Below are positions 1 through 64,000 of a stretch of DNA of 64,000 bases, in pieces. A model generated the notes under the pieces. The model was not told the DNA's origin. It saw only the letters and a list, made by a program, of their open reading frames with translations, and made no database searches. How positions within the stretch are numbered: the first letter of the stretch is position 1; each line of letters begins with the position of its first letter. Made by a program: the position numbers and the translations under genes. Origin of the DNA: Verrucomicrobiaceae bacterium (GTDB taxonomy: Bacteria > Verrucomicrobiota > Verrucomicrobiia > Verrucomicrobiales > V1-33); NCBI GenBank assembly GCA_027483175.1, contig JAIXVE010000042.1, forward strand, positions 29 to 64,028, in the 5' to 3' direction.

Positions 1-1
1 G

Positions 2-229
2 ACGACGCCTGCGGTGACGTGGAGCATGTTCTGCGAGGCGGACGAGCAGACGGTGGTGTTTGGAGGGGTGGAGAGCGGGGGGACGGGAGGCGAGTGGGTG
101 GCACCGGCGACGGATTGGTGTTATCAGACGCATTATGTGCCTGAGCCTGCGGGGACGGTGGCATTGATGCTGCCGGCGCTGTTCGGGGTTGGCGTGACGC
201 GGCGGCGGCGTGCGGGGAGGGTGGGCTGA
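2..229 (+). CDS. 3' fragment of a PEP-CTERM-sorted secreted protein (5' end outside window)
   Basis: Frame is open from the window edge; the track shows only the part after an internal Met (14..229). The C-terminus ...THYVPEPAGTVALMLPALFGVGVTRRRRAGRVG has a VPEP motif, a hydrophobic helix and an Arg cluster, which is the PEP-CTERM/exosortase sorting signal. Confidence 0.75.
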   Translation, partial: TTPAVTWSMFCEADEQTVVFGGVESGGTGGEWVAPATDWCYQTHYVPEPAGTVALMLPALFGVGVTRRRRAGRVG

Positions 230-249
230 AAAACTTCAAAAACACACAC

Positions 250-3200
250 ATGGAATTCAGCAATACAGGTACAGGGCGGATGATCAGGTCGGGTGGCGGG
301 TTTCGCCGGTTGTGCATGGCGATGGTGGCGCTTGCTGGCGTTGGGATGGTGGGGGCGCAGACGGCATCGAGCGGGCCGCTGAAGGTGGAGGTGGTGACGG
401 CGTACAATTTTGTGGTGGATTCGAACGTGGAGAGTCCGTCGACGAATGGGCCATCTGCGGCGCATCTTGCGGTGAAGGTCACGAATACGGGAGCTGTGCC
501 GATGACAAACGTGGTGGTGAACATGGGGGATCTGCTGGACACGGGAACGTGGACGGGGACGCCGGGGGTGTTTCCATCGCGGACTGTGAGCGTGAGTGGT
601 TCGGGGGCTTATTCCGGGACCTTTGCGCTGGTGATGCCGGGTGGGGCGGTGGATGCGGCGCGGACGATTGCGACGATTGCGCCGGGGAAGTCGGTGCTGC
701 AGTATTTCTTTGTGACGTATCCGCTGAAGGATTCGCTAGGGCGAGCGGTGACGGGGCAGGCTCCGGTGGTGACGGATGATTTGTGGTTGAACTATGACGC
801 GTGGGCGTCCGGGGTGTCGGGTGGGACGACCTATCGAACGAATGTGACGGCGAAGGTGACGATGCGGAATGAGATTTCGGCGATGGCGAACAAAGTGTAT
901 CCGAACACGACGGCGAAGGTGCCGAACGAGTATCTGGATGCGATTGAGGCGGCGTTGGGTTGGCGTCCGAGCAGTGAATCGCCGCGGATTCCTGGGGCGA
1001 TGGTAACGGAGGGGATCTGGTATGATTTCGGGAATATTGGTGCGGGGTTTGACAACAACGGGGACCTCATTCCGGACCGGAATGCGTGGATGCAGCCGGT
1101 GGGAGATCCTGCGCAGTTCAATCCGCTGAGTTTCCGGATGGTGAAGTGCTATGGGTTGGTGGTGGTGAAGCTGAATGATGGGACGGAGCGACTGTATCCG
1201 TTCGAGGACCAGTTGTATTTCGAGAACATGCCTGGGAACAACACCGGGGCGGTGGGGATCGTTTACTATGAGTTCATGCCGCTGGTGACGGGGGCGACGT
1301 CGAGTACGTCGCCGTATCAGGAAGTGGCGTCGGGGTATGACAATGAGAAGTTCAACGGGGACTATGGATCGGGTGGATCGTATCTGACGGCGCCTGCGCC
1401 ATCGCTGACGCTGGACAAGACTGGGCCGAGCACGGTGGCGGTCGGGGACACGGTGACGTATGGCATTACAGCGACGAACACTGGGTTGACGACGATTGGC
1501 GATCCGAATCTGGGGATACCGTTTGTGATAGAGGACAGTGTTCCTGCCGGGGTGAATTACCGGTTGGGATCGGCTGTGGACCGGACTGGGTTGCCGGCGC
1601 TGCCGGCTGGGTATACGTTGTCGGTGTCGTACTATGTTGGGACGAGTTGGACGACGACGGAGCCTGCGCTGGGTTCGCAGGTGACGAGGGTGCGGTGGAC
1701 GCTGGAGAACATAGGATTTGAGGCAGCGAAGAGCATTGCGGTGCAGTTCAGGGTGGGAGTGCCTGCGGGGTACACGTCGCGGACCTTGTCCAACACGGCG
1801 GTGGCGCGGTTGAACGGGACGGGATCACTGGCGACGGACACGACGGTGGCGACATTGACGGGGCCGAACCTGATTGGGGATTATGTGTGGTATGATGCGA
1901 ATCGTGATGGATTGCAGACTGGGGAGACGGGGATTCCGAACATTGATGTGAGTCTGTATTTTGACGCGAACGGGAGCGGGACGATTGATTCCGGGGAGAG
2001 TGTGTTTGCGACGACGACGACGAATGGGTCGGGGGCGTATACATTTCCGAATCTACCGGATGGGAATTACATTGTGGTGGTGAATTCAGCGGATGCGCAA
2101 CTGCCGGTTGGTTATGTGCTGCCGCTCAGTGCGTCGGCGACGAGGGTGGTGGCGCTGGATCCGCTGAATGCGAGTGGCAACACGGCGGTGGAGGTGAGGA
2201 CGGCGGACTGGCCGTTCATTGAGGCATTGGTGCTGAACAAGCGGACGGATCCTGTGACCTATGAGGAAGGGGATCTGGTGACGTATTACATTGATGTGGA
2301 GAACTGGTCATCGCCGGTGCCGACGTTTCAGCCGACGGTGCAGTCGTCGTATGCGGCGACGGTGACGGATGTGCGTGCGGGGCAGTTGGGGACGAATGCG
2401 CAGGGGACGAATGATGCGAACTTTGCGCGGCTGGATTATGAGGCGGCGGCGGACCGACTGACGGCGAATCAGGCGCAGACGGCGAATGCGTGGACGTTCA
2501 CGGATCCGACGGGGACGATTACTGGTGTGGAGCTGGTGGTGCGCGGGTACATGCAGTCGCGGGCTGGTGCGCCGCTGACGACGGCGACCTTCAATGACAC
2601 GATGGAGGTGCACCTCGACAATGCGGACAGTGGTGGTGCGACGCCGGATGTGACGATCACCGCGGCGCAATTGATTGCGATGCAGGGGCCGGCGAAGGAC
2701 TTGGTGATACCGATCACGAATCTGAACAACGGAGGAGTGTTTGCGACGTGGGCTGATCTGCGGGATACGAAGGTGCAGCTGCGGGCGGCGAAGGTGTCAG
2801 CGGGGGATCGGGCGACCTTCTGGATTGATTCGATTGCGTTGCGGGTGACGCGGACGCTGCCAGCGCCTGCGGGCGGGATTTTCGGTCCGAACTCGTTTGA
2901 TCCGGTGCCATTGGAGGACACCTTTGATCCGACGAAGCTGCAGTATGTGACTGCGGTGCCGCTGCCGTCGAGTGTGACGTCCGGGCGATTGATCTGGAAT
3001 GATGTGGGGCCGGTGAATCCGGGGACGCGGCAGACGGTTTCGGTGACGTTCCGGACGTTGGCTCCGACGGGTGCTTCCGAGGTCTTTGTGAACAGCGTGA
3101 CGACGGACGGACCGAATACGGCGGGGGCCTTTTACCCGAACGGACGGCCGACGAATGTGGGGTCGGACACGCAGAATATCACGGTGCTGCAGCGGGCGCG

Positions 3201-6200
3201 GATTGGGGATTTTGTATACTGGGATAGGAATTCGAACGGGGTATTTGACGGGACGGACACACCGATTCGGGATGCACTGGTGTATCTCGACAACGGGGCG
3301 CAGGCCTACACTGATGTGAATGGGTATTACCTGTTCACGGGGCTAGGAGCGGGGGCTTACGTGGTGACGGTGGATCCGGCGACCCTGCCGTTCACGACGT
3401 ATGTGAATACGGACGATCCTTCGACGCCGGGGACGGGACCTGACACGGGTGACCTGACGAATACGGTGACGGTGACGACGGTGTCCGGGGTGCTGACGAG
3501 CTTTTTGAATCAGGATTTCGGGTTCAGTTCGAGCCAGAATGCGGTATCGGGGACGATTTACATGGACCGGGATGGGGACGGCACGAGGGATGCGGGTGAG
3601 GAAGCGATCAGCGGGCAGACGGTGGAATTGTACAATGTGACGAGCGGGGCGCTGATCACGACGACGACGACGGATGCGAATGGGTTCTATCAGTTTCCAG
3701 GGCTAGGGAGCACGTTCAATTATTCGGTGCGAACGACGGCTCCGTCGGGGACGGTGCAGACCTTCGAGCAGGATGGGACGTTGAACGGGAACACTACGGT
3801 GGCGACGACCGGGGTGACGGGAACGATGTTCGCGAACCGGGATTTTGCGTATCGGCCTTCGGGATTGCTGGCGATCGGGGACACGGTGTATCAGGATGTG
3901 GATGCGGACGGGATTCAGGATGGCGGGGAGCCGGGGATGAGCGGGATCACGGTGAGGCTTTATGAGGATGCGAATGGTGATGGCTTTGTTGATGTTTCGA
4001 CGGACGCGCTGATTGCGACGCAGGATACGAATTCGGTCGGGTTCTATCAGTTTACTGGATTGGTGGCTGGGAATTACACGGTGGTGGTGGACACGGCGGA
4101 TCTTCCTGCGGGAGCGGTGCAGACGCAGGATTACGATGGGAGTCTTGACCACATTGGAGTGGTGACGAATCTGACGGCTTCGCTGGCGACGGTTGATTTC
4201 GGGTATGTGACGCGCGGGACTGGGAGCATTGGGGACAAAGTGTTTGTGGATACGGATTCCGACGGGGTGCATGATGCGAGTGAGGCGGGGATTCCGAACA
4301 TTACGGTGGTTCTTTATTATGATGCGGACGGGGACATGGTCCTTGATCCGACGGACATCCTGGTGGCAACGACGTCGAGTGATGCGAGCGGCAACTATCT
4401 GTTTACGGGGCTGCCGCCGGCGCGGTATCTGGTGGATGTGACGCAGACGGATCCGGATCTTCCGGCGGGATATCTGAGTACGGAGGCGGAGCCGCTGGCG
4501 GTGAATCTGGCGACTGGTCAGGCGTATGTGCTGGCGGACTTCGGGTTTGCGCCTGCGGGAGCGATCGGGGACACGGTGTTTTATGATCTGAATGCGAACG
4601 GGACGCAGGACTGGAATGAGGGTGGGATTGGCGGGGTGACGGTGAGGCTGTATTTTGATGCCAATGGGAACGGGTTGGTGGATGGTGGTGATTCGCTGAG
4701 CGGGACGGCGACGACGAACACGAGTGATGTGACGAAGCCGGTTGGGTTCTACAATTTCACGGGGCTGCCGGAGGGTGAGTACATTGTGGTGGTGGACAGC
4801 GCGAGTGTGCCGCTGACTGGGTTGGTGCAGACGGCGGATCCTGACCGTGACGGGGTGCCGGTGGGGGACAACAGTTATCCGTTGCTTCCGGCGGCGGATC
4901 ATACGGATTCGAACATTGTGCTGACGCCTGGGCTTTCGTACACCGGGGCTGACTTTGGATACAAGCCGGCGGTAGTGATTGGGGACACGGTGTGGTTTGA
5001 TTTTGACCGCGATGGGATTCAGGACGCGGGAGAGGCTGGGATTCCCGGGGTGACGCTGACGATCAGCGGCAGTTCGACTTACAATGTGACGACGGACCCT
5101 GAAGGGTTGTGGAACATCGGGGGGATTGCGGACGGGGCGTGGACGGTGACGGTGGATGCGAGCAACTTCAGTCCTGGTGGAGCGCTAGCGGGCCGGGTGG
5201 TTAGTTTTGATCCGAATGGCGGGACGGCGTCGCCTGCGAACAGTGCGGCGTTCACGATCACGGGAGGTGCGGTGGTGTCGCTGAGCGGGAATGCGGATGC
5301 GGATGCGGACGGGTGGAATGACGAGATTGACTTCGGGTACACGCTGAGCGGGACGTCCTATTCGCTGAGCGGGACGGTGGTGACGAATGATGGCGGGGTG
5401 AGTGGTACGGCGGATGTGCCGGCGACGGAGATTGAGATTGCCGGGGTGACAGTGTATCTTTACAGCGCGACGGGAACGCTGCTGGCGACGGCGGAGACCG
5501 ATGCGGCGGGGAATTATTCGTTCAGCGGACTGATTACGGGGACCTATGATGTGGTGATAGGGAAGTCGGTGCCGGCCTTGTCCGGGGCGACCCTGACGAC
5601 GACGGTGGCGAACAATGCGGCGGTGTCGGCGGTGGTGAACACGGCGTTCACGGTGAAGCAGACGGTGGCGGTGGCGAGTGCGAGTGTCTCGGATGTTGAC
5701 TTTGCGTTCGCGGCGCAGCCTTATGATTACGGGGATCTTCCGGCGGTGTACGGGATGACTGGTTTGGTGGAGGACGGGGCGCGTCACCTTGCACCGTCGG
5801 GTGGGTTCACTGCGTATCTCGGGAGCGTGCCGGATGTGGAGACGGATGGTGCGGCGAGTGTCTATGCGGTTGGCGACGGTGCGGACGAGGACGGGGTGAC
5901 ATTCAATGCGAATGGCTGGAGTGATGGTGCGGACGGGTTGACGAACGTGCTGCCGGGTTCGGGTTCATTGAGTGTGAATGTGGCGGGTGGTGGCTGGCTG
6001 GTGGTTTGGGTGGACTGGAACAATGATGGGGATTTCCTTGATAGTGGGGATGCGGTGATCAGCCGGGCGGTGTCGGCGGGGTCCGGGCAGAGCATCAGCT
6101 TTGCGATTCCGGCGAATGCGATCACTGGTGGGGCACAGTCGTGGTACACGCGGGTGCGGTTGTTTGCATCGGAGCCAGCGTTTGCGACGGCGGCGTATGG

Positions 6201-9200
6201 TGGCGAAGCGGTGAACGGGGAAGTGGAGGATTACTATATCTCCCGCGGGACGGGAACGATCAGCGGTCGGGTGCTGGCGGATCTGGACAACAATGGTTCT
6301 GGGGACATTGGGATTGCCGGGGTGCAAGTGGCGCTTTGGAGTGATCCGAATGGTGATGGCAATCCGGCGGATGGTGCGGTGGTGGGGGTGCCGCCGACGA
6401 CGATCGTTGATGGGAGCTATGTGTTCGAGTATGTGCCGGCGGGGAACTATGTGGTGGTGGAGACCCAGCCAGCGGGGTATCTGACGGTGACGGATGTGGA
6501 TTCGACGCCTGACAGCGATACGGCTCCGAACAGCAGCGGCACGGACAACCGGATACCGGTGACGGTGGCGTCCGGGGAGACGGACAACGGCAATGACTTC
6601 ATCGAGATGGAAGCGGCGACGGTGGGTGACTATGTGTGGTTTGACCTGAATGGTAACGGCGCGCAGGATTCGGGTGAGCTGCCGATTGCCGGGGTGGTGG
6701 TGTTTATTGACAGCAACACGAGTGGCAGCCGGGATCCGGGCGAGCCGTTTGCGACGACGGATGGGGCGGGTGCTTATCTGATCACGGGGCTGGCTCCGGG
6801 CAGTTACACGGTGGCGGTGCAGGTTTCGACGCTGCCGTATGGTGCGCTGACGGTGCAGAGCGGTGATCCGGACGGAGTGCTTAACAACAAGACGACGGTG
6901 GTGCTTGGGGTTGGTCAGGACGTGACGACGGCGGATTTCGGGTACCGTGGGAATGGCAGCATCGGGGACTATGTCTGGAATGACGCGGATGGGGACGGGA
7001 ACCAGGATTCGGCGGAGCTGCCGATGAGCGGGGTGCGGGTGTATCTGGACTTGGACAATGACAATGTGAGGGATGCGTCGGAGCCGAATGCGACGACGAA
7101 CAGCAGCGGGCTTTACACGATCGGTGGTTTGCCTGCGGGGACGTATACGGTGCGGGTGGATACGACGACGCTTCCGGCGGGGGCGACGCAGACGGGGGAT
7201 CCGGATGCGGCGATTGATCATGAGACGGTGGTGGTGCTGGCGTCGGGTGACAACCATGTGACGGCTGATTTTGGGTACCAGGGGACCCTGAGCATTGGTG
7301 ACTTTGTGTGGAACGACCGGGATGGTGACGGTGTGCAGGATGGCGGGGCCGAGCTGGGGATCAGCAGTCTGAATGTCTTCATCGACACTGACAATAACGG
7401 TGTCCGTGATCCTGAGGATCCTTATGCCGAGACGAACGCGTCGGGTGCCTATCTGATCAGCGGGTTGTTCCCGGGGACGTACAAGGTGATGCTGGATCCG
7501 CTGACGGTTCCTGCGGGGACGATGGTGACGGGCGATCCGGATGCAGTGATGGATGGCGTCACGGTGGTGGTGCTGACGACGAGCACGGCGGCGGTGGATT
7601 TCGGGCTGAAGGGGAATGGAGTGATTGGCGGTCACCTGTGGGGTGACCGGGATGCGGACGGCATTACGGATGGGGATGAATTGTTTTTTGCCGGGGTGAA
7701 GGTGTTCATCGATGTGGATGGTGACGGCGTGTACGAGCCGGGGATGGGGGATCAGGAGACGACGACGAATGCGGAGGGTGAGTATTCGTTCTCCGGGCTT
7801 CCGGCGGGGACTTATACGGTGTCGGTGAACACGGCGACGCTGCCGGCGGGATTGAGCCAGACGTATGACAAGGATCTGGTGCTGAACCACCGGACGACGG
7901 TGACGATAGCGGCTGGCGACATTGTGACGGATCTGGATTTTGGTTATCGCGGGAGTGCGCAGATTGGCGACACGGTGTGGAACGACCGGAATGGGGATGG
8001 GGTGCAGGATGCGGGCGAGCCTCCGATCGCTGGTGTGAGGGTGTATATTGATGTGGATGGTGACCAGATGTGGGATGTGGGTGAGCCGAGTGAGATCACG
8101 AATGCAGCGGGGCAGTACCTGTTCGCGAATCTGGTGTATGGGACGTACACGGTGGCGGTTGATCCGTCGGACTATCCTGAGGGGGCGACGGTGACAGGTG
8201 ATCCTGATGCGACGAAGGATGCGCGGACGGTGGTGACGGTGACGGCGCTGGCTCCGACGGTGCTGACGGCGGATTTTGGGTTCCAGGGGACGAGCAGTCT
8301 GGGGGATTATGTGTGGTATGATGTGAATGGGGACGGCGTGCAGGATGCAGGCGAGCCGGCGTTGAGCGGGGTGACGGTGTATCTGGATCTGGATAACAAT
8401 GGCAGTGCCGGGGCGGGTGAGCCGACGGCGGTGACGAGCGGGGCCGGGGCGTACAGCTTCACGGGGCTGATTCCGCTGACCTATCAAGTGCGGACGGTGG
8501 CTCCGAGCGGAATGACGCCGACGTATGATCTGGACGGGACAGGGACGGCCAACCTAGCGAGTGTGGTGCTGGCGGAGGCGAGCAACCGGACGGATGTTGA
8601 TTTCGGGTATCGTGGTACGGCGACGATCACAGGTCATCTGTACTATGACACGAACGACAGTGCTGACCAGGAGATCGGGGAGCCGGATCTGGCGAATGTG
8701 GATGTGATCATCACGGATGCGTCCGGGGTGGTGTTCCGGGTGACGTCTGGGTCGAATGGTGACTGGACGGCGGTGGTGACACCGGGGTCGGTGACGGCGG
8801 ATGTGGATGAAGCGGATCCGCAGTATCCGACGGGGTACACGCAGACTGAGGGGGATGATCCGACGACGGTGACGGCGATTGCGTTGCAGACGGTGAGTGC
8901 GGGGAATGATGGGTATTACAGTCCGGGGACGATTTCGGGTCGGGTGATGATTGACCGTGACAACAACGGGACGGGGGATGAGGGACTGGGTGGAGTGACG
9001 ATCAAGCTGTATGCGGATGCTGATGCGGACGGGGTGCCGGATGACATGTTCAGTCCGACGGCGGTGGCGACGACGGCGATTAGCGGATTGGTGGGGGGGT
9101 ACAGTTTCACGGATGTGGTGCCTGGAAACTATGTGGTGGTGGAGACCCAGCCGTCGGGATACCGGACGGTGACGGACGTGGATGCGTCCTCCGACACGGA

Positions 9201-10719
9201 TGCGGTGAGCAACGTGAGCACGGTGGACAACCTGATTCCGGTGACGATTGCGGCTGCGGAGACGGACGCGGATAACAATTTCATCGAGCAGACGAACTGC
9301 CCGACGACGTGGGCTGAGTGGCAGTCGCGCAATCCGCTGGGTGGCCAGAATGGGGCGACGGTGAATCCTGATGGGGACCGGTGGAGCAACGTGCAGGAGT
9401 TTGTGTACTGCTTCAATCCGTCGAGTGGGGTGTATGAGTGTCCGCTGGCGCTGGTGTTCAACGGGAACGGGACGATTGATGCGACGGTGCGTCAGGTGCC
9501 GGGGGTTCAGGGAGTGACGTACCGGTTGGAGTACATTGCGGATCTGAACAACAGTGGGGTGGAAGGCGCAGGCTGGACGGATTCCGGGCTGACGCCGGTG
9601 CTGACGACGAATCCTGATGGGTCGGTGAAGGCGACGTATGTGAATCTGGAGACGATTCCGGCGCTGGCTGGCGGGACTGGGTTTGTGCGGTCGGTGGTGG
9701 CGTTGGATCTGAATGGGGATCTGGACACGAACGATGCGGGCGAGACGGTGAGGAGTTATGTGGAAGGGTGGATGGATCAGACGTTCCAGGTGAACTGCGA
9801 GAGCTGCAGTTTGCCATTTGAGAGTTGCCCGGTGCTGGTGGGCAGGATTGGGACGGTTGCGGGGAACGGGTTTGATGCGACGGCCGGGCTGGGCGGGGTG
9901 CAGTTGTCGACCCTGCTGGATCTGAACAAGTGTTATTATGTGGATGTGCTGAGTGGGAGTTATGAAGGGCACCGGTTTGAGATCGACACGGCGAGCAGCC
10001 GCGGGACGAGCGTGACGATTGTGCCGGGGAGCTGGCGGAATACGATGGCGTTGCTGCCTGGGCTGGCGGGATTGCAGTATGCGATTCGAGAGTACAAGAC
10101 GATCGGGAGCCAGTTCCCGGTGGCGAGTTACGGGAAGGGGAGCAGCCTTGCGACGGCGGATTACATCCTGACGTATCAGGACGGCCAGTGGAAGACGTAC
10201 TATGTGCTGGATGTGAATGGGACGGGCCGCTGGGTTGAGGCTGGCAGCACGGATGACCGGAGCGGGGTTTGTCTGGATCCGTCGGCGCCGTTGTTTGTGC
10301 ACCGGAAGGTGACGACGCTGGCGCAGACGCAGGCGGGGACGGTGAGGCAGACGAAGTTTGCGCTGCCATTGCCGGCGGGTTGCCGGATGGCACCGAATCC
10401 ATGGCCGGTGGCGGCGAGTGTTGTGGACCGCGGGTTGGTGAATCCATCGAATGCGGCGTCGGATCCGTTTGTGGGGGCGACGAGTTCGGGGGCGGCGGAT
10501 CAGGTGATGTTCTGGGGTGGCGACACGACGCTGGGGTCGCTGACGCAGGAAGTGCATTACTACCTGAAGACGACGACGCGGAATCACTACACGCGTGCGG
10601 GGAACAGCAGCCTTCCGAACACGGGGATCGAATTGCTGTTCAAGCCGCTGCGGAGCCAGTACTACTGTCCGAAGACGGCGCACGTGGACTATGTGATGCC
10701 GCTGCCGTGGGTGCCGTGA
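250..10719 (+). CDS. Giant (3489 aa) secreted repeat adhesin-like protein: DUF11-like repeats, about 17 SdrD-B/Cna-B-type units, GEVED-type module, unique C-terminal module
   Basis: Uninterrupted 10.5-kb ORF with a signal-like N-terminus (RRLCMAMVALAGVGMVGAQT). DUF11-like segments include LTLDKTGPSTVAVGDTVTYGITATNTG and NKRTDPVTYEEGDLVTYYIDVEN. Repeats open with GD(Y/F/T)VW.D.N.DG.QD.GE and close with DFG(Y/F). A GEVED-type block runs DYGDLP...GEAVNGEVEDYYI. Antisense ORFs across it are Arg/Pro/His-rich junk. The start could be Met11 (nt 280). Confidence 0.9.
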   Translation: MEFSNTGTGRMIRSGGGFRRLCMAMVALAGVGMVGAQTASSGPLKVEVVTAYNFVVDSNVESPSTNGPSAAHLAVKVTNTGAVPMTNVVVNMGDLLDTGTWTGTPGVFPSRTVSVSGSGAYSGTFALVMPGGAVDAARTIATIAPGKSVLQYFFVTYPLKDSLGRAVTGQAPVVTDDLWLNYDAWASGVSGGTTYRTNVTAKVTMRNEISAMANKVYPNTTAKVPNEYLDAIEAALGWRPSSESPRIPGAMVTEGIWYDFGNIGAGFDNNGDLIPDRNAWMQPVGDPAQFNPLSFRMVKCYGLVVVKLNDGTERLYPFEDQLYFENMPGNNTGAVGIVYYEFMPLVTGATSSTSPYQEVASGYDNEKFNGDYGSGGSYLTAPAPSLTLDKTGPSTVAVGDTVTYGITATNTGLTTIGDPNLGIPFVIEDSVPAGVNYRLGSAVDRTGLPALPAGYTLSVSYYVGTSWTTTEPALGSQVTRVRWTLENIGFEAAKSIAVQFRVGVPAGYTSRTLSNTAVARLNGTGSLATDTTVATLTGPNLIGDYVWYDANRDGLQTGETGIPNIDVSLYFDANGSGTIDSGESVFATTTTNGSGAYTFPNLPDGNYIVVVNSADAQLPVGYVLPLSASATRVVALDPLNASGNTAVEVRTADWPFIEALVLNKRTDPVTYEEGDLVTYYIDVENWSSPVPTFQPTVQSSYAATVTDVRAGQLGTNAQGTNDANFARLDYEAAADRLTANQAQTANAWTFTDPTGTITGVELVVRGYMQSRAGAPLTTATFNDTMEVHLDNADSGGATPDVTITAAQLIAMQGPAKDLVIPITNLNNGGVFATWADLRDTKVQLRAAKVSAGDRATFWIDSIALRVTRTLPAPAGGIFGPNSFDPVPLEDTFDPTKLQYVTAVPLPSSVTSGRLIWNDVGPVNPGTRQTVSVTFRTLAPTGASEVFVNSVTTDGPNTAGAFYPNGRPTNVGSDTQNITVLQRARIGDFVYWDRNSNGVFDGTDTPIRDALVYLDNGAQAYTDVNGYYLFTGLGAGAYVVTVDPATLPFTTYVNTDDPSTPGTGPDTGDLTNTVTVTTVSGVLTSFLNQDFGFSSSQNAVSGTIYMDRDGDGTRDAGEEAISGQTVELYNVTSGALITTTTTDANGFYQFPGLGSTFNYSVRTTAPSGTVQTFEQDGTLNGNTTVATTGVTGTMFANRDFAYRPSGLLAIGDTVYQDVDADGIQDGGEPGMSGITVRLYEDANGDGFVDVSTDALIATQDTNSVGFYQFTGLVAGNYTVVVDTADLPAGAVQTQDYDGSLDHIGVVTNLTASLATVDFGYVTRGTGSIGDKVFVDTDSDGVHDASEAGIPNITVVLYYDADGDMVLDPTDILVATTSSDASGNYLFTGLPPARYLVDVTQTDPDLPAGYLSTEAEPLAVNLATGQAYVLADFGFAPAGAIGDTVFYDLNANGTQDWNEGGIGGVTVRLYFDANGNGLVDGGDSLSGTATTNTSDVTKPVGFYNFTGLPEGEYIVVVDSASVPLTGLVQTADPDRDGVPVGDNSYPLLPAADHTDSNIVLTPGLSYTGADFGYKPAVVIGDTVWFDFDRDGIQDAGEAGIPGVTLTISGSSTYNVTTDPEGLWNIGGIADGAWTVTVDASNFSPGGALAGRVVSFDPNGGTASPANSAAFTITGGAVVSLSGNADADADGWNDEIDFGYTLSGTSYSLSGTVVTNDGGVSGTADVPATEIEIAGVTVYLYSATGTLLATAETDAAGNYSFSGLITGTYDVVIGKSVPALSGATLTTTVANNAAVSAVVNTAFTVKQTVAVASASVSDVDFAFAAQPYDYGDLPAVYGMTGLVEDGARHLAPSGGFTAYLGSVPDVETDGAASVYAVGDGADEDGVTFNANGWSDGADGLTNVLPGSGSLSVNVAGGGWLVVWVDWNNDGDFLDSGDAVISRAVSAGSGQSISFAIPANAITGGAQSWYTRVRLFASEPAFATAAYGGEAVNGEVEDYYISRGTGTISGRVLADLDNNGSGDIGIAGVQVALWSDPNGDGNPADGAVVGVPPTTIVDGSYVFEYVPAGNYVVVETQPAGYLTVTDVDSTPDSDTAPNSSGTDNRIPVTVASGETDNGNDFIEMEAATVGDYVWFDLNGNGAQDSGELPIAGVVVFIDSNTSGSRDPGEPFATTDGAGAYLITGLAPGSYTVAVQVSTLPYGALTVQSGDPDGVLNNKTTVVLGVGQDVTTADFGYRGNGSIGDYVWNDADGDGNQDSAELPMSGVRVYLDLDNDNVRDASEPNATTNSSGLYTIGGLPAGTYTVRVDTTTLPAGATQTGDPDAAIDHETVVVLASGDNHVTADFGYQGTLSIGDFVWNDRDGDGVQDGGAELGISSLNVFIDTDNNGVRDPEDPYAETNASGAYLISGLFPGTYKVMLDPLTVPAGTMVTGDPDAVMDGVTVVVLTTSTAAVDFGLKGNGVIGGHLWGDRDADGITDGDELFFAGVKVFIDVDGDGVYEPGMGDQETTTNAEGEYSFSGLPAGTYTVSVNTATLPAGLSQTYDKDLVLNHRTTVTIAAGDIVTDLDFGYRGSAQIGDTVWNDRNGDGVQDAGEPPIAGVRVYIDVDGDQMWDVGEPSEITNAAGQYLFANLVYGTYTVAVDPSDYPEGATVTGDPDATKDARTVVTVTALAPTVLTADFGFQGTSSLGDYVWYDVNGDGVQDAGEPALSGVTVYLDLDNNGSAGAGEPTAVTSGAGAYSFTGLIPLTYQVRTVAPSGMTPTYDLDGTGTANLASVVLAEASNRTDVDFGYRGTATITGHLYYDTNDSADQEIGEPDLANVDVIITDASGVVFRVTSGSNGDWTAVVTPGSVTADVDEADPQYPTGYTQTEGDDPTTVTAIALQTVSAGNDGYYSPGTISGRVMIDRDNNGTGDEGLGGVTIKLYADADADGVPDDMFSPTAVATTAISGLVGGYSFTDVVPGNYVVVETQPSGYRTVTDVDASSDTDAVSNVSTVDNLIPVTIAAAETDADNNFIEQTNCPTTWAEWQSRNPLGGQNGATVNPDGDRWSNVQEFVYCFNPSSGVYECPLALVFNGNGTIDATVRQVPGVQGVTYRLEYIADLNNSGVEGAGWTDSGLTPVLTTNPDGSVKATYVNLETIPALAGGTGFVRSVVALDLNGDLDTNDAGETVRSYVEGWMDQTFQVNCESCSLPFESCPVLVGRIGTVAGNGFDATAGLGGVQLSTLLDLNKCYYVDVLSGSYEGHRFEIDTASSRGTSVTIVPGSWRNTMALLPGLAGLQYAIREYKTIGSQFPVASYGKGSSLATADYILTYQDGQWKTYYVLDVNGTGRWVEAGSTDDRSGVCLDPSAPLFVHRKVTTLAQTQAGTVRQTKFALPLPAGCRMAPNPWPVAASVVDRGLVNPSNAASDPFVGATSSGAADQVMFWGGDTTLGSLTQEVHYYLKTTTRNHYTRAGNSSLPNTGIELLFKPLRSQYYCPKTAHVDYVMPLPWVP

Positions 10720-10785
10720 GTCGGAAGCTGGATTGGACAAATCCGTGAGTGCGGGGATAGTGGCGGCGAATTGAATTCCGGAGAA

Positions 10786-10819
10786 CACTGAGTGCCCCGA
10801 TGGAGCGGGGCACTCAGTG
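10786..10819 (+). other. Perfect 13-bp stem-loop between the adhesin gene and the next gene (terminator/attenuator-like, no U-tract)
   Basis: CACTGAGTGCCCC (10786..10798), loop GATGGAGC, GGGGCACTCAGTG (10807..10819). It is followed by GGGTTGCC rather than a T-run. Confidence 0.5.
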
Positions 10820-10843
10820 GGGTTGCCGGGCGAGCCTTGCGCG

Positions 10844-11833
10844 ATGATTTCCGATACTATGTCCACACAAAGAGAGTTGTACGCGGTGCCGTCGGTGGCG
10901 GGCCGGGTTGCGAGGAGGTTCCGGCTGCTGGCGGTGGCGGCGGCTGGGATGGTGGCGATGGGTGGGCCGGTGCGTGGGACGCAGATTGTGTGGGACGGGG
11001 TGATTGGGTTGCCGCATGCGTTGTCGGACGGGCGGTTGTTTCCGGACACGGTGGTGTTGAGTCTGGGGGTGTTTGCGTCCGGGTTTACGCCAACGAGTGC
11101 GAATGTGGGGCAGTGGGCGGCGAACTGGACACCGGCGTCGCATGCGCGGTGGGATTCGCAGGTGCGGTACTATTCCGGGGTGGTGGATTTCACGGTGAAT
11201 GTGATTCCGTTTGTGCCTGGTGCGCCGGCGTATGTGTGGGTGGTGACGGGTCGGGAGTGGATGCTGTTCCGGCGGAGTACGTGGACGTGGCCGCTGGGGA
11301 GTTCGATTGGGGGGCCGCCGATTGTTTGGAGTGCGGATCAGGGGGTGACGGCGGTGGTGGGGGCGGTGCGGACGTCTGGGCAGAGTTATTTTTACCAGAC
11401 GGCGGCGGTGGCGTCGGGGGATCCGGAGGCGGTTTCGTGGGCGGACTGGCGTGGGCTGCATTTTACGGCGGCGCAGTTGGCGAATGCGGCGGTGAGCGGG
11501 CCGACGGCGGATCCGGATGGGGATGGGGTGAACAATGTGATGGAGTATGCGTGGCTGACGTGGCCGATGCGGGGGACGAGCCGGGTGGTGGCGGCAGCGA
11601 CGGCTGGGTTGGTGCGGACGGGGGCTGGGGATCATCTGTCGATTGAGTTTTCGAGTGATCCGAGGGCGCGGCTGGGGTTTACGGCGGAGGCGTCGGGTGG
11701 GTTGGGGAGCTGGGCGAGCGGGCCTGAGGAGGCGGTGGTGTTTTCGTCGGTGCCTGGGCTGGCGGTGTATCGGAGTGTGCCGCCGGTGAATGGGGGGCGG
11801 CGGTTTCTACGGTTGCGGGTGGTGCCGCAGTGA
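10844..11833 (+). CDS. Secreted hypothetical protein with a DPDGDG..N..EY calcium-type motif and a C-terminal ...RRFLRLRV beta-domain
   Basis: The ORF 10817..11833 has normal amino-acid composition, whereas competing ORFs are Gly- or Arg/Pro-rich. I trimmed the start to ATG 10844 (or 10859) because the 10786..10819 hairpin overlaps the first Met. Signal-like RRFRLLAVAAAGMVAMGG. Motif ADPDGDGVNNVMEYAW. Confidence 0.7.
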   Translation: MISDTMSTQRELYAVPSVAGRVARRFRLLAVAAAGMVAMGGPVRGTQIVWDGVIGLPHALSDGRLFPDTVVLSLGVFASGFTPTSANVGQWAANWTPASHARWDSQVRYYSGVVDFTVNVIPFVPGAPAYVWVVTGREWMLFRRSTWTWPLGSSIGGPPIVWSADQGVTAVVGAVRTSGQSYFYQTAAVASGDPEAVSWADWRGLHFTAAQLANAAVSGPTADPDGDGVNNVMEYAWLTWPMRGTSRVVAAATAGLVRTGAGDHLSIEFSSDPRARLGFTAEASGGLGSWASGPEEAVVFSSVPGLAVYRSVPPVNGGRRFLRLRVVPQ

Positions 11834-11979
11834 GTGCGGGGATCCGCAGGCGCGGGTGTCCGGGGAAAAAAGCGGGTGGGAGCATCTCGTATTGAACGAA
11901 GGCGGGCGGTGGGCATCTAATGGACACAGAGTGGTGTGCATGGTGCCGCTGCTCCTAATTTCTTACCTTACCCCATCGC

Positions 11980-12405
11980 ATGAAAACCGCTCCGATCGCA
12001 TTGCGCCGCCGCCGTCCGCGCGCCTTCACCCTCATGGAACTTCTGCTGGTGCTGGCCATTATTGGTCTGCTGATGGGTGGTGTGGCGGTGGGTTACAGTG
12101 CGATCATGGATCAGGCGCGCGGCACGAAGGCGGAGTCGCAGGTGAACACGATCATGAGCTACATTCAGCTCTACACGACGAAGAACAGCGGGCGTCCGCC
12201 GTCGGCGGCGGTGGGGTTGCGTGCGTTGATCACGGGGAACATCACGAATGACGAAGGCATCCTGATTGATCCGTGGGGTGAGCCGATGCAGTACGTGACG
12301 CCGGCTCGGCGGAGCAAGGACAAGTTCGACATCTTCTCGAAGGGGAAGGACAAGCTGGAGAACACCGATGACGACATCGGGAACTGGACGGCGCTGCAGC
12401 AGTGA
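11980..12405 (+). CDS. gspG: Type II secretion major pseudopilin GspG-like protein
   Basis: Prepilin-type N-terminus RAFTLMELLLVLAIIGLLMGG. GspG-like core ...IDPWGEPMQYVTP...FDIFSKGKDK...DDDIGNW parallels the DPWG.PY.Y / D.FS.G.DG / D.I.NW signature. Confidence 0.8.
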   Translation: MKTAPIALRRRRPRAFTLMELLLVLAIIGLLMGGVAVGYSAIMDQARGTKAESQVNTIMSYIQLYTTKNSGRPPSAAVGLRALITGNITNDEGILIDPWGEPMQYVTPARRSKDKFDIFSKGKDKLENTDDDIGNWTALQQ

Positions 12406-12468
12406 TGCTGGCGGGTGCCGAGGCTGATCCTGACATTTGAATCCCGGTTTCTGCCGGATGCCACTCCG

Positions 12469-13008
12469 ATGAACACGCCACACGAGACAACAAGACGCGG
12501 CTTCACGCTGATGGAAATGCTGCTGGTGCTGGCGATCATCGGGCTGGTATTTGTGGGGTCGTTTCTGGGGATGTCGTCTTTGAACGACGAGCGGAACCTG
12601 AGGGCACCGCTGACGGAGTTGCGGTCGCTGGCGAAGCGGGCGTGGCAGCGGTCGATGCAGGAGCAGACGGCGTGGCAGATCCGGTTTCTGCCGGACCGGA
12701 TGGTGCTGGAGCCGCGGAAGGCGGTGCAGGCGGAGGATCGGAACATGCTGCGTGCGGCGGACCAGGTGGCGCGGCGCGGGTCTGGGGTGGAGACGTACAA
12801 GATTGCGCCGGAGATTCAGACGGAGGTGAGGCACTGGGGGGAGCGGGACTGGCACAAGCCAGGGCCTGACGTGTGGGTATTTGAGCACAGCGGGTTGTGC
12901 GAGCCGATCAGCGTGAGGTTTCTGAGTACTCACGGCGTGCTGGCGGTGCAGTTTGATCCACTGACGGCGAGTGTGCAGTTGGAAGAATTCAGCACTGGCA
13001 AAGAATGA
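12469..13008 (+). CDS. Minor pseudopilin (GspH-like), prepilin-type N-terminal methylation domain
   Basis: Track ORF 12415..13008 trimmed to ATG 12469 (MNTPHETTRRGFTLMEMLLVLAIIGLVFVG). Contains the GFTL.E motif followed by a hydrophobic helix. Confidence 0.7.
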   Translation: MNTPHETTRRGFTLMEMLLVLAIIGLVFVGSFLGMSSLNDERNLRAPLTELRSLAKRAWQRSMQEQTAWQIRFLPDRMVLEPRKAVQAEDRNMLRAADQVARRGSGVETYKIAPEIQTEVRHWGERDWHKPGPDVWVFEHSGLCEPISVRFLSTHGVLAVQFDPLTASVQLEEFSTGKE

Positions 13009-13574
13009 ACACGAAACTTGTCAGGAAGCGGGGCCGGAGATCGGCGATGGTGATCATGGAGGTGCTGGTGGCGCTGGGGGTCTTCGGGCTGGCGGCGCTG
13101 GGATTGATCAAGGCGCTGGCGGTGGCGGCGCAGACGGCGGTGGTGTCGCAACTGGAGCTGCGGATGATTCTGCGGCTGCAGTCGACGCTGACGGAGTACA
13201 GCAAGATCGCGCGGATTGAGGAAGGGAAGTGGCAGAGTGATCCGGATGAGTTAGGGGTGTGGACGGAGACGGAGGTGGTGCTGCTGGAGGACATTCTGAA
13301 TTCGGAGGGGCAGCCCTTGAACGAGATGTACCGGATCAGGGTGACGGGGTACTACGACAATTACGGGCAGACGGGTGAGATGGCGGCGGAGACGCTGCGT
13401 TATGCGCGGCTGTATCAGGCGACGGGCGCGGCGGGAGCGGGTGGCGCGCCGGCAGGAGGAGCGGGGGCGGCAGCTGGCGGTGGTGGTGGTGCGGCTGGCG
13501 GAGGTGGGCGCGGGCCCGGGGGTGGTGGGCAGGGTGGTGGTGGTCAACCTCGCGGGGGGGCGCCGACACGATGA
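13005..13574 (+). CDS. Minor pseudopilin-like protein (GspI-like) with Gly-rich C-terminal tail
   Basis: ATGA overlap with the upstream gene. N-terminus RRSAMVIMEVLVALGVFGLAALGL is a degenerate prepilin motif with Glu. Tail: GAAGAGGAPAGGAGAAAGGGGGAAGGGGRGPGGGGQGGGGQPRGGAPTR. Confidence 0.65.
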   Translation: MNTKLVRKRGRRSAMVIMEVLVALGVFGLAALGLIKALAVAAQTAVVSQLELRMILRLQSTLTEYSKIARIEEGKWQSDPDELGVWTETEVVLLEDILNSEGQPLNEMYRIRVTGYYDNYGQTGEMAAETLRYARLYQATGAAGAGGAPAGGAGAAAGGGGGAAGGGGRGPGGGGQGGGGQPRGGAPTR

Positions 13575-14518
13575 AGCGGTATCCTTTGGCGATGATGGGC
13601 GGGGTGCGGCGGCGCGCGGGGCGTGGTTTTACGCTGGTGGAGGTGCTGTTGGGATTGGCGCTGCTGGGATTGCTGGCGGGCGGGATTTTTGCGGTGCAGC
13701 GCGGGGCGCTGACGGTTAGTGCGGAGGTGGCGGAGCGGGAGACGAAGGTGATGCGGGTGCATGCGTTCTGTGAGTTGCTGCGGCGGACGTTCGAGCAGGC
13801 TCCGGGGAATGCGCGGGTGAATCTGATGGTGTACGGTGGGGCGGGGTCGGATCTGACGGAGGTGGCGTTCACGGATTACCCGCTGGCGTTCAACTGGCCG
13901 GGGGTGACGGCGGGATCGAAGACGGTGATTTTCCGGACGGAGCGAGCGGCGGGCGGGTTGGGGTTGCAGGCGGCGGTGATCTATCTGGATGAGGAGCAGA
14001 GCGATGCGTGGCAGCGCGGGCAGTTTGACGAGACGAAGGCGCTAGGGCGGCTGACGCTGCTGGATGGGATTGCGTTTCTGGGGTGGCGGTTTTTCAACGA
14101 AACGACGCAGGAATGGGAACTGGAGTGGCCGGTCGCGAATACGCGGCGGCCGTCGTTTGTGGAGATGACGCTGCAGTTTGTGGATGGTTATGATCCGGTG
14201 CGGCTGGTGTTCTGGATTCCGACGATGGCGAATCCGCAGACGTTCACGTCGAATCTCGGCGGGGGCGGTGCGGGCGCGGGAGCAGGGATTCCGCCGGGAT
14301 TGCCGGGTGGGGTGCCGGGCGGTGGTCCACCGGGAGCGGCGGGCGGTGGACCTGGCGGAGGTCGGGGGCCTGGTGGAGGTCCGGGCGGCGGTGGCCCGGG
14401 TGGTGGTCGTGGCAATGGCGGCGGCGGGCGTGGGAATGGTGGAGGTGGGCGCGGGAATGGCGGCGGTGGGCCTCCGGGTGGTGGTTTTGGTGGTGGGCGC
14501 GGAGGTGGTGGGCGGTGA
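13571..14518 (+). CDS. Minor pseudopilin-like protein (GspJ-like) with about 90-aa Gly/Pro/RGG C-terminal tail
   Basis: ATGA overlap with the upstream gene. N-terminus GRGFTLVEVLLGLALLGLLAGGIFAV. The tail ends ...GGGRGNGGGGRGNGGGGRGNGGGGPPGGGFGGGRGGGGR. Confidence 0.7.
   Translation: MKRYPLAMMGGVRRRAGRGFTLVEVLLGLALLGLLAGGIFAVQRGALTVSAEVAERETKVMRVHAFCELLRRTFEQAPGNARVNLMVYGGAGSDLTEVAFTDYPLAFNWPGVTAGSKTVIFRTERAAGGLGLQAAVIYLDEEQSDAWQRGQFDETKALGRLTLLDGIAFLGWRFFNETTQEWELEWPVANTRRPSFVEMTLQFVDGYDPVRLVFWIPTMANPQTFTSNLGGGGAGAGAGIPPGLPGGVPGGGPPGAAGGGPGGGRGPGGGPGGGGPGGGRGNGGGGRGNGGGGRGNGGGGPPGGGFGGGRGGGGR
14408..14470 (+). repeat. Three in-frame 21-nt tandem repeats encoding RGNGGGG
   Basis: cgtggcaatggcggcggcggg / cgtgggaatggtggaggtggg / cgcgggaatggcggcggtggg, read directly in the 13571..14518 frame. 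Confidence 0.85.
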
Positions 14519-14519
14519 G

Positions 14520-14568
14520 GAAGTGAGAAGTGAGAAGTGAGAAGTGAGAAGTGAGAAGTTAGAAATGA
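14520..14568. repeat. Heptamer microsatellite: 5 x GAAGTGA plus GAAGTTA and GAAATGA
   Basis: Counted directly. It begins 2 nt after the stop of the last pseudopilin gene and is intergenic. Confidence 0.95.
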
Positions 14569-14777
14569 GACTGGCTTGTGGGGAGATGGCGTGTTTGGAG
14601 AGGGCGTTGAGAACCACGGATTTCACGAATGGACACGGATGGGCCGGGCGGCGATGCTCGTTGGGAGGGGGCGGATTGGGAGAGCGGGCCGCGCGCACTG
14701 CGTGCGCCCCGGGAGCTTCAATTCTTACAGCAGTACAGAGCCTGCGGCGCTCTTGTTCGGTGGGCGTGGGCAAGAAG

Positions 14778-14813
14778 AAACCCCTTCCGGGCGTGGGGGC
14801 CGCGGAAGGGGTT
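14778..14813 (-). terminator. Rho-independent terminator of the beta-propeller gene
   Basis: AAACCCCTTCCG (14778..14789) pairs with CGGAAGGGGTTT (14802..14813). On the minus strand the hairpin is followed by CTTCTTG. It lies 36 nt downstream of the stop at 14849. Confidence 0.65.
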
Positions 14814-14848
14814 TGGGTGTTAGGAGGGTGTCCGGGGCGATCGGGGGG

Positions 14849-16420
14849 TTATTTGGGGCCGAAGGCGTAGAGTTGGGACATCGTCATGATGTAGAGCGTG
14901 CCGTTGGAGAAGACTGGGGTGGCGAAGATGGAGCCTGGGAAGTCGATGACGGCGACTTTTTCGAGTTGTTTGCCGGCTTTGATGATGTGGAGTTCGCCTT
15001 CTTCGTTCCCGACGTAGAGTTTGCCGTCGATGAAGAGAGTGCTGCCCCAGATGTGGCCTTTGGTGTCGTAGACGCTGAGTTTGGCGCCGGTGTTGGCGTC
15101 GACGGCGTGGACGAGGCCGGAGAAGTCGGCGACGTAGACGATGTCGTCGACGATGGCGGGAGTGGAGACCGAGCGATTGATGTCCTTGTAGGTCCAGAGG
15201 GCTTTGCCGGAGATGTCGCCGGAGCCGGTGGGGTCGATGCAGCTGAGGCAGCCTTTGCCTTCGCCGTGTTCCGGGTCCTGACCGATCTGGGTGAAGACGC
15301 GGTTTTTGTAGACGACTGGGGTGGCGATGATTTCGGAGGGGCCTTCGTAGGTATTGTAGGCGCGTTTGGCTCCTTTTTCGTCGAGGCGGTATTCCTTGGG
15401 ATTGGCGTCGTAGCGCCAGAGTTCGTTGATGATGTCGAAGCCTTCGTCATCCTTTTTGAAGGTCATGTCGAAGCCGTAGCAGAAGCCGTCGCCTGCGCCG
15501 AAGACGACCATGGGTTTGGCACCGACGGTGGCGAAGGCTGGGCTGGACCATGAGCAGTGGAGACAGCGTTTGCTGATGCCGGAGCCTTCTTCGCCGAGGA
15601 GTTTGCCGGTTTTTTTGTCGAGGCAGATGAGGCTAGGGGCTTCCGGGGCGGGGATGTTGGTGTGCGTCCAGTCGACGCCGTTGGAAGTGGTGATGTAGAT
15701 GCGGTCTTCGAGGACGAGGACGTTGCTGGAGGTGACGTTGTGAGGGAAGACCCCGCATTCCTCGCGCATGTCGAAGCGCCAGATGATGTCGGCGTCGGTG
15801 TCGCCGGTTTTCTCGATCTTGTTTTCCGGGGAGGTGAGGTACTTGGCTTCGTCCTGAATGCCGTCGTTGCCGTTTTTGAGGCCTTCGAGGTCGAGACAGA
15901 GGACCTCGCAGCGATTGGTGGCGATGTAGACCCGGCCGGAGTCGACGGCGCCGCCGGAGCACATGCCGAGGTATTCCCAGTCGGAGACCTTGCCGGTGCC
16001 GAGTTTGGGGGCGGCGAGCTGCCATGTCATCTGGCCGGATTTTTCGTCGAGGCAGAGGAGGATGGAGCGGTCTTCGGCGGTGACTTTACCGGAGTCCTTG
16101 TTCTTGACGTTGTACTTGGAGTCCCACGGGTTTTCGTTATTGGTGCCGAGGAGGATTTTGCCATTGGCGACGGAGAGAGTGCCGTAGGCTTGCGAGCCGA
16201 GCCGGGCGGCCCATTTGAGGCCCTTGGTGGTGGTGAGGTCGACCTCGTCCTTGCCTTTGATTTTCTTGCCTGGGTCGAATTCGAGCGGAGGATTTTTTTC
16301 CGTCGAGACCATGTTGCGGGAATTGGTGCCGCCCCATGTGGGCCAGTCGGCGGAAGCGGAGGCGAGGGAAGCGGCGGTGAAGCCGGCGGCGAGGAGGGAA
16401 GCGGATCGGAGGCTTTTCAT
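14849..16420 (-). CDS. Secreted PQQ-like / BamB-like beta-propeller repeat protein
   Basis: Track ORF trimmed to MKSLRSASLLAAGFTAASLASASA (signal peptide, ATG at 16420). It has repeated ...VY(V/I)..., DG.LY(V/I), G..LW motifs typical of PQQ-like propeller blades. The plus-strand ORFs here are Gly/Asp/Val junk. Confidence 0.8.
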   Translation of the reverse strand: MKSLRSASLLAAGFTAASLASASADWPTWGGTNSRNMVSTEKNPPLEFDPGKKIKGKDEVDLTTTKGLKWAARLGSQAYGTLSVANGKILLGTNNENPWDSKYNVKNKDSGKVTAEDRSILLCLDEKSGQMTWQLAAPKLGTGKVSDWEYLGMCSGGAVDSGRVYIATNRCEVLCLDLEGLKNGNDGIQDEAKYLTSPENKIEKTGDTDADIIWRFDMREECGVFPHNVTSSNVLVLEDRIYITTSNGVDWTHTNIPAPEAPSLICLDKKTGKLLGEEGSGISKRCLHCSWSSPAFATVGAKPMVVFGAGDGFCYGFDMTFKKDDEGFDIINELWRYDANPKEYRLDEKGAKRAYNTYEGPSEIIATPVVYKNRVFTQIGQDPEHGEGKGCLSCIDPTGSGDISGKALWTYKDINRSVSTPAIVDDIVYVADFSGLVHAVDANTGAKLSVYDTKGHIWGSTLFIDGKLYVGNEEGELHIIKAGKQLEKVAVIDFPGSIFATPVFSNGTLYIMTMSQLYAFGPK

Positions 16421-16503
16421 GGGCACAAAGAAGAGGGGGAAGGTTCCTGTGGACGGGAGGGAACGCAATTAGATTCCGGCCGCTTGCGCGGAAGGCCGCG
16501 GGG

Positions 16504-16559
16504 GAAGTGAGAAGTGAGAAGTGAGAAGTGAGAAAGGGGAAAGGGGAAAGGGGAAAGAG
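16504..16559. repeat. Heptamer microsatellite: 4 x GAAGTGA, 3 x GAAAGGG, 1 x GAAAGAG
   Basis: Counted directly. Same unit and same orientation as the 14520..14568 array. It is embedded in a C-free purine tract (16500..16609). Confidence 0.95.
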
Positions 16560-16608
16560 GAGGAAGAAGGGAGGAGGGGGGGAGGTGGAGGGGAGAAGGG
16601 AGTGGGGG

Positions 16609-17976
16609 TCAGCGGCGTTTTTGGGGGCGTGGGGAGTTGGGGAGGTTTTTGAAGGGGCGGTTGGCGGGGTTTTTCTGGCGGATGGGTTCTGAGGCGAAGC
16701 GTTGCTGGAGGTCAGGGGGGAGATTGGAGGCGGCCCATTGGGAGGCGGCGGGTGGGTCGACGGAGTTCCAGAGTTGGGCGGTGCGGAGGAGGGATTCGGA
16801 GCGGGCGGCTGGATCGGCGATGGTGTTGGCCCATGCGATGGCGGCGGTGGGGTCGTTGCGGGCGATGGTGCGGGAGAGCGAGGAGACGGCGGCGTCGCGG
16901 GAGGGGCCCGGGGGCATGGATTGGAGGTGCTGGCTGCTGGCTTCGGGGTCGTTGCGGGTCCATGAGCGCATGGCGTCTTCCCATGCTTCCTGGCGGGCGG
17001 GGCCTTCTGGGAGGGAGGAGATCCATGCGACGGCTTTTTCGGGGTCGCGGGCGGTCCATTCGCGGGCGACTGCGCCGACGGCTTGCTGGCCGCCGGGTTT
17101 GGTGGCGGTGGAGGCGGCCCATGCGGCGGCGGATTCCGGGGATTCGGAGGCGAAGCGATGGGCGACGGAGGCGAGGGCGGCGGAGCGGAGGGCGGGGTCG
17201 GAGATGGAGTCGGCCCATGCGGAGGCGGAGGCGAAGCCGCGGTCCATCTGGCGGCTGGCGAGGGAGGCGAGGAGTGGGCCGCGTTCTTTTTCGTCGAGGG
17301 AGGCGATCCAGCGGGTGGCGGCGTCTGGGTTGGAGCGGGCCATGCCGTCGGCGATGCCTGCTTTGAGGAGGGCGAGCTGGCGGCGGTTCTGGTTGGAGGG
17401 GTCGGGGTCGTGGGCGGTGGCTTTGGAGGCGGCGTCGAGGTGGGCGAGGGCGGCGTCGGGGTCACGGGAGGCCCAGCCGCTCATGACTTGGTAGCGAGCG
17501 GAGGCGGAGTCGCGGTTTTTGGAGGAGGCGAGGGCTTTGAGGGCGCCGGGGCCGTCGATGGTGCCCCATTGGTGGGCGAAGAGGTCGGTGAAGCGGGCGG
17601 CGTCGGTGCCTTGGTGGGAGGAGAGGGCCTGCCATGCGGCGGCGGCGTTTTCCGGGGTGAGCTGGTGGAGGAGGGCGGAGAAGGCCTCGGATTGTTCGAG
17701 AGGGTCGGAGGTGGCGAGGATCTGGCGGATGAGATCGGGGATGGCGGCGGCGTCGGGCGGGGTGGAGGGGCGGGCGGATGATGATGTTCCGGACGAGGAA
17801 GCGGCAGCGGACGGGCGGGAGGATGGGCTGGGGTTATGGGGGGATGAGGCGGAGAGGGACGTGGGGGCCGTGCGGGAGGAGGAGGGGGAAGTGGAGGTGG
17901 CTGGGCGTGTGGCGAGCCATGTGAGGGCCGAGGCGGAGACGGCGGAGAGGAGGCAGAGGAGAGAGGGGCGGAGCAT
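16609..17976 (-). CDS. Secreted hypothetical protein with helical (HEAT-like) DP..A..W repeats
   Basis: Signal-like MLRPSLLCLLSAVSASALTW followed by a Ser/Pro-rich linker. Repeated units include SDPALRSAALASV..., RDPEKAVAWISSLP, NDPEASSQHLQSMP, NDPTAAIAWANTI, VDPPAASQWAASNLP. Confidence 0.7.
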   Translation of the reverse strand: MLRPSLLCLLSAVSASALTWLATRPATSTSPSSSRTAPTSLSASSPHNPSPSSRPSAAASSSGTSSSARPSTPPDAAAIPDLIRQILATSDPLEQSEAFSALLHQLTPENAAAAWQALSSHQGTDAARFTDLFAHQWGTIDGPGALKALASSKNRDSASARYQVMSGWASRDPDAALAHLDAASKATAHDPDPSNQNRRQLALLKAGIADGMARSNPDAATRWIASLDEKERGPLLASLASRQMDRGFASASAWADSISDPALRSAALASVAHRFASESPESAAAWAASTATKPGGQQAVGAVAREWTARDPEKAVAWISSLPEGPARQEAWEDAMRSWTRNDPEASSQHLQSMPPGPSRDAAVSSLSRTIARNDPTAAIAWANTIADPAARSESLLRTAQLWNSVDPPAASQWAASNLPPDLQQRFASEPIRQKNPANRPFKNLPNSPRPQKRR

Positions 17977-18172
17977 GTGGGCGGGCTTGCGGAAATTGAT
18001 GAGGTGTGGGTGAGGGAGGTGACAGAGAAAGGGGGGCGCGGGTACGGAATTGCAGGTCGGGAAGAAAACCGCTTGCGTTCCGGGGGTGGCGGGTAATATG
18101 CCCGCCCTTCCGCGACTGGAAATCCTCCATGGCGCGGCGTTATTTTTCAGAACACCAACGCAAGCATCAATT

Positions 18173-18427
18173 ATGGCAGTCGCAATCAGGCTGAGGCGCG
18201 AAGGCGCGAAAGATCGTCCGTTCTACCGCATCGTGGTGGCGGATTCCCGCACGCGCCGCGATGGGCGCTTTATCGACATGGTCGGCACGTACGACCCGAT
18301 GAAAGCCGGCACGAATTACGATGTGGACCTTGCGAAGGTTGACGCGTGGATTGGCAAAGGCGCGAAGGCCAGCGAGACGGTGGCGTCGCTGATCCGCAAA
18401 GTGCGCAAGGCGCAGCCGAAGCCCTGA
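18173..18427 (+). CDS. rpsP: 30S ribosomal protein S16
   Basis: [42 protein letters not shown]... is a clear bS16 signature. Track ORF 18050.. trimmed to ATG 18173. Confidence 0.95.
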
Positions 18428-18448
18428 GGTTTCGGGAATGAATCAACT

Positions 18449-18483
18449 GCCCGGTCCTGTGAGCAGGGCCGGGCTTTTTGTTT
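18449..18483 (+). terminator. Rho-independent terminator directly after rpsP
   Basis: 11-bp stem GCCCGGTCCTG / CAGGGCCGGGC (one G-U pair), loop TGAG, then TTTTTGTTT. Confidence 0.8.
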
Positions 18484-18509
18484 AGGATGGAACCCAACCC
18501 GAACGAGAT

Positions 18510-18758
18510 ATGGAAGCCCCGGTGAACATTCAGGAATTTCTGGAGTATGTGGTGGAGCAACTGACTGGAGCGGTTGGTGATGGAGTGGTGACGAGTCGTG
18601 AGGAAGGCGGGCGTGAGATTTTCGAGTTGGTGGTGCCTGAGCGGCAGGTGTCGCGATTGATTGGGCATGAGGGGAGTACGATCAAGGCGGTGCGGACGCT
18701 GGTGGCGGCGGCGGCGTGGCGCGAGGGGCGACGGGTGGGTGTGGAGGTGAAGGATTGA
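18510..18758 (+). CDS. KH-domain RNA-binding protein (UPF0109/YlqC-like)
   Basis: 82 aa. LIGHEGSTIKAVRTLV is a GXXG-type KH motif. It occupies the classic position after rpsP. Confidence 0.8.
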   Translation: MEAPVNIQEFLEYVVEQLTGAVGDGVVTSREEGGREIFELVVPERQVSRLIGHEGSTIKAVRTLVAAAAWREGRRVGVEVKD

Positions 18759-18768
18759 GGAGACCGGC

Positions 18769-19554
18769 ATGGTGACGGGGGCATATGCGGATCGGTTTGG
18801 GGGGATGGGGCGATTGTTTGGGTTGGCGGCGATGGAGCGATTGGCGGGGGCGAGTGTGACGGTGGTGGGGGTTGGCGGGGTGGGGTCGTGGACGGTGGAG
18901 GCGTTGGTGCGGTCTGGGGTGGGGAGAGTGCGGATGATTGACGGGGATGACGTGTGTGTGACGAATGTGAACCGGCAGTTGCCGGCGATGAGTGGGACGG
19001 TGGGGAGGGCGAAGGTGGCGGTGCTGGCGGAGCGGATGCGATTGATCAATCCGGAGGTGGAGGTGGAAGCGGTGGAGGAATTTGTGGGTGCGGGGAATTG
19101 CGGGCGGCTGCTGCCTGAGGGATGCGGGGTGGTGGTGGATGCGGTGGATGTGACGACGGTGAAGGCGCTCATGATTGCGCACTGTGTGCGCGGGGGGATG
19201 CCGGTGGTGACGGTGGGCGGGGCGGGCGGACGGGTGGATGCGTGTGGCGTGCGGTGCACGGATCTGGCGCGGGCGCAGGGGGATAATTTGTTGAGGATGG
19301 TGCGGCGGGAGTTGCGGCGGTCGCATGGGTTTCCGGGTGGGGAGAGTGGGGCCTTGTTCGGGGTTGCGGCGGTGCATTCGAGTGAGGAGCAGCGGTATCC
19401 GCAGAAGGACGGGAGTTGCGGGGTTGAGGCGGAGCGAGGGGAGAGCCTGCGGATGGATTGTGCGAGCGGATGGGGCGCGGCGAGTTTTGTGACGGGGGTT
19501 TTCGGGTTTGCGGCGGCTGGGGAGGTGGTGCGGCGGATCGCCGAGGGGGGATGA
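18769..19554 (+). CDS. tcdA: ThiF-family E1-like enzyme, tRNA threonylcarbamoyladenosine dehydratase (TcdA/CsdL)-like
   Basis: RFGGMGRLFG..., the nucleotide-binding VVGVGGVGSWTVEALVRSGVGRVRMIDGDDVCVTNVNRQ, and the length and organisation typical of TcdA. Confidence 0.75.
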   Translation: MVTGAYADRFGGMGRLFGLAAMERLAGASVTVVGVGGVGSWTVEALVRSGVGRVRMIDGDDVCVTNVNRQLPAMSGTVGRAKVAVLAERMRLINPEVEVEAVEEFVGAGNCGRLLPEGCGVVVDAVDVTTVKALMIAHCVRGGMPVVTVGGAGGRVDACGVRCTDLARAQGDNLLRMVRRELRRSHGFPGGESGALFGVAAVHSSEEQRYPQKDGSCGVEAERGESLRMDCASGWGAASFVTGVFGFAAAGEVVRRIAEGG

Positions 19555-19594
19555 GAGCTTGCGTGGGGGGCGTGGGCATGCTTTGCGTGGGCGC

Positions 19595-20287
19595 ATGAGT
19601 GAAGCCCCTGAAGCCGTATCGAAGCCGCGCCGCCGCATTTCGCCTGGGTGCCTGATGCTGGTGATGGGTGGGTTGTGGATGGCGCTGTGGGGGTCGTGGA
19701 TGGTGATTTCGATGGTGAGGCAGGTGCAGGAGTTGCGGACGATCACGGACAAGGAGCCGCGACTGGTGGCCCCGCGGGCGGCGAGTGCGGTGGAGATTGA
19801 GGGATTGCGTGGGCGGATGCGGGAGTTTGGGGGTGCGGTGGGGGCGAAGCGGGCGGCGGTGCTGGAGTTGACGGTGGATGATTTGAACACGCTGCTGGCG
19901 GCCGAGCCTGCGGTGATGGCGATGCGGGAGTTTGCGGGGGTGGAGGCGATCACGGCGGCGGCGATCCGGTTTCGGGTATCGCTGGCGATGAACGGGATGC
20001 CGATGAGCGGGGAGCGGTTGTATTTGAACGGGTTCAGCGAAGTGAAGCCGGTGCGGCACGCTGAGAAGGGGTTGATCCTGGAGAGCGTGTCGGTGGAGGT
20101 GCCTGGGCGGGAGTTGTCGGCGGGATTCCGGGCGCATTATGTGCAGGCGAACCACCTGGACACCTTGCTGATGAGCGGGTTGCGGGAGACGACGGACAAG
20201 AGCGTGCTGGAAGTCCTGAAGCAGGTGACGGTGGTGCGATTGGAGCCGGGGAAAGTGGTGCTGGACTATGCGCCGGTGGTGCGATGA
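19595..20287 (+). CDS. Hypothetical single-pass membrane protein
   Basis: Track ORF trimmed to ATG 19595. TM segment CLMLVMGGLWMALWGSWMVISMV. Balanced composition. No family recognised. Confidence 0.55.
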   Translation: MSEAPEAVSKPRRRISPGCLMLVMGGLWMALWGSWMVISMVRQVQELRTITDKEPRLVAPRAASAVEIEGLRGRMREFGGAVGAKRAAVLELTVDDLNTLLAAEPAVMAMREFAGVEAITAAAIRFRVSLAMNGMPMSGERLYLNGFSEVKPVRHAEKGLILESVSVEVPGRELSAGFRAHYVQANHLDTLLMSGLRETTDKSVLEVLKQVTVVRLEPGKVVLDYAPVVR

Positions 20288-20427
20288 GGGGTGTGGGGTG
20301 CGGTGAAACGGGGTGAAATCGGAGGGAGGGAATCGATTCCTGGCGTTCCGCGGGTTGACAATTCCCGTGTCAGCCTGTTTCCTGCGCGTTCCCGGGTTTC
20401 CGGGGAGCATTTTCCCAATCTTTGACC

Positions 20428-21597
20428 ATGGACTTCGTCACACCACACATCTCGACCCTCGCCCCATCGATCACCCTCGCGGTCACCAGCCAGGCTGCGA
20501 AAATGAAGAAGGAGGGCATTGACGTGTGCAGTTTCGGGGCGGGCGAGCCGGACATGGATACCCCGGCGCACATCAAGGAGGCGTGCATCAAGGCGCTGGC
20601 GGAAGGGAAGACGAAGTATACGGCGTCGGCTGGTTTGCTGGAGCTGCGGGAGGCGATCTGTGCGAAGCTGGCGGCGGACAATGCGTTGGAGTACACGCCG
20701 GATCTGCTGAGTGTGAACTGCGGGGCGAAGCATTCGTGTTACAACGCGATTCTGGCGACGTGCGGACCGGGGGATGAGGTGGTGATTCCGTCGCCGTACT
20801 GGACGAGTTATCCTGACATGGTGAGGATTGCGGGGGCGACTCCGGTGATTGTGCAGACGAAGCAGGAGAACGGGTGGAAGATGACGCCTGAGGAGTTTGA
20901 GGCGGCGATGACGCCTTCGACGAAGATGGTGATTCTGAACAGCCCGTCGAATCCGACTGGGGCGGTTTACACCCGTGAGGAACTGGAGCAGATCGGGGAG
21001 ATTGCGGCGTCAGAGGACATTCTGATTCTGTCGGACGAGATTTACGAGAAGCTGGTGTATGAGGACACCGAGCACGTGTCGATTGCGAGCCTGAGCCGTG
21101 AGTTGAGGGATCTGACGATTGTGGTGAACGGCTTTTCGAAGGCGTACAGCATGACCGGGTGGCGGATTGGTTATACGGCGACGGGGAACAAGAAGATTGC
21201 GGAGGCGATTGATACGATTCAGAGCCACACGACCTCGGCGCTGGCGACGTTTGCGCAGTATGGGGCGCTGGCGGCCCTGCAGGGTGATCAGAACATCATT
21301 GAGGACATGCGGCAGGAGTTTGACCTGCGCCGCGGGTACATGATGCGTCGTTTCCAGACCCTGACCAATCTGTCGGTGGTGGAGCCGAAGGGAGCGTTTT
21401 ACTTCCTTGTGAACATTGGGCGGATGGGGATCAAGAGCGTCAATTTTGCGGAGAAGCTGCTGAGCCGCAGTCATGTGGCGGTGGTGCCGGGGATTGCGTT
21501 CGGGGCGGATGACACGATCCGGTTCAGCTATGCGTGCAGCCTTGATGTGATCAAGAAGGGCCTGGACCGGTTTGAGGAGTTTGTGAAGTCGCACTGA
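20428..21597 (+). CDS. Class I PLP-dependent aminotransferase (aspartate aminotransferase-like)
   Basis: SFGAGEPDMDTP..., SPYWTSYPDMV, and the PLP-lysine motif NGFSKAYSMTGWRIGY. The track start (TTG 20422) was moved to ATG 20428. Confidence 0.9.
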   Translation: MDFVTPHISTLAPSITLAVTSQAAKMKKEGIDVCSFGAGEPDMDTPAHIKEACIKALAEGKTKYTASAGLLELREAICAKLAADNALEYTPDLLSVNCGAKHSCYNAILATCGPGDEVVIPSPYWTSYPDMVRIAGATPVIVQTKQENGWKMTPEEFEAAMTPSTKMVILNSPSNPTGAVYTREELEQIGEIAASEDILILSDEIYEKLVYEDTEHVSIASLSRELRDLTIVVNGFSKAYSMTGWRIGYTATGNKKIAEAIDTIQSHTTSALATFAQYGALAALQGDQNIIEDMRQEFDLRRGYMMRRFQTLTNLSVVEPKGAFYFLVNIGRMGIKSVNFAEKLLSRSHVAVVPGIAFGADDTIRFSYACSLDVIKKGLDRFEEFVKSH

Positions 21598-21630
21598 GAC
21601 CGGAAGGACTGAGATAAGAGAATCAAAGAG

Positions 21631-21671
21631 AACCGCCGCTCCCTGCTGAGGCAGAGGGCGGCGGTTTTTTG
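21631..21671 (+). terminator. Rho-independent (probably bidirectional) terminator between convergent genes
   Basis: AACCGCCGC (21631..21639) pairs with GCGGCGGTT (21658..21666), followed by a T6 run. The minus-strand reading is also followed by T-rich sequence. Confidence 0.8.
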
Positions 21672-21705
21672 TGAGGGAAGAGGAGGGAGTGGAAGGAGAG
21701 GTTGT

Positions 21706-22944
21706 TCAGGGGCGCTTGGCGGCGGCGACGATGGGGTCGTAGGCCTTGCGGGAGCGTTCGCGGGTCTCGGGGAGGGCGGTGGCGAGGGCGTCGGCGAGGG
21801 CCTGGCGGTTTTGCCATGCGGACTGGACTCGGGCGAGGCCAGCGCCTGGGGCGAGGAAGTCCTTGATGGAGATGAGGGCGGCGTTCTGGGTGAGTTCCTT
21901 GCCGAGGAGGTCGTTGAGGATGCCTTCGGCTTTGATGCTGTAGCCGATGACGAGGGTGGGGACGCCTGTGGAGAGGCCGGCGATGGCGGCGTGCATGCGT
22001 TCGGCGACGACGAGGTCGCAGCGGGAGATGATGGCTTTGTAGTCGGAGGCGCTGAAGTCGCCGCCGGCGAGACGGACGCGGGGGTCGTGGCCGATGCGGC
22101 GGAGGATTTCGGTGGCGATGACGCGGTCCTCGTTTTTGGCGGAGGTTTCCTGGACGTGGGGGATGATGATGATGTTGGCGTCGAGGGAAGAGCGGAGCCA
22201 TGAGATGACCTCGATCCATGTATCGACGTGGCGTGAGGCGTCGGAGCCCATCCAGTGGCAGATGGCGGAGCTGGTGCTGAGGGCGATGGTGGGGCGGTCC
22301 GGGAGGGCGCGGTGGTGATTGAAGAGGGCGTCGCCTTCGGTGGCATCGGGCTGGGTGAGGAGGAAGGCGGGATCGGCGACGAGGTGGATGCGGTCGTGGG
22401 GGAGCTTGAGGACGTCGCGGAGGTAGTTGAAGGAAGCGGATTCGCGGACGGTGATGGCGCTGGCGTGTTTTGCCAGGTCGGAGAAGGCGGCGGTGTCCGG
22501 GTTGTTATTGAAGGGCCCGATGGACTGGGCGTGGATGATGAAGGGGACGGCGGCGGCGTGGGCGATGCGGAGGGGTTGGAGGTGGGAGAGGAGCGAGCGG
22601 TGGCCGTATTCCGAGCAGAAGACATCGCCACCGCTGGCGACGACGCAGGAAGCGGTGCGGAGTTCTGCGGCGGCGATGGCGGCGTCCTTGTCGAGGGAGG
22701 GGACGACGGAAGTGAGGAGCTTGCGGAGACGGCCGGCGTAGAGCGGGCGGATGGTGTAGTCGTGGATGAAGCGGACGTCTTTGTCAGGGAGTCTGGAGGC
22801 ATCGAAGTCCGGGGCGCGATCGAGGACGGTGAATGTGGCTCCGGGGAGGCGGAGCCGGAGCTGGGCGATGGTGGAGACGACGAGGGCTTCGACCCCGTGG
22901 TTTCTGAAGGAGGTGATGCCTGTGATGACGATTTTCTGGCTCAT
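21706..22944 (-). CDS. Polysaccharide pyruvyl transferase family protein
   Basis: 412 aa. N-terminal KIVITGITSFRNHGVEALVVSTI and C-terminal ERMHAAIAGLSTGVPTLVIGYSIKAEG resemble WcaK/CsaB-type pyruvyl transferases. Last gene of the EPS array. Confidence 0.6.
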   Translation of the reverse strand: MSQKIVITGITSFRNHGVEALVVSTIAQLRLRLPGATFTVLDRAPDFDASRLPDKDVRFIHDYTIRPLYAGRLRKLLTSVVPSLDKDAAIAAAELRTASCVVASGGDVFCSEYGHRSLLSHLQPLRIAHAAAVPFIIHAQSIGPFNNNPDTAAFSDLAKHASAITVRESASFNYLRDVLKLPHDRIHLVADPAFLLTQPDATEGDALFNHHRALPDRPTIALSTSSAICHWMGSDASRHVDTWIEVISWLRSSLDANIIIIPHVQETSAKNEDRVIATEILRRIGHDPRVRLAGGDFSASDYKAIISRCDLVVAERMHAAIAGLSTGVPTLVIGYSIKAEGILNDLLGKELTQNAALISIKDFLAPGAGLARVQSAWQNRQALADALATALPETRERSRKAYDPIVAAAKRP

Positions 22945-24170
22945 GGGGTGGTGGGTGAGGATTTTGAGGGGATGAGGGAGGAGTAGCGGTTAGCGAGACG
23001 AGCGCCGATGGCGGGCCAGCCGAATTGCTGGGTGGCGGTGTCGATGCCGTGCGATTCGAGGGAAGCGCGGAGGGCGGGGTCGTTGAGGGCGCGGGCGATG
23101 GCCTGGGCGAAGGCCGGGGCGTCGTCGGCGAGGAGGATATTGTGATCGTGGATGAGGTTGAGGCCTTGAGCGCCGATGGTGGTGGAGACGACGGGCGTGC
23201 CGATGGCGAGGGATTCGACGATTTTGAGGCGAGTGCCGCCGCCGATGCGGAGGGGGACCATCTGGAGCCACGAGCGGCGATAGTATGGGCGGACATCGGG
23301 GACCCCGCCGGTGACGGTGACGCCGGTGCGTGAGCCGTAGGCCTGGACCTCGGGGAGCGGGTTTTTGCCGACGACGAGGATGCGGACGTTAGGGACGAGC
23401 TGGAGGAGTGCGTCGTGGATGGAGGAGAAGAACCAGCGGAGTGCGTCGACGTTAGGACTGTAGTCCATGGCTCCGCAGAAGATGACGGTGGGGTCCGGGT
23501 CGCGGGGTTCGGGCGCGGAGGCCGGGTGGAAGTAGTCGAGATCGACGCCGTTGGCGACGACCATGACGGGGGCTTTGGGGGTGATGCGGCGGTGGATGAA
23601 GGTTTCGTCGTCGGGGCCGCAGACGATTTCGAGGGCGGTGGACTTGGCGAGGAGACGTTCGTAGCGCCAGAGTTTGGCGTAGCTTTCCCAGCGGAGGAGA
23701 CGGTCGCGGAGGGAGAAGTGGAGTGTTTTGTGTTCCATGAGCTGGAACTGGAGATCGACGCGGCTGCGGTCGACGACGAAGGGAGTGTGGTGGGCGTGCG
23801 GGAGCACGTAGGGCATGAGGACGAGGTCGCAGATGTGGACGAGGTCGTAGCGGCCGGGGGTGAGGAGCTGATTGATGGTGTTAGCGACCTCGGGTTGCTG
23901 CCAGTGCTGGACGTTGCTGGGGAGCGGGTTGAGGAGACGCTGGGGGAAGAGCTTCTGCCATGGCGGGTGGGCGAAGGGGATGAAGGTGACGGAGCGGCAG
24001 AATGCGGAGAAGACGGCGCGTTTTTCGTCGAGGTCCGGGGATGGTTCGGTGAGGGCGACGAAGTCGACCTCGTGGTGAGCGGCGAGGGCCTTGAGGAGGT
24101 GGAACGTGCGTTGGTAGGTGCCGCGGTCGAGCGGCCACGGGGCGTAGGGGTAGAAGACGAGGAGCTTCAT
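22941..24170 (-). CDS. Glycosyltransferase, GT-B fold (GT4-like)
   Basis: MKLLVFYPYAPWPLDRGTYQRTFHLLKALA...; C-terminal ...PLRIGGGTRLKIVESLAIGTPVVSTTIGAQGL is an E-x7-E-type region. ATGA overlaps on both sides. Confidence 0.8.
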   Translation of the reverse strand: MKLLVFYPYAPWPLDRGTYQRTFHLLKALAAHHEVDFVALTEPSPDLDEKRAVFSAFCRSVTFIPFAHPPWQKLFPQRLLNPLPSNVQHWQQPEVANTINQLLTPGRYDLVHICDLVLMPYVLPHAHHTPFVVDRSRVDLQFQLMEHKTLHFSLRDRLLRWESYAKLWRYERLLAKSTALEIVCGPDDETFIHRRITPKAPVMVVANGVDLDYFHPASAPEPRDPDPTVIFCGAMDYSPNVDALRWFFSSIHDALLQLVPNVRILVVGKNPLPEVQAYGSRTGVTVTGGVPDVRPYYRRSWLQMVPLRIGGGTRLKIVESLAIGTPVVSTTIGAQGLNLIHDHNILLADDAPAFAQAIARALNDPALRASLESHGIDTATQQFGWPAIGARLANRYSSLIPSKSSPTTP

Positions 24171-24700
24171 GGGGCTTCGTTGCAGCGCAGGTTCTGTTCG
24201 GAGATGATTCTGGCGGGGATGCCGACGGCGGTGGCGTTAGGGGGGATGTCTTTGGTGACGACGGAGGAGACCCCGATGATGGCGTGGTCGCCGATGGTGA
24301 CTGCGCCGACGGCTTTGGCACCGTCGCCCATGAAGACGTGGGCGCCGAGGGTGGGGCCTTTTTTTGCGCCGTGGGCGAGGACGAGCCGGACATCGGCGTA
24401 GAGGTCGCAATCCGGGCCGATGGAGGAATGGGGAGCGATGATGAGGCCCATGGGGTGGGGGAGGCGGAGGCCTGGGCCGATGGTGGCGAGTTTGGAGACC
24501 TCGATTTTGAAGAACCAGAAGAGGAGTTTGGCGGCGAAGATGGTGGGGACGTGGTGCTGGGCGCACCAGAACTGGAAGCGGATGAGGGCGACGGCGTGGA
24601 TGCTGTTGAGGGAGAGGCAGAGGGCGGCGCGTTTGAGTGGGCCCGCGGGGAGATAGTCCCGGAGGTTGCGGCGGATATCGGCCTTGAGGTTAGGGAACAT
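24167..24700 (-). CDS. Hexapeptide-repeat O-acetyltransferase (serine acetyltransferase/EpsC-like)
   Basis: Left-handed beta-helix repeats IGPGLRLPHPMGLIIAPHSSIGPDCDLYADVRL...VFMGDGAKAVGAVTIGDHAIIGVSSVV. Confidence 0.8.
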   Translation of the reverse strand: MFPNLKADIRRNLRDYLPAGPLKRAALCLSLNSIHAVALIRFQFWCAQHHVPTIFAAKLLFWFFKIEVSKLATIGPGLRLPHPMGLIIAPHSSIGPDCDLYADVRLVLAHGAKKGPTLGAHVFMGDGAKAVGAVTIGDHAIIGVSSVVTKDIPPNATAVGIPARIISEQNLRCNEAP

Positions 24701-24706
24701 GGCGGG

Positions 24707-25837
24707 TCAGTTGAAGCGGGACCAGAGGGATTGGTAGGCGGCGACGGCGGAGGGCCAGTTGGAGACTGGGGCGGCGAGCTGGGAGGAGAGGAATGCCAGG
24801 TGTTCCGGGACGAGATCCGGGGCCCAGAGGAGGAGCGGGAGGGCGTTGAGGAGACCCTCACGCGGGTAGCGGAGGGCGAGGGGCGAGCAGATGCCTTTGG
24901 GGCCGAAGGCGCGGAGACGGACGAGCGGGTTTTTGAGGAGGGACGTTTCCGGGCACTTCGATGACTTGTTAGATGAGTAGGCGAGGGGTGTGGGGAAGGA
25001 GGCGGAGAGACGGCGGGATTCGAGCCATGAGAAGACGGCCCATGCGGTTTGGGAGACTGAGGCGTGGAGGGCGGCGAGTTCGGATAGGGAGGCGGAGGAG
25101 CGGGCCGGGTGGAGTTTGAATTCCGTGCCGGCGGCGTGGTCGGCGCGGATGGCGTCGATGGGGAGGGACGGTTCAGTCAGGGAGAGGAGCCGCTGGTGGC
25201 GTTCGAGACAGGACCAGTGGTAGAGCCCGTGGGCGGCGAGGAGGGCGTCGCCGATGGCGAGTTGGGCCTTGGCGATGTTGCGGCCGGTGAAGTCGGCGTC
25301 GGCGGAGGAGAAGTCGGGTTGCTGGAGCCGGGCGGCGGCGAAGAGGAGGCCCGAGCAGCGGTTCATGAGGAGCCGGGTGGCTTCGTGGAGAGGGATGCGG
25401 GAGCCGTCGGCGAGGTGGGAGCAGGAGGCGAGGATATCGGGTGGGCCGGTGATGACCCGGTGGCCGGCGACGAGGTCGTAGAAGAACATGGAAGGCCCGC
25501 TGTGCTGGAGCGAGGCGAGCGAGAGGATTTTGAATTCGACGTCGATGCCGAGGGAGGCGGAGTGGCGTTGTTCGAGGGCGTGGATGGCGTGGTGGAAGCG
25601 GCGTTCGTTGAGACGGGGTGGGCCGGAGATGAGGATGAAGAATTCGAGATCGTTGTAGGGTGCGTCGCCGTTGGGGGTGGCGAGGACACCGCCTTCGCCG
25701 CGGCCGTAGCCGCCGCCGAGGATGAGGGCCTGGAGGAGGTTAGGGGGGACGATGGCGCTGAGGTCTGCACCGATGGCGGAGCAGGATTGAGCGAGGAGGG
25801 CCTCGAGTTGGGGGCTGCCGTCGCGGGTGAAGGTCAT
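24707..25837 (-). CDS. Hypothetical protein with Pol-beta-superfamily nucleotidyltransferase motif
   Basis: LILGGGYGRGEGGVLATPNGDAPYNDLEFFIL fits G-[GS]-x(9-13)-D-x-[DE] and is followed by a helical region. No closer family recognised. Confidence 0.5.
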   Translation of the reverse strand: MTFTRDGSPQLEALLAQSCSAIGADLSAIVPPNLLQALILGGGYGRGEGGVLATPNGDAPYNDLEFFILISGPPRLNERRFHHAIHALEQRHSASLGIDVEFKILSLASLQHSGPSMFFYDLVAGHRVITGPPDILASCSHLADGSRIPLHEATRLLMNRCSGLLFAAARLQQPDFSSADADFTGRNIAKAQLAIGDALLAAHGLYHWSCLERHQRLLSLTEPSLPIDAIRADHAAGTEFKLHPARSSASLSELAALHASVSQTAWAVFSWLESRRLSASFPTPLAYSSNKSSKCPETSLLKNPLVRLRAFGPKGICSPLALRYPREGLLNALPLLLWAPDLVPEHLAFLSSQLAAPVSNWPSAVAAYQSLWSRFN

Positions 25838-26712
25838 GGTGTGGGGTCGCGTTGGTAGTCGAGCCAGCCCTGGCGGAAGCCGGCGAGTTTACCGGAGCGC
25901 TGGGCGAAGCGGATGCGTGCGGCGGCGGGGAGTTGGCTGAGTTTGTGGTGCTGGCGGAACCAGCGGAGGTCCTTGCGGAGGTCGGCGGCGGTGCCGAGGG
26001 CGACGGTGCGGAGCCATGAGAAGTCGGAGGGTTTGCCCTGATAGGTGGCGGCCATGGCGCGGGCGTCGCCGAAGGCGCGTTTGCGGGCCTGGGCGGGGGT
26101 GTAGTTGTGGCTGTGCATGGCGACGGAATCCGGGACGTAGGCGATTTCGAAGCCCTCCTTGATGCACCAGCGGGTGTATTCGTCGTCTTCTGCGAACTGG
26201 AGGTCCTCGCGGAAGCCGCGGCGCTGCCAGACATCGCGGCGGATGCCGCTGCTGACCATGCTGAAGAAGTGGTCCCAGTTTGCGGATTCGCGGTTAGGGC
26301 CGAAGCAGCGGTCGTAGTCGTGAGCGAAGACGGCGAGACAGTCCGGGCGGGGGATCTGGCGGGAGAAGGCGGCGGCGGTGCGGGGGTTCTGGAGGGCGTC
26401 GAATAGAGGCTGGAGCCAGAGAGTGCCCTGGGGGGTGGCGTCGGCGTTGAGGAAGATGACGGAGTCGGCGGCGGCGAGGCGCATGCCGGTGTTCATGACC
26501 TTGCTGGGGTTGTACTCGTGGGGTTGGATCTGGATGAAGTGGGCTGGGTTGGCGGCTTTGATGAGGTCCTGGGAGCCGTCGGATGAGCCGCTGTCGATGA
26601 CGATGAGTTCCCATGAGGGGAAGGACTGGGCGGCGAGGGCGGGGAGCGTTTCGCGGAGGGCCCATGCCTCGTTGAACGAGCGCATCACGATGCTGGCGAG
26701 CGGCGGGTTCAT
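25834..26712 (-). CDS. Glycosyltransferase family 2
   Basis: ASIVMRSFNEAWALRETLPALAAQSFPSWELIVIDSGSSDGS..., FLNADATP (D-x-D-like) and a QFAEDDEY region. Confidence 0.85.
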   Translation of the reverse strand: MNPPLASIVMRSFNEAWALRETLPALAAQSFPSWELIVIDSGSSDGSQDLIKAANPAHFIQIQPHEYNPSKVMNTGMRLAAADSVIFLNADATPQGTLWLQPLFDALQNPRTAAAFSRQIPRPDCLAVFAHDYDRCFGPNRESANWDHFFSMVSSGIRRDVWQRRGFREDLQFAEDDEYTRWCIKEGFEIAYVPDSVAMHSHNYTPAQARKRAFGDARAMAATYQGKPSDFSWLRTVALGTAADLRKDLRWFRQHHKLSQLPAAARIRFAQRSGKLAGFRQGWLDYQRDPTP

Positions 26713-26724
26713 GGATAGGAAGAG

Positions 26725-28302
26725 TCAGGGTGCGGACGGACGGAAGCGTGCGGGAAGGCGGGAGAGAACCTTGGATTTCTCGGCGGGGAGGAGGGCGATG
26801 GACCAGATGCCGGCGAGGGCGGCGAGGCCGGTGATGGCCATGCCGAGGAGGGAGGGGAGCCATTGCGGGTTGCCGAAGGTCGGGCCGAGGAGGGCGCGGC
26901 AGAGGAGACCGGTGGCGAGCATGGGGATGCAGGCGAGGAGCGGTCGGGCGATGGTGGAGGAGAAGAGGGTGAGCGGGGATGTGTTGACCTCGCGGGCGGC
27001 CCAGCGCCAGAGGAGCCCCCAGCCGAAGAGGATGGTGGGGAGGACGGAGCCAGCGGCGACCCCGATGACGGCGTCGGACTGCCAGCCGCGGTGGACGAGG
27101 AGGAGTGTTAGGGAAACGGAGAAGAGGATATTGAGGGCGGCTTCGGCGAGGCCCTGCCACATGAGACGGCGTTCCTGGCCGCACATCATGAACATTTTTT
27201 TGAAGACGAGGTGAGTGAGGGCGAGGTGGAAGTACCAGAAGAGGAGGATTTCGCCGACGATGAGCGTGGCGAAGGCGGGTTGTTTTTCGCCGGTGAGGAT
27301 GCGGACGAGGAGGTCGAGGTAGAGAGCGCCGCCGGTGTAGAGAGGTGCGGCGACGAGGACGGTGAGGCGGAGCCCCTTGCGGAACATTTCGTGGAGGGCG
27401 TCGCGGCGGCCGCCGGCGTGGAGGAAGGCGGCGGCTGGGGAGAGGGCGTCGGAGATCTGTTTGGTGATGATGCCGAACATTTCGCCGGCTTTGCCGCCGG
27501 CCTGGTAGAGCGTGACGGCGGGGAGGCCGACGAGGGCACCGGCGACGACCTGATCGGTTTTGTTGCGGAGGAGATTGCTGATCATGTTGAGCCACGCGAA
27601 GAGCGAGAACTTGCCGGTGGAGAAGAGTTCGCTGCGGCTGAAGAGGGAGGGGCGGAGACGAACATCGGGCATGGCGCGGAGGGCGGCGAAGCCAGCGAGG
27701 ATGTCGGGGCCGAGGACGCAGGCGAGGGCGATGGCGAAGACGGCGAAGAGCCCCCAATTGAAGTGGAGGGCGAGGGCGAGGAGGACCGCATTGGCGACGA
27801 GGCCGAGCATGGCGATGCGGTTGGCGGTTTTGAGCTGCTGAAGACCGCGGAGGACCTCGGGGAAGATGCCGAGAGGGAAGCCGAGGGCCATGCCTGCGAA
27901 GAAGAGGACGGTGACCGGGCGGTAGAGTTGGATTTTGTCAGGGGCGACCCCGAGCCAGTGCATGAGCGGGTCGGCGAGGGCCCAGCCGGCGAGCCCGATG
28001 AGGGTAGCGGCGGCGAGGTAGAAGAAGAAGATGGTGCTGAGGGCGCGGCTGAGACGGTCCCAGTCGCGCTTGGCGAGACCTTCGGCGACGCGTTTCTGGG
28101 CGGCGTAGCCGAAGCCGAAGTCGAGGAGGATGCCGTAGCCGAAGACACTCCAGAGGAGGGACCAGAAGCCGAAGTCATCGCGGCTGAGGCCCTGATAGAG
28201 CATGCGGAACGTGACGAGGCCGAGGACGATGCGGAGGATGGTGCGGCCGTAGTTGGAGAGGGCCCCGCTCCATGCGGCTTTTTTGACGTCGTCGGTGTTC
28301 AT
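26725..28302 (-). CDS. wzx: Wzx-type oligosaccharide flippase (MOP superfamily polysaccharide biosynthesis protein)
   Basis: Track ORF (to 28590) trimmed to ATG 28302, which forms an ATGA overlap with the upstream GT stop. It is a multi-TM protein beginning MNTDDVKKAAWSGALSNYGRTILRIVLGLVTFRML... with about 12-14 hydrophobic segments. Confidence 0.75.
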   Translation of the reverse strand: MNTDDVKKAAWSGALSNYGRTILRIVLGLVTFRMLYQGLSRDDFGFWSLLWSVFGYGILLDFGFGYAAQKRVAEGLAKRDWDRLSRALSTIFFFYLAAATLIGLAGWALADPLMHWLGVAPDKIQLYRPVTVLFFAGMALGFPLGIFPEVLRGLQQLKTANRIAMLGLVANAVLLALALHFNWGLFAVFAIALACVLGPDILAGFAALRAMPDVRLRPSLFSRSELFSTGKFSLFAWLNMISNLLRNKTDQVVAGALVGLPAVTLYQAGGKAGEMFGIITKQISDALSPAAAFLHAGGRRDALHEMFRKGLRLTVLVAAPLYTGGALYLDLLVRILTGEKQPAFATLIVGEILLFWYFHLALTHLVFKKMFMMCGQERRLMWQGLAEAALNILFSVSLTLLLVHRGWQSDAVIGVAAGSVLPTILFGWGLLWRWAAREVNTSPLTLFSSTIARPLLACIPMLATGLLCRALLGPTFGNPQWLPSLLGMAITGLAALAGIWSIALLPAEKSKVLSRLPARFRPSAP

Positions 28303-29573
28303 GGGGCGCGGTGCCAGCGGGAGGCAGCGTGGGCTTCGGCGAGCTGGTAGATGGCTTCGAGGCGGAGGGTGATGCGGCTCCAGTCGTAGTGGGCGAGGGC
28401 TTCGGCGCGGCCGGCGTTGCCGAGGGAGGCGCGGAGGGTGGGGTTCTGGTGGAGGAGGGAGAGCTGGGCGGCGAGTTGTGAGGGAGCGTCGGGGTCGGAG
28501 GGGTTGAAGAAGAGCCCGGTTTCGCCGTCGCGGATGAGGGATTGGAGCCCGCCGATGCGGGAGGCGACGACTGGTTTGGCGGCGCACCATGCTTCGAGGA
28601 CGACGATGCCGAATGGTTCGTGTCGGGAGGCTAGGGTGAAGACATCGGCGGCGTGGTAGGCGTCGACGAGGGAATTGGAGTCGTTGCCGAGGCCCGGGAG
28701 GATGGTGACGGCGTGTGTGATGTTGTTAGAGCTAATGAAGTCGCGGAGCTGCTGAGCGTAGGCTGGCTGGGTTTCGGGGCCGATGATGAGGAGACGGGCG
28801 TTGGGGGCGGAGGGGAGGAAGCGGGAGAAGGCTTCGAGGAGCGTGAGCTGATTTTTCTGGGAGTCGATGCGGCCGATGGCGACGAGGAGGAAGGCGTCGG
28901 CGGGGATGTTGTGGGCGAGGCGGAAGGCGGGGCCGTTGCCGGAGGAGAAGCGAGCGGAGTCGACCCCGTTAGGGAGATAGGAGACGCGGTCGTGGGGGAG
29001 GGAAGCGCGGGCTTTTTCGGCTTCGCTGGCACCGACGCAGATGACGTGGTCGGCGTCGTCGAGGACCTTGCGGGCGCCGAGGAGAGCGCCGAAGACGCGG
29101 CCCCATTCGAATTTGCCTTCGATGGGTTTGGTGAGGTCGGAGAGTTCTGCGGCGGGGACGTCGAAGATGCCGCCGTGGAGGGAGACCACGTAGGGTTTGC
29201 GGCGGAGTCGGGCGGCGGTGCGGACGGTGCCGCCGAGGCGTTTGAGGGCGTGGGCGTGGAAGAGCCGGACGTCTGGCTGGCGGAGGAGGGCGCGGAGGAG
29301 TGATAGGGAGAGGAGATTGCCGCCTTTTTTGTCCATGGCGGCGCGGTCGGCGGGGGAGAGGCCGAAGAAAGGATAGGAGTGGGGGTAGCGGTGGACGGGG
29401 ATACCGGAGATGGATTCCTCGCGCTGGGAGGCGAGGGCCATGGAAGTGATGATGAGCGGGTGGAGGCCGGCGAGCTGCTGCTGGCGGGAGATTTCGAGGA
29501 TGACGGTTTCGGTGCCGCCCCATTCGTGGGCGACGAAGCGTCTGGGCACGTGGACGATGGTGCCTGAGGTCAT
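28299..29573 (-). CDS. Glycosyltransferase family 4 (GT-B)
   Basis: ...FHAHALKRLGG..., SRHEPFGIVVLEAWCAAKPVVASRIGGLQSLIRDGETGLFFNP (E-x7-E motif region). Confidence 0.85.
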   Translation of the reverse strand: MTSGTIVHVPRRFVAHEWGGTETVILEISRQQQLAGLHPLIITSMALASQREESISGIPVHRYPHSYPFFGLSPADRAAMDKKGGNLLSLSLLRALLRQPDVRLFHAHALKRLGGTVRTAARLRRKPYVVSLHGGIFDVPAAELSDLTKPIEGKFEWGRVFGALLGARKVLDDADHVICVGASEAEKARASLPHDRVSYLPNGVDSARFSSGNGPAFRLAHNIPADAFLLVAIGRIDSQKNQLTLLEAFSRFLPSAPNARLLIIGPETQPAYAQQLRDFISSNNITHAVTILPGLGNDSNSLVDAYHAADVFTLASRHEPFGIVVLEAWCAAKPVVASRIGGLQSLIRDGETGLFFNPSDPDAPSQLAAQLSLLHQNPTLRASLGNAGRAEALAHYDWSRITLRLEAIYQLAEAHAASRWHRAP

Positions 29574-30739
29574 GGTGAGGAGCGGGCGGCGGAGTGGAAC
29601 TGGACCTCACGTTCCATGAGTTTGTAGATGTGAGGAATGTGGGTGACGTCGTCGGGGACGTCGTTGTGGCTGGTGAAGAGCGTGGCGTAGCTCTGGGGGT
29701 CGGTGGGGTGGTAGCCGTGCATGGCGCGGATGGGTCGTTCGCCCATGTGGCTAGGGACGATGAGGACCCCTTCGCGGGCGAGCCAGATGAGTTCGCCGAA
29801 GGCCTGATCGTCGAACCATGCGCGGTAGTGGCGGAGTTCGGATTCCGGCATGATGCGGCCGTCGGGGACGGATTCGAGGACGGCGGTGATGCGTTCACGG
29901 ACGCCGGGTTTAAGGAACCAGAAGCGGGCCATGGTGGAGTCGTAGACGACGGCGTAGTCGACGCCCATGGTTAGGTTGAGGGCGTCGATTTTGGATCGGA
30001 GGTCGAGGTGGTGGTCGCAGTTGGCCATGCCGTGGTCGCTGAAGACGTGGAGACGGACCTCGCGGTAGTGCTGGCGTGCGGCGTCCATGACGGTGGTGAT
30101 CCAGGCGTTGTAGTGGTCGAGTTTTTTCGGGATTTCGGGGGAATCGTTACCGACCATGTGGAGGAGCCCGTCGAGGCCGGCCCAGTACTGGAAGGCGAAG
30201 TCGATGCGTTCCGAGTTGATGTCGGCGAGGAGCCTGCGGAGGTGTTCTTCTTCCGGGGTGGAGGGGTCGGTGACGAAGTAGGGGATTTTTTCTGATTCGA
30301 GGAGGTCGAAGATATTGGGGCCGCGGTTCATGCCGCCGGGTTTGAGCGGGCTTTTCTTTTCTGTGAAGTCGAAGAGGTGGATGTACCTGAAGGGGATGTT
30401 GTAGAGGTCGAAGTAGCCGCGGAATTTGAGCTGGACCTTGACGAATTTGGTTAGCCAGCGGCGGAAGATGCGGCGGCTGGTGACGGCGGAGGGGAGCCAG
30501 CGGAGCCAGCGGAGGTGGCGGAAAGGGGACTGGGGCGGGTTGTAGACGAAGTAGCACCAGTTGCGGTGTTCGTCTGGCCAGCGGCCGGAGAGGATGGAGG
30601 GGACGCAGGTGGAGCTGTAGCCGAAGACGCTTTCGAGGCGGCGGCGGTGCGGGGCGAGGGAGGAGAGGAACGGGTGGTTGCGGACGATTTCCCAGCCGCA
30701 GGCGTCGACCATGATGAAGAGGGAGAGACGGTCTTTCAT
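29570..30739 (-). CDS. Alkaline-phosphatase-superfamily enzyme (type I phosphodiesterase / nucleotide pyrophosphatase-like)
   Basis: Track ORF trimmed to ATG 30739 (ATGA overlap with the REC gene stop). LFIMVDACGWE (metal Asp), GYSSTCVPSILSGRWPDEH (nucleophile region) and HVFSDHGM. Confidence 0.7.
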   Translation of the reverse strand: MKDRLSLFIMVDACGWEIVRNHPFLSSLAPHRRRLESVFGYSSTCVPSILSGRWPDEHRNWCYFVYNPPQSPFRHLRWLRWLPSAVTSRRIFRRWLTKFVKVQLKFRGYFDLYNIPFRYIHLFDFTEKKSPLKPGGMNRGPNIFDLLESEKIPYFVTDPSTPEEEHLRRLLADINSERIDFAFQYWAGLDGLLHMVGNDSPEIPKKLDHYNAWITTVMDAARQHYREVRLHVFSDHGMANCDHHLDLRSKIDALNLTMGVDYAVVYDSTMARFWFLKPGVRERITAVLESVPDGRIMPESELRHYRAWFDDQAFGELIWLAREGVLIVPSHMGERPIRAMHGYHPTDPQSYATLFTSHNDVPDDVTHIPHIYKLMEREVQFHSAARSSP

Positions 30740-31107
30740 GGGTTTTGGGAAGTTAGGCGGGCGATGGCGGCGAGGAGTTCGGTGGGGCTGAAGGGTTTGG
30801 TGAGGAAGAGGGCGGCACCGGATTCTTCGGCCTGCTGGCGGGTGAGATTGTGGCCTCGGGCGGTGAGCATGATGACCGGGATGGAGGCGGTGGCGGGGTT
30901 GGATTTGAGGGCGCTGAGAGCGGCGAGCCCGTCCATGACTGGCATGATGATGTCGAGGATGACGACATCGGGGGTGGTGGCGGTGACGGCGGCGACGGCG
31001 GCGGCTCCGTCGGTGCAGGCGGTCCATGAGTGGCCGGCCTTGCGGAGCGTCATCTCGAGGAGGCGGAGCATGTGAGGGGCGTCTTCGGCGATGACGAGCG
31101 TGGCCAT
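30736..31107 (-). CDS. Stand-alone CheY-like response-regulator receiver
   Basis: 123 aa. VIAEDAP..., phospho-acceptor context DVVILDIIMPVMDG, MLTARG, FLTKPF. No output domain. Confidence 0.9.
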   Translation of the reverse strand: MATLVIAEDAPHMLRLLEMTLRKAGHSWTACTDGAAAVAAVTATTPDVVILDIIMPVMDGLAALSALKSNPATASIPVIMLTARGHNLTRQQAEESGAALFLTKPFSPTELLAAIARLTSQNP

Positions 31108-31139
31108 GGGAGTGGAGGGGATGGAGGCTGGGGTGGGGG

Positions 31140-32900
31140 TCAGTCGCAGGCGAGGACGAGGAACGTCTGGTCGTCGGCGAGGGCTGGGGCGTCTGGCGCG
31201 GAGGAGGAGGCGAGGCGTTTGAGGAGTTGTTCTCTGATGTCTGCGGCGGAGGGTTGGGAGCGGCAGATGTCAGCCATCCATGAGGAGACGTCTGAGGGTT
31301 CTGAGAAGGAAGGGCGGGAGTTGCGAGGGTCGGTGAGGCCGTCGGTGTAGGCGAGGATGCGGGTGCCCTTGGTGATGGGGATGCCGGTTTCGTCGAAGTC
31401 CGGGGAGCGGAGGATGCCGATGGGAGGGTGAGAGGGCATGACTTCGACGAGATTGCCTGAGGCGTCGGCGACGATGACTGGGCAGTGGCCGGCGTTGGCG
31501 ATGCGGATGAGGCGGCTGCGGTTGTCGACGAAGCCGACGGCGACGGTGACGAACATTTCGAGACGGTCGAAGTCGTCGTAGAGTTGAGAGGCGGCGCGGG
31601 CGACGGCGCGAGCGGGGGACTGGTGGAGCTCGTGCATGGAGCGGAAGACCGAGCGGGTGACGGCGGCCATCATGGAGGCGGCGACGCCTTTGCCCATGAC
31701 GTCTGCGATGACGAAGAAGAAGCCCATGTTGTTCCATGGGATGATGTCGTAGAAGTCGCCGCCGATGGTGAGGGCGCTTTCGCAGTGGCCGGCGGCGCTG
31801 ACGCCTGCGACGGGGGCCTGGGCGCGAGGTTCGAGGGATTTCTGGATCGTGGCGGCGAGTTCGAATTCGCGGCGGGCGACGGAGGCGGCGATGGCGGCTT
31901 CTGCGTGGCGTCTGCTGAGGGCTTCCTGGTTGAGGAATTCTGCGAAGGTGTGGACGATGGAGACTTCTCCGGCGTTGAGCGGGGTAGGAGAGGAGTAGCG
32001 GCCGAGGCTGATGAGGCCCATGAGTTCGTCACCGGAGTAGAATGGGTGGACGAGGCCAGCGAGGGCGGGGGAGTCTGGGGAGGAGGGGTGGGGATGTGGT
32101 GGATGTTCGATCCACTGATCCTGGCGGGAGAGGATGGCGGCGTTTTCGAGGTCTGGGGAGGAGACGGAAGCGCCGAGAGGGCAGCCGATGGAGGCGAGGG
32201 GTGTGAGTTCGGAGTTGGCGACGATGCTGAGGGTGCCGGTGTCCGAGCGGGTGACGGTGACGAGGTGGCGGAGGAGGCGTTCTGCGAATTCAGCGAGAGT
32301 GGAGGACTGGCGGGATTCAGCGGTGAAGTGGAAGATGGCGGAGAGGCTTTCGTAGCAGGAGGCGAGTTCTTCGGTCATGCCGTCGAGGGTGGCCTCGAGG
32401 GAGTGGGCGGGGTCTGGTGGAGGGGGGGTGGGAGGAGGTGTGGGAGGGGAGAAGGGACGTTCGAGAGTGAGGATATTTTCGTGAGGGAGGCGGAGGTAGG
32501 AGCGGTGGGAGGTGAGGGAGTGGATGAGGAAGAGGCCGCGGCCGGATTCGGCGTAATCGTCAGGGAGCTGGGGTGAGTCCGGCCATTCGAAGCCGTCGGT
32601 GTGGTCGTGGACGGCGACGGAGATTTTGTCAGGGAAGATGAAGGCCCTGACGTCCCATGAGCGAGGAGTTGCGGAGGGGCTGGCGTATTCGACGGCGTTG
32701 TTGCCTGCTTCGCTGATGAGGAGTTCCCATGTGGCGAGTTCCTGTTCGTCGGAGATGCCCTGGGAGGCGAGGAACGAGCGGAGGCCAGTGCCTGCCTCGC
32801 GGACGGCGTGGAGGTTACATGGGCCGTTCCAGAGCCATGCGATGCCGGTGGTGGACCGGGAGGAGCCTTGGGAGGCGTGCTGGGCTGGAGGGGGCGGCAT
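31140..32900 (-). CDS. Partner-switching enzyme: RsbW/SpoIIAB-type Ser kinase domain + GAF-like region + PP2C/SpoIIE phosphatase domain
   Basis: N-terminal ISEAGNNAVEYA (N-box) and ESGRGLFLIHSL (G2). The middle region is GAF-like. C-terminal GDFYDIIP, ADVMGKGVAASMMAA, IANAGHCP, LAYTDGLTD and DDQTFLVLACD are SpoIIE/PP2C motifs. Confidence 0.8.
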   Translation of the reverse strand: MPPPPAQHASQGSSRSTTGIAWLWNGPCNLHAVREAGTGLRSFLASQGISDEQELATWELLISEAGNNAVEYASPSATPRSWDVRAFIFPDKISVAVHDHTDGFEWPDSPQLPDDYAESGRGLFLIHSLTSHRSYLRLPHENILTLERPFSPPTPPPTPPPPDPAHSLEATLDGMTEELASCYESLSAIFHFTAESRQSSTLAEFAERLLRHLVTVTRSDTGTLSIVANSELTPLASIGCPLGASVSSPDLENAAILSRQDQWIEHPPHPHPSSPDSPALAGLVHPFYSGDELMGLISLGRYSSPTPLNAGEVSIVHTFAEFLNQEALSRRHAEAAIAASVARREFELAATIQKSLEPRAQAPVAGVSAAGHCESALTIGGDFYDIIPWNNMGFFFVIADVMGKGVAASMMAAVTRSVFRSMHELHQSPARAVARAASQLYDDFDRLEMFVTVAVGFVDNRSRLIRIANAGHCPVIVADASGNLVEVMPSHPPIGILRSPDFDETGIPITKGTRILAYTDGLTDPRNSRPSFSEPSDVSSWMADICRSQPSAADIREQLLKRLASSSAPDAPALADDQTFLVLACD

Positions 32901-32919
32901 GGGAAAGGCGGGGGCGGGG

Positions 32920-33219
32920 TCAGGCGACGATTTCGAAGATGCGGTGGAGGCGAGTGAGTTCGAGCACCTGCATGATGCCTGGGCGAGGGGAGAGGAGGCG
33001 GAAGAGACCCTGGCGTTCGTGGGCGAGTTTCTGGATGGAGATGAGAGCGCCGAGGCCGCTGGAGTCGAGGAATTCGAGGTCGGTGCAGTCGAAGTCGATG
33101 GCGGTGAGGCCTGGGGTGAAGCGGAGGCGGACCTGATTTTTGACCTCTGCGGCGGTGCCTGCGGTGAGTTCGCGGAGGCTGGAGATGGTGAGGATGGAGT
33201 TGGCGGTGGATGTTTTCAT
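32920..33219 (-). CDS. STAS-domain anti-sigma-factor antagonist-like protein (RsbV/SpoIIAA/SypA-like)
   Basis: 99 aa. DCTDLEFLDSSGLGALI carries the conserved phosphorylatable Ser context (DSSGLG). Confidence 0.85.
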   Translation of the reverse strand: MKTSTANSILTISSLRELTAGTAAEVKNQVRLRFTPGLTAIDFDCTDLEFLDSSGLGALISIQKLAHERQGLFRLLSPRPGIMQVLELTRLHRIFEIVA

Positions 33220-33247
33220 GTGTTATTAGGGGAGTTGGTGGGAAAAG

Positions 33248-34471
33248 TCAGGAGAGGAATCTGCGGAGACCGCGGCGGATGAGTTTCCAGCGCCATGCGG
33301 TGGAAGGTCTTGAGGCGAAGAGTGCGGCGTGGGCGCGGGCGGCGTCGTCCCATGGGGGTGAGCAGCCTTCTGCTTCCGGGGCGGTGAAGAGGGCTGGGGG
33401 AGTGTGGAGCCAGAGGGATTCGAATTCGCCGGTGAGGTTAGCGGCTTCCGTGGGAGTGAGTGGGGGGTTGCCGGTCCATGCGAAGTGGCCTGTGACGATG
33501 CGCCAGAGGGAGGGCCAGCGAGCGAAGCGCGGGCCGAGTGGCGGCATGGAGTGGTAGGTGATGGAGCGGTGGGGGCTGCCGGGGTCGGAGGGGAGCGCGG
33601 CGGCGTGCTGGACGAAGAGAGGTTTGCGGGAGAGGGCGGCGGCGATGGCAGCGGGGATGAGGATGGGGGAGGAGAGGATGAGGGTGAGGAGGGCGAGGGC
33701 GCGTGCGGGGAGAGAGGAGGCGGATTCGGCGGGGGGAGCGAGCGGGGAGAGGAGGAAGGCGTCGGTGAGTTTGGTGAGGGAGCTATTGGTCCAGTTGAGG
33801 AGAGAGGCGCCGGAGGCGATGGAGGTGTCGAGATGGGTCATGCTGCCGAGGTAGGTGCGGCAGTCGACGGTGGAGTTGGTGACGGAGGCGTCTGAGTCGA
33901 CGAGGGAGTCGGATTCGATGAAGGCGTTGGGGCCGATGGAGGCGCAGGCGCGGATGATGGAGTTGGGGCCGATCCAGCAGGGCGGGGAGAGTCTGGCGGA
34001 GGGGTCGACGCGTGCTTTGAGGCCTAGCCAGATGCCGTCGGCTGGTGAGTGGGCACCGATCTGGGTTGGTGCGAGGATGGGGAGGAGGGCGATGCGGGCG
34101 TGGTGCCATGAGGCGGCGTCCGGGAGGAGGGGGATGTGGGGTGCCTGGGGGAGGCAGGAGAGAGTGATGGTGGAGTCCGGGAGGAAGGCGGCGTGTTTTT
34201 CGGCGGCTGCGGCTGGGGAGAGTTCCGAGGGTTCGGGGATGAGTTCGATGTCGAGGCCCCATGCGGTGCCGCTGAGGAGGTAGGAGCGGATGTCTGAGGG
34301 GCGGTCGCTGGCGAGGATGCGGACGTGGGAGGCACCGGCGCGGGCGAGGCCATCGAGGGCGTGTTCGATGAGCGGTTTGCCCAGGAAAGTGGCTAGGGCG
34401 AGGGGGAGGCCGCCGGTGACGGCGTCGAGGGCGGGAGTGGGGTCTGGGCAGATGAGGAGGACGCGCTTCAT
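33248..34471 (-). CDS. Three-part protein: degenerate NTP-transferase-like N-terminus, hexapeptide-like middle, degenerate bacterial sugar-transferase (PGT)-like C-terminus
   Basis: N-terminal RVLLICPDPTPAL...FLGKPLIEHALDGLARAGASHVRIL (GxGTRL replaced). Middle IGPNSIIRACASIGPNAFIESDSLV. C-terminal TM plus ...RFARWPSLWRIVTGHFAWTGNPPLT, which parallels LDELPQL.NVL.G.MSLVGPRP but lacks the Asp-Glu dyad. Confidence 0.6.
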   Translation of the reverse strand: MKRVLLICPDPTPALDAVTGGLPLALATFLGKPLIEHALDGLARAGASHVRILASDRPSDIRSYLLSGTAWGLDIELIPEPSELSPAAAAEKHAAFLPDSTITLSCLPQAPHIPLLPDAASWHHARIALLPILAPTQIGAHSPADGIWLGLKARVDPSARLSPPCWIGPNSIIRACASIGPNAFIESDSLVDSDASVTNSTVDCRTYLGSMTHLDTSIASGASLLNWTNSSLTKLTDAFLLSPLAPPAESASSLPARALALLTLILSSPILIPAAIAAALSRKPLFVQHAAALPSDPGSPHRSITYHSMPPLGPRFARWPSLWRIVTGHFAWTGNPPLTPTEAANLTGEFESLWLHTPPALFTAPEAEGCSPPWDDAARAHAALFASRPSTAWRWKLIRRGLRRFLS

Positions 34472-34475
34472 GGGA

Positions 34476-35234
34476 TCAGACGCCGCCTTTGCCGAAGAGG
34501 ATAGCGGGGACGGTTTTGATGAGGATGAGGAGGTCTTTGAGGACGGACTGGCTTTCGATGTAGCGGACGTCGAGGGAGACCTGTTCCGGGAAGCCGATGG
34601 AGTTGCGGTCGCCGACTTCGAGGAGGCCGCCCTTGCGTTCGCCGATCTGCCAGAGGCAGGTGATGCCTGGGGTGATGAGGAGGCGGCGGCGGTCTTCCGG
34701 GGAGTAGAGGGCGACCTCGCGAGGGAGGGGTGGTCTTGGGCCGACGAGGGACATTTCGCCTTTGAGGACGTTGATCATCTGTGGGAGTTCGTCGATGGAG
34801 GACTTGCGGATGAAGCGGCCGATAGGAGTGATACGGGGATCGTTCTTCATTTTGAAGGTGACCCCGTCATTTTTCTCGTTGAGTGCGAGGAGTTCCTTGA
34901 GTTTGGCTTCTGCGTCGACGCACATGCTGCGGAATTTGAGCATGCCGAATTCTTTTCCGCGGAGGCCGACGCGGGTCTGGCGGAAGAAGACTGGGCCGCC
35001 GTCGCGGCGGATGAGGAGGGCGATGACGAGGAGGAGAGGGGAGAGGAGGACGAGGAGGAGAGCGGAGGCGGCGAGGTCGATGGCGCGTTTGACGAAGGAG
35101 GTGAAGGAGATGGTGAAGCGCCATGCGAGGCGTTTCCATGCGACGTAGAGGCGGAGGCGGAGCCTTCCTGAGGGGGAGGCAGCGGAGAGCATGCGGCGGG
35201 TGAGCCGTTCTGTCAGCTCGTCGTCGGTCAGCAT
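34476..35234 (-). CDS. Priming polyprenyl-phosphate sugar phosphotransferase (Bac_transf family, WbaP/EpsB-like)
   Basis: FVKRAIDLAASALLLVLLSPLLLVIALLIRRDGGPVFFRQTRVGLRGKEFGMLKFRSM...DPRITPIGRFIRKSSIDELPQMINVLKGEMSLVGPRP. Confidence 0.9.
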   Translation of the reverse strand: MLTDDELTERLTRRMLSAASPSGRLRLRLYVAWKRLAWRFTISFTSFVKRAIDLAASALLLVLLSPLLLVIALLIRRDGGPVFFRQTRVGLRGKEFGMLKFRSMCVDAEAKLKELLALNEKNDGVTFKMKNDPRITPIGRFIRKSSIDELPQMINVLKGEMSLVGPRPPLPREVALYSPEDRRRLLITPGITCLWQIGERKGGLLEVGDRNSIGFPEQVSLDVRYIESQSVLKDLLILIKTVPAILFGKGGV

Positions 35235-36433
35235 GGGGAGGCGGTGGGGTTTTTCTCTTTGGAGACGGTGGCGAAGAGGTTTTCGAGGCCTGAGAGGTAG
35301 CGTTCGAAGTCGTAGTTTCTGCTGACGAGATCGAGGCCGGCTTCGCCCATGGAGCGGGCGAGGGATTTGTCAGAGAGGAGCTGATCGATGCTGGAGGCGA
35401 AGGCCTGGGTGTCCATCCAAGGGACGAGGAAGCCGTTGTGGCCGTTGATGAGCCAGTCTTTGATGCCGCCGGCGTCGAAGGCGACGACGGGGAGGGCGTA
35501 GCGCATGACTTCGAGGCCGATGGTGGCGATGGGTTCCGGCCAGACTGAGCTGAGGGCGACGACGGAGCACTCGCGGTAGTAGGCTTTGAGTTCGTCCTGG
35601 GGGATGAAGCCTTTGAAGTGGACGCGGTTATCGAGGCCGAGTTCCTTGTTGAGGCGTTCGCATTCTGCTTTGTGGTTACCGTCGCCGAGGATGATGCATT
35701 CGAAGTCTGATTTGACGAGGGCGAGGGCGCGGAGGAGGACATCGACGCCTTTGCCGCGGATGATCTGTCCTGCGTAGAGGATGAGATTGCGGCTGGAGAA
35801 GGAAGAGCGGAGGTTAGGGTCGCCCGGGCGAGGGACTGGGGGGTGGATTTCGATGCGAGCGGGGTCGAAGCCGTTTTTGATGAGTTCGTCGCGCATGAAG
35901 GTGGTGACGACGCACATGCGGTTGAAGCGGTGATTGAGGGCGATTTCGCGTTTTTTCTCCGTGTAGCTGACCCATTTGAGAGGGAGGCCTGGGCCGTTGT
36001 TTTTGACGACGCAGGCGAGACAGCCGAAGACGCAGTAGAGGGAAGCGGCGCGGGTGCAGATCTGGCGGTTGAAGTAATTGTATTTGTAGCTGCGCATGCA
36101 GTAGATGTCATGGTCGTGGACCATGCGGACGAGCGGGGTACCGGAGTCGAGGAGAGCGGAGATGACGTCGAGGTCCGGCATTTTGTGGACGAAGACGGCG
36201 TCTGGCTGGAAGGAGTCGAGGGCGAGGCGGACGGAGGAGGCTGGATTGGATGGGGAGATGGGGAAGCGGTGAGGGAAGATGGCTTGCCATGCGTCTTCGT
36301 TTTTGCCCGTGCCTGGGCCGTGGAGGATGGCGACGGAGAGCCCGCGTCTGGCTAGTTCGGAGGCGACGATGGAGACGTTAGCCTCTGCGCCGGCGAGGGC
36401 GCCGAAGCGTTCGTGGACGTAGAGGATCTTCAT
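35228..36433 (-). CDS. Glycosyltransferase family 4 (GT-B)
   Basis: [20 protein letters not shown]...; ...[43 protein letters not shown]. The start overlaps the kinase stop (ATGA). Confidence 0.85.
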
Positions 36434-39400
36434 GACATGGGTTCTGTGAGTTGGTTGCCTGCGAGCTGGGAGATGGCGGTGCGGAGTTCGACGGCGGAGA
36501 CGGAGGCGGCTTCTGCGAGGGCGGGGATGGCTGCTGAGGCTGCGGGGAGGTCGAGGTGGCGGCAGGTGGACTCGATGTATTCTGCGGCGGACTGGAGGGA
36601 TTTGAGGCCGAAGATGCTGGCGGTGCCTTTGAGGGAATGGGCGAGTCTGCGGGCGTCATCTGCCTGTTGTCTGGAGATGGCGAGTTGGAGGCCTGCGAGC
36701 ATGGAGTCGAGGTCGTTGAGGAAGTCTGAGGCGAGGGAGGCGGCGTCGTCCGGGGAGATTTCTGCGGCGAGCTGCTGGAGGGTGGCGGTGGCGAGGGAGA
36801 GGGGGGCGGGGTGTGGGGGTGAGGATAGAGGTGAGGAGTCGGTATCCTCGCTGATTCTGATGAGGGCCTGGCGGAGGGCTTCGAGTCGGATGGGTTTGGA
36901 GAGGTAGTCATCCATGCCTGCGCGGATGCAGATTTCGCGGTCGCCGGCGAGGGCGTTGGCGGTGAGGGCGACGATGCGGACTGGGGGGGTGGAGGATTCC
37001 TTTTCCCATTTGCGGATGGATTTGGTGGCTTCGATGCCGTCCATGCCTGGCATCTGGACGTCCATGAGGATGGCGTCGTAGCGGGTGTGTCTGACGGCGT
37101 CGAAGGCTTCGTAGCCGTCGATGGCGACGTCTGCGGTGCAGCCCATCTGTGCGAGCGCGGCGAGAGCGAGCTTGCGGTTGATGGGGTTATCTTCTGCGAG
37201 GAGGAGGCGGAGGGGGCGTCCGTTCATTTCGAGAGGGGAGCTGGCGCGGCCGCCGATGCTGACTCTGGCGGTGTGGCGGTCGGCCTGAGTGAGGAGGGCA
37301 TTGAAGAGCGGGGAGACTTTGAGGGGTTTGAAGAGGATGCCCGCGATGGCGTCGCCGAAGCGCTGGCGGAGGGAGATGCCGTCTCCGGGTTGGCTCATGA
37401 AGAAGAGTTCGAGGGAGTGAGAGGAGACGGCGAGGGAGATGGCGGCGTCGTGCTGGCCGGCGCAGGAGGAGTCGATGAGGAGGACTTTTGGCTGCCAGTC
37501 TGCGATGATGGGTGCGGCGTCTGGGAAGGAGCTGGCGGAGCGGACATTCATGCCCCAGCGTGAGAGGAGTTCGCTGAGGATCTGGCTGGAGAGACTGTGG
37601 GAGTCGACGACGAGGATGCGGCGGTCGTTGAGGCCGGGGAAGGGGACTGGGCTGACTGGGGGGGGGGGGGTGTCTGATGGGGGAAGGGAGACGGAGAAGG
37701 AGAAGGTGGAGCCCTGGCCGACGGTGCTGGAGACCTGGATGGCGCCGCCCATGAGTTCTGTGAGGCGGCGGCAGATGGCTAGGCCGAGGCCGCTGCCGCC
37801 GAAGCGGCGTGAGGTGGAGCTATCGCCCTGCTGGAAGGGTTGGAAGAGTTTTTCGAGTTCTGGGTCTGAGATTCCGATGCCTGAGTCTGTGACGGAGAAG
37901 GTGAGGGCGTGGGTGCCGTTGACTGGGGGAGAGGAGGAGACTTCGAGTTTGACCTCGCCGCGGAGGGTGAATTTGACGGCATTGCCGAGGAGGTTGACGA
38001 GGATCTGGCGGAGGCGGAGGGCGTCGCCGATGACGGAGGGGGGGACGTCTGGGCCGATGCGAGCGGCGAGGTCGAGGTTTTTTTCAGCGGCGGCGGTGGA
38101 GACGGTTTCGATGGCGTCTTCGATGCAGGTGATGAGGCTGAAGGGAGCGTGTTCGAGGTCCATGCGGCCGGACTCGATTTTGGAGAAGTCGAGGACGTCA
38201 TTGATGACGACGAGGAGGGATTCTGCGCTGCTGCGGATGGCGGCGACGAAGTCGCGCTGCTGGGGGGCGAGATCGCTTTGCTGGAGGAGCTGGGTGAAGC
38301 CGAGGACCCCGTTCATGGGTGTCCTGATTTCGTGGGACATGGTGGCGAGGAATTCGCTTTTGGCGCGGTTGGCGAATTCTGCGGCTTCTTTGGCGCGGAT
38401 GAGTTCTGATTCGGCGCGTTTGCGGACGATGAACTGAGCGATCTGGTTGCAGAGAGTGTCGAGGGTCTGGAGGAGGACATCGTCGACTTCTTCGGAGTTG
38501 ACGCTGTAGAGTTCGATGATGCCCTGGACTTCGGCGCCGTTGACGAGTGGGAGGATGAGAGCGGATTTGAGGCCGGAGGCGGCGGCGGTGGAAGCGCGGG
38601 CGAAGGAAGGTTCTGAGGAGACGTCTGGGATGAGTTCGCGCTGACCGGACAGCCAGACGCGGCCGACGAGGCTTTGGCCGCGGGTGAAGGTGCGGTGGCG
38701 GGTTTGGGCGGCGAATTCGGTGACTGGTTTGGAGGGATCGAACCAGACGTCGAGGCAGTGGAGGGATGGGCCGTCGTCTTTGAGGGTCCAGAAGCCGCTG
38801 ACGGCCCAGCCGAGGCCCTGGCAGAGACGGCGGACGAGTCTGGAGGCGGCTTCTTCGACGGATCTGGCGTCAGCGAGGATGCGTGAGGCGGCGAGCTGGA
38901 GGGTGCGGCGCTGGTCGTTGCGGACGCGTTCGGTGATATCGGCCTCGATGGCCATGAAGTTGGTGAGGATGCCTGCGTCGTTGAAGACGGGCTGGACTTC
39001 CATGGAGATCCAGTATTTGCGGCCGGAGCGAGAGTAGTTGACGATTTCTGCGTGGAAGGGTTCGACGTTGGCGATTTTGCGGCTGATCATCGCGATGGTG
39101 TCCGGGTCAGAGTCCGGGCCCTGGAGGAAGGCGCCTGGGCGTTTGCCGATGACCTCCTGAAGGGACCATTCGGTGATGCGGACGAAGCCTGCGTTGACCC
39201 ATTCGATGTGACCGGTGGCGTCTGTGAGGATGACGGCGCTGTCGGTGCGGGAGACGATGAGTGCGAGTTTGCGTGCTTCTGCTTCCTGGATGCGGAGTTT
39301 GGCGCGCTGGTTGGTGAGTTTGTCGGTGAGTTTCTGGAGGTCGAGGTTAGCCATCAACTGAGTCTGGACGATCTGGAGAAGGTCCATGGTCTGGTCATGG

Positions 39401-39780
39401 ATGGCGAAGTCTGGTTGGGCGAGGCCGAGTTTTTCGACTTCTCTGGGGTCAGCGAGCCATGGGGAGGCGAGGAAGACGGTGAGGTCGTCCTGGGGCATGA
39501 GCTGGCCGCGGAGGAGAGTGCCGCTGGAGACGGCGCAGAGGAGGACGAGGAGGGAGGGGTTGGCGCGGAAGAAGGAGTCGGAGAGGGTGCCGGCTGGGCG
39601 TTTGAGTTCGAAGAGGTCGGGGAGGGAACGGCCTGGGGTGGCGTCGGGGCAGATTTTGTGGAGGCTTGGGCCGATGGCGACGAGGCGGAGGTTCCGGTCC
39701 CACGCGAGGTAGAACGGGAAGGCCTGTTCGAGTTGGGCTGAGGAGAGGCCCGGTGGGTTGGCGGGCGCGGAGGGGTTCAT
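36430..39780 (-). CDS. Hybrid sensor histidine kinase: HNOBA-like + PAS + GAF + HisKA/HATPase + pseudo-receiver + receiver + HPt
   Basis: N-terminal [25 protein letters not shown] resembles the sGC H-NOX-associated domain. H-box [18 protein letters not shown] boxes LGNAVKFT and DSGIGI...GGSGLGLAI. Canonical REC ([11 protein letters not shown]...[12 protein letters not shown]...SKP). HPt ([12 protein letters not shown]). Confidence 0.9.
37658..37670 (-). repeat. 13-nt homopolymeric C tract (G13 on + strand) inside the hybrid kinase CDS
   Basis: Counted directly: ...ctgactGGGGGGGGGGGGGtgtctg... It encodes T704-PPPP in the linker between the HATPase and the first receiver-like domain. The next longest G/C runs I saw are 7 nt. 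Confidence 0.95.
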
Positions 39781-40337
39781 GCTGGGGCGTCGCTGTTCCA
39801 GCGGACTTCGAAGACATCGTGGTCTGCGCCGGCGTCTTTTCTGGCGATGATGGTGGCAGTGCAGGGGGTTTCGTAGAGTTTGGCGAGGCCCTGGAGGATG
39901 CCTGAGACGAAGGCGGTGAGGCCAGGGCGGTGGGTCATATAGTGGAGGTGGAGACTATCGTCGGTGATATCGGAGCAGGTGAAGCGCGGGGGTTCGAGCT
40001 TCGGGTAGATCATGGCGATTCTGGTGTGGAAGTTGGGGAGGTTGATGAGGAATTCCTTGAAGGTGCGGCCGCCGGATTTCATGAGAGGGCCGTAGCTTGG
40101 GGCGGCGACTTTGAGGACCCAGTGTTCGCCGAAGGCGGAGAGGACGGTTTCTGCGGGGAGGCCGAGGATTTCGACGGCGGCGCCGACGAGGCGGTAGGTG
40201 ATGTCGTCTGGGTAGCCTTCGTTGCTGATGAAGACATCGATATCGATGCCTGCTTTGGCTTTGATGGCTTCCCATTTGTCTTCGCCGAAGTTGCTGACAA
40301 CGAGGTCTTCGACGGCTTTGTTGACGAGTCCGTACAT
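39777..40337 (-). CDS. hnoX: H-NOX (heme nitric oxide/oxygen binding) sensor protein
   Basis: [30 protein letters not shown]... Proximal-His context [23 protein letters not shown]. Heme-propionate motif [10 protein letters not shown] (Y-x-T-x-R variant of YxSxR). Close resemblance to Nostoc H-NOX and the sGC beta1 N-terminus. ATGA overlap with the kinase. Confidence 0.9.
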
Positions 40338-40446
40338 GGTGGTGGGTTGTGGAAGTGGTTGGAGATGAGGAGGAAGCGGAGAGGCTGGAAAGCGAGGGCC
40401 CCGGTGAGGAGTTATAGTAAGGGGGGGCCTGGTGCCAAGAATTGAT

Positions 40447-42345
40447 TCATAAATCTGTGGTGTGGTGGAGGAGGGCTGGGAAGGAGATGAGATTCGGGTC
40501 GCGGGGGAGGATCTCGGAGATGCCGAGGGATTTGAGGTGGATGATTTGAGCTGGGTCGAGGCCTGAGTCGACGAGGGCGATTCTGGAGTGGGGGAAGGAG
40601 GCGGTGAGGGAGGAGGCGAAGGCGTCCGGGTGATCTGAGGAGCTGTCGAGGTCAGCGATGACGAGGGAGTGTGCTGGGGGGGTGGTGGCGGTGGGGGATG
40701 AGGGGTTTTGGGTGGTGACGAGGGCGCCTGATTTTTCGAGGCGGCGCTGCATGAGGGTGCGGAGGAGACGGTCGTTGCAGAGGAGGAGGACGTCAGGCTG
40801 GGAATGGGGAGGCGGGGATTCGGCTGGGGGTGGGGATGGTGGGGGAGGGGATGGGGTGAGGGATGGGGTGAGGGATGGGGCTGGGGTTTGGATCGGGAGA
40901 GTGAAGTGGAAGGTGCTGCCGTGGCCTGGGGAGGAGTCGACGAGGATTTCGCTGAGCATGGCGTTGACGATACGCTGGCTGATGGCGAGGCCGAGGCCTG
41001 TGCCGCCGAATTTGCGGGTGGTGGAGGAGTCGCCCTGGGAGAACGTCTGGAAGAGGCGCTCGCGTTGTTCGTCTGTGATGCCGATGCCCGAGTCTTCGAT
41101 GGCGAAGCGGATGGCCGGGTGGCCGTCTGGGGTGGAGGCGGAGGTGAGGGAGAGGGAGACGTGGCCAGAGCGGGTGAATTTGACGGCGTTGCTGACGAGG
41201 TTGATGAGGACCTGGCGGAGTCTGGTGGGGTCTGAGAGGATGATTGGGGGGATGTTTGGGTCGATGGATTTTTCGAGGGCGAGGCCTTTTTCTGCGGCTT
41301 TGGGGAGGAAGAGACTGATGATGTCGCGGATGACCGGTTCGAGGGGGACGGGTTTGGATTCGAGGGAGAGGGAGCCTGCTTCGATTTTGGAGAAGTCGAG
41401 GATGTCGTTGAGGATGGCGAGGAGGCTTTCGCCGGAGGCGTGGATGGTTTCGACGTAGTCGCGCTGGGTGGGGTCGAGGCGGGTGGTGAGGAGGAGTTCG
41501 GTCATGCCGATGACCCCGTTCATGGGGGTACGGATTTCGTGGCTCATGGTGGCGAGGAAGTCGCTTTTGGCGCGGTCGGCGGCTCTGGCTTCTTCGGTGG
41601 CCTTGATGAGGACGGCGATGCTCGAGCTGAGTTTGCGGTGATAGCTCCAGACGAGGACGCCGGCGAGGAGTGCCATGGAGAGGGCACCGAGGCCGATGGT
41701 GATGGAGTTGCGGTGGATGTCGTCGACGTGGTGTTCGAAGTCGGCGAGTTCCATGTCGAGGCCGACGATAGCGATGACCTTGCCGGAGGCGTCTTTGATG
41801 GGGGCGAAGCCGGTTTGGAAGGTGCCCCATGCGTCTTTCCATGGTTTTGGGGTGACGGTGGGGATGCCTGTGGTGAAGGCTTCGAAGAGCTGAGGGGGAG
41901 CGCCTGGGAAGGGCTGCATGATGTGGGCTTTATCGTCGACGCCGTCGTGGTCGGAGTCGCCTTCAGCGGCGGTGTCGAGGATGAAGTGGGGTGCGCCATT
42001 GAGGAGGATGGCGGTGTAGACGTAGCGGAATTTTTCGGGGCCTTCGCAGGCGGCTTTGGCGGCGTCGAGTTCTTTGAGGGCGAGGAGGTAGGGTTCGGAT
42101 AGTTCCTGGGAGCGGGAGGTGAATGAGAGGTGGAGAGCTGGGTCGACGGCGAAGGAGCAGGCGATGGCGGAGCGGCGGATGGCGGAGCGGAGGTCTTCGA
42201 GGTCTTCGGCTTCGTCGTGGACGTGGAAGTTGGCGAGGACGATGAGGGTGGCGACGAGGAGGGCGAGGCCTGCGACGGCGGCGCTGACGAGCGGCTTCAT
42301 GCCGGGGGGCCGCAGTTGCTGAGTGAGATCTGGAGAGGAGGGCAT
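40447..42345 (-). CDS. Membrane sensor histidine kinase with periplasmic Cache-like domain and C-terminal receiver-like region
   Basis: TM segment [22 protein letters not shown]. Cache-like ...[29 protein letters not shown]-box [20 protein letters not shown]. HATPase NAVKFT and DSGIGI...GGTGLGLAI. Pro-rich linker, then a REC-like tail. The start may be Met16 (42300). Confidence 0.85.
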
Positions 42346-42376
42346 GACGCGAGGGGTGGGCCGGAGTGGGGGGGCG

Positions 42377-43447
42377 TCAGGGGGTGATGCCGAGGTTGAG
42401 GCCGACTGGGCTGGCGGCTCCTGCGGCGCGCGCTCCTTCGTTGGCGGCGATGGTGCGGGCGAAGGTGGAGATGACGAGGTCTGCGTAGGCGGCGAGGGAG
42501 TTGGGAGAGGATTCGGGGATGAAGACGAGGTCTTTGGGTTTGAGGAGGACGTCGGGGGATTTGCCGGAGAGGATGGTTTCTGCGTTAACGACGGCGATTT
42601 CGGGGTCGCGGAGGGAACCTCTGACGATGGCGACCTTGGTTAGTTTAGCGCCTTTGATGAAGCCGCGGCAGTGGGCGATGGCGGTGAGGAGGGTGAGTTG
42701 GTCTTTGAAGGCGACGGATCTGGGCTGGTAGACGGCGCCCATGACATAGACCTCGCTGCCGAGGGCGGAGGGGAGGTAGATGAAGTCGTCCGGCTGGAGG
42801 TAGATATTCTGAGAGGTGTCGCCTTTGCGGATGAGGCTGTTGAAGTCGATGGGGACGAGCTGGCCTTTGCGGATGAGGAAGCTGTGGTGGAGGTCGGCGA
42901 GTTCTTCGGTGGATCCTGACATGCGGGAGGTGAAGAGACCGCCGGCTTTGCTGATGGCTTCGAGGACGGTCATGGGTTGGGCGAGTTCGTAGAGGCCGGG
43001 GGTGCTGATGCGGCCGAGGACCCAGACGCGGCGGCTGTGGACTTCGCGGAGGGTGATGCTGACCTGGGGGGACTGGACGAACTGGGAGAGGCCGTGTTCG
43101 AGGAGTTTGGTGGTATCTGCGAGGGTGAGGCCCCAGACCTGCTGGCCCTGGAGGAGGTGGAAGTAGATGCGGCCGTCGGGGCCGACGAAGGTGGTTTGGG
43201 GGCCATCGCCGCTGCCGAGGAGTTCGATGTCGATGACGTCGCCTGGGCCGAGCCGGAATTCCGAGGGATCCGGGGAGAGGAGTGCTGGGTTGAGGGAGTG
43301 GTTGAGGGAGGTTTTGACGACGTCAGCGGAGGTGGCGGTTGCGGTGGTGTGCGCGTCGAAGCGTCTGGCCTGCTGGCTGGTGCCGGAGCAGCTGGCGAGG
43401 GTGGCTGCGGCGAGGAGCGGGAGGAGGCGGGAGAGGCGAGGCGTCAT
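42377..43447 (-). CDS. Outer-membrane polysaccharide export lipoprotein (OPX, Wza-like: Poly_export + SLBB)
   Basis: Track ORF trimmed to ATG 43447 (ATGA overlap with the upstream stop). Lipobox [26 protein letters not shown]...[15 protein letters not shown]-type Poly_export motif. SLBB-like [12 protein letters not shown]. Confidence 0.8.
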
Positions 43448-46400
43448 CGGGCTGGCTGGCTGGGGTCCGGGAGGATGGGGCCGATGTTTTCGCCGGTCCA
43501 TGTGGCGGCGCCGGTCTGGACGAAGGCGCGCATGGCGAGGGCGAGGATTTCGTTGGCGCGCTGCCATGGTTTTTCGTGGACGTAGATGAGGTCGCGGGGC
43601 TGGAGGAGGACGTCCTTCTGTTTACCGGCGAGGATGGCGGCGGCGTCGAGGGTGATGATGTCGGGTTGTTTTTTGTCAGGCGGGGTGCGGACGATGAGGA
43701 TTTTCTTTTTCCATGCGGTGCGGGAGAAGCCGCCGCGGACGGTGATGGCTCCGAGAGCGGAGAGGCCTTCGGTGACGCCGGTGTGGCCTGGGGAGCCGAC
43801 GGCGCCGAGGATGTAGACCTCGTTGACGATATTGCTAGGGAAGTAGATGTAATCGCCTGGCTGGAGCTGGATATTCTGGGAGAGGTCGCCTTCGAAGAAG
43901 AGTTTGGAGAAGTTGACGGGGAGTTTTCTGCCATCGCGGACGATGAAGGCGCGGCGCATGTCGGCGATTTCGACGGTATTCTGTTCGAGGAGGCCAGTGG
44001 CGATGCCGCGGGCGCGTGCGGCGGCCTCGAGGAGGGACATGGGTCTGTCGAGGGTGTAGGCGCCGCGGTCGATGACGGTGCCGAGGAGGAAGTATTTTTT
44101 GCTGCGGAAGGCTCCTGGGGTGACGATGATCTGGGCGTTGGTGATGTAGTTGCGGAGGGCGGTGGAGAGGCCGGAGCGGAGTTCGTCGATGGTGAGGCCT
44201 GCGGCTTTGAAGCCGTGGACCTGGAGGTAGTTGATGGTGCCGTCCGGGTTGATGGGGACCTGGGTGCGGGTGAATTCCTTGCGGCCGAAGACCTGGAGGT
44301 TGACGAGGTCACCAGGGCCGAGGGTGAGACGTTCCTGCCATGGGGCGAGGGGGGTGGGAGGTTTTGGCTGGGGGAGCGGGGTGAAGGGTTTGGAGGGGTC
44401 TGGGGTGAGAGGGGGTAGAGGATCGCCTGCTGGAGGGAGGGAATTGTCAGGAGCTGGGGCCTGGGATGGGGAGACGGGAGGGAGGTCGCCGTGGATGGCG
44501 GGAGGCGGGGCGAGCGGTTCGAGTTCCGGGGGGTGATCCTGGGCGTCGGTGAGGGAAGTTAGGGAGAGGGAGGCCAGGGTGAGGGAGAGGCCGAATTTTG
44601 CGAGGTCTGGGAGTTTCTGGAAGATGGGAGGGATGCGGTTGAGGAGAGCGGCGGAGAGGTGGATGCCGGAGGTTTTGAGGGTATCGATGATAGGGGAGAC
44701 GTCTTCGCGGAGGAGTTTGCCGCTTTGGGAGATCCAGAGGAGGGCGGGGAGGGATTCTGCGAGGAGGAGTGCGTCGAGGTTGGAGGCTGGGGGGAGTTCG
44801 ACGAGGATGACGAGGCCATGTTCAGCGGACCATGAGGCGAGGGCGGAGCGCCAGAGGTTTCTGGAGTCGTGGTTCCAGAGCCATGAGGAGGGGACGTTGA
44901 TTTCGAGGGCGGCGGGGCTGGCTGAGCGGAGGTGAGAGAGGATGCGGTCGGGGGAGTTGAGGGCGTCGGCGATGGGGACGACGGAGTTGGAGGGGCTGGC
45001 GTGGTCGCCGTGGGAGATGGCGAGGACCTTGTGGCCGCGGTCGAGGGCGGCGCGGGCGAGGAGGTGGAGCCATGTGGATTTGCCTTCATTGCTGGAGGCG
45101 GAGAGGAGGCCAGCGACGAAGGCGGCGTCTGTGGGAGCGGGGATGGATCTGGTGAGGGTGGCCCATGTGGTGAAGCGCCAGAGGGCGAGGGCGGCTGGGT
45201 CCATGTCTGCCTGGTCTGGGAGGGAGGCGATGACAGGGGCGCGGGTGAGGCGGCGGAGGTCGGAGGGGGAGACGATGGAGTCGCTGGTGGCGGCGGAGAT
45301 GGCGCGGTAAGCGATGATGGCGGCGGCGGCGAGGAAGGCTCCGATGAAGGAGACGATGAGGAGTTTGAGGGAGCGGCTGCTGATGCTGACGGCGTCTGGG
45401 GAGGCTGGGGCGAAGAGCCGGTAGTAGCCGAGGGCGCGTTCCGAGTAGAGCTGGGCTTCGCGGAGACGGCCGCCGAGGAGGTTGCGGGTTTCTTCGAGTG
45501 CGGCGACGCGGCCGCGGAAGCGGGAGAGGGCGAGTTGCTGATCCGGGATGGAGTCGAGTTTCGTTTTCAGGTTCGCGCGGAAGGCGGTGAGGCTTTCGAT
45601 TTCCTTTTTGAGGGATTCCTTGGAGGAGCGGAGGGAGAGGATGTCGAGGTAGAGACTATTGGCGACGGTGTTGCCGGTGGACTGGAAGGAGGCGGTGGGG
45701 TCGGTGGGGGCGTTGGAGCGGCGTTTCTTTTCGAGGGCGGTGACGCGGGCCTGCTGTTCGACGACGAGGGGGTATTCTGCGGTGTACTGGGTGAGGAGTT
45801 CGGCGAGACGGCTGCGGGCTTCGTTGAGCTGCTGGGTGGCGGGGTCCTGTTTGGCGAGTTCTGCTTCGGTGCGGGCGATGCGGTCGTCGATGGAATCGAA
45901 TTCGATTCTGGTGGATTCGATGCGGAGGTCGAGTTCGGAGAGTTGTTTGAGGGCGGCTTCGGTTTCTTTGTCTGGGTCTGCGAGGCCGCTTTTTCTGGAG
46001 AAGGCCATGAGTTCCTTCTGGACGGTGGTGAGTTCCTGTTCGGTGCGTTCCATTTGTGAGGAGAGGAACGAGAGGAGTTCTTTGGCTTCCTGGGCCTGGA
46101 GGTCGCTGGTGAGGGAGGCGACGTTTTCAGCGTATTTGTTAAGGCCCTGGGCAGCGAAGGCGGGGGAGACGTCGGTGGTCCATGCGACGGTGATGAGGTC
46201 GGTATTTTTTTCCGGGCGGATGACGATTTCCTGCTGGAAGGCTGAGGCGGAGATTTTTGGGGAGAGGGAGGCGGCGGTTTTTTCCATGAGCGGGCCGCTG
46301 TGCATCATGGCGGAGACGGTGGCGGCGTTGAACTGGCGTGGGCGGAAGGATTCGCCGAGTTCGGAGGCCGGGAAGGTGGTGGTCATCTCGCGGCGGACGA

Positions 46401-46614
46401 GTTGGACCTGGGCGGTGTATTTGGTGGTGAAGCGCCAGTGGCCGAGGGCGAAGGCGGTGGCGGCGCCGAGGAGAGCGGCGATGAGGATCCAGGGCCAGCC
46501 TTTGGCGATGTGGATGGCGACGCGGAGGATGTCGAAGGGGAGGAGGGATTTGACTGGGGCAGGGGGAGCCTGGGGATCAGTGGGCGGCCGTGGGAGCGGG
46601 GTGGGAGCGATCAC
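43444..46614 (-). CDS. Fusion protein: Wzz/PCP chain-length-determinant domain + degenerate BY-kinase-like P-loop domain + C-terminal OPX (Poly_export/SLBB) domain
   Basis: N-terminal Wzz-like segment with a TM (WPWILIAALLGAATAFALG), a long coiled-coil and a second TM (LLIVSFIGAFLAAAAIIAY). Walker-A-like SASSNEGKST. Walker-B-like LVILVELPP. Internal signal-like FGLSLTLASLSLTSLTDA, then a Pro-rich linker. OPX motifs LGPGDLVNLQVFG...INPDGTINYLQV and NEVYILGAVGSPG. Confidence 0.75.
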   Translation of the reverse strand: MIAPTPLPRPPTDPQAPPAPVKSLLPFDILRVAIHIAKGWPWILIAALLGAATAFALGHWRFTTKYTAQVQLVRREMTTTFPASELGESFRPRQFNAATVSAMMHSGPLMEKTAASLSPKISASAFQQEIVIRPEKNTDLITVAWTTDVSPAFAAQGLNKYAENVASLTSDLQAQEAKELLSFLSSQMERTEQELTTVQKELMAFSRKSGLADPDKETEAALKQLSELDLRIESTRIEFDSIDDRIARTEAELAKQDPATQQLNEARSRLAELLTQYTAEYPLVVEQQARVTALEKKRRSNAPTDPTASFQSTGNTVANSLYLDILSLRSSKESLKKEIESLTAFRANLKTKLDSIPDQQLALSRFRGRVAALEETRNLLGGRLREAQLYSERALGYYRLFAPASPDAVSISSRSLKLLIVSFIGAFLAAAAIIAYRAISAATSDSIVSPSDLRRLTRAPVIASLPDQADMDPAALALWRFTTWATLTRSIPAPTDAAFVAGLLSASSNEGKSTWLHLLARAALDRGHKVLAISHGDHASPSNSVVPIADALNSPDRILSHLRSASPAALEINVPSSWLWNHDSRNLWRSALASWSAEHGLVILVELPPASNLDALLLAESLPALLWISQSGKLLREDVSPIIDTLKTSGIHLSAALLNRIPPIFQKLPDLAKFGLSLTLASLSLTSLTDAQDHPPELEPLAPPPAIHGDLPPVSPSQAPAPDNSLPPAGDPLPPLTPDPSKPFTPLPQPKPPTPLAPWQERLTLGPGDLVNLQVFGRKEFTRTQVPINPDGTINYLQVHGFKAAGLTIDELRSGLSTALRNYITNAQIIVTPGAFRSKKYFLLGTVIDRGAYTLDRPMSLLEAAARARGIATGLLEQNTVEIADMRRAFIVRDGRKLPVNFSKLFFEGDLSQNIQLQPGDYIYFPSNIVNEVYILGAVGSPGHTGVTEGLSALGAITVRGGFSRTAWKKKILIVRTPPDKKQPDIITLDAAAILAGKQKDVLLQPRDLIYVHEKPWQRANEILALAMRAFVQTGAATWTGENIGPILPDPSQPAR

Positions 46615-46931
46615 TGGGGCGGCGGTTGGCTGTTGGGGCTGATCCGGTGGGCGGGGCGAGCGCGGCGGGCAGTGTTACAATTTAAGCGTGATGGAGTTGG
46701 GTTTCAAGCTGCGGGACGCATAGCTAGATGCGTAGAGGATGGAAGTGGCGGAGGGGATGGAAAAGCGCTTGTGGATGGGTTGAGCCCCCGCAAATGGGGG
46801 GGAGGATTGATTCGATCGATGGCATCAGGGAAAACCTTAAGGAGAATCAGGGAGGCGCTGAGCGGCCTTGTCGAGAGATCGGGCGTTGTACGGACGTTCA
46901 AGGCGCGTCCGTGGGTGCCGGGTCGAGGAAA

Positions 46932-49900
46932 ATGAAGGCAGGGACGGAATTTCAAACCATGAGAAAGAGCGAACGAGAGACGGGAGAGGGGACTGGTGCT
47001 GAGGTGCCGGGGGAGGAGGCGCGTCTGGAGGCCTTGAGGCGGTATGGGGTGCTGGACACGCCTGCGGAGGAGGTATTTGATGATCTGACGAGGCTGGCGA
47101 GTTTGGTGTGCGGGGTGCCGGTGGCGTTGTTGTCGCTGATTGACGGCGAGCGGATCTGGTTCAAGAGCCGGGTGGGAGTGGACGTGTGCGAGGTTGCGCG
47201 GGAGGGATCGTTTTGTGGGCGGGCGATTCGATTTGCGGGGATACTGGAGGTGCCGGATGCGCGGGAGGACGAGCGGTTCCGGGACAATCCGATGGTGACT
47301 GGAGCGCCGGGGGTACGGTTTTATGCTGGGGTGCCGCTGACGACGCCGGAGGGGCACCGATTGGGGACCTTGTGTGTGCTGGATTGGGTGGCGAGGCGGT
47401 TGACGGAGGATCAGCGGGACGGGCTGGTGAGGCTGGGGAGGCAGGTGATGAGCCAACTGGAATTGAGGGTGCAGCGGGTGCGATTGGAGGATGCGGCGGT
47501 GGCGGTGCGGGAGAGTCATGAGCGGACCGAGCAGGTGATTGCGTCGGCGCTGGATGCGGTGGTGGGGATGGACAGCGAGGGGATGGTGACGAGTTGGAAT
47601 CCGCGGGCGGAGCAGATCTTCGGGTGGGGTGTGGAGGAAGTGGTGGGGCGGCGGCTGGCGGAGGTGCTGATTCCGGAGAGGGATCGGGCGGCGCATACGA
47701 GAGGGTTGCGGCATGCGGTGGCGACGGGGGATGGGGCGGTGTTCGGGCGGCGGATGGAGATGGGGGCGTTGCGGCGTGACGGGAAGGAGATCCCTGTGGA
47801 GTTGACGGTGACGAAGGCGACGGTGGAGGGGAAGCTGTTTTTCAGTGCGTTCATTCGGGACATTGAGCAGATCAAGGCATCGGAGGCGCGGTTGCAGCGG
47901 GCGGGGATGCTGCTGTCGGCGGTGGGGCGGCTGCAGAGTGAGTTCATCAGTACGGCGCAGAGCATGGAGACGTTTGAGGGGCTGCTGCAGCTGCTGCTGG
48001 AGTTTACGGGGAGCGAGTATGGGTTTGTGGCGGAGGTGAGGCGGGATGAGGGTGGGAAGCCGTATCTGAAGACGCATGCGATCACGAACATTGCGTGGAA
48101 CGACGAGATGCGGGCGTTTTACGAGAAGCACCGGGAGGCGGGGCTGGAGTTCCGGAATCTGAAGACCCTGTTCGGGGCGGCGCTGCTGGCGGAGGAGACG
48201 GTGATTGCGAATGATGCTGGGAATGATCCGAGGAGGGGCGGGTTGCCGCCTGGGCATCCGCCGATGCATTCGTTCATGGGGGTGCCGATCAAGCAGGGTG
48301 GAGAGATGATTGCGATGGTGGGGGTATCGAACCGGCCGGGTGGTTATGACATGGCGCTGGTGGAGGAGATTGAGCCATTGCTGGCGACGTATGCGACGAT
48401 CATCCGTGGGTACAAGTTAGGGCAGCAGCAGCTGCTGGACCAGCGGCGGATTGAGGGATTGAATGTGGCTCTGGAGGCGCGGGCGCACGAGCTGGCGGAG
48501 GCGCTGCAGGAGAAGGGGCGGCTGGAGCACGAGCGGCTGGAGGCGTTGCGGGAGCATTCTGCGAGTCTGGAGAGGCGGGTGGCGGAGCGGACGGCTGAGT
48601 TGGAGGAGTCGAGGAAGCAGTTTGAGGAGATGTTCGAGTTTGCGCCGGATCCGCTGGTGATGGCGGATCGAGGAGGGGTGATTCTGCTGGTGAACCGTCA
48701 GGCGGAGCAGCTATTCGGGTGGGGGCGGGAGGAGTTGAGGGGGCAGTTGGTGGACATGCTGCTGCCGGAGGTGAGGCGGAAGGGGTATCTGGTGGCGGCG
48801 AGGGCGAAGCCTGGGGTAGCGGGATCGCGGGAGGGTGGGCCGGGGCGGAAAAAGGACGGGACGGAGTTTCCGCTGGAGATCAGTCTGGGGATGGTGCGGT
48901 CGCGGGAGGACGAGATGATCGTGCTTTCGATCCGGGATGTGAGTGAGAAGGTGAGGATGGAGGAGCGGGTGAAGCTGCAGGCGGAGGCGCTGGCGAGCAC
49001 GAATGACATGATCTGGGTGACGGGGCGGGAGGGGACGATCCGGTACTGCAATGAGGCGCTGCTGGAGACGTTCGGGTATGCGCAGGAGGAGTTGAGAGGG
49101 AAGAGTTATGGGGTGCTGCAGTTGCCGCATCAGGAGGAGGAGCTGATGGGGGAGATGCTGCGGCGGACGAGGGATGGGGGGACTGGGTGGCAGGGAGAAG
49201 TGATCAATCTGAAGAAGGACGGGACGGAGTTTCCGGTGTTTCTGAGCATGTCGGAGGTGAGGGGATTGGACGGGCAGGCGTCGGGGATGATCGGGGTGCT
49301 GCGGGACATTTCGGAGCGGCGGGAGCTGGAGCGTGAGATGGCGCATATCATTTCGCACGAGCAGGAGCGGTTGTCGCAGGAGCTGCATGATCACCTGGGG
49401 GCGTACTGGGCGGGGATTGCGTTTCGGTTCAAGGTACTGGCGCAGATGCTGGAGCGGCGGAGTGCGGAGGAGGCGGGGTATGCGCAGCGGCTGGTGCTGG
49501 AGGTGAATGCGGGAGTGGATCAGGTGAGGAATTTTGCGAGGATGCTGGCGCCTGTGGAGCTGGCGTCTGGCGGGCTGGCGGCCGGGCTGGGGCAGTTAGG
49601 GCGGGAGATGGAGACGGTGTTCAACATTGTGTGCCGGGTGGAGGTGGCTGAGGGGGTGCCGGTGCCGACGCTGGACCGGAGTCTGGCGATGTACCGGATT
49701 GCGCAGGAGGCGGCGCGGAATGCGGTGCAGCACGGGAGGGCGCGGGAGGTGCTGATTGAGCTGACGAGTGATGCGTACAGTGTGAAGCTGAGGGTGGTGA
49801 ACGAGGGGCGGAGCTGGGATCCGGAGCTGGTGAAGGGAGCGGGACTGGGGTTGCGGATCATGCGGCACCGGGCGGCTAGTGTGGGGGGGACGTTTGTGAT

Positions 49901-49991
49901 TCATGCGACGGCGGAGGGGCGCACTGAGGCGGTGTGCCGGATTCCGCACGGGCCGATGGAGAAGGGGCAGCGGACGATGATTTCTGAATGA
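46932..49991 (+). CDS. Multi-sensor histidine kinase (GAF-PAS-GAF-PAS-PAS-HisKA_3-HATPase, NarX/DegS class)
   Basis: GAF opening EEARLEALRRYGVLDTPAEEVFDDLTRLA. PAS blocks. HisKA_3 H-box ISHEQERLSQELHDHLG. HATPase RIAQEAARNAVQHG ... GLGLRIMRHRA. The start is uncertain: the track gives 46728, and I prefer ATG 46932 or 46959. Confidence 0.85.
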   Translation: MKAGTEFQTMRKSERETGEGTGAEVPGEEARLEALRRYGVLDTPAEEVFDDLTRLASLVCGVPVALLSLIDGERIWFKSRVGVDVCEVAREGSFCGRAIRFAGILEVPDAREDERFRDNPMVTGAPGVRFYAGVPLTTPEGHRLGTLCVLDWVARRLTEDQRDGLVRLGRQVMSQLELRVQRVRLEDAAVAVRESHERTEQVIASALDAVVGMDSEGMVTSWNPRAEQIFGWGVEEVVGRRLAEVLIPERDRAAHTRGLRHAVATGDGAVFGRRMEMGALRRDGKEIPVELTVTKATVEGKLFFSAFIRDIEQIKASEARLQRAGMLLSAVGRLQSEFISTAQSMETFEGLLQLLLEFTGSEYGFVAEVRRDEGGKPYLKTHAITNIAWNDEMRAFYEKHREAGLEFRNLKTLFGAALLAEETVIANDAGNDPRRGGLPPGHPPMHSFMGVPIKQGGEMIAMVGVSNRPGGYDMALVEEIEPLLATYATIIRGYKLGQQQLLDQRRIEGLNVALEARAHELAEALQEKGRLEHERLEALREHSASLERRVAERTAELEESRKQFEEMFEFAPDPLVMADRGGVILLVNRQAEQLFGWGREELRGQLVDMLLPEVRRKGYLVAARAKPGVAGSREGGPGRKKDGTEFPLEISLGMVRSREDEMIVLSIRDVSEKVRMEERVKLQAEALASTNDMIWVTGREGTIRYCNEALLETFGYAQEELRGKSYGVLQLPHQEEELMGEMLRRTRDGGTGWQGEVINLKKDGTEFPVFLSMSEVRGLDGQASGMIGVLRDISERRELEREMAHIISHEQERLSQELHDHLGAYWAGIAFRFKVLAQMLERRSAEEAGYAQRLVLEVNAGVDQVRNFARMLAPVELASGGLAAGLGQLGREMETVFNIVCRVEVAEGVPVPTLDRSLAMYRIAQEAARNAVQHGRAREVLIELTSDAYSVKLRVVNEGRSWDPELVKGAGLGLRIMRHRAASVGGTFVIHATAEGRTEAVCRIPHGPMEKGQRTMISE

Positions 49992-50668
49992 ATACAAAGA
50001 CTCGAGTGATGATTGTGGATGACCACCCGTTTTTCCGGGACGGGCTGGCGATGTGGCTGAACCAGCAGGTTGGGGTGATGACGTGCGGGGAGGCGGGGTC
50101 GATGGCGGAGGCGCGCGCGGAGATCGAGCGGCTGAAGCCGGACGTGGTGATCATGGATTTGCGGCTAGGGGACGGGGAGGGATTGGAGTTGATCCGTGAG
50201 CTGGTGCCGCACTATCTGGAGACGAGGTTTCTGGCGATGTCGCAGTTTGATGAGGGGTTGTATGCGCACCGTGCGCTGCAGGCGGGGGCGAGGGGTTATG
50301 TGATGAAGTGCGAGGCGACGGAGACGGTGATGACGGCGATTGAGACGGTGATGGCTGGGCGGATTCATCTGAGCCCGACGATTGAGGCGAAAGTGCTGCA
50401 GAATCTGTTTCCTGACATGGCGTCGCGGAGGGTGGATTTGAGCAAGTGTTCGGATCGTGAGCTGCAGGTGTTCGAGTTGCTGGGGGTGGGGCGGAGCACG
50501 CGGGAGATCGGGGAGCATTTGAAGCTCAGTCCGAAGACGGTGGAGACGTACCGAGAGGGCCTGAAGAAGAAGCTGCGGCTGCAGGACGGGGCGGCGCTGC
50601 TGCGAGCGGCGACCCTGTGGGTGGAGTCGGGGAGTCTGGGGAAGGAGACGGGTGCGGCTGTGGAGTGA
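49988..50668 (+). CDS. NarL/FixJ-family response regulator (REC + LuxR-type HTH)
   Basis: RVMIVDDHPFFRDGL..., DVVIMDLRLGDGEG, and the HTH SDRELQVFELLGVGRSTREIGEHLKLSPKTVETYRE. ATGA overlap with the kinase. Confidence 0.9.
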   Translation: MNTKTRVMIVDDHPFFRDGLAMWLNQQVGVMTCGEAGSMAEARAEIERLKPDVVIMDLRLGDGEGLELIRELVPHYLETRFLAMSQFDEGLYAHRALQAGARGYVMKCEATETVMTAIETVMAGRIHLSPTIEAKVLQNLFPDMASRRVDLSKCSDRELQVFELLGVGRSTREIGEHLKLSPKTVETYREGLKKKLRLQDGAALLRAATLWVESGSLGKETGAAVE

Positions 50669-50708
50669 GAGGGGTGGCGTGGCGGTTTGTCAGGGGCATT
50701 GGGATCTG

Positions 50709-50880
50709 CGGCGTTCCTACAGAACGCCGGGCTTGGGCGGGGTGGTACCCAGAGCGGTGCTCTGGGCTGGTATTCGGTGTCCCGTTGGGACACGGACGGA
50801 GGTGAATGGCGCAAAGATGAGAGAGGTCACAGGCGGGATGCCAGGGCCACTTTGCTGAGGTCACAGGCAGGATGCCTGTG
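50709..50880. repeat. Cluster of four short GC-rich stem-loops plus a 20-nt direct repeat in a convergent intergenic region
   Basis: Hairpins: CGGCGTTC/GAACGCCG (50709..50729), CCCAGAGC/GCTCTGGG (50748..50766), GTGTCCC/GGGACAC (50777..50793), CACAGGCA/TGCCTGTG (50862..50880, followed by TTACTTTGG). Direct repeat GAGGTCACAGGC(G/A)GGATGCC at 50822 and 50857. Confidence 0.8.
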
Positions 50881-50897
50881 TTACTTTGGTTAGCGGG

Positions 50898-51983
50898 TCA
50901 GGGGCACTGGGCGCGATGGCGGAGGAGGTGGTCGGTGAGGACGAGGAGGGACATGGCTTCGACCATGGGGACGGCGCGGGGGAGGACGCAGGGGTCGTGG
51001 CGGCCGCGGCCTTTGAGGGTGGTGTCCTCGTGGGGTTGGGCGGTGACGGTGTCCTGTTCGGACATGATGGTGGCGACGGGTTTGAAGGCGACTTTGAAGG
51101 TGATGGGTTCGCCGTTGGAGATGCCGCCTTGAACGCCGCCGGAGCGGTTGGAGGTGGTGCGGACCTTGCCGTCCTGCATGCGGAAGGCGTCGTTGTGTTC
51201 GCGGCCGGTGAGGAGGGTGCCAGCGAAGCCGCTGCCGATTTCGAAGCCCTTGGTGGCGGGGAGGCTGAGCATGGCTTTGGCGAGATCGGCTTCGAGCCTA
51301 TCGAAGACAGGTTCGCCGAGGCCAGGGGGGCAGTTGCGGATGACGCAGGCGACGGTGCCGCCGACGCTGTTGCCGTCGGAGCGGATCTGGCGGATGAGAT
51401 CGGTCATGGGGCCGACGGCGTTGGGGTCGGCGGTGCGGACGATATTGGATTCGACGTCGGCGGAGGTGACGGTGGCGGGGTCGACGGAGGCTTGGAGGTG
51501 CTGGACGGAGTCGACCCATGCGATGACTTCGAGGCCTGGAGCGAGGGCGGCGAGGACCTTGCGGGCGACGGCGGCGGCGGCGACGCGGCCGATGGTTTCG
51601 CGGGCGGAGGATCTGCCGCCGCCCTGCCAGTTGCGGATGCCGTATTTGGCGTCGTAGGTGTAGTCGGCGTGGCTGGGGCGGTATTTGCCGGCCATTTCGG
51701 AGTAGGCTTCGGGGCGAGCGTCCTCGTTGCGGACCATGATGGAGATGGGGGAGCCGAGGGTGAGCCCGTTGAAGACGCCGGAGAGGATTTCGCAGCGGTC
51801 GAGTTCCTTGCGAGGGGTGACGATGTCGCTCTGGCCTGGGCGGCGGCGGTCGAGGTCGAGCTGGATGTCTTCTGCGGTGAGCGGGAGCCGGGGTGGGCAG
51901 CCGTCGATGACGACGCCGACGCCACCGCCGTGGCTTTCACCCCATGTGGAAATTCTGAAGAGCTGGCCCCATTGACTGGACAT
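50898..51983 (-). CDS. aroC: Chorismate synthase
   Basis: [31 protein letters not shown]...RRRPGQS..., ...[20 protein letters not shown]... Canonical AroC signatures over the full length. Confidence 0.95.
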
Positions 51984-52034
51984 AGTGGGGTCGGGATAGA
52001 CTGATGGGGGAAGGGGGGCAAGCCGGGATATGGG

Positions 52035-53342
52035 TCAGCCGTTTTTCCATGCGGGAGGGAGGTCTGATTTGGTGGTGCGGAGGATGGCGAGGATGTCGGC
52101 GCGTTCGGAGGAGGAGAGGTGGGAGTAGCCGGGGATGGGGGTGGGGGAGGAGAGGATCTGGAAGAGGCGCGCGTAGAGCATGGCGCGGAAGCGGTCGGGG
52201 AGGGCGTCCCATTGCTGGGAGTAGATGAGATAGCTGCAGCGGTATTTGAAGAGACGTGTGAGGATGTTGAAGTCCTTGAGGGATTTGCCGTCGGGTGAGG
52301 GTTTGCGATTGGCGCGGAAGGAGGATTGGAAGTCGTGGTGGCCGTCGATGCCGCCGTCGGGGAGGGGAGCTTCCTCGCAGAAGAGGAGGCAGCGCATGAT
52401 TTTCTCGGTGTGGCTTTCGGCGACGATTTTTGTGGAGCCGACGAAGTCGTCGGTTTCCGGTTCGCCGAGTTCGTGGCGGAGGGCTTTCTGGCGGGTGATG
52501 GCGCTGCGGAGGTCGTAGGCGGCCTCGGTGAGGCGGCTTTGCATGGCGACCTGGTGTTCGAGCGTCATGAGGGCGACGATGTCGCTATCCGGGCGGAGGT
52601 GTGAGGACGTTCTGAAGAGGTGGTCGAGGGAGGAGAGGTTAGCGCCGGGTTCCCTGTCGAGGGAGACATTGCCGTTGAGCTGGGTGGCGGTGGAGTTGCC
52701 CATGTGGCGGGCGGTGCCGTGTTTACCGGTGACGTACCAGCCGCCCCAGCGGGATTCGATGGGGCTGGAGTGGTCGATGAGGGAGGTGCCGGCCTGGAGG
52801 AGGGGTGTGCCGTCTTTGTCAGGGAAGACCGAGCGGATCATGACGCCGGGGACGTTGTTGGTCATGCTGCCGCCGTGGCAGTTCATGCAGTTCTCGGAGC
52901 GGTCGAGGCGCGGCGTGGCGCGGTCTGGGCGGTCGGTGTTGAGGGAGTAGAAGACTGGGCCGAGGTGTGGGTCGAGGCCTGCGAATTCGATGAGGCCGCC
53001 GGGGACCCAGCCGACGTAGGTGTCGTCGCTGAAGTAGACGGCGCGGGGGTTGGAGGGGGTGATGCGGTCTTTCTGGACGCTGGTTTTGGAGAAGACGAGG
53101 ACCTGGGAGGCTTCGGGGACGGCGAGTTCGGTGAGGATGCGGCGGAGGAGGGCTTTGGGGTTGGAGGGGTCGATGGGGAAGCGGCCGGATTGGAGGGCGG
53201 CGTCGAGGGCGGTGCAGCGGTCGTGGAGCGGGGAGGAGAAGTAGTTGTGGGGGGCTTCTTCGTATTCGATGCGCTGGGCGGAGGCTGGGGAGAGCGCGGC
53301 GGCGAGGGTCGCGGCGGCGGCAAGGGCGTGAGAGAGGCACAT
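52035..53342 (-). CDS. Secreted hypothetical protein with a single CXXCH heme-binding motif
   Basis: Track ORF trimmed to ATG 53342 (MCLSHALAAAATLAAALSPASAQ signal). ENCMNCHGG motif. No family recognised with confidence. Confidence 0.6.
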   Translation of the reverse strand: MCLSHALAAAATLAAALSPASAQRIEYEEAPHNYFSSPLHDRCTALDAALQSGRFPIDPSNPKALLRRILTELAVPEASQVLVFSKTSVQKDRITPSNPRAVYFSDDTYVGWVPGGLIEFAGLDPHLGPVFYSLNTDRPDRATPRLDRSENCMNCHGGSMTNNVPGVMIRSVFPDKDGTPLLQAGTSLIDHSSPIESRWGGWYVTGKHGTARHMGNSTATQLNGNVSLDREPGANLSSLDHLFRTSSHLRPDSDIVALMTLEHQVAMQSRLTEAAYDLRSAITRQKALRHELGEPETDDFVGSTKIVAESHTEKIMRCLLFCEEAPLPDGGIDGHHDFQSSFRANRKPSPDGKSLKDFNILTRLFKYRCSYLIYSQQWDALPDRFRAMLYARLFQILSSPTPIPGYSHLSSSERADILAILRTTKSDLPPAWKNG

Positions 53343-53446
53343 GGGAGGACTACGCGATGGGGTGCGTGGTTCTGCCGCCTTGATCTTGGCGAAGGGTGCG
53401 CGGATCTTGTTTTTGCGGGCAAAGGAGGGCCCGAGATGGGGGCTGG

Positions 53447-54628
53447 TCAGATGCCTGGGTCTTCGGTGACGACGGGTTCGGGTCGGGCGGCTTCGAGGGC
53501 GTAGGCGAGGTGAGGGGTGTAGAGGAGGGGTTCGAGGAGGAAGGAGTCGTGGCCCTTGTGGCTGTGGGCGGTGATGTGCATGACGCTGACGCCGGCGTCT
53601 TCGAGGTGGCGGACGAGGGCGGCTTGTTCTTCGGGGTAGAAGCAGAAGTCGCTGTCGATGCTGAAGACGAGGAAGTGGTGGTGGTGGGCGCGGGAGCGTT
53701 CGAGGAGTTCGGGCCATGAGGCGGCGTTGCCTTCGCGGACGGGGTCGAAGGAGGACCACATTTCGCAGATGCGGAGGTAGGTATTGGCGTCGAAGCGTTT
53801 TACGAATTTCTTTCCCTGGTGGAGGATATAGGATTCGACGTTGTCGCGGAGCCGGTACCATGAGAGGCCCTCGTCGGGTTGGCGGACATCGCCGCGGGCG
53901 CGTTTTTCGATTTCGTCGAGGTGGACGAAGGTTTTGTGGGAGATCATGCGGGCGAGGGCGAGCCCGTAGAGTGGGGGATCGGAGTCGTAGTAGTCGCCGC
54001 CGCGGAAGTTGCGGTCATTTTCGATGGCGAGCATCTGTTCGAAGATGATGAGGCGGTTGAGGACGGTGGTGCGGCAGCCTGAGGCGAGGGGGACGACGAG
54101 TCGGACGCGGTCTGGGGCGAAGGTGGCGAGGTTGAGGGCGCAGAGGCCGCCGACGCTGGCGCCGATGACGGCGTGGAGGGCGTGGATGCCGAGGTGGTCG
54201 AGGAGGAGGAGATTGGCGCGGACGTTGTCGTTGACGGAGACGTGGGGGAATTGGGCTCCCCATGGTTTACCGGAGGCTGGGTTGGTGGAGGCTGGGCCGG
54301 TGGAGCCGTAGCAACCGCCGAGGGTATTGGCGCAGATGACGAACCATTTGCGGGTGTCGAGGGCCTTGCCTGGGCCGATGAAGTCGGACCACCAGCCGTG
54401 GTGGCATTCTTCGGTCCAGCGGCCGTCGGTGCCGGGGACGTCTGGGTTGAAGCCTGCGGCGTGGTGGCTGCCGGAGAGGGCGTGGAAGAGGAGGATGGCG
54501 TTGCTGCGGTCGGCGTTGAGTTCGCCCCATGATTCGTAGGCGAGGGTGAATTCCGGGAGGGCTTCACCCGAGTGGAGGGGGAAGGGGTGAGGGTGGTGGA
54601 AGAACCGGGTGGAGACGGTTGCGGGCAT
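53447..54628 (-). CDS. metX: Homoserine O-acetyltransferase
   Basis: Track ORF trimmed to ATG 54628. ...FTLAYESWGELNADRSNAILLFHALSGSHHAAG..., WWSDFIGPGKALDT..., FVICANTLGGCYGSTGP, nucleophile elbow IGASVGG. Confidence 0.9.
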   Translation of the reverse strand: MPATVSTRFFHHPHPFPLHSGEALPEFTLAYESWGELNADRSNAILLFHALSGSHHAAGFNPDVPGTDGRWTEECHHGWWSDFIGPGKALDTRKWFVICANTLGGCYGSTGPASTNPASGKPWGAQFPHVSVNDNVRANLLLLDHLGIHALHAVIGASVGGLCALNLATFAPDRVRLVVPLASGCRTTVLNRLIIFEQMLAIENDRNFRGGDYYDSDPPLYGLALARMISHKTFVHLDEIEKRARGDVRQPDEGLSWYRLRDNVESYILHQGKKFVKRFDANTYLRICEMWSSFDPVREGNAASWPELLERSRAHHHHFLVFSIDSDFCFYPEEQAALVRHLEDAGVSVMHITAHSHKGHDSFLLEPLLYTPHLAYALEAARPEPVVTEDPGI

Positions 54629-54803
54629 GGGGAAGGAGGGCCGGGGAGTTCGGGTGGGAAGAGAGCGCCGGGCGGGAGGGAGTGCAAGCTGCTTCCATGA
54701 TGCTGGAAGCTGAGGATGGGGGATGGGAGAGAAGGGGAGGGGAGTGTCCGGGGTTGTGGGAGGGGAAAAGAGGCGGATGGTCGGCGAGAATTTTCCGAAA
54801 TTT

Positions 54804-56330
54804 ATGATCACTGAAAGACCCTCGGCTGGAATGGTGGTGCTGCGCACGATGTTACTGGGGGTGTTCTGTGTGGTGATCGGGTGGCTGGCGGCGGTGCAGG
54901 CGAAGCTGGGGATGGTGCCTGGGGTGGTGACGGGGGCGGCGATTTTCGGGATTGGGTCGTTTGCGCTGCTGAGGTTGTCGGGGGCTCCGGGGAGTCTGTG
55001 GGTGACGTTCGGGATCAAGTTTTTCAGTGTGACGGCGTACAAGATTGTGACGGTGGTGATGGTGAGTTATCTGGTGAAGGACTGCGGGTTGAAGGACACG
55101 TCGGCGCAGTGGCTGTTCGGGGTGTGGGGGATGTTCATGTCAGTGGCGACGCTGTTGTCCGGGTCGCTGACTGACGTGCTGGGGTTGCGGAAGACCTTGT
55201 TAGCGGGGGTGCTGCTGTGTCTGGTGTCGCGGGTGCTGATGCTGGTGAGTGTGAATCCGTATGTGGTGCTGGTGCTGGGGATGGTGCCGCTGGCGGTGGG
55301 TGAGGCGTTGTGCACGCCGGTGCTGGTGGCGGCGACGCGGCGGTTTACGGACACATCGCAGCGGTCGGTGGCGTTTTCGGTGTTTTATGCGATTTTGAAT
55401 CTGGGGTTCATGGTGGGTTATTTTGTGAGGGATGGGGTGCAGCAGGGAGGGCCGATGGTGGTGTGGGGGGTGGGGTATTCGGTGCAGCAGCTGCTGTTTG
55501 CGGTGAGTTTCGGGATTGAGTTGCTAGTGCTGCCATTGGTGCTGCTGATGCGGGACCGGAGTGTGGAGGGACTGGCGATGGTGCCGGTGGCGGGTTTCCG
55601 GGCGGCGGTGGGGCAGACGGCGGGGATGTTCCGGACCCTGGTGGAGCATCCTGGGTTTCGGCGGTTGCTGGTGTTTCTGCTGATGATCGGGATCCTGAAG
55701 ATTGTGTTCAACATTATGGACGCGGTGCTGCCGACGTTTGCGGAGCGGGAGATTGGCGGGGAGGGAGCGGCGCGGGTGGGGCGGTTGAATGCGGTGAACA
55801 GCATTCTGATTCTGGTGCTGGCACCGGCGGTGGGGATGATGACGAGGCGTTATTCGGCGTATGCGATGGTGATCTTCGGTGGGTTTATCACGGCGCTGTC
55901 GTTTGTGTTTCTGGCGTTGCCGCCGGGGTGGTTTGCGGGGGTGACGGCTGGGCCGGTGGGTGAGTGGATCGGGCGCGGGTATCTTGAGTTGAAGGGGACG
56001 GTGCATCCATATCTGGTGATGATTCTGTTCTGGCAGGTGGTGTTTTCGGTGGGGGAGGCGTTCTATTCGCCGCGGGTGTATGAGTATGCGGTGGCGATTG
56101 CGCCGAAGGGGCAGGAGGCGTCGTATGCGGCGTTGTCGGCGGTGCCGCTGCTGATGGGGAAGATGATCAACAGTGCGTTGTTCGGGACGATGCTGGCGCG
56201 GTTCTGTCCTGCGGAGGGGCCGAGGAATTCGAGCTTGATGTGGCTGATTGGCGGGTTGCTGGTGCTGGCTGCGCCGCTCGGGCTGCTGGTGCTGCAGCCT
56301 TACATTCGGGTGAAAGAGGAAGGGCGGTGA
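54804..56330 (+). CDS. MFS-type transporter
   Basis: About 12-14 hydrophobic segments throughout. The start is uncertain (track 54723; ATG 54804 or 54831 avoids the Gly/Glu-rich non-membrane leader). No specific subfamily recognised. Confidence 0.65.
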   Translation: MITERPSAGMVVLRTMLLGVFCVVIGWLAAVQAKLGMVPGVVTGAAIFGIGSFALLRLSGAPGSLWVTFGIKFFSVTAYKIVTVVMVSYLVKDCGLKDTSAQWLFGVWGMFMSVATLLSGSLTDVLGLRKTLLAGVLLCLVSRVLMLVSVNPYVVLVLGMVPLAVGEALCTPVLVAATRRFTDTSQRSVAFSVFYAILNLGFMVGYFVRDGVQQGGPMVVWGVGYSVQQLLFAVSFGIELLVLPLVLLMRDRSVEGLAMVPVAGFRAAVGQTAGMFRTLVEHPGFRRLLVFLLMIGILKIVFNIMDAVLPTFAEREIGGEGAARVGRLNAVNSILILVLAPAVGMMTRRYSAYAMVIFGGFITALSFVFLALPPGWFAGVTAGPVGEWIGRGYLELKGTVHPYLVMILFWQVVFSVGEAFYSPRVYEYAVAIAPKGQEASYAALSAVPLLMGKMINSALFGTMLARFCPAEGPRNSSLMWLIGGLLVLAAPLGLLVLQPYIRVKEEGR

Positions 56331-56373
56331 GCAAAGAAAAGGCGGCACCGTCCATGAGAGGGACGATGCCGCC
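56331..56373 (-). terminator. Rho-independent terminator (minus-strand orientation; may act bidirectionally)
   Basis: 12-bp stem GGCGGCACCGTC / GACGATGCCGCC (one mismatch). On the minus strand it is followed by TTTTCTTTGC. It lies 43 nt after the stop at 56416. Confidence 0.65.
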
Positions 56374-56415
56374 GTGCGAATGGGAAGAGTCAGGATCGGT
56401 CAGGTGGCGAAGCGA

Positions 56416-59109
56416 TTACTGGCGGAGCCGGTAGAACTTGCGTTGGGCGGTGGCGGGTTCGGAGAGTGGGCTAACGGCGCCGGGGAGGTCGGTCCATGTG
56501 GTGAGGTCGGAGGACTGCTGAAGCGTGCCGGAGTTGCTCCATGTGACGACGATGTTAGGGCCGGAACGTTCGATGGTGACTGGGGAGGAGTAGATGCTGC
56601 CGGGGCCTGAGATGAGGGATGGATGGGTGGCGGCGCTGTAGACGATGCCGTCGGGCTGGCGGGTGCCATCGATGTAGAAGGCAGGGATGTCGCGGGTGCC
56701 AGAGTAGGAGAGTTTGAGGGTGGCGGTGGAGGAGAGGTAGATGGCGCTGCGCGGGCTGGGGGCTCCGGTGGCGGTGAACTCGAGCGTGCCTGCTTCGATG
56801 CGGGTGGGGCCGGAGTAGTCGGATTGGGCGGTGGGGAGGCCGATGGTGCCGGAGCCGATTTTGGTGAGGCCGACCCTGCCGGTGCCGCCGTTGGTGTTGT
56901 CGGTGATTTTGCCATTCTGGCCGGAGCCGCCGGTTGGCCAGACGGTATTGGAGATGTTGGCGTTGCCGACGGTGAGGATGGAGAGGGTGGCGTCGGCGTT
57001 GTTGGCGAAGACCCCGCCGTTGCCGCTGAGTCCGCCGGTGGTCTGGCTGGTGCCGTTGAAGTCGACGCGGAGGTCGGTGGTGGAGCCGTTGCAGATGATG
57101 GAGCCGTTAGGAGAGCTGGTGACTGGGTCGCCGGTGGAGACCTGCTGGCCCCAGCGGCCGCGGGAGGTGAAGGTGAGGGTGCCGGAGCCGATTCTGGTGA
57201 AGCCGGTGTAGGTATTGGCGTTGTCGAGGATGAAGACGGCACCGGAGTCGAGGTTGGCGAGGTCGATGTCGGTGCGGTAGCCTTGTTTCTGGGCGGTGGC
57301 GGAGGCTGGGACGACGGAGACCGTCATGTTGCCGCCGTTGCCGTTTTGGATGATGCCTGAGAACGTGGTGACGGAGCCTGCGGGGGCGGCGATTTTGAGG
57401 ACGGCGCGTGCGAGGGGTGAGTTGTTGGTGATGGTGCCGAAGCCTGAGGGGGCGGGCATCTGGTTCTGGTTGTCGTCGCCGTTGAGATCGAAGGTGCCGC
57501 CGGACATGACGAGACGGCCGTAGCGGTAGAGCTGGCCGTTGGCGGCGCGGAGATTGCTGTTGGTGGTGTAGGGCTGGGCCGGGTCGAGGGCGTTGTAGTA
57601 GCGGAGCGTTGCGCCTGGTTCGAGGGCGTCGATCGAGTCGAGGGCGGCGGGCGAGAGGTTGTTGCCGGAGACGGCGGCCTTCATGACGACTGTGCCGCTG
57701 AGGAGACGCGTGCCGCCGGAGAGGGAGTTGCGGCCTTCGAGGGTGAGGGTGGAAGTGCCTTTGATGGTGAGACCGTCTGCGCCGGAGAGATCGGCGGAGA
57801 TGGTGGTGGGGCCGTGGACGGTGATGACCGGGTCTCTGGCGGGATCGGATTCCGCTAGTGTGAGGGTGCTGGCGTTCGGGGAAGAGATGGAGTAGGGGGC
57901 ACCGAAGAAGAGGTCGTGGACGTTTACTGGGGAGTCGAGGATGACATTGCCAGCGCCTTGTGAGGAGAAGAGCGCGTCCTGGCTGTCGGACCAGAAGGAA
58001 GGCGAGTCCCAGTTCTGGCTGGTGGTGTTCCAGCGGAAGTCGCCGGCGGGGCTATTGGTCCAGCGGTTGGGGCCGATGGGTGGCTGGGTGACGGCGTAGC
58101 TGACGGCGTTGAGGAACAACTGCCGGCCGGTTGGGGAGAGGTCGATGGCTCCGGCCTGAGGGTTGGGGGCGCTGGTGGTGGAGCCGCTGGCGTCGCGGGT
58201 GCCGCAGGAGAAGAGGAGACGGTAGCCTGCGAGAGAGTCGGAGGCCTGGGTGGTGCGGACGACGGTGCCGGCTGGCCATTCAGCGATGCCGTAGCCTTTG
58301 ACGTCGTAGATGTCGGTGGGGTGGATGGCGGGGGTCTGACCGGCGGGGATGTTGACGCCTGGGTCGAGCGGGTTGAAGTCGAGGGTGGCGAGGAGACGGC
58401 CGCCGGGTTCGAGGGTATTGGAGACTGGTTGGTCTGCGCCGTTGAGGCGGACGGCGAAGAACTGGACGGAAGTGCCGCGGTTATTGGTAGGGGAGGGGAC
58501 GCGGATGCCGGCGAAGTCGTTCATGACGGTGTCCGCGCCGAGGAGGGTGGCGGGGATGCCGGCGAAGATGGGGTGTGTGGGGACGTTGAAGGTGAGTTTC
58601 CCGGAGGAAGTGCGGAGTGGATCGTTGGCGGCGGAGTCGTATTCGGTGCTAGTGGTGGCGGCGTTGAGGTAGCCCATGCGGTTGGCGCGGATGAGCGTCG
58701 ATTTGGTGACGATCATGGGGGAACGGATGTCGACGTTCCATTTATTGCCCTGAGCGAGGAGGTTGAAGGGGCCGCTGTTGAGGGCGGAGCCGAGGATGAC
58801 GAGGTCGAAGGCGTTGAGGAGCGGGACGTCGTCGGTGGAGAGACGGCCGGATTGGGGATTGAAGCGTGAGACTGAGTGGCCGGCGGAGGTGAGGAGGTCG
58901 ATGAAGCCCTGATCGACGAAAGGAGTGCCTGTGGAGACGGCGGGGTGCCATGAGCCGCGGACGACGCCGTCGGAGCCGGTGCCGGTGGTGGCGGCGGAGC
59001 CTTCGGGGCCGTTGTCGCTGACCCAGACGATGCGTGCGGCGTGGGTGACGGGGGCGGTGGCGAGGGTGAGGAGGAGGGAGGAGAGGAGGCGGAGGGAGGG
59101 GGGATTCAT
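56416..59109 (-). CDS. Secreted autotransporter-associated beta-strand repeat (PATR) protein
   Basis: Track ORF trimmed to ATG 59109 (MNPPSLRLLSSLLLTLATAPVTHA signal). PATR-like units LTIKGTSTLTLEGRNSLSGGTRLLSGTV, ILDNANTYTGFTRIGSGTLTF, LTKIGSGTIGL...YSGPTRIEAGTLEF. The C-terminus ends ...SSDLTTWTDL...KFYRLRQ. Confidence 0.8.
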   Translation of the reverse strand: MNPPSLRLLSSLLLTLATAPVTHAARIVWVSDNGPEGSAATTGTGSDGVVRGSWHPAVSTGTPFVDQGFIDLLTSAGHSVSRFNPQSGRLSTDDVPLLNAFDLVILGSALNSGPFNLLAQGNKWNVDIRSPMIVTKSTLIRANRMGYLNAATTSTEYDSAANDPLRTSSGKLTFNVPTHPIFAGIPATLLGADTVMNDFAGIRVPSPTNNRGTSVQFFAVRLNGADQPVSNTLEPGGRLLATLDFNPLDPGVNIPAGQTPAIHPTDIYDVKGYGIAEWPAGTVVRTTQASDSLAGYRLLFSCGTRDASGSTTSAPNPQAGAIDLSPTGRQLFLNAVSYAVTQPPIGPNRWTNSPAGDFRWNTTSQNWDSPSFWSDSQDALFSSQGAGNVILDSPVNVHDLFFGAPYSISSPNASTLTLAESDPARDPVITVHGPTTISADLSGADGLTIKGTSTLTLEGRNSLSGGTRLLSGTVVMKAAVSGNNLSPAALDSIDALEPGATLRYYNALDPAQPYTTNSNLRAANGQLYRYGRLVMSGGTFDLNGDDNQNQMPAPSGFGTITNNSPLARAVLKIAAPAGSVTTFSGIIQNGNGGNMTVSVVPASATAQKQGYRTDIDLANLDSGAVFILDNANTYTGFTRIGSGTLTFTSRGRWGQQVSTGDPVTSSPNGSIICNGSTTDLRVDFNGTSQTTGGLSGNGGVFANNADATLSILTVGNANISNTVWPTGGSGQNGKITDNTNGGTGRVGLTKIGSGTIGLPTAQSDYSGPTRIEAGTLEFTATGAPSPRSAIYLSSTATLKLSYSGTRDIPAFYIDGTRQPDGIVYSAATHPSLISGPGSIYSSPVTIERSGPNIVVTWSNSGTLQQSSDLTTWTDLPGAVSPLSEPATAQRKFYRLRQ

Positions 59110-59261
59110 AGAGTCCCCTGATTTTCGGGGGACTGCTGTGGCGGTGACGAGATGGAAATGAGTTGTATGGTCAAAATACAACTGAGCGTCGGCGGAGCCT
59201 TGTTCCGGTTGGGCTGGCGGGGAACAGGGCGACAGCAGAGCAGAACGCGTACCGTGAACGT

Positions 59262-59318
59262 GGAAAAAGAGAGAGGCCACCGGGCCGGGACTGGAGAGTC
59301 GCCGGGCCTGGTGGCCTC
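59262..59318 (-). terminator. Rho-independent terminator of the 1444-aa gene
   Basis: 14-bp stem GAGGCCACCGGGCC (59273..59286) / GGCCTGGTGGCCTC (59305..59318). On the minus strand it is followed by TCTCTTTTTCC. Confidence 0.75.
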
Positions 59319-59340
59319 TGGAGGGATGGGAGGGCGGGGA

Positions 59341-62300
59341 TTATTCGCCGACCTGATGGACTTCGGTGACGCGGTAGGTGTAGAAGTCGTCGAGCTTCTG
59401 AGCGGTCACGAGGTTGTTGACGGTGACGTAGTCCGGGAGACGGAGGATGGCAGGGTCACGCGGGTTGATGCTGCGTTCGATCATGGCGGAGCCGCGCCAT
59501 TCGGCCATGACGACGTCCTTGCCCGGGGTGGAGTCGAAGATGATCGGATCGGAGTTGAGGGCTTTTTTGACGGCCTGGGCGACGACGTGGACCTTGTAGG
59601 TGTCCGAGCGGGTGCAGAGGCGTGGGTAGAGTTCGGAGTAGGGCCGTTCGCGGACGTTGTCGCCGGTGAGGCGGTGGTTGTTCCAGAATTCGCGGATGAC
59701 CTGATTGAGGGTGAGGCTGCTGGAGGCGTTGTTCATGTCTGGGACGAGCCAGAGTTCGCAGATTTCGGACGGGGTCCGGAAGGCGCTGAACGGGACAGGG
59801 AAGCCTTCGGCGTCGAGGCCGCGGAAGCGGAACTCGGTGATTTGGCGCACGGTTTCGCGGGCATTGATCCAGTAGCGGTAGGACTGGTTGTCATTGAGGC
59901 GTGAGCCGTCCTTATAGCGCTGGGAGGCGGTATTGGGGATGGCCATCATGCGGGTGCCGCGGAAGAGGGCGTGGAGGGCAGTGGTGCGTTCGATGTAGGT
60001 GAACGGGAAGATCTGCTGATTGAGGTTGATGGCACCCTTGGTGGCGAAGCCTTCGCTGATGGACCATGGTTCGACGATCGGCATCCAGAACATGTCGAGG
60101 ATGAGGTGATCTTTTGGACCGCAGTAGTTGGCGAATGGGAAGAGGTGGGAGAAGCCCTGAGGTTTCCGAGGGGTGTCGTTGACGGCGCGGACGCGCATTT
60201 GCGGGTCGTTCATGCCGGGGTCCGGGCGGAAGCGGAGCGTCTGCCATGGGACGCGGGCGTTGATGCCGGAGGGGATGGAGCCGAAGTCGACTGGGGAGCG
60301 CATGAGGCGGTTCGGGGAGAACGAGCCTGGCGGGGTCGAGGTGGGGACATCCTGGAGTCTGGCGTAATAGTAGGGGTTGCTGGTGGTTTCGGTGGCGCGG
60401 GAGTCGCCATCGTCCGGGTGGTTCATGTATGGGCCGTCCGGGGCGAGACCGACGCCGTTGTCGAAGTCACCGGTTTCGAGCGGGTCGGAGGAACCGCGGT
60501 TGGGGACGAGGCCTTGACCGTCGCGGCGGCCGTGGGCGAAGCGGAGGGCGCGGAGCTGGTTATTGCTGGAGCTGGCGACCTGGAGGACGGTGGAGGGAGG
60601 CTGGGTATTGAAGGCTGGGTTGCAAAGGTCCGCGGTCCTGACGGGAGCGAGGTGCGGGTTGAAGGCCGGGGGCATCGCGTTGATGCGGTAGGTGGAGTCG
60701 GCGAGGAGTTGGTCGTCGGCGAGGTAGGCACCTGCGGAGGGGACCATCTGGGCGTTGGTATTGCCGACGAGGTTTGGTTCGATGACCGAGTGGGCGTTGG
60801 GGACGCCTGCTCCGTTCATGACGAAGATGCCGCGATCGACGCGCATGGGGATGGTGGTGAGGCGGTAGTCGCCGTGGGGGACGACCATGCTGATGACTCC
60901 GGTTTTGGGAGGCGGGAAGCTTTGGGCGGTGGTGTTGGGCCCGATCATGAGGTTCTGGTCCTGCATGAGACCGGCGACGCCGCCAGCGCCGAGGGAGCGG
61001 CCTGTGTAGTCGGCGCGGGTGTTGGGGATGGTGGCGGGGTTGAAGTCCAGTTCGAGGCACTGGACGGTATTAACGCCTGATGGATCCGGGTCGTCGTAGG
61101 GGAAGACGCGGAGTTTGCCACGATCGACAGGGGAGTTGGCGAGTGGTTGCCAGAGGAACTGGACGTTGAGCGGGTTGGGGCGGCCAGCGCCTTGACCGGT
61201 GTAGACGGCGTAGCCGAGGATGGCGGTTCGGGCGGTGGAGAGGTAGCGAGCGCCGACCATACCGCCCCATGGGATGAGACGGCCTGGTTGGAAGGCACGG
61301 TTGCCGCCGGTGGGGCCGTTGGTGATGCCGTCACGGAGGCCTGCGACGGCGCAGCCGAAGCGGAGGGGGACCTGGCCTGGGCTGACGAGGGAGATGGGCA
61401 TCGTTGGGGCGGCGGCGGTGTCGACCTGAGCTGAGCGCGGGTCATCGCCACCGGCACTATTGGGGCCGCTGATGTTCATGCCGCCGCCGCCGAAGAGGGG
61501 TGCCCAGCCGTGTTTGGGGGCGAAGCCGTTCATGACGACGCCGAGTTCGACGATGGAAGCGCCCCGGGTGGCCTGGTTCCAGCGGGTGGCATTTTCCGGG
61601 GTGAGACGAGCGACGACGGTGGTATCGCCGACGGGGGCACCGGAGCCGGGTTTGAGGGTGGTGACGTTGGCGATGAGGACGATTTCTGCGGCCCCGAAGA
61701 TCCGTCCGGTACCGCGAGGGGTGCAGACGTTGGGGCTGTTCATGGCGAGGGTGTGGTCGGTCTGGACGTTGCGGCCGGTGTTGGTGCAGCCGCAGACCCC
61801 GGCGGTGGAGCCGAGACCGCTGTCGTAGGCCTGGCCGTTGGGGACATAGCCCGGGCGCAGGTTGGACGAGCGGATGAAGTCCAGCATGTTGAGGAGGATC
61901 TGGGAGCGGTCGGAGGCGTCGAAGTCCGGGCTGCTGGGGTTATTGTCGGCGGTTCTGGGGGAACCGTTGACGATGACCGTGGGGCGATTGTATTTCTGTT
62001 CGAGGGATCTGAAGCTGGTGGCAGCCAGTTCAGGGTAGCCCTCGATGTTCATGGTGGTGATCCGCTTGAGGTAGCGGAAGAGGAGGGCGTTGCGGCCCCC
62101 GAATTCACCGAAGAAGGCGTTGTGACGGCTATTGGAGTTGGTGACGGAGCGCTGGAAGTAGAATGGGCGGACGGTGCCGGTGGCTCCGAGGGAGGAGTTG
62201 GTGGCCATGGTGACTTCGAAGGCACCGATGTTGGCTGGGACTGGGCCGGTTCTGCCGACCTGAGCGGCGACTTCGCCGTTCATGGGGAACATGCAGACGC

Positions 62301-63675
62301 GAGGGAGGCCTTCGACGGTGAGTTCCGGGGCCTTGCTTTTGTGGGTGAGGAAGAACTGGGAGCGCTGGAGGCGTTTGAAGAGTTCCTCGCCTGGGTCACG
62401 GTCCTGGGCGTCGCCGCGGCGGCGATTGAGGTTCTGGTCGGCCTGGAGGGCTTTGAAGTAGAGTTCTTCGAAGGAAGCGAAGAGGTGATCGGCCTGGTCG
62501 AGGGGGACCGGGCGAGCGTTCTGCATGCGGACGGCGGTGGTGCCGCCGATGGAGCCGCCGAGTTCGGTGATGAACGGGGCGATGTTCCAGATGAGCTGGG
62601 CGCGGTTTTGGGGGAGCGGCTGCATGGAGCCGCCGACTGGGATGATGCTTGGGTCTGGGGTGTAGCGGAAGCCTGGGAAGAAAACGGCGCTGAGGTCGAC
62701 TTGGGCTGGGTGGCCGGGGTAGCGCTGGACCTCGCCGCTGACGGGCTGGCGGGTGGCGTACATGACGTCTTCCGCGGAGTTGGTGCGCGGCGTGTCCCAT
62801 GGGGAGGGGACGGAGGCGGTATTGACGTTGATTTTGCAGGTTTCGTCATCGGCCCACCATGCGATGCGGCCGACGATCTGATTTTGTTCGGAGGGGGTAC
62901 CGCCGTTGGAGATGGCGCGGAAGCGGTTGCCGTTGAGGACGCCCATGGTGCCGTCGGCGAGGAGGTAGATCCAGCGGACGGGCATGGCGAGTTCGCCGCG
63001 TTGCGGGTTGACGCCTGAGGGGGTGGGGCGGTTGCCGACGCCGTTGCCGTAGCGGAAGCCCTCGGTATTCTCGACGAGGTCGGAGACCTGGCCGTTGAAG
63101 CGGTTGGGGTCGGCGATGGGGTAGATGAGGCGGAGGCGCTTGCGGGTCTGGCTATTTTCGTCCTGATCGGTGCTGAGGTCCGAGGGGAGGGCTGGGCGGT
63201 TGAGGTCGACGAATTCGTCCGGGCGGTTGTCCCAGTTCTGGGGGACATCGGCTTCGACTCTTCTGAGGAGGAAGTCGCCCTGGTTTGGGGGGATATTGGT
63301 GACGACGAGGTCTTCAGCGGAGTAGAGCTTGTAGAGACGGTTGAAGTCCTGGCTGTCGGAGGAGTAGGTGCGGAGGCCGCCTGGCTGGGAGGACCAGATG
63401 GTTTTTCTGGCTCCGGTCTGGAGAGTGGTGGCTTCGCGGATCTGGGCGACGACGAAGTTGATGGCGGTGTCCTTGAGGGTGACGGCTTTTTCGATTTCGA
63501 CGGTACCGACGGCGGAGACCTTCTGGGACTGGGCCATGTTGAAGAAGGAGATCACCAGGACCGTCATGAGGGAGACGATTGCGAGGACGGTGATGATGGC
63601 GACGCCGCGTTTGCCGCGGCGGCCGCGGAAGTGGGAGGTGACGAACCGGAGCTTGATCAATTTCGGGAATTTCAT
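59341..63675 (-). CDS. Very large (1444 aa) secreted protein with GspK-like N-terminal anchor; resembles Verru_Chthon cassette protein A by size, N-terminus and pilin-gene context
   Basis: Uninterrupted ORF. N-terminus RGRRGKRGVAIITVLAIVSLMTVLVISFFNMAQS is a GspK-type pseudopilin-like helix without the G-F-T-L-x-E cleavage motif. The family call is from memory of TIGRFAM descriptions and is not a search result. Confidence 0.6.
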   Translation of the reverse strand: MKFPKLIKLRFVTSHFRGRRGKRGVAIITVLAIVSLMTVLVISFFNMAQSQKVSAVGTVEIEKAVTLKDTAINFVVAQIREATTLQTGARKTIWSSQPGGLRTYSSDSQDFNRLYKLYSAEDLVVTNIPPNQGDFLLRRVEADVPQNWDNRPDEFVDLNRPALPSDLSTDQDENSQTRKRLRLIYPIADPNRFNGQVSDLVENTEGFRYGNGVGNRPTPSGVNPQRGELAMPVRWIYLLADGTMGVLNGNRFRAISNGGTPSEQNQIVGRIAWWADDETCKINVNTASVPSPWDTPRTNSAEDVMYATRQPVSGEVQRYPGHPAQVDLSAVFFPGFRYTPDPSIIPVGGSMQPLPQNRAQLIWNIAPFITELGGSIGGTTAVRMQNARPVPLDQADHLFASFEELYFKALQADQNLNRRRGDAQDRDPGEELFKRLQRSQFFLTHKSKAPELTVEGLPRVCMFPMNGEVAAQVGRTGPVPANIGAFEVTMATNSSLGATGTVRPFYFQRSVTNSNSRHNAFFGEFGGRNALLFRYLKRITTMNIEGYPELAATSFRSLEQKYNRPTVIVNGSPRTADNNPSSPDFDASDRSQILLNMLDFIRSSNLRPGYVPNGQAYDSGLGSTAGVCGCTNTGRNVQTDHTLAMNSPNVCTPRGTGRIFGAAEIVLIANVTTLKPGSGAPVGDTTVVARLTPENATRWNQATRGASIVELGVVMNGFAPKHGWAPLFGGGGMNISGPNSAGGDDPRSAQVDTAAAPTMPISLVSPGQVPLRFGCAVAGLRDGITNGPTGGNRAFQPGRLIPWGGMVGARYLSTARTAILGYAVYTGQGAGRPNPLNVQFLWQPLANSPVDRGKLRVFPYDDPDPSGVNTVQCLELDFNPATIPNTRADYTGRSLGAGGVAGLMQDQNLMIGPNTTAQSFPPPKTGVISMVVPHGDYRLTTIPMRVDRGIFVMNGAGVPNAHSVIEPNLVGNTNAQMVPSAGAYLADDQLLADSTYRINAMPPAFNPHLAPVRTADLCNPAFNTQPPSTVLQVASSSNNQLRALRFAHGRRDGQGLVPNRGSSDPLETGDFDNGVGLAPDGPYMNHPDDGDSRATETTSNPYYYARLQDVPTSTPPGSFSPNRLMRSPVDFGSIPSGINARVPWQTLRFRPDPGMNDPQMRVRAVNDTPRKPQGFSHLFPFANYCGPKDHLILDMFWMPIVEPWSISEGFATKGAINLNQQIFPFTYIERTTALHALFRGTRMMAIPNTASQRYKDGSRLNDNQSYRYWINARETVRQITEFRFRGLDAEGFPVPFSAFRTPSEICELWLVPDMNNASSSLTLNQVIREFWNNHRLTGDNVRERPYSELYPRLCTRSDTYKVHVVAQAVKKALNSDPIIFDSTPGKDVVMAEWRGSAMIERSINPRDPAILRLPDYVTVNNLVTAQKLDDFYTYRVTEVHQVGE

Positions 63676-63881
63676 AGGATGCGAAGGGTTTCCGTGGATC
63701 GAAACCGGGCGACTGGGAGGAGCCGGCCTGCTACAGAGGTAGCGTTCGATGTTTTACATTGCAAATACATCGTCTGTCGAGAAAAATTTTCTCTTCGGGA
63801 GGAGGAAGGCGAAAAGTTCTTGCTGAAAAGCGGTGTACCTCCTATGTAAATACACAAATTCCGAATAACCGAGAGCCTGCC

Positions 63882-64000
63882 ATGAAGATTCCAGCTGATA
63901 TCCGCCGCCGCCGAGGGTTTACACTTGCTGAGGTGATGGTGGCGCTGGCGATTGTGTCGACGGTGATGATTGGGTTGCTGGGGATGATACCGATGGCGGT
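63882..64000 (+). CDS. 5' fragment of a prepilin-type N-terminal cleavage/methylation domain protein (continues beyond window)
   Basis: ATG 63882: MKIPADIRRRRGFTLAEVMVALAIVSTVMIGLLGMIPMA. Not in the ORF track because it is open at the window end. Confidence 0.75.
   Translation, partial: MKIPADIRRRRGFTLAEVMVALAIVSTVMIGLLGMIPMA

Follow-up and report, generated by a model that had tools for sequence, protein, structure and literature searches.

A conserved Verrucomicrobiales polysaccharide gene cluster with two putative built-in signalling layers

What does a polysaccharide locus make, and how is it controlled, when sensor and switch genes lie among its glycosyltransferase genes? We addressed this question in a window of 64,000 nucleotides, the whole stretch of DNA analysed, from a freshwater Verrucomicrobiaceae MAG. 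With a probability of roughly 0.65, we read its central 19 genes as a conserved Verrucomicrobiales cluster that directs synthesis of a lipid-linked, Wzx-type heteropolysaccharide (surface or secreted) and has two built-in signalling layers, one consisting of H-NOX and its kinase and the other of a STAS switch acting via gene 08.

The 19 open reading frames (ORFs), all co-oriented on the minus strand, fill positions 21706–46614. Each bears a coding signature (GC3 of ~0.8–0.88, well above GC2), and 17 of the 19 have Pfam or NCBIfam support; the two without a family match, genes 16 and 08, were settled by structure prediction. This bears out the 19-gene cluster of a preliminary description, whose domain calls also proved mostly correct by profile search, the exceptions being a Cache domain and a weak GAF. 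The 16-gene run that starts with hnoX (40337) and ends with the pyruvyl transferase gene (21706) is connected by eight 4-bp ATGA overlaps (H-NOX/HK, HK/GT4c, REC/AlkP, AlkP/GT4b, GT4b/flippase, GT2/gene 16, AT/GT4a and GT4a/PyrT) and a single overlap of 7 bp at GT4c/PGT; the six other junctions are gaps of 4, 28, 19, 32, 12 and 6 nt. The recomputed junctions agree with the single 7-bp overlap and the gaps of at most 32 nt described before; the nine ATGA overlaps assigned to this run do occur in the string, but the ninth lies upstream of the run, at PCP-OPX/OPX. Three overlaps rest on internal ATG starts that we chose for the flippase (28302), AlkP (30739) and OPX (43447) genes, and these starts agree with domain boundaries. 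The other upstream gaps are those between OPX and HK632 (31 nt) and between HK632 and hnoX (109 nt). ATGA overlaps join regulators to structural genes, and the two kinds are interleaved as had been described. Downstream of the cluster lies a convergent aminotransferase gene (20422–21597, plus strand), with a weak terminator-like hairpin at 21645–21624, past gene 19. Upstream, a divergent PAS/GAF kinase and NarL regulator pair (46728–50668, plus strand) is followed by chorismate synthase.

The initiating enzyme is gene 07 (34476–35234), a small monotopic phosphoglycosyl transferase (PGT) of 252 aa (Bac_transf E = 1e-64) in which the catalytic dyad D148-E149 is present. It matches WbaP (E = 3.5e-45) and PglC (2e-26) and scores 276 bits against TIGR03025, whose cutoff is 296 bits. 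The lipid-linked repeat unit begun by this PglC/WbaP-type enzyme would be lengthened by three GT4 glycosyltransferases, namely GT4c (gene 06, 35228–36433, 401 aa; Glycos_transf_1 E = 8e-35), GT4b (gene 13, 28299–29573, 424 aa) and GT4a (gene 18, 22941–24170, 409 aa; best match TIGR03087 'stp1', 225 bits versus a 317-bit cutoff), and by one GT2 enzyme (gene 15, 25834–26712, 292 aa), with genes 13 and 15 assigned by profile search. The five glycosyltransferases counted previously are thus four, plus one PGT. A polysaccharide pyruvyl transferase at the end of the string (gene 19, 21706–22944, 412 aa; PS_pyruv_trans E = 7e-38), a CysE/EpsC-like hexapeptide O-acetyltransferase found by profile search (gene 17, 24167–24700, 177 aa), gene 16 and gene 12 would modify the repeat unit or provide substituents. 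The family matches of genes 17 and 19 make the pyruvyl and acetyl decoration predicted earlier a fair expectation. Gene 12 (29570–30739, 389 aa) encodes an alkaline-phosphatase-superfamily (AlkP) enzyme (PF01663; Phosphodiest E = 5e-15) that is 66–97% identical in relatives; a TM scan found neither a TM segment nor a signal peptide, and we read it as cytoplasmic. Gene 16 (24707–25837, 376 aa) has no Pfam or NCBIfam match. Its predicted structure (pLDDT 93.7) combines a Pol-beta-fold nucleotidyltransferase with a helical domain and matches ANT(4') and HalB in Foldseek (E ~1e-3). Its motifs GGYGRGEGG and D63-L-E65 are invariant, and it has 2958 homologues at E ≤ 0.001; among the 120 listed, all are named 'hypothetical protein' except one evident mis-annotation.

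Transport of the glycan over the inner membrane would fall to a Wzx/MOP-family flippase (gene 14, 26725–28302, 525 aa from ATG 28302; MatE, Polysacc_synt_3) with ~12 TM segments by TM scan, and export to a PCP-OPX fusion and a second OPX lipoprotein. The fusion (gene 01, 43444–46614, 1056 aa, GTG start) consists of TM1 (~39–57), a periplasmic coiled region, TM2 (~418–436), a cytoplasmic segment that resembles a P-loop, a proline-rich linker and a Wza-like export domain of the PES+SLBB type (Pfam: Poly_export and SLBB_2, residues 761–1012). Against the PDB it matches Wza (E = 5e-21 over 732–1025) and, weakly, Wzc, PslE and Etk; residues 124–468 score 75 bits, below cutoff, against the TIGR03007 chain-length determinant. 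The fusion is kept in the related genomes G006, G013, G017 and G038. Gene 02 (42377–43447, 356 aa), whose ATG overlaps the gene 01 stop (ATGA), encodes a lipoprotein (lipobox LASC) with Poly_export and two SLBB domains, scoring 116 bits against TIGR03027, below its 180-bit cutoff.

The putative first signalling layer begins with gene 04 (39777–40337), a stand-alone H-NOX haem sensor of 186 aa (PF07700 E = 1e-47) in which the proximal His104 and the Y133-x-T135-x-R137 motif are present and invariant across five orthologues. It matches Nostoc Alr2278 (E = 2e-56) and sGC beta1 (1.6e-30). Gene 05 (36430–39780), which shares ATGA overlaps with hnoX on its upstream side and GT4c on its downstream side, encodes a soluble hybrid histidine kinase of 1116 aa (Pfam; BarA/TorS-like in NCBIfam) with the domain order HNOBA-PAS-GAF-HisKA(H483)-HATPase-pseudoREC-REC(D907)-Hpt(H1048) and complete His-Asp-His relay motifs. 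Ligand bound to this Nostoc/sGC-type H-NOX, most likely NO, would alter the output of the HNOBA kinase, to which the sensor is presumably translationally coupled. The relay may then hand phosphate to the stand-alone receiver (REC) of gene 11, to the NarL-type regulator, or to both. Gene 11 (30736–31107, 123 aa), identified with receiver models and overlapping the AlkP gene by ATGA, retains E8-D9, D52, T83 and K104; it figured among five input modules in the preliminary description, yet REC is a relay and no sensor. Of the divergent pair, the 1087-aa kinase has GAF/PAS x3/GAF and HisKA_3 domains, and the regulator (226 aa) is of the NarL/LuxR type. A further membrane histidine kinase (gene 03, HK632, 40447–42345, 632 aa; HisKA with H269, HATPase_c) carries two TM segments that enclose an unassigned periplasmic domain of ~175 aa, followed by HisKA, HATPase and a degenerate receiver-like tail. 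It had been called a Cache kinase, but profile search gave no Cache match even at E ≤ 1.

The second layer centers on genes 08–10. Gene 09 (32920–33219) encodes a single-domain STAS protein of 99 aa (STAS E = 1e-12; TIGR00377 above cutoff) with a phosphorylatable Ser52 in a DSSGLG motif, as aligned to TM1442 and SpoIIAA. Gene 10 (31140–32900) joins an RsbW-type Ser kinase, a GAF-like middle and a PP2C phosphatase in one 586-aa chain (HATPase_c_2, SpoIIE), with the N-box, the G-box and every PP2C metal-binding Asp intact. Its profile matches include Rv1364c (4e-17), SiaA (1e-12), RsbW (2e-8) and 3p01 (3.5e-5); the GAF domain reported earlier is visible only weakly, as this last match and a Pfam E of 1e-3. 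The STAS protein and this single kinase/phosphatase polypeptide would form a sigma-factor-less partner switch.

Gene 08 (33248–34471, 407 aa) lies between the true PGT and the STAS gene. Its AlphaFold model (pLDDT 80, only 53–76 over residues 160–250, leaving the N-terminal half and beta-helix at moderate confidence) predicts a GMPPA/eIF2B-like nucleotidyltransferase with a beta-helix, a TM or re-entrant helix and a PglC-like domain, and Foldseek returns GMPPA/B, VTC1, eIF2B, PglC (TMt 0.61–0.64) and a WbaP-like fold. The hhalign comparison with gene 07 (probability 36%, E = 3.7e-4) is weak taken alone. The nucleotidyltransferase half lacks the GxGTRL signature, and the PglC-like domain has Ala317-Arg318 where the catalytic Asp-Glu is expected; family alignments place x-Arg at this position throughout, with the KFRSM segment absent. 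The protein earlier labeled 'NTase-like' thus has that fold, but its pseudo-PGT half and the loss of catalytic motifs had been missed. In Rubritalea marina, gene 08 is fused to a DSSGLG-bearing STAS domain within the corresponding cluster, which also holds a WecG-GT-STAS fusion. Because gene 08 is a double pseudoenzyme that is STAS-fused in this species, the partner switch probably acts on glycan initiation, the first sugar-adding step. We propose gene 08, which is membrane-anchored, as its target or adaptor: the phosphorylation state of STAS would control initiation post-translationally through gene 08, by protein–protein contacts that may link STAS, gene 08 and the PGT.

The cluster is a conserved Verrucomicrobiales system and no one-off, a point that the preliminary description had missed. 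About 21 verrucomicrobial H-NOX loci have cluster genes downstream, in the shared order H-NOX, hybrid kinase, (GT4), PGT, gene 08, STAS, RsbW-GAF-PP2C, REC, AlkP and glycosyltransferases; H-NOX loci of Bacteroidota, Planctomycetota, Gemmatimonadota and cyanobacteria have the H-NOX and kinase pair only. The cluster is collinear in two congeners and another genus of the family, and rearranged yet intact in another family. The 4-bp overlap is kept at HK/GT4c in 9 of 14 related loci, at H-NOX/HK in 21 of 28 and at REC/AlkP in 9 of 14. Congener G013 lacks genes 08–10 yet retains H-NOX, kinase, PGT, REC, AlkP and glycosyltransferases, so the switch is dispensable, and REC can occur without it. In Rubritalea the cluster core stands without H-NOX or kinase, and three genomes of the order carry H-NOX and gene 08 on separate contigs; the two layers are therefore separable.

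Other readings of the control scheme deserve weight. O2 binding or a redox-sensing role is known for some bacterial H-NOX proteins, and MAG titles place the host in oxic and anoxic lake water. Sensing of O2, CO or redox state by gene 04 is nevertheless improbable, considering that its nearest relatives, Nostoc Alr2278 and animal sGC beta1, do not bind O2 and that the distal-pocket Tyr position of O2-binders aligns with Val144 here and Met in Nostoc. Somewhat less improbable, though still unlikely, is a mainly transcriptional scheme, compatible with our main explanation, in which the H-NOX-regulated kinase acts through a NarL-type regulator on cluster promoters and the STAS/RsbW-PP2C switch works, SiaABCD-like, on an unlinked sigma factor or diguanylate cyclase. 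NarL-family regulators do adjoin the cluster in G000, G006, G013, Haloferula and G038 (immediately upstream of hnoX in Haloferula, divergent here), the terminal Hpt domain of gene 05 is fit to feed several receivers, and neither SiaA nor Rv1364c, which gene 10 resembles, has a glycosyltransferase output. However, profile search found no sigma, anti-sigma or GGDEF gene in the 64-kb window, the divergent kinase/NarL pair is kept within the genus only (G006 and G013 have it beside the cluster, G017 and G038 do not), and Rubritalea has STAS fusions with both gene 08 and a WecG glycosyltransferase. The cluster genes are presumably co-transcribed, but against a single 25-kb transcript we lean slightly toward at least two units, PCP-OPX/OPX/HK632 and hnoX-to-pyruvyl transferase, perhaps with more internal promoters, which would make the 'supercluster' a set of neighbouring operons; this contests the single-transcript claim only and is compatible with the main explanation. 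The 109-nt spacer before hnoX (40338–40446, minus strand), the largest gap in the cluster, may contain a promoter, judging from its TTGGCA-16 nt-TATAAC and from a motif that reads TGGCAC-N5-CTGC in two congeners and TGGCAC-N5-CCCC here; the TGGCAC-type pattern is not enriched across the window, and rpoN is present in the genome. Moreover, hnoX comes first in its unit in G038 and Haloferula, with export genes elsewhere or on the opposite strand, and gaps of 19–32 nt flank STAS, gene 10 and REC. Conversely, tight overlaps are conserved in related loci, and consensus scans, which are weak evidence when the genome is verrucomicrobial and the strand poor in G, found no sigma-70-like promoter inside 21000–40500 and terminator-like hairpins below chance (8 observed versus 11.7 expected).

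The nature of the product raises a further alternative, namely that the glycan is not released as EPS but forms a capsule, serves as an O-antigen-like part of the envelope or decorates PEP-CTERM or other surface proteins, with a Wzy, ligase or exosortase encoded elsewhere. The TM scan found the flippase as the sole multi-TM protein and no Wzy-type polymerase in the cluster, an absence overlooked before, and the five Wzy_C matches in the genome all lie on other contigs; the pathway as encoded in the cluster is thus incomplete. Wzy_C/O-antigen-ligase-family genes and five exosortases occur elsewhere in the genome, one pair sitting together on contig C239, and the window contains a 3489-aa surface protein and a PEP-CTERM protein whose VPEP-TM-RRRR tail, at 137–229, is real, as noticed earlier. 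The best NCBIfam matches are to XrtA-system families, though below cutoff. We regard a non-released glycan as doubtful, since a PCP together with two OPX modules typifies the export of high-molecular-weight CPS/EPS and no ligase or exosortase lies within the 64 kb, as the preliminary description had said for exosortase. Its suggestion of an exosortase-type lifestyle agrees with the tail and the genomic exosortases, but the cluster falls short of the curated thresholds for families associated with XrtA/PEP-CTERM. Capsule and released EPS are not separable from sequence alone.

The proposed control scheme, H-NOX and STAS layers over a polysaccharide pathway, is a variant of those described in Vibrio fischeri and Anabaena. 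Regulators within an EPS locus, pointed out earlier, have a precedent in principle in the V. fischeri syp locus, which contains SypA, SypE, SypF and SypG (PMC3610818, PMC4517449), with SypA and SypE acting mainly downstream of transcription (PMC3610818). NO, HnoX and HahK act as inputs to syp (PMC12369376); syp with HnoX/HahK is the closest whole-system analogue. The putative switch on glycan initiation resembles Anabaena All4160/HenR/Alr3423 (2026), where phosphorylation of the STAS protein exerts direct control over a Bac_transf enzyme (PMC13555669). The full layout is present in cultured Haloferula sargassicola, which opens the system to study in culturable relatives.

The minus strand carries 19 co-oriented open reading frames, arranged end to end between positions 21706 and 46614 and numbered here from the upstream PCP-OPX fusion (gene 01) to the pyruvyl transferase (gene 19). 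All 19 have a GC3 of ~0.8–0.88, far above GC2, which is a coding signature, and 17 have Pfam or NCBIfam support. The 16 genes from the H-NOX gene hnoX (39777–40337) to the pyruvyl transferase gene (21706–22944) are connected by 15 junctions. Eight junctions are 4-bp ATGA overlaps (H-NOX/hybrid kinase, hybrid kinase/GT4c, REC/AlkP, AlkP/GT4b, GT4b/flippase, GT2/gene 16, acetyltransferase/GT4a, and GT4a/pyruvyl transferase), the GT4c/PGT junction is the single 7-bp overlap of the stretch, and the remaining six are gaps of 4, 28, 19, 32, 12, and 6 nt. The preliminary description had counted nine ATGA overlaps in this stretch; the 19-gene string and its tight junctions stand, but the ninth overlap lies upstream, between the PCP-OPX and OPX genes. 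Upstream of hnoX, 31 nt separate the OPX gene (gene 02) from the kinase gene HK632 (gene 03), and 109 nt separate HK632 from hnoX. The string is bounded downstream by a convergent aminotransferase gene and upstream by a divergent PAS/GAF kinase and NarL regulator, followed by chorismate synthase. We conclude that the cluster is genuine and conserved, with clear boundaries.

The 109-nt gap before hnoX is probably the start of a second transcription unit, because hnoX heads a unit in distant relatives and the gap contains a promoter-like TTGGCA-16-TATAAC. Consensus scans, which are uninformative in such base composition, detected no sigma-70-like promoter within the 16 genes, and terminator-like hairpins did not exceed chance level. 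We also considered a sigma-54 promoter at this position. The equivalents of the spacer (40338–40446) in two congeners, at loci L018 and L019, carry a sigma-54-like TGGCAC-N5-CTGC, whereas the sequence here reads TGGCAC-N5-CCCC, a change consistent with loss of G on the minus strand, and rpoN is found in the genome (contig C238). With the element degenerate here and the -24/-12 pattern not enriched within the window, we retain this candidate as a side observation only.

The string encodes most of the machinery for polysaccharide assembly and export. Gene 01 is a 1056-aa fusion in which two transmembrane segments enclose a periplasmic coiled region (PCP topology) and are followed by a P-loop-like cytoplasmic segment, a Pro-rich linker, and a C-terminal Wza-like PES and SLBB module (Wza match, E = 5e-21). 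It matches Wzc, PslE, and Etk weakly, and its assignment as a PCP is based on sub-threshold matches and topology only. Gene 02 is a second OPX protein with a lipoprotein signal. Genes 01 and 02 represent the PCP co-polymerase and OPX export protein of a Wzx/Wzy-dependent cluster, and the initiating polyprenyl-phosphate phosphoglycosyl transferase is represented by gene 07, a small monotopic PGT (Bac_transf, E = 1e-64; WbaP, E = 3.5e-45) that keeps the catalytic DE dyad. Gene 14 is a MOP-family (Wzx) flippase with MatE and Polysacc_synt_3 matches and ~12 transmembrane segments. Three GT4 and one GT2 glycosyltransferases are accompanied by a CysE/EpsC-like hexapeptide acetyltransferase, the pyruvyl transferase, and a cytoplasmic AlkP-superfamily enzyme (PF01663). 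Gene 16 has no family match; its model (pLDDT 93.7) has the Pol-beta-fold nucleotidyltransferases ANT(4') and HalB as sole structural relatives. The GGYGRGEGG and DLE motifs of gene 16 are invariant, and its family comprises 2958 homologs at E ≤ 0.001; among the 120 homologs listed, the source name is always 'hypothetical protein', bar one evident mis-annotation. For the Wzy polymerase, no multi-transmembrane protein other than the flippase is present among the 19 genes, and the genome's five Wzy_C (PF04932) matches are all on contigs other than the cluster's. Because Wzy proteins are diverse, a distant Wzy elsewhere in the genome may serve the cluster.

The preliminary description had pointed to an exosortase-type lifestyle from a PEP-CTERM protein at the window start, while noting that no exosortase gene was present. 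Both observations are borne out. The PEP-CTERM protein, whose gene is truncated by the window start, ends in a canonical VPEP-TM-RRRR sorting tail, VPEPAGTVALMLPALFGVGVTRRRRAGRVG, directly before the stop codon (137–229, plus strand), and PF09721 has no match on C93, the contig of the cluster. A genome search returned five PF09721 matches, on C133, C295, C276, C3, and C239. The best NCBIfam names for the cluster proteins are XrtA/PEP-CTERM EPS families, all below cutoff; no protein reaches the curated thresholds for the glycosyltransferases TIGR03087/03088/04063 (225 vs 317 bits for TIGR03087), the export family TIGR03027 (116 vs 180), the chain-length family TIGR03007 (75 vs 279), or TIGR03013 (165 vs 393). 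With every family score sub-cutoff and no exosortase within 64 kb, membership of the XrtA/PEP-CTERM EPS system was rejected. The C239 exosortase is located ~5 kb from a Wzy_C gene, a pairing that suggests a second, exosortase-linked polysaccharide locus.

Gene 04 encodes an H-NOX protein (PF07700, E = 1e-47), with Nostoc Alr2278 (E = 2e-56) and animal sGC beta1 as its nearest relatives. It contains the proximal His104 and the heme-propionate motif Y133-x-T135-x-R137, a Y-x-S-x-R motif with a Ser-to-Thr replacement, both invariant in orthologs. The hnoX gene overlaps the adjacent kinase gene by 4 bp here and in 21 of 28 related loci. The kinase (gene 05) contains a complete relay in the order HNOBA-PAS-GAF-HisKA(H483)-HATPase-pseudoREC-REC-Hpt(H1048), where HNOBA is the domain found after H-NOX in soluble guanylate cyclase. 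From these sequence features, heme binding and an NO-dependent change of kinase activity are predicted for the pair. The STAS protein (gene 09) keeps a phosphorylatable Ser52 in a DSSGLG motif. Gene 10 consists of an RsbW-type kinase with intact N-box and G-box, a weakly GAF-like middle region, and a PP2C phosphatase that retains every metal-binding Asp; among solved structures, the fused phosphatase-kinase Rv1364c is the best match, ahead of SiaA and RsbW. Gene 11 encodes a free-standing, intact receiver and ends in a stop codon that overlaps the AlkP start. HK632 exposes a ~175-aa periplasmic domain that had been described as a Cache sensor, an assignment we abandoned since no Pfam Cache model matches it even at E ≤ 1. 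No sigma factor is encoded in the window.

The H-NOX/kinase pair resembles the bacterial H-NOX/HnoK-type NO pairs of Shewanella, Vibrio, and Nostoc, the last formed by Alr2278 and a neighboring kinase. Here too, a histidine kinase gene is immediately preceded and overlapped by the gene for a free-standing H-NOX protein, the proximal His and propionate-binding motif are retained, and the kinase carries HNOBA. H-NOX signaling affects biofilm, mostly via c-di-GMP enzymes or distant regulons, on which the known H-NOX/kinase pairs act. Here, hnoX and the kinase gene head a string of polysaccharide biosynthesis genes that extends to the pyruvyl transferase, a position in which none of the known pairs has been described. 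Our literature search retrieved no account of a polysaccharide cluster headed by H-NOX, nor any of a verrucomicrobial H-NOX.

Gene 08, located between the PGT and STAS genes, has marginal NTP_transferase and Hexapep scores. Its alignment-based model (pLDDT 80) matches two fold classes. The N-terminal half consists of a nucleotidyltransferase domain and a left-handed beta-helix, as in GMPPA/GMPPB, VTC1, ST0452, and eIF2B (gamma/epsilon), and the C-terminal half resembles PglC (TM-score 0.61–0.64 relative to PglC, E ~1e-5) and WbaP. The closest point of reference for the first half is GMPPA (PDB 7d72), the catalytically inactive regulatory paralog of GDP-mannose pyrophosphorylase; the likeness to GMPPA and eIF2B is in fold only, at 9–17% identity. 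Like regulatory pseudo-nucleotidyltransferases, gene 08 lacks the catalytic glycine-rich signature (GxGTRL). Comparison of its tail with the PGT by hhalign and MAFFT aligned the 21-residue PGT core with ARWPSLWRIVTGHFAWTGNPP in the PglC-like half, where A317-R318 replace D148-E149 of the PGT. Across the family this position reads x-Arg, without variation in the Arg, and no member has the KFRSM segment. We read gene 08 as a putative double pseudoenzyme from its model and motifs. Two features set it apart from GMPPA and eIF2B, namely a membrane anchor and a fused pseudo-PGT domain that resembles PglC.

A natural fusion suggests what the STAS protein acts on. The gene 08 homolog of Rubritalea marina carries a STAS domain at its C-terminus, DSSGLG motif included, within a core cluster of PGT, gene 08-STAS, RsbW-PP2C, REC, Phosphodiest, GT4, a gene 16 homolog, acetyltransferase, and glycosyltransferases; H-NOX and the kinase are absent from this locus. 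Because of this Rosetta-stone fusion, the strongest pointer available, the switch would target the initiation machinery rather than a sigma factor. A WecG/TagA-family glycosyltransferase-STAS fusion (3017–4105 of L102, the R. marina locus on KB899258.1), divergent from the PGT/gene 08-STAS operon, is a second enzyme-linked STAS of the locus.

We give roughly one chance in four to the reading that gene 08 defines a new class of STAS-gated regulatory subunit of polysaccharide initiation that pairs with the true PGT, with a complete gas-signal path encoded in the cluster. Gene 08 would be a membrane-anchored GMPPA-like pseudo-nucleotidyltransferase and pseudo-PGT, partnering the true monotopic PGT, with the phosphorylation of the STAS protein as the gate. 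The proposed post-translational path to the committed glycan step would run from NO to H-NOX, the hybrid kinase, REC, RsbW-GAF-PP2C, STAS, gene 08, and finally the PGT; the ligand of H-NOX, the phosphate route, and all protein contacts are those that we infer. A further role for the GMPPA-like half of gene 08 might be to sense the NDP-sugar pool.

The nearest named records come from freshwater Verrucomicrobiaceae/Verrucomicrobiales MAGs. H-NOX is present in four of 40 relatives, each copy inside an equivalent cluster. The cluster is collinear in two congeners, one of which (G013) lacks genes 08–10; another genus of the family keeps all 19 genes in collinear order, and in another family the genes form two divergent units, one headed by hnoX. 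Among 80 H-NOX loci from GTDB species representatives, ~21 verrucomicrobial loci have cluster genes downstream of hnoX and the kinase, including cultured Haloferula sargassicola NBRC 104335, where the full layout was recovered at ~19–43 kb of contig NZ_BAABRI010000006.1; the loci from Bacteroidota, Planctomycetota, Gemmatimonadota, Chloroflexota, and cyanobacteria contain H-NOX and kinase only. Tight junctions are kept in genomes of ordinary composition, with 4-bp overlaps at HK/GT4c in 9 of 14 related loci, at PGT/gene 08 in 12 of 23, and at REC/AlkP in 9 of 14. Although our choice of start codons favors small gaps, an overlap of exactly 4 bp is a specific result. Of 151 sampled genomes of the order, 15 carry the full-length gene 08 family and 15 carry H-NOX; seven have both, three of them on different contigs. 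This distribution points to a core that is an accessory locus, with the H-NOX head as a separable addition. Recent horizontal arrival of the cluster is not supported, since in GC content and in its extreme strand-specific codon usage it is like the remainder of the genome.

In G013 (contig C19, loci L012/L019; ~3.2–4.3 kb of L012), the PGT is directly followed by a shortened REC and AlkP, with genes 08–10 missing, and by gene content this congener is a natural switch-less variant. As G013 and R. marina show, each of the two regulatory layers is dispensable on its own. These genomes offer natural controls, a congener without genes 08–10 and Rubritalea without H-NOX and kinase, and the culturable carriers H. 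sargassicola NBRC 104335 and R. marina make the system testable.

The closest architectural parallel is syp, an 18-gene polysaccharide locus of Vibrio fischeri that also encodes SypA (STAS), SypE (kinase-REC-phosphatase), SypF, and SypG (PMC3610818, PMC4517449). SypE acts on SypA largely downstream of transcription (PMC3610818), and NO feeds into syp via HnoX/HahK, encoded at an unlinked locus (PMC12369376). Both clusters place regulator genes among the structural genes for polysaccharide assembly and export, including a single-domain STAS protein (gene 09), one polypeptide that has an RsbW-type Ser kinase at its N-terminus and a PP2C phosphatase at its C-terminus (gene 10), and a hybrid histidine kinase. 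In both, the STAS output is other than a sigma factor, and an H-NOX protein is the NO sensor feeding the pathway, as predicted here. The differences are substantial, beyond the two phyla involved. The hnoX and kinase genes lie inside the cluster here, with the kinase overlapping a glycosyltransferase gene, but are unlinked in V. fischeri; the middle domain of gene 10 is GAF-like, whereas SypE has a receiver, which here is gene 11, coupled to the AlkP-family enzyme; and the window contains neither a SypG-like sigma-54 activator nor an AAA+ enhancer-binding protein. Compared by published domain architectures, there is no gene-for-gene correspondence to syp, so the cluster is not a one-to-one copy of that characterized locus. 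No target has been assigned to SypA, whereas the Rubritalea fusion points to gene 08 as the STAS target here.

In Anabaena sp. PCC 7120, All4160 (STAS-Bac_transf), HenR (REC-SpoIIE), and Alr3423 (Ser kinase) act as a direct switch on a sugar transferase (Harada, Matsuoka and Ehira 2026, PMC13555669). The same study describes fusions of STAS to sugar transferases as rare outside cyanobacteria. The proposed module shares reversible STAS Ser phosphorylation by an RsbW-type kinase and a SpoIIE/PP2C phosphatase, both present with intact motifs in gene 10, and would likewise act directly on the polysaccharide-initiating sugar-transferase machinery without a sigma factor; in each, a receiver domain ties the phosphatase side to two-component input. 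The Anabaena STAS is fused to a catalytically competent Bac_transf, whereas STAS here is a separate gene (fused in R. marina), linked to a Bac_transf-like protein in which the catalytic dyad is lost and a GMPPA-like domain is present, with the active PGT encoded by a separate neighboring gene. Kinase and phosphatase form one polypeptide here but separate proteins in Anabaena (Alr3423 and HenR). By this analogy, the cluster would combine syp-type embedded regulation with Anabaena-type direct STAS control, and both the operonic H-NOX/kinase head and the pseudo-nucleotidyltransferase/pseudo-PGT STAS partner appear undescribed. Sensor, relay, phospho-switch, and biosynthetic enzymes occur together in one conserved gene string, with the Rubritalea fusion singling out a candidate target at the step of initiation. 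Should this be confirmed, the system would extend the enzyme-level partner switching of cyanobacteria to another phylum, with a pseudoenzyme adaptor added, and would explain how abundant freshwater and marine Verrucomicrobia couple surface-polysaccharide production to NO.

The window shows an extreme strand asymmetry that is independent of gene orientation, as does the whole genome. The plus strand contains 44% G and 20% C, with a GC skew of +0.31 to +0.47, and the median absolute skew of the genome is 0.35 over 285 contigs. Leu codons follow the DNA strand, with 482 CTC versus 3 CTG in minus-strand genes and 94 CTG versus 1 CTC in plus-strand genes. Gene-strand bias was rejected as the cause, given that genes on both strands follow the DNA strand and the G-rich strand holds ~47% of long-ORF coding bases. 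Among relatives, extreme skew (~0.41) is confined to the congeners; it is 0.22 at the sister-genus locus L020 and below 0.15 in most related loci, with a few at ~0.25. The leaders of genes on the C-rich minus strand are almost G-free, for example CCCACCACCATG (40338–40350) and CTCCACTCCCATG (31108–31120), and therefore show no Shine-Dalgarno-like GGAGG. Translation in the cluster may initiate by coupling or by an SD-independent route.

Elsewhere in the window, the plus strand encodes a 3489-aa secreted protein (250–10719) with 16 SdrD_B repeats as well as CarboxypepD_reg and GEVED domains; the ORF that follows it (10817–11833, 338 aa) is unannotated. Three consecutive small genes are found at 12415–14518 (plus strand), two with N-terminal methylation motifs of the type IV pilin/T2SS pseudopilin kind and one with weak T2SS-J similarity.

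Follow-up and report, generated by a model that had tools for sequence, protein, structure and literature searches.

A predicted partner-switching-type phospho-switch in an exopolysaccharide operon of Verrucomicrobiota

In the SypE protein of Vibrio fischeri, an RsbW-like domain is located at the N-terminus and a PP2C domain at the C-terminus, and in OsaC of Streptomyces, a kinase domain, PAS/GAF domains and a PP2C domain follow each other in this order within one polypeptide. The output domains of SypE are a serine kinase and a serine phosphatase with opposing activities that toggle Ser56 of SypA, the unphosphorylated form of which is active, and the SypE receiver selects the kinase or the phosphatase mode (PMC4517449); NO/HnoX-controlled HahK and SypF set the activity of SypE below the level of transcription (PMC12369376). 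In OsaC, GAF and PAS domains are located upstream of the PPM phosphatase (PMC12143880), and the N-terminal kinase domain is reported to bind SigB (PMC10117811). In cyanobacteria, Synechocystis XssP is described as a priming glycosyltransferase (PMC8205485), and its Anabaena homolog, All4160, is inactivated by STAS phosphorylation and requires the PP2C HenR (bioRxiv 10.64898/2026.04.08.717354).

The 64-kb stretch of verrucomicrobial DNA analyzed here (the window) encodes a STAS protein, a 586-aa protein combining an RsbW-type kinase, a GAF domain and a PP2C phosphatase, for which we coin the name KGP, and a stand-alone receiver (REC). This conserved but unstudied circuit probably serves as a switch for exopolysaccharide (EPS) production that responds to an NO sensor encoded upstream. 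In line with the original prediction, no description of a KGP-type module in Verrucomicrobia was found in the searchable literature. Beyond that prediction are the H-NOX gene at the start of the hybrid kinase gene, the wide occurrence of the locus among Verrucomicrobiota and the STAS-enzyme fusions that indicate a post-translational target.

Organization of the operon and distribution of the module

The three genes are located on the minus strand in the order STAS, KGP, REC (Table 1), and the boundaries originally proposed for the module, 30736-33219, are exact, corresponding to the REC stop codon and the STAS start codon. The host operon is a Wzx/Wzy-type EPS operon with the gene order hybrid kinase, GT4, PGT, pseudo-PGT, STAS, KGP, REC, phosphodiesterase-family protein, GT4, flippase, GT2. 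The gene junctions are 4-nt overlaps or gaps of at most 32 nt, and a search for terminator-like sites between the operon genes found none.

Table 1. Features of the EPS operon around the STAS-KGP-REC module (E-values for the matches listed)
Feature	Coordinates	Strand	Evidence
H-NOX (haem NO/O2-binding) sensor protein, 186 aa	39777..40337	-	PF07700 HNOB, E=1.3e-47
Hybrid histidine kinase, 1116 aa: HNOBA, PAS, GAF, HisKA, HATPase_c, REC, HPt	36430..39780	-	Pfam
GT4 glycosyltransferase, 401 aa	35228..36433	-	Glycos_transf_1, 8.3e-35; syntenic in related loci
Small phosphoglycosyl transferase (PGT, priming enzyme), 252 aa	34476..35234	-	Bac_transf, 1.1e-64
Conserved predicted pseudoenzyme (pseudo-PGT), 407 aa, just upstream of STAS	33248..34471	-	Hexapep, 3e-05; hhalign
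Single-domain STAS protein, 99 aa, predicted phospho-acceptor Ser53	32920..33219	-	PF01740, TIGR00377
KGP, 586 aa	31140-32900	-	HATPase_c_2 and SpoIIE/PP2C, GAF between
KGP residues 20-149, RsbW/SpoIIAB-type GHKL serine kinase domain	32454..32843	-	HATPase_c_2, profile matches
KGP residues 164-355, GAF domain (core 202-301) and flanking helices	31836..32411	-	Family GAF matches, AlphaFold2
KGP residues 367-585, PP2C/SpoIIE-type serine phosphatase domain	31146..31802	-	SpoIIE, Foldseek
Stand-alone receiver (REC), 123 aa, acceptor Asp52	30736..31107	-	Response_reg PF00072, E=2e-26
Phosphodiesterase/alkaline-phosphatase-family protein, 389 aa	29570..30739	-	PF01663, 3.6e-14

The H-NOX and hybrid kinase genes overlap by 4 nt, at the stop codon of the former. 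The H-NOX protein matches the Nostoc Alr2278 H-NOX structures (E=2e-56); in this alignment, H104, presumably the proximal haem histidine, corresponds to the template His of 'LHAR', and Y133-x-T135-x-R137 corresponds to Y-Q-S-T-R, the position that we take to be the YxSxR haem motif. The hybrid kinase contains the domains HNOBA (5.5e-16), PAS_9 (8e-13), GAF_2 (5.7e-18), HisKA (4.1e-22), HATPase_c (2.5e-30), Response_reg (6.7e-31) and Hpt (1.1e-12). As predicted originally, this HPt-bearing hybrid kinase is encoded upstream of the module within the same series of closely spaced genes.

The PGT matches TIGR03025 (EPS_sugtrans, 7.4e-82) and retains the catalytic Asp-Glu within 'IDELPQ'. The adjoining pseudo-PGT, also anticipated in the original prediction, consists of a degenerate nucleotidyltransferase-like N-terminus with weak RmlA/GlmU-type matches (residues 18-102), a hexapeptide beta-helix, a hydrophobic segment and a PGT-like C-terminus, for which hhalign detects similarity of residues 258-403 to the PGT family with the probability of 95% (E=3.7e-8). 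The DELPQ motif of the PGT is aligned to RWPSL, with Arg-Trp in place of the catalytic Asp-Glu, and these two residues (R318, W319) occur without exception in 16 orthologs; the PGT domain of this protein is accordingly predicted to be catalytically dead. On the other side of the module, the stop codon of REC and the start codon of the next gene share an ATGA sequence, as read from the junction. This phosphodiesterase-family gene, with a confirmed start codon and conserved synteny in related loci, appears to be coupled in translation both to REC and to the GT4 gene that follows; its product is possibly involved in polymer modification.

In a screen that used the proteins of the present locus only, the gene order of the operon was found to be preserved in many of 44 related verrucomicrobial loci, as well as in a near relative (3.35-Mb contig). 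The STAS gene precedes KGP by at most 700 bp in 30 of 42 loci, whereas REC follows KGP by at most 600 bp in 28 of 40 loci from several orders and is absent beside KGP in the other 12; this synteny indicates that the trio is more than a chance association. In 23 of 31 loci, the 2.5 kb preceding KGP include the pseudo-PGT, and a hybrid kinase homolog is encoded within 9 kb upstream in two thirds (14 of 21) of the loci with sufficient flank. An H-NOX gene directly upstream of the hybrid kinase was also found in L002, L006, L010, L023, L029 and L081, but in no more than about half of those loci whose upstream flank was sufficient. Given the loci that lack REC or H-NOX, these two inputs are accessory or replaceable. 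In Opitutales, PGT, pseudo-PGT and KGP remain adjacent, with STAS on the opposite strand, upstream of PGT. Some loci (L020, L027, L028, L036 and L039) encode KGP and REC, and usually STAS, with no EPS genes detectable nearby, so the module is not strictly bound to the EPS operon. Clustering of the KGP family at 50% identity yields at least 150 clusters, the majority of them full length, and all named members of the family are from Verrucomicrobiota.

Domains and conserved residues of STAS, KGP and REC

The predicted catalytic and acceptor residues of all three proteins are intact and conserved. The STAS protein matches PF01740 (E=1.4e-12) and the anti-sigma factor antagonist family TIGR00377 (E=5.7e-15), and also aligns with TM1442. 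Its D52-S53-S-G-L-G segment aligns with D57-S58-S-G-L-G of Bacillus subtilis SpoIIAA, where S58, the counterpart of S53, is the phosphorylated residue; among 37 orthologs, conservation of the D-S-x-G-x-G motif is at least 90%, in agreement with the unbroken phospho-Ser context noted originally. The separate receiver also has the expected acceptor residues: D9, D52 and the K104-P-F-S-P motif each reach at least 90% conservation among 29 orthologs.

The original prediction that a single polypeptide begins with an RsbW/SpoIIAB-type kinase and ends with a PP2C holds, both domains scoring above the Pfam cut-offs. HATPase_c_2 covers residues 30-146 of KGP (E=6.8e-15), and the similarity to the kinase fold extends to structures, the KGP family profile matching RsbW (6m36, E=4e-11) and SpoIIAB (1til/1l0o/1th8, about 2e-5). 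Residues E64, N67, N68, D99, F104, G120, R121 and G122, which we tentatively assign to the N/G1/G2 boxes, are invariant in 75 KGP homologs. SpoIIE/PP2C covers residues 393-584 (E=9.3e-37), and the best Foldseek matches of this domain are the SiaA PP2C (6k4e), RssB (3f79), SpoIIE (5ucg) and Rv1364c (3ke6), with E=1e-9 to 6e-12. Five aspartates (D382, D400, D520, D576 and D577), putatively metal-binding by comparison with PP2C motifs, are invariant in the same 75 homologs.

The AlphaFold2 model of KGP (pLDDT 88.7) consists of three domains; for most of the kinase domain, the block means of pLDDT are 93-96, with three blocks at 78-89. The GAF domain proposed to occupy the position of the SypE receiver is supported at the family level, the match in KGP alone being below the Pfam cut-off (E=1e-3): GAF was detected in 39 of the 75 homologs (best 1.2e-8) and GAF_2 in 37 (best 4.5e-10), and the family profile matches a GAF structure (3o5y, positions 190-298, E=0.004). 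The model contains an alpha/beta domain at 202-301 with long helices on both sides: a very conserved helix, MTEELxxCYESLSAIF, precedes it, and a 46-residue linker helix (310-355) joins it to the phosphatase. In this region, E178, L179, E184, S185, F190, D261 and P286 are invariant, and W263 and H285 are at least 90% conserved among the 75 homologs. As modeled, the GAF-helix-PP2C layout is that of a sensor domain with a helix running into the phosphatase, an architecture suggested to be a general means of sensor-to-PPM coupling (PMC12143880).

Proposed mechanism and alternative explanations

On balance, we consider it probable that the operon contains a partner-switching-type phospho-switch in which STAS acts on PGT/pseudo-PGT, with input from an H-NOX-modulated phosphorelay. 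KGP probably both phosphorylates and dephosphorylates the adjacent STAS protein: the N-terminal kinase would transfer a phosphate to Ser53, and the C-terminal PP2C would remove it. The balance of the two activities would be set by the GAF domain, through the long linker helix into the phosphatase, and by REC, which would receive its phosphate from the HPt domain of the hybrid kinase encoded upstream; as in the original prediction, we infer both a small-molecule signal entering via GAF and the HPt-REC-KGP wiring. The hybrid kinase would in turn be modulated by the H-NOX haem sensor, in which case the signal is probably NO. The output would be the STAS protein rather than a sigma factor: unphosphorylated STAS would act after transcription, binding the priming machinery (PGT and/or its dead paralog) and permitting EPS synthesis, and phosphorylation would switch it off. 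We infer the biochemistry throughout: each of the phosphotransfer reactions, the identity of the ligand, the target of STAS and the direction in which the switch regulates.

STAS-enzyme fusions elsewhere indicate a post-translational target for STAS. In Synechocystis XssP, STAS is fused to a Bac_transf domain that is 41% identical to the present PGT (E=9e-44), and in Limisphaerales loci, the gene directly after REC encodes a WecG-type transferase to which two STAS domains are fused, both containing D-S-T-G; in one of these loci (L008), no separate STAS was detected beside KGP. Given that the STAS-PGT fusion is from another phylum and the fusions within the phylum involve a WecG/TagA-type transferase, the switch might operate as proposed on a different target, namely the GT4 or another transferase, the Wzx flippase, PCP/OPX export proteins or the phosphodiesterase-family protein, the gene of which is syntenic and follows REC so closely. 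We consider such a target unlikely, as the adjacency of PGT, pseudo-PGT and KGP holds even in Opitutales, where STAS is relocated, and the characterized precedent is STAS acting on a priming transferase. Fusion of STAS to transferases in the same type of locus also argues for enzyme-level control and against a canonical partner switch of the OsaC kind, in which KGP would be an anti-sigma factor for a remote sigma factor, STAS would compete for it and the output would be transcriptional. The kinase domain is a bona fide RsbW/SpoIIAB homolog by its profile matches, some KGP family members are located outside EPS loci, and, since the OsaC kinase domain binds SigB (PMC10117811), 'sigma-less' is not proven for the KGP module. 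Nevertheless, this explanation appears quite improbable: consistent with the original prediction, no sigma-factor domains were detected with Pfam in about 35 larger ORFs of the window, small ORFs being covered partly, and in SypE, a kinase fused to an opposing phosphatase in a polysaccharide locus, STAS is the output, below transcription.

It is also doubtful that REC has no role in regulating KGP, serving instead as a phosphate sink for the hybrid kinase or an independent single-domain output comparable to Myxococcus EpsW, with KGP controlled by GAF only. The sub-threshold match of REC to the NCBIfam model of this Myxococcus EPS regulator (E=9.5e-17) and the dozen loci without REC beside KGP are compatible with this possibility; furthermore, the apparent PP2C-REC fusion P0116 (L001) resembles frameshift read-through more than a true fusion. 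Against it stand the KGP-REC adjacency in the majority of loci across several orders and the SypE receiver, which decides between the kinase and phosphatase modes.

Comparison with known systems

The Bacillus RsbU/RsbV/RsbW and SpoIIE/SpoIIAA/SpoIIAB systems and Mycobacterium Rv1364c employ the same three catalytic and substrate folds, and the KGP family profile matches Rv1364c with E=6e-24. However, in the Bacillus systems each of the three components is a protein of its own and the kinase has a sigma factor as alternative partner, and the domain order of Rv1364c (PAS, PP2C, kinase, STAS) differs from that of KGP. Streptomyces coelicolor OsaC shares with KGP the N-terminal kinase-like domain and a GAF domain in a PPM phosphatase but has PAS domains and a SigB-binding kinase domain, functions in osmotic-stress signaling and is encoded outside EPS loci, with no adjacent STAS, REC or PGT context reported.

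By analogy, the H-NOX/KGP/STAS system resembles SypE/SypA and Anabaena HenR/All4160. Common with Vibrio fischeri SypE/SypA are the opposing serine kinase and phosphatase domains in a single polypeptide, the STAS substrate with a conserved Ser, the location in a polysaccharide locus with no known sigma target, the phosphorelay from an HPt-bearing hybrid kinase and the NO-sensing H-NOX/kinase input (PMC4517449, PMC12369376). Unlike SypE, to which it is likened by domain layout, KGP has GAF in place of the central receiver, REC being a separate downstream gene; KGP thus lacks the defining feature of SypE, and 'split SypE' is an analogy rather than a statement of demonstrated common ancestry. Also unlike syp, the H-NOX and the HPt kinase are encoded in the same operon, a sigma-54 regulator like SypG is absent from the locus, and the phylum is different. 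With Anabaena HenR/All4160/Alr3423 and Synechocystis XssP, the present system would share a kinase and a PP2C acting on a STAS Ser, an EPS-enzyme output, a receiver-controlled phosphatase and a PGT of the same type. In the cyanobacterial systems, STAS and PGT form one fusion protein, the kinase and the phosphatase are separate, and REC is fused to the PP2C, whereas here STAS and REC are free-standing, the kinase and the phosphatase are fused, and the predicted dead PGT paralog is inserted between.

Organization of the partner-switching module

The segment 30736-33219 consists of three consecutive ORFs, all on the minus strand, that encode STAS, KGP (the kinase-GAF-PP2C protein) and REC, a stand-alone receiver (see the table); their coordinates in the original prediction are accurate to the base. 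The ingredients of partner switching of the RsbV/RsbW/RsbU type are present, namely a STAS protein with a conserved serine, a GHKL serine kinase of the HATPase_c_2 type, and a PP2C phosphatase of the SpoIIE type. In the HMMER alignment, D52-S53-S-G-L-G of STAS lies directly over D57-S58-S-G-L-G of Bacillus subtilis SpoIIAA, where S58 is the phosphorylated serine; across 37 orthologues of STAS taken from related loci, the D-S-x-G-x-G motif that includes Ser53 shows a conservation of at least 90%. In 29 REC orthologues, the acidic-pocket aspartate, the acceptor Asp52 and the lysine motif K-P-F-S-P are likewise all at least 90% conserved. The STAS gene is located 19 nt upstream of KGP, within the EPS operon.

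The N-terminal region of KGP (residues 30-146) matches HATPase_c_2 (PF13581, E=6.8e-15) and the C-terminal region (residues 393-584) matches SpoIIE/PP2C (PF07228, E=9.3e-37), so that kinase and phosphatase reside in one polypeptide; between them, a GAF match is sub-threshold in this sequence alone (E=1e-3). A database search identifies more than 1,500 relatives of KGP, the best 120 of which are mostly full-length (555-606 aa), the rest being a few fragments of shorter length; the named ones among these come from Akkermansiaceae, Luteolibacter, Haloferula, Rubritalea, Verrucomicrobiaceae and other Verrucomicrobiota. In the conservation alignment, built from 75 of the relatives, kinase residues E64, N67, N68, D99, F104, G120, R121 and G122, assigned to the ATP-binding N, G1 and G2 boxes, are invariant, as are D382, D400, D520, D576 and D577 of the phosphatase, which are assigned to metal binding. 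When the 75 homologues were scanned one by one, SpoIIE and HATPase_c_2 were detected in every member, GAF in 39 (best 1.2e-8) and GAF_2 in 37 (best 4.5e-10); a receiver (Response_reg) or PAS domain was detected in none of the 75. Comparison of the family profile with solved structures yields Rv1364c (6e-24), RsbW (4e-11, profile positions 39-132), SpoIIAB (about 2e-5) and the GAF structure 3o5y (0.004, positions 190-298). The three domains of KGP are thus real, and they look catalytically competent. The original prediction, which read the locus as an intact STAS phosphoserine context, a kinase fused to a phosphatase with GAF at the position of the central REC of SypE, and a separate receiver with an intact acceptor, agrees with these data.

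In the AlphaFold2 model of KGP (pLDDT 88.7, pTM 0.54), a GHKL domain (residues 20-149) is followed by a low-confidence proline-rich linker (approximately 150-163, with pLDDT below 50 at 155-159), a 35-residue helix (164-198), an alpha/beta core (202-301), a 46-residue helix (310-355) and the PP2C domain (367-585). Foldseek groups the PP2C domain with SiaA, RssB, SpoIIE and Rv1364c; this domain dominated the whole-model search, which gave no independent fold support for the kinase or GAF, and sequence profiles were therefore used for the latter two. The long helix that connects GAF to PP2C in the model corresponds to the coiled-coil linker that has been proposed as a general means of sensor-domain control of PPM phosphatases (PMC12143880). 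The helix preceding the GAF domain (residues 164-197; 32310-32411, minus strand) contains the motif MTEELxxCYESLSAIF and is among the most conserved parts of the protein, with E178, L179, E184, S185 and F190 invariant in the 75 sequences; this conservation seems to exceed structural need, and the surface of the helix may serve in docking or dimerisation. Polar residues of the GAF core, the invariant D261 along with W263 and H285 (at least 90% conserved), may mark a specific ligand pocket or interface.

The EPS operon, its putative gas sensor and the pseudo-PGT

Features of the window discussed in the text
Feature	Coordinates	Strand	Description
Giant ORF	250-10719	+	3489 aa; about 16 SdrD_B repeats, CarboxypepD_reg, SpaA and GEVED domains
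Further transferases	about 21700-25800	-	including a pyruvyl transferase
GT2 glycosyltransferase	25834-26712	-	
Flippase	26725-28590	-	
Second GT4 glycosyltransferase	28299-29573	-	
PDE	29570-30739	-	phosphodiesterase-family protein
REC	30736-31107	-	123 aa, stand-alone receiver; PF00072, E=2e-26
KGP	31140-32900	-	586 aa; HATPase_c_2, sub-threshold GAF, SpoIIE/PP2C
STAS	32920-33219	-	99 aa, single domain; PF01740, E=1.4e-12; TIGR00377 "anti-sigma factor antagonist", E=5.7e-15
Pseudo-PGT	33248-34471	-	hexapeptide protein
PGT	34476-35234	-	small phosphoglycosyl transferase
GT4 glycosyltransferase	35228-36433	-	
Hybrid kinase	36430-39780	-	HNOBA, PAS, GAF, HisKA, HATPase_c, REC, HPt
H-NOX protein	39777-40337	-	PF07700
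Histidine kinase	40447-42345	-	
Wza-like export protein	42377-43567	-	
Wza-like export protein	43444-46614	-	also a chain-length-determinant-like N-terminus
Histidine kinase and response regulator	46728-50668	+	multi-PAS/GAF HisKA_3-type kinase; LuxR-type regulator

Overlaps of 4 nt are found at the H-NOX/kinase, kinase/GT4, REC/PDE and PDE/GT4 junctions, the remaining operon junctions are no more than 32 nt apart, and no terminator-like sites were found between the operon genes. A sigma-70 promoter scan returned no sites, a negative that is uninformative in this phylum. The gene junctions are packed from the HPt-bearing hybrid kinase down to KGP, which places this kinase upstream in the same operon, as had been proposed.

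The H-NOX gene was absent from the original account. Its product matches PF07700 with E=1.3e-47 and the Nostoc Alr2278 H-NOX structures with E=2e-56, and His104 and Y133-x-T135-x-R137 align with the template histidine and Y-x-S-x-R; we interpret the former as the proximal haem ligand and the latter as the haem-propionate motif. The locus has the hallmarks of a pair of H-NOX and associated histidine kinase, with the H-NOX gene overlapping the beginning of the gene for the HNOBA-containing hybrid kinase; from this arrangement, NO or a different diatomic gas would be expected as an input to the EPS operon. A histidine kinase and a LuxR-type response regulator, transcribed divergently from the EPS locus at its upstream end, are candidate transcriptional regulators of this locus. 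At the other end of the window, the giant plus-strand ORF encodes a surface adhesin-like protein; given its presence, the long minus-strand ORFs in the same region are probably spurious.

The 407-aa protein encoded directly upstream of STAS contains a degenerate nucleotidyltransferase-like N-terminus, a hexapeptide beta-helix, a hydrophobic segment and a PGT-like C-terminus, and matches no Pfam family above threshold. A direct BLASTP comparison with the adjoining PGT gives no match, and the homology of the C-terminal 145 residues to the PGT family becomes visible only in the profile-profile comparison (hhalign, probability 95%, E=3.7e-8). Despite this homology, Arg-Trp stands in place of the catalytic Asp-Glu of the D-E-L-P-Q motif and is invariant among 16 orthologues; the protein is therefore considered a pseudo-PGT, in line with the original prediction. 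The N-terminus weakly resembles sugar-nucleotidyltransferases and, as we read its sequence, is missing the G-x-G-x-R signature. Additional invariant motifs (D56-R57-P58, R62, W71 and H381) suggest a preserved non-catalytic function. For a regulatory subunit in EPS priming, this conserved pseudoenzyme is a natural candidate.

Spread and gene order in Verrucomicrobiota

A scan of the GTDB representative genomes with motifs specific for the KGP family identifies 44 verrucomicrobial loci, labelled Akkermansiaceae/Haloferula, Limisphaerales ("subdivision 3"), Pedosphaera, Verrucomicrobiaceae, Opitutales, Pelagicoccus and Cerasicoccus; the lower-ranked matches cover the PP2C domain alone. A search of the ORFs of these loci with the proteins of the window reveals a recurring gene order: hybrid kinase, GT4, PGT, pseudo-PGT, STAS, KGP, REC, PDE, GT4, flippase, GT2. 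Among loci with enough flanking sequence, STAS is found within 700 bp upstream of KGP in 30 of 42 and within 5 kb upstream on either strand in 36 of 42, the pseudo-PGT within 2.5 kb upstream in 23 of 31, PGT within 4 kb upstream in 22 of 31, REC within 600 bp downstream in 28 of 40, and the hybrid kinase within 9 kb upstream in 14 of 21. H-NOX precedes the kinase in the related loci L002, L006, L010, L023, L029 and L081. In Opitutales, STAS is divergent and located upstream of PGT, and the pseudo-PGT directly abuts KGP; the most stable core therefore consists of PGT, the pseudo-PGT and KGP, with STAS nearby.

An exhaustive search with the KGP profile covered 1.84 billion representatives, and the best 150 were considered. 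All of these belong to the KGP family, mostly full-length at 555-650 aa, down to E=1e-84, which at 50% identity amounts to a family of at least about 150 clusters. Few members are named, all of them from Verrucomicrobiota, and no SypE-like proteins are among the 150 best matches listed.

The near relative L081, on a 3.35-Mb metagenomic contig, encodes a KGP that is 83% identical, with the same gene content and order. At its PGT position (L081:7669-8433), the public gene calls give a 254-aa gene on the opposite strand without a Pfam hit; a PGT homologue is expected here on the operon strand, and the public call is possibly an error encouraged by extreme strand asymmetry. Over the whole window, the GC skew, (G-C)/(G+C), amounts to +0.38, and the values of the individual 2-kb bins all lie within 0.28-0.47. 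The skew is independent of gene orientation: third codon positions have values from +0.43 to +0.76 in genes on the plus strand and from -0.72 to -0.82 in genes on the minus strand, so that G on the top strand is several-fold (up to about 9-fold) more frequent than C at these positions. L081 has the same skew (-0.38 in the opposite orientation), and in the other 44 verrucomicrobial loci the absolute skew does not exceed 0.21. This asymmetry is far above the bacterial replication skews known to us, and a literature search on GC skew this extreme found nothing specific.

One protein from a single MAG (P0116, L001:4946-7585) appears at first sight to be a natural PP2C-REC fusion. The PP2C match ends at about residue 551, however, and is followed by some 40 unrelated residues and then by the intact initial methionine of REC; KGP of this locus also contains an internal stop that splits the kinase from GAF-PP2C. 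This is probably a frameshift, an assembly error or a pseudogene, and provides no evidence for a link between KGP and REC.

The probable target of STAS and relationship to known systems

Protein fusions provide clues to the target of STAS. In XssP, encoded on plasmid pSYSM of Synechocystis, a STAS domain (residues 9-99) is fused to Bac_transf (124-310); the PGT domain is 41% identical to PGT of the window (E=9e-44), and the STAS domain aligns with STAS of the window with the serine in register. XssP has been described as the synechan priming glycosyltransferase (PMC8205485). In its Anabaena homologue All4160, which requires the REC-PP2C protein HenR, STAS phosphorylation is inactivating (bioRxiv 10.64898/2026.04.08.717354; Mol Microbiol 2026, PMC13555669). 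In the Limisphaerales loci L008 (12232-13731), L010 (11479-13047) and L013 (4930-6510), a WecG/TagA-type transferase with two C-terminal STAS domains is encoded directly after REC; each fused STAS domain of L008 and L010, the two that were translated, contains D-S-T-G, and no free-standing STAS was detected beside KGP in L008. Two such independent "Rosetta stone" fusions suggest that STAS probably acts on enzymes rather than on sigma factors. The alternative, that a sigma factor encoded elsewhere in the genome is the real partner of KGP, is kept alive by Streptomyces OsaC, a protein of similar domain content whose N-terminal kinase domain is reported to bind SigB (PMC10117811). No sigma-factor domain is present among the approximately 35 larger ORFs scanned in the window, in agreement with the original prediction.

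With an enzyme as the preferred target, the following chain of events can be proposed. NO sensed by H-NOX would modulate the hybrid kinase, given the adjacency of the genes and the H-NOX/kinase pairs found elsewhere, including HnoX-HahK of Vibrio fischeri (PMC12369376). The phosphate would be passed from HPt to REC, the sole single-domain receiver found in the operon, whose conservation goes along with that of the kinase. Phospho-REC together with GAF input would shift KGP between kinase and phosphatase modes, as in SypE, where the phosphorylation state of the receiver picks the mode (PMC4517449). KGP would then set the phosphorylation state of STAS Ser53, a step that residue conservation strongly supports. 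Finally, unphosphorylated STAS would activate EPS priming via PGT and/or the pseudo-PGT, as suggested by the fusions and by the precedents of SypA and All4160; the sign of this regulation, with the unphosphorylated form activating, is a guess. It appears possible, if rather unlikely, that STAS is a phosphorylation-gated activator of a heteromeric priming complex, formed by the small PGT and the doubly dead pseudoenzyme as the STAS receptor, and that an NO-sensing H-NOX phosphorelay gates the committed EPS step after transcription in many Verrucomicrobiota. If true, this scheme would provide the kind of target that has long been missing for STAS proteins of the SypA type.

The module is real and conserved, and was read correctly in the original prediction. 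Its novelty lies in the kinase-GAF-phosphatase fusion with a detached receiver and in its placement in an EPS operon headed by an H-NOX sensor, beside PGT and a dead PGT paralogue; literature searches found no paper describing it in Verrucomicrobia, consistent with the original claim. The mechanism is not categorically new because sigma-less partner switches are already known to govern EPS in Vibrio and, more recently, Anabaena. Verrucomicrobiota abound in soil, water and guts, and to our knowledge essentially nothing is known about the regulation of their surface polysaccharides. The module appears to be a widespread control point of EPS in this phylum, embedded in the operon and acting post-translationally, with a probable gas (NO) input. 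Since a single operon holds STAS beside PGT and its dead paralogue, it also offers a compact system for finding the direct target of sigma-less STAS proteins, such as SypA, and this, together with its breadth in an understudied phylum, gives the module its value. Furthermore, it illustrates how receiver and GAF sensor modules can be swapped or split off ahead of PPM phosphatases.

The closest functional parallels are SypE/SypA, with the SypF and HnoX-HahK inputs, and HenR/All4160. Like SypE, KGP combines an N-terminal RsbW-like kinase with a C-terminal PP2C domain in one polypeptide and is encoded in the same polysaccharide locus as its predicted STAS substrate. However, SypE contains a central receiver with a phospho-acceptor aspartate where KGP contains GAF and, judged on domain content, the lack of this defining feature places KGP outside the SypE family. 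The nearest described protein by domain content appears to be OsaC: PAS domains, reported in OsaC together with GAF (PMC12143880), were not detected in KGP or in the 75 homologues, whereas the kinase-like N-terminus, GAF and PP2C of OsaC are all present in KGP.
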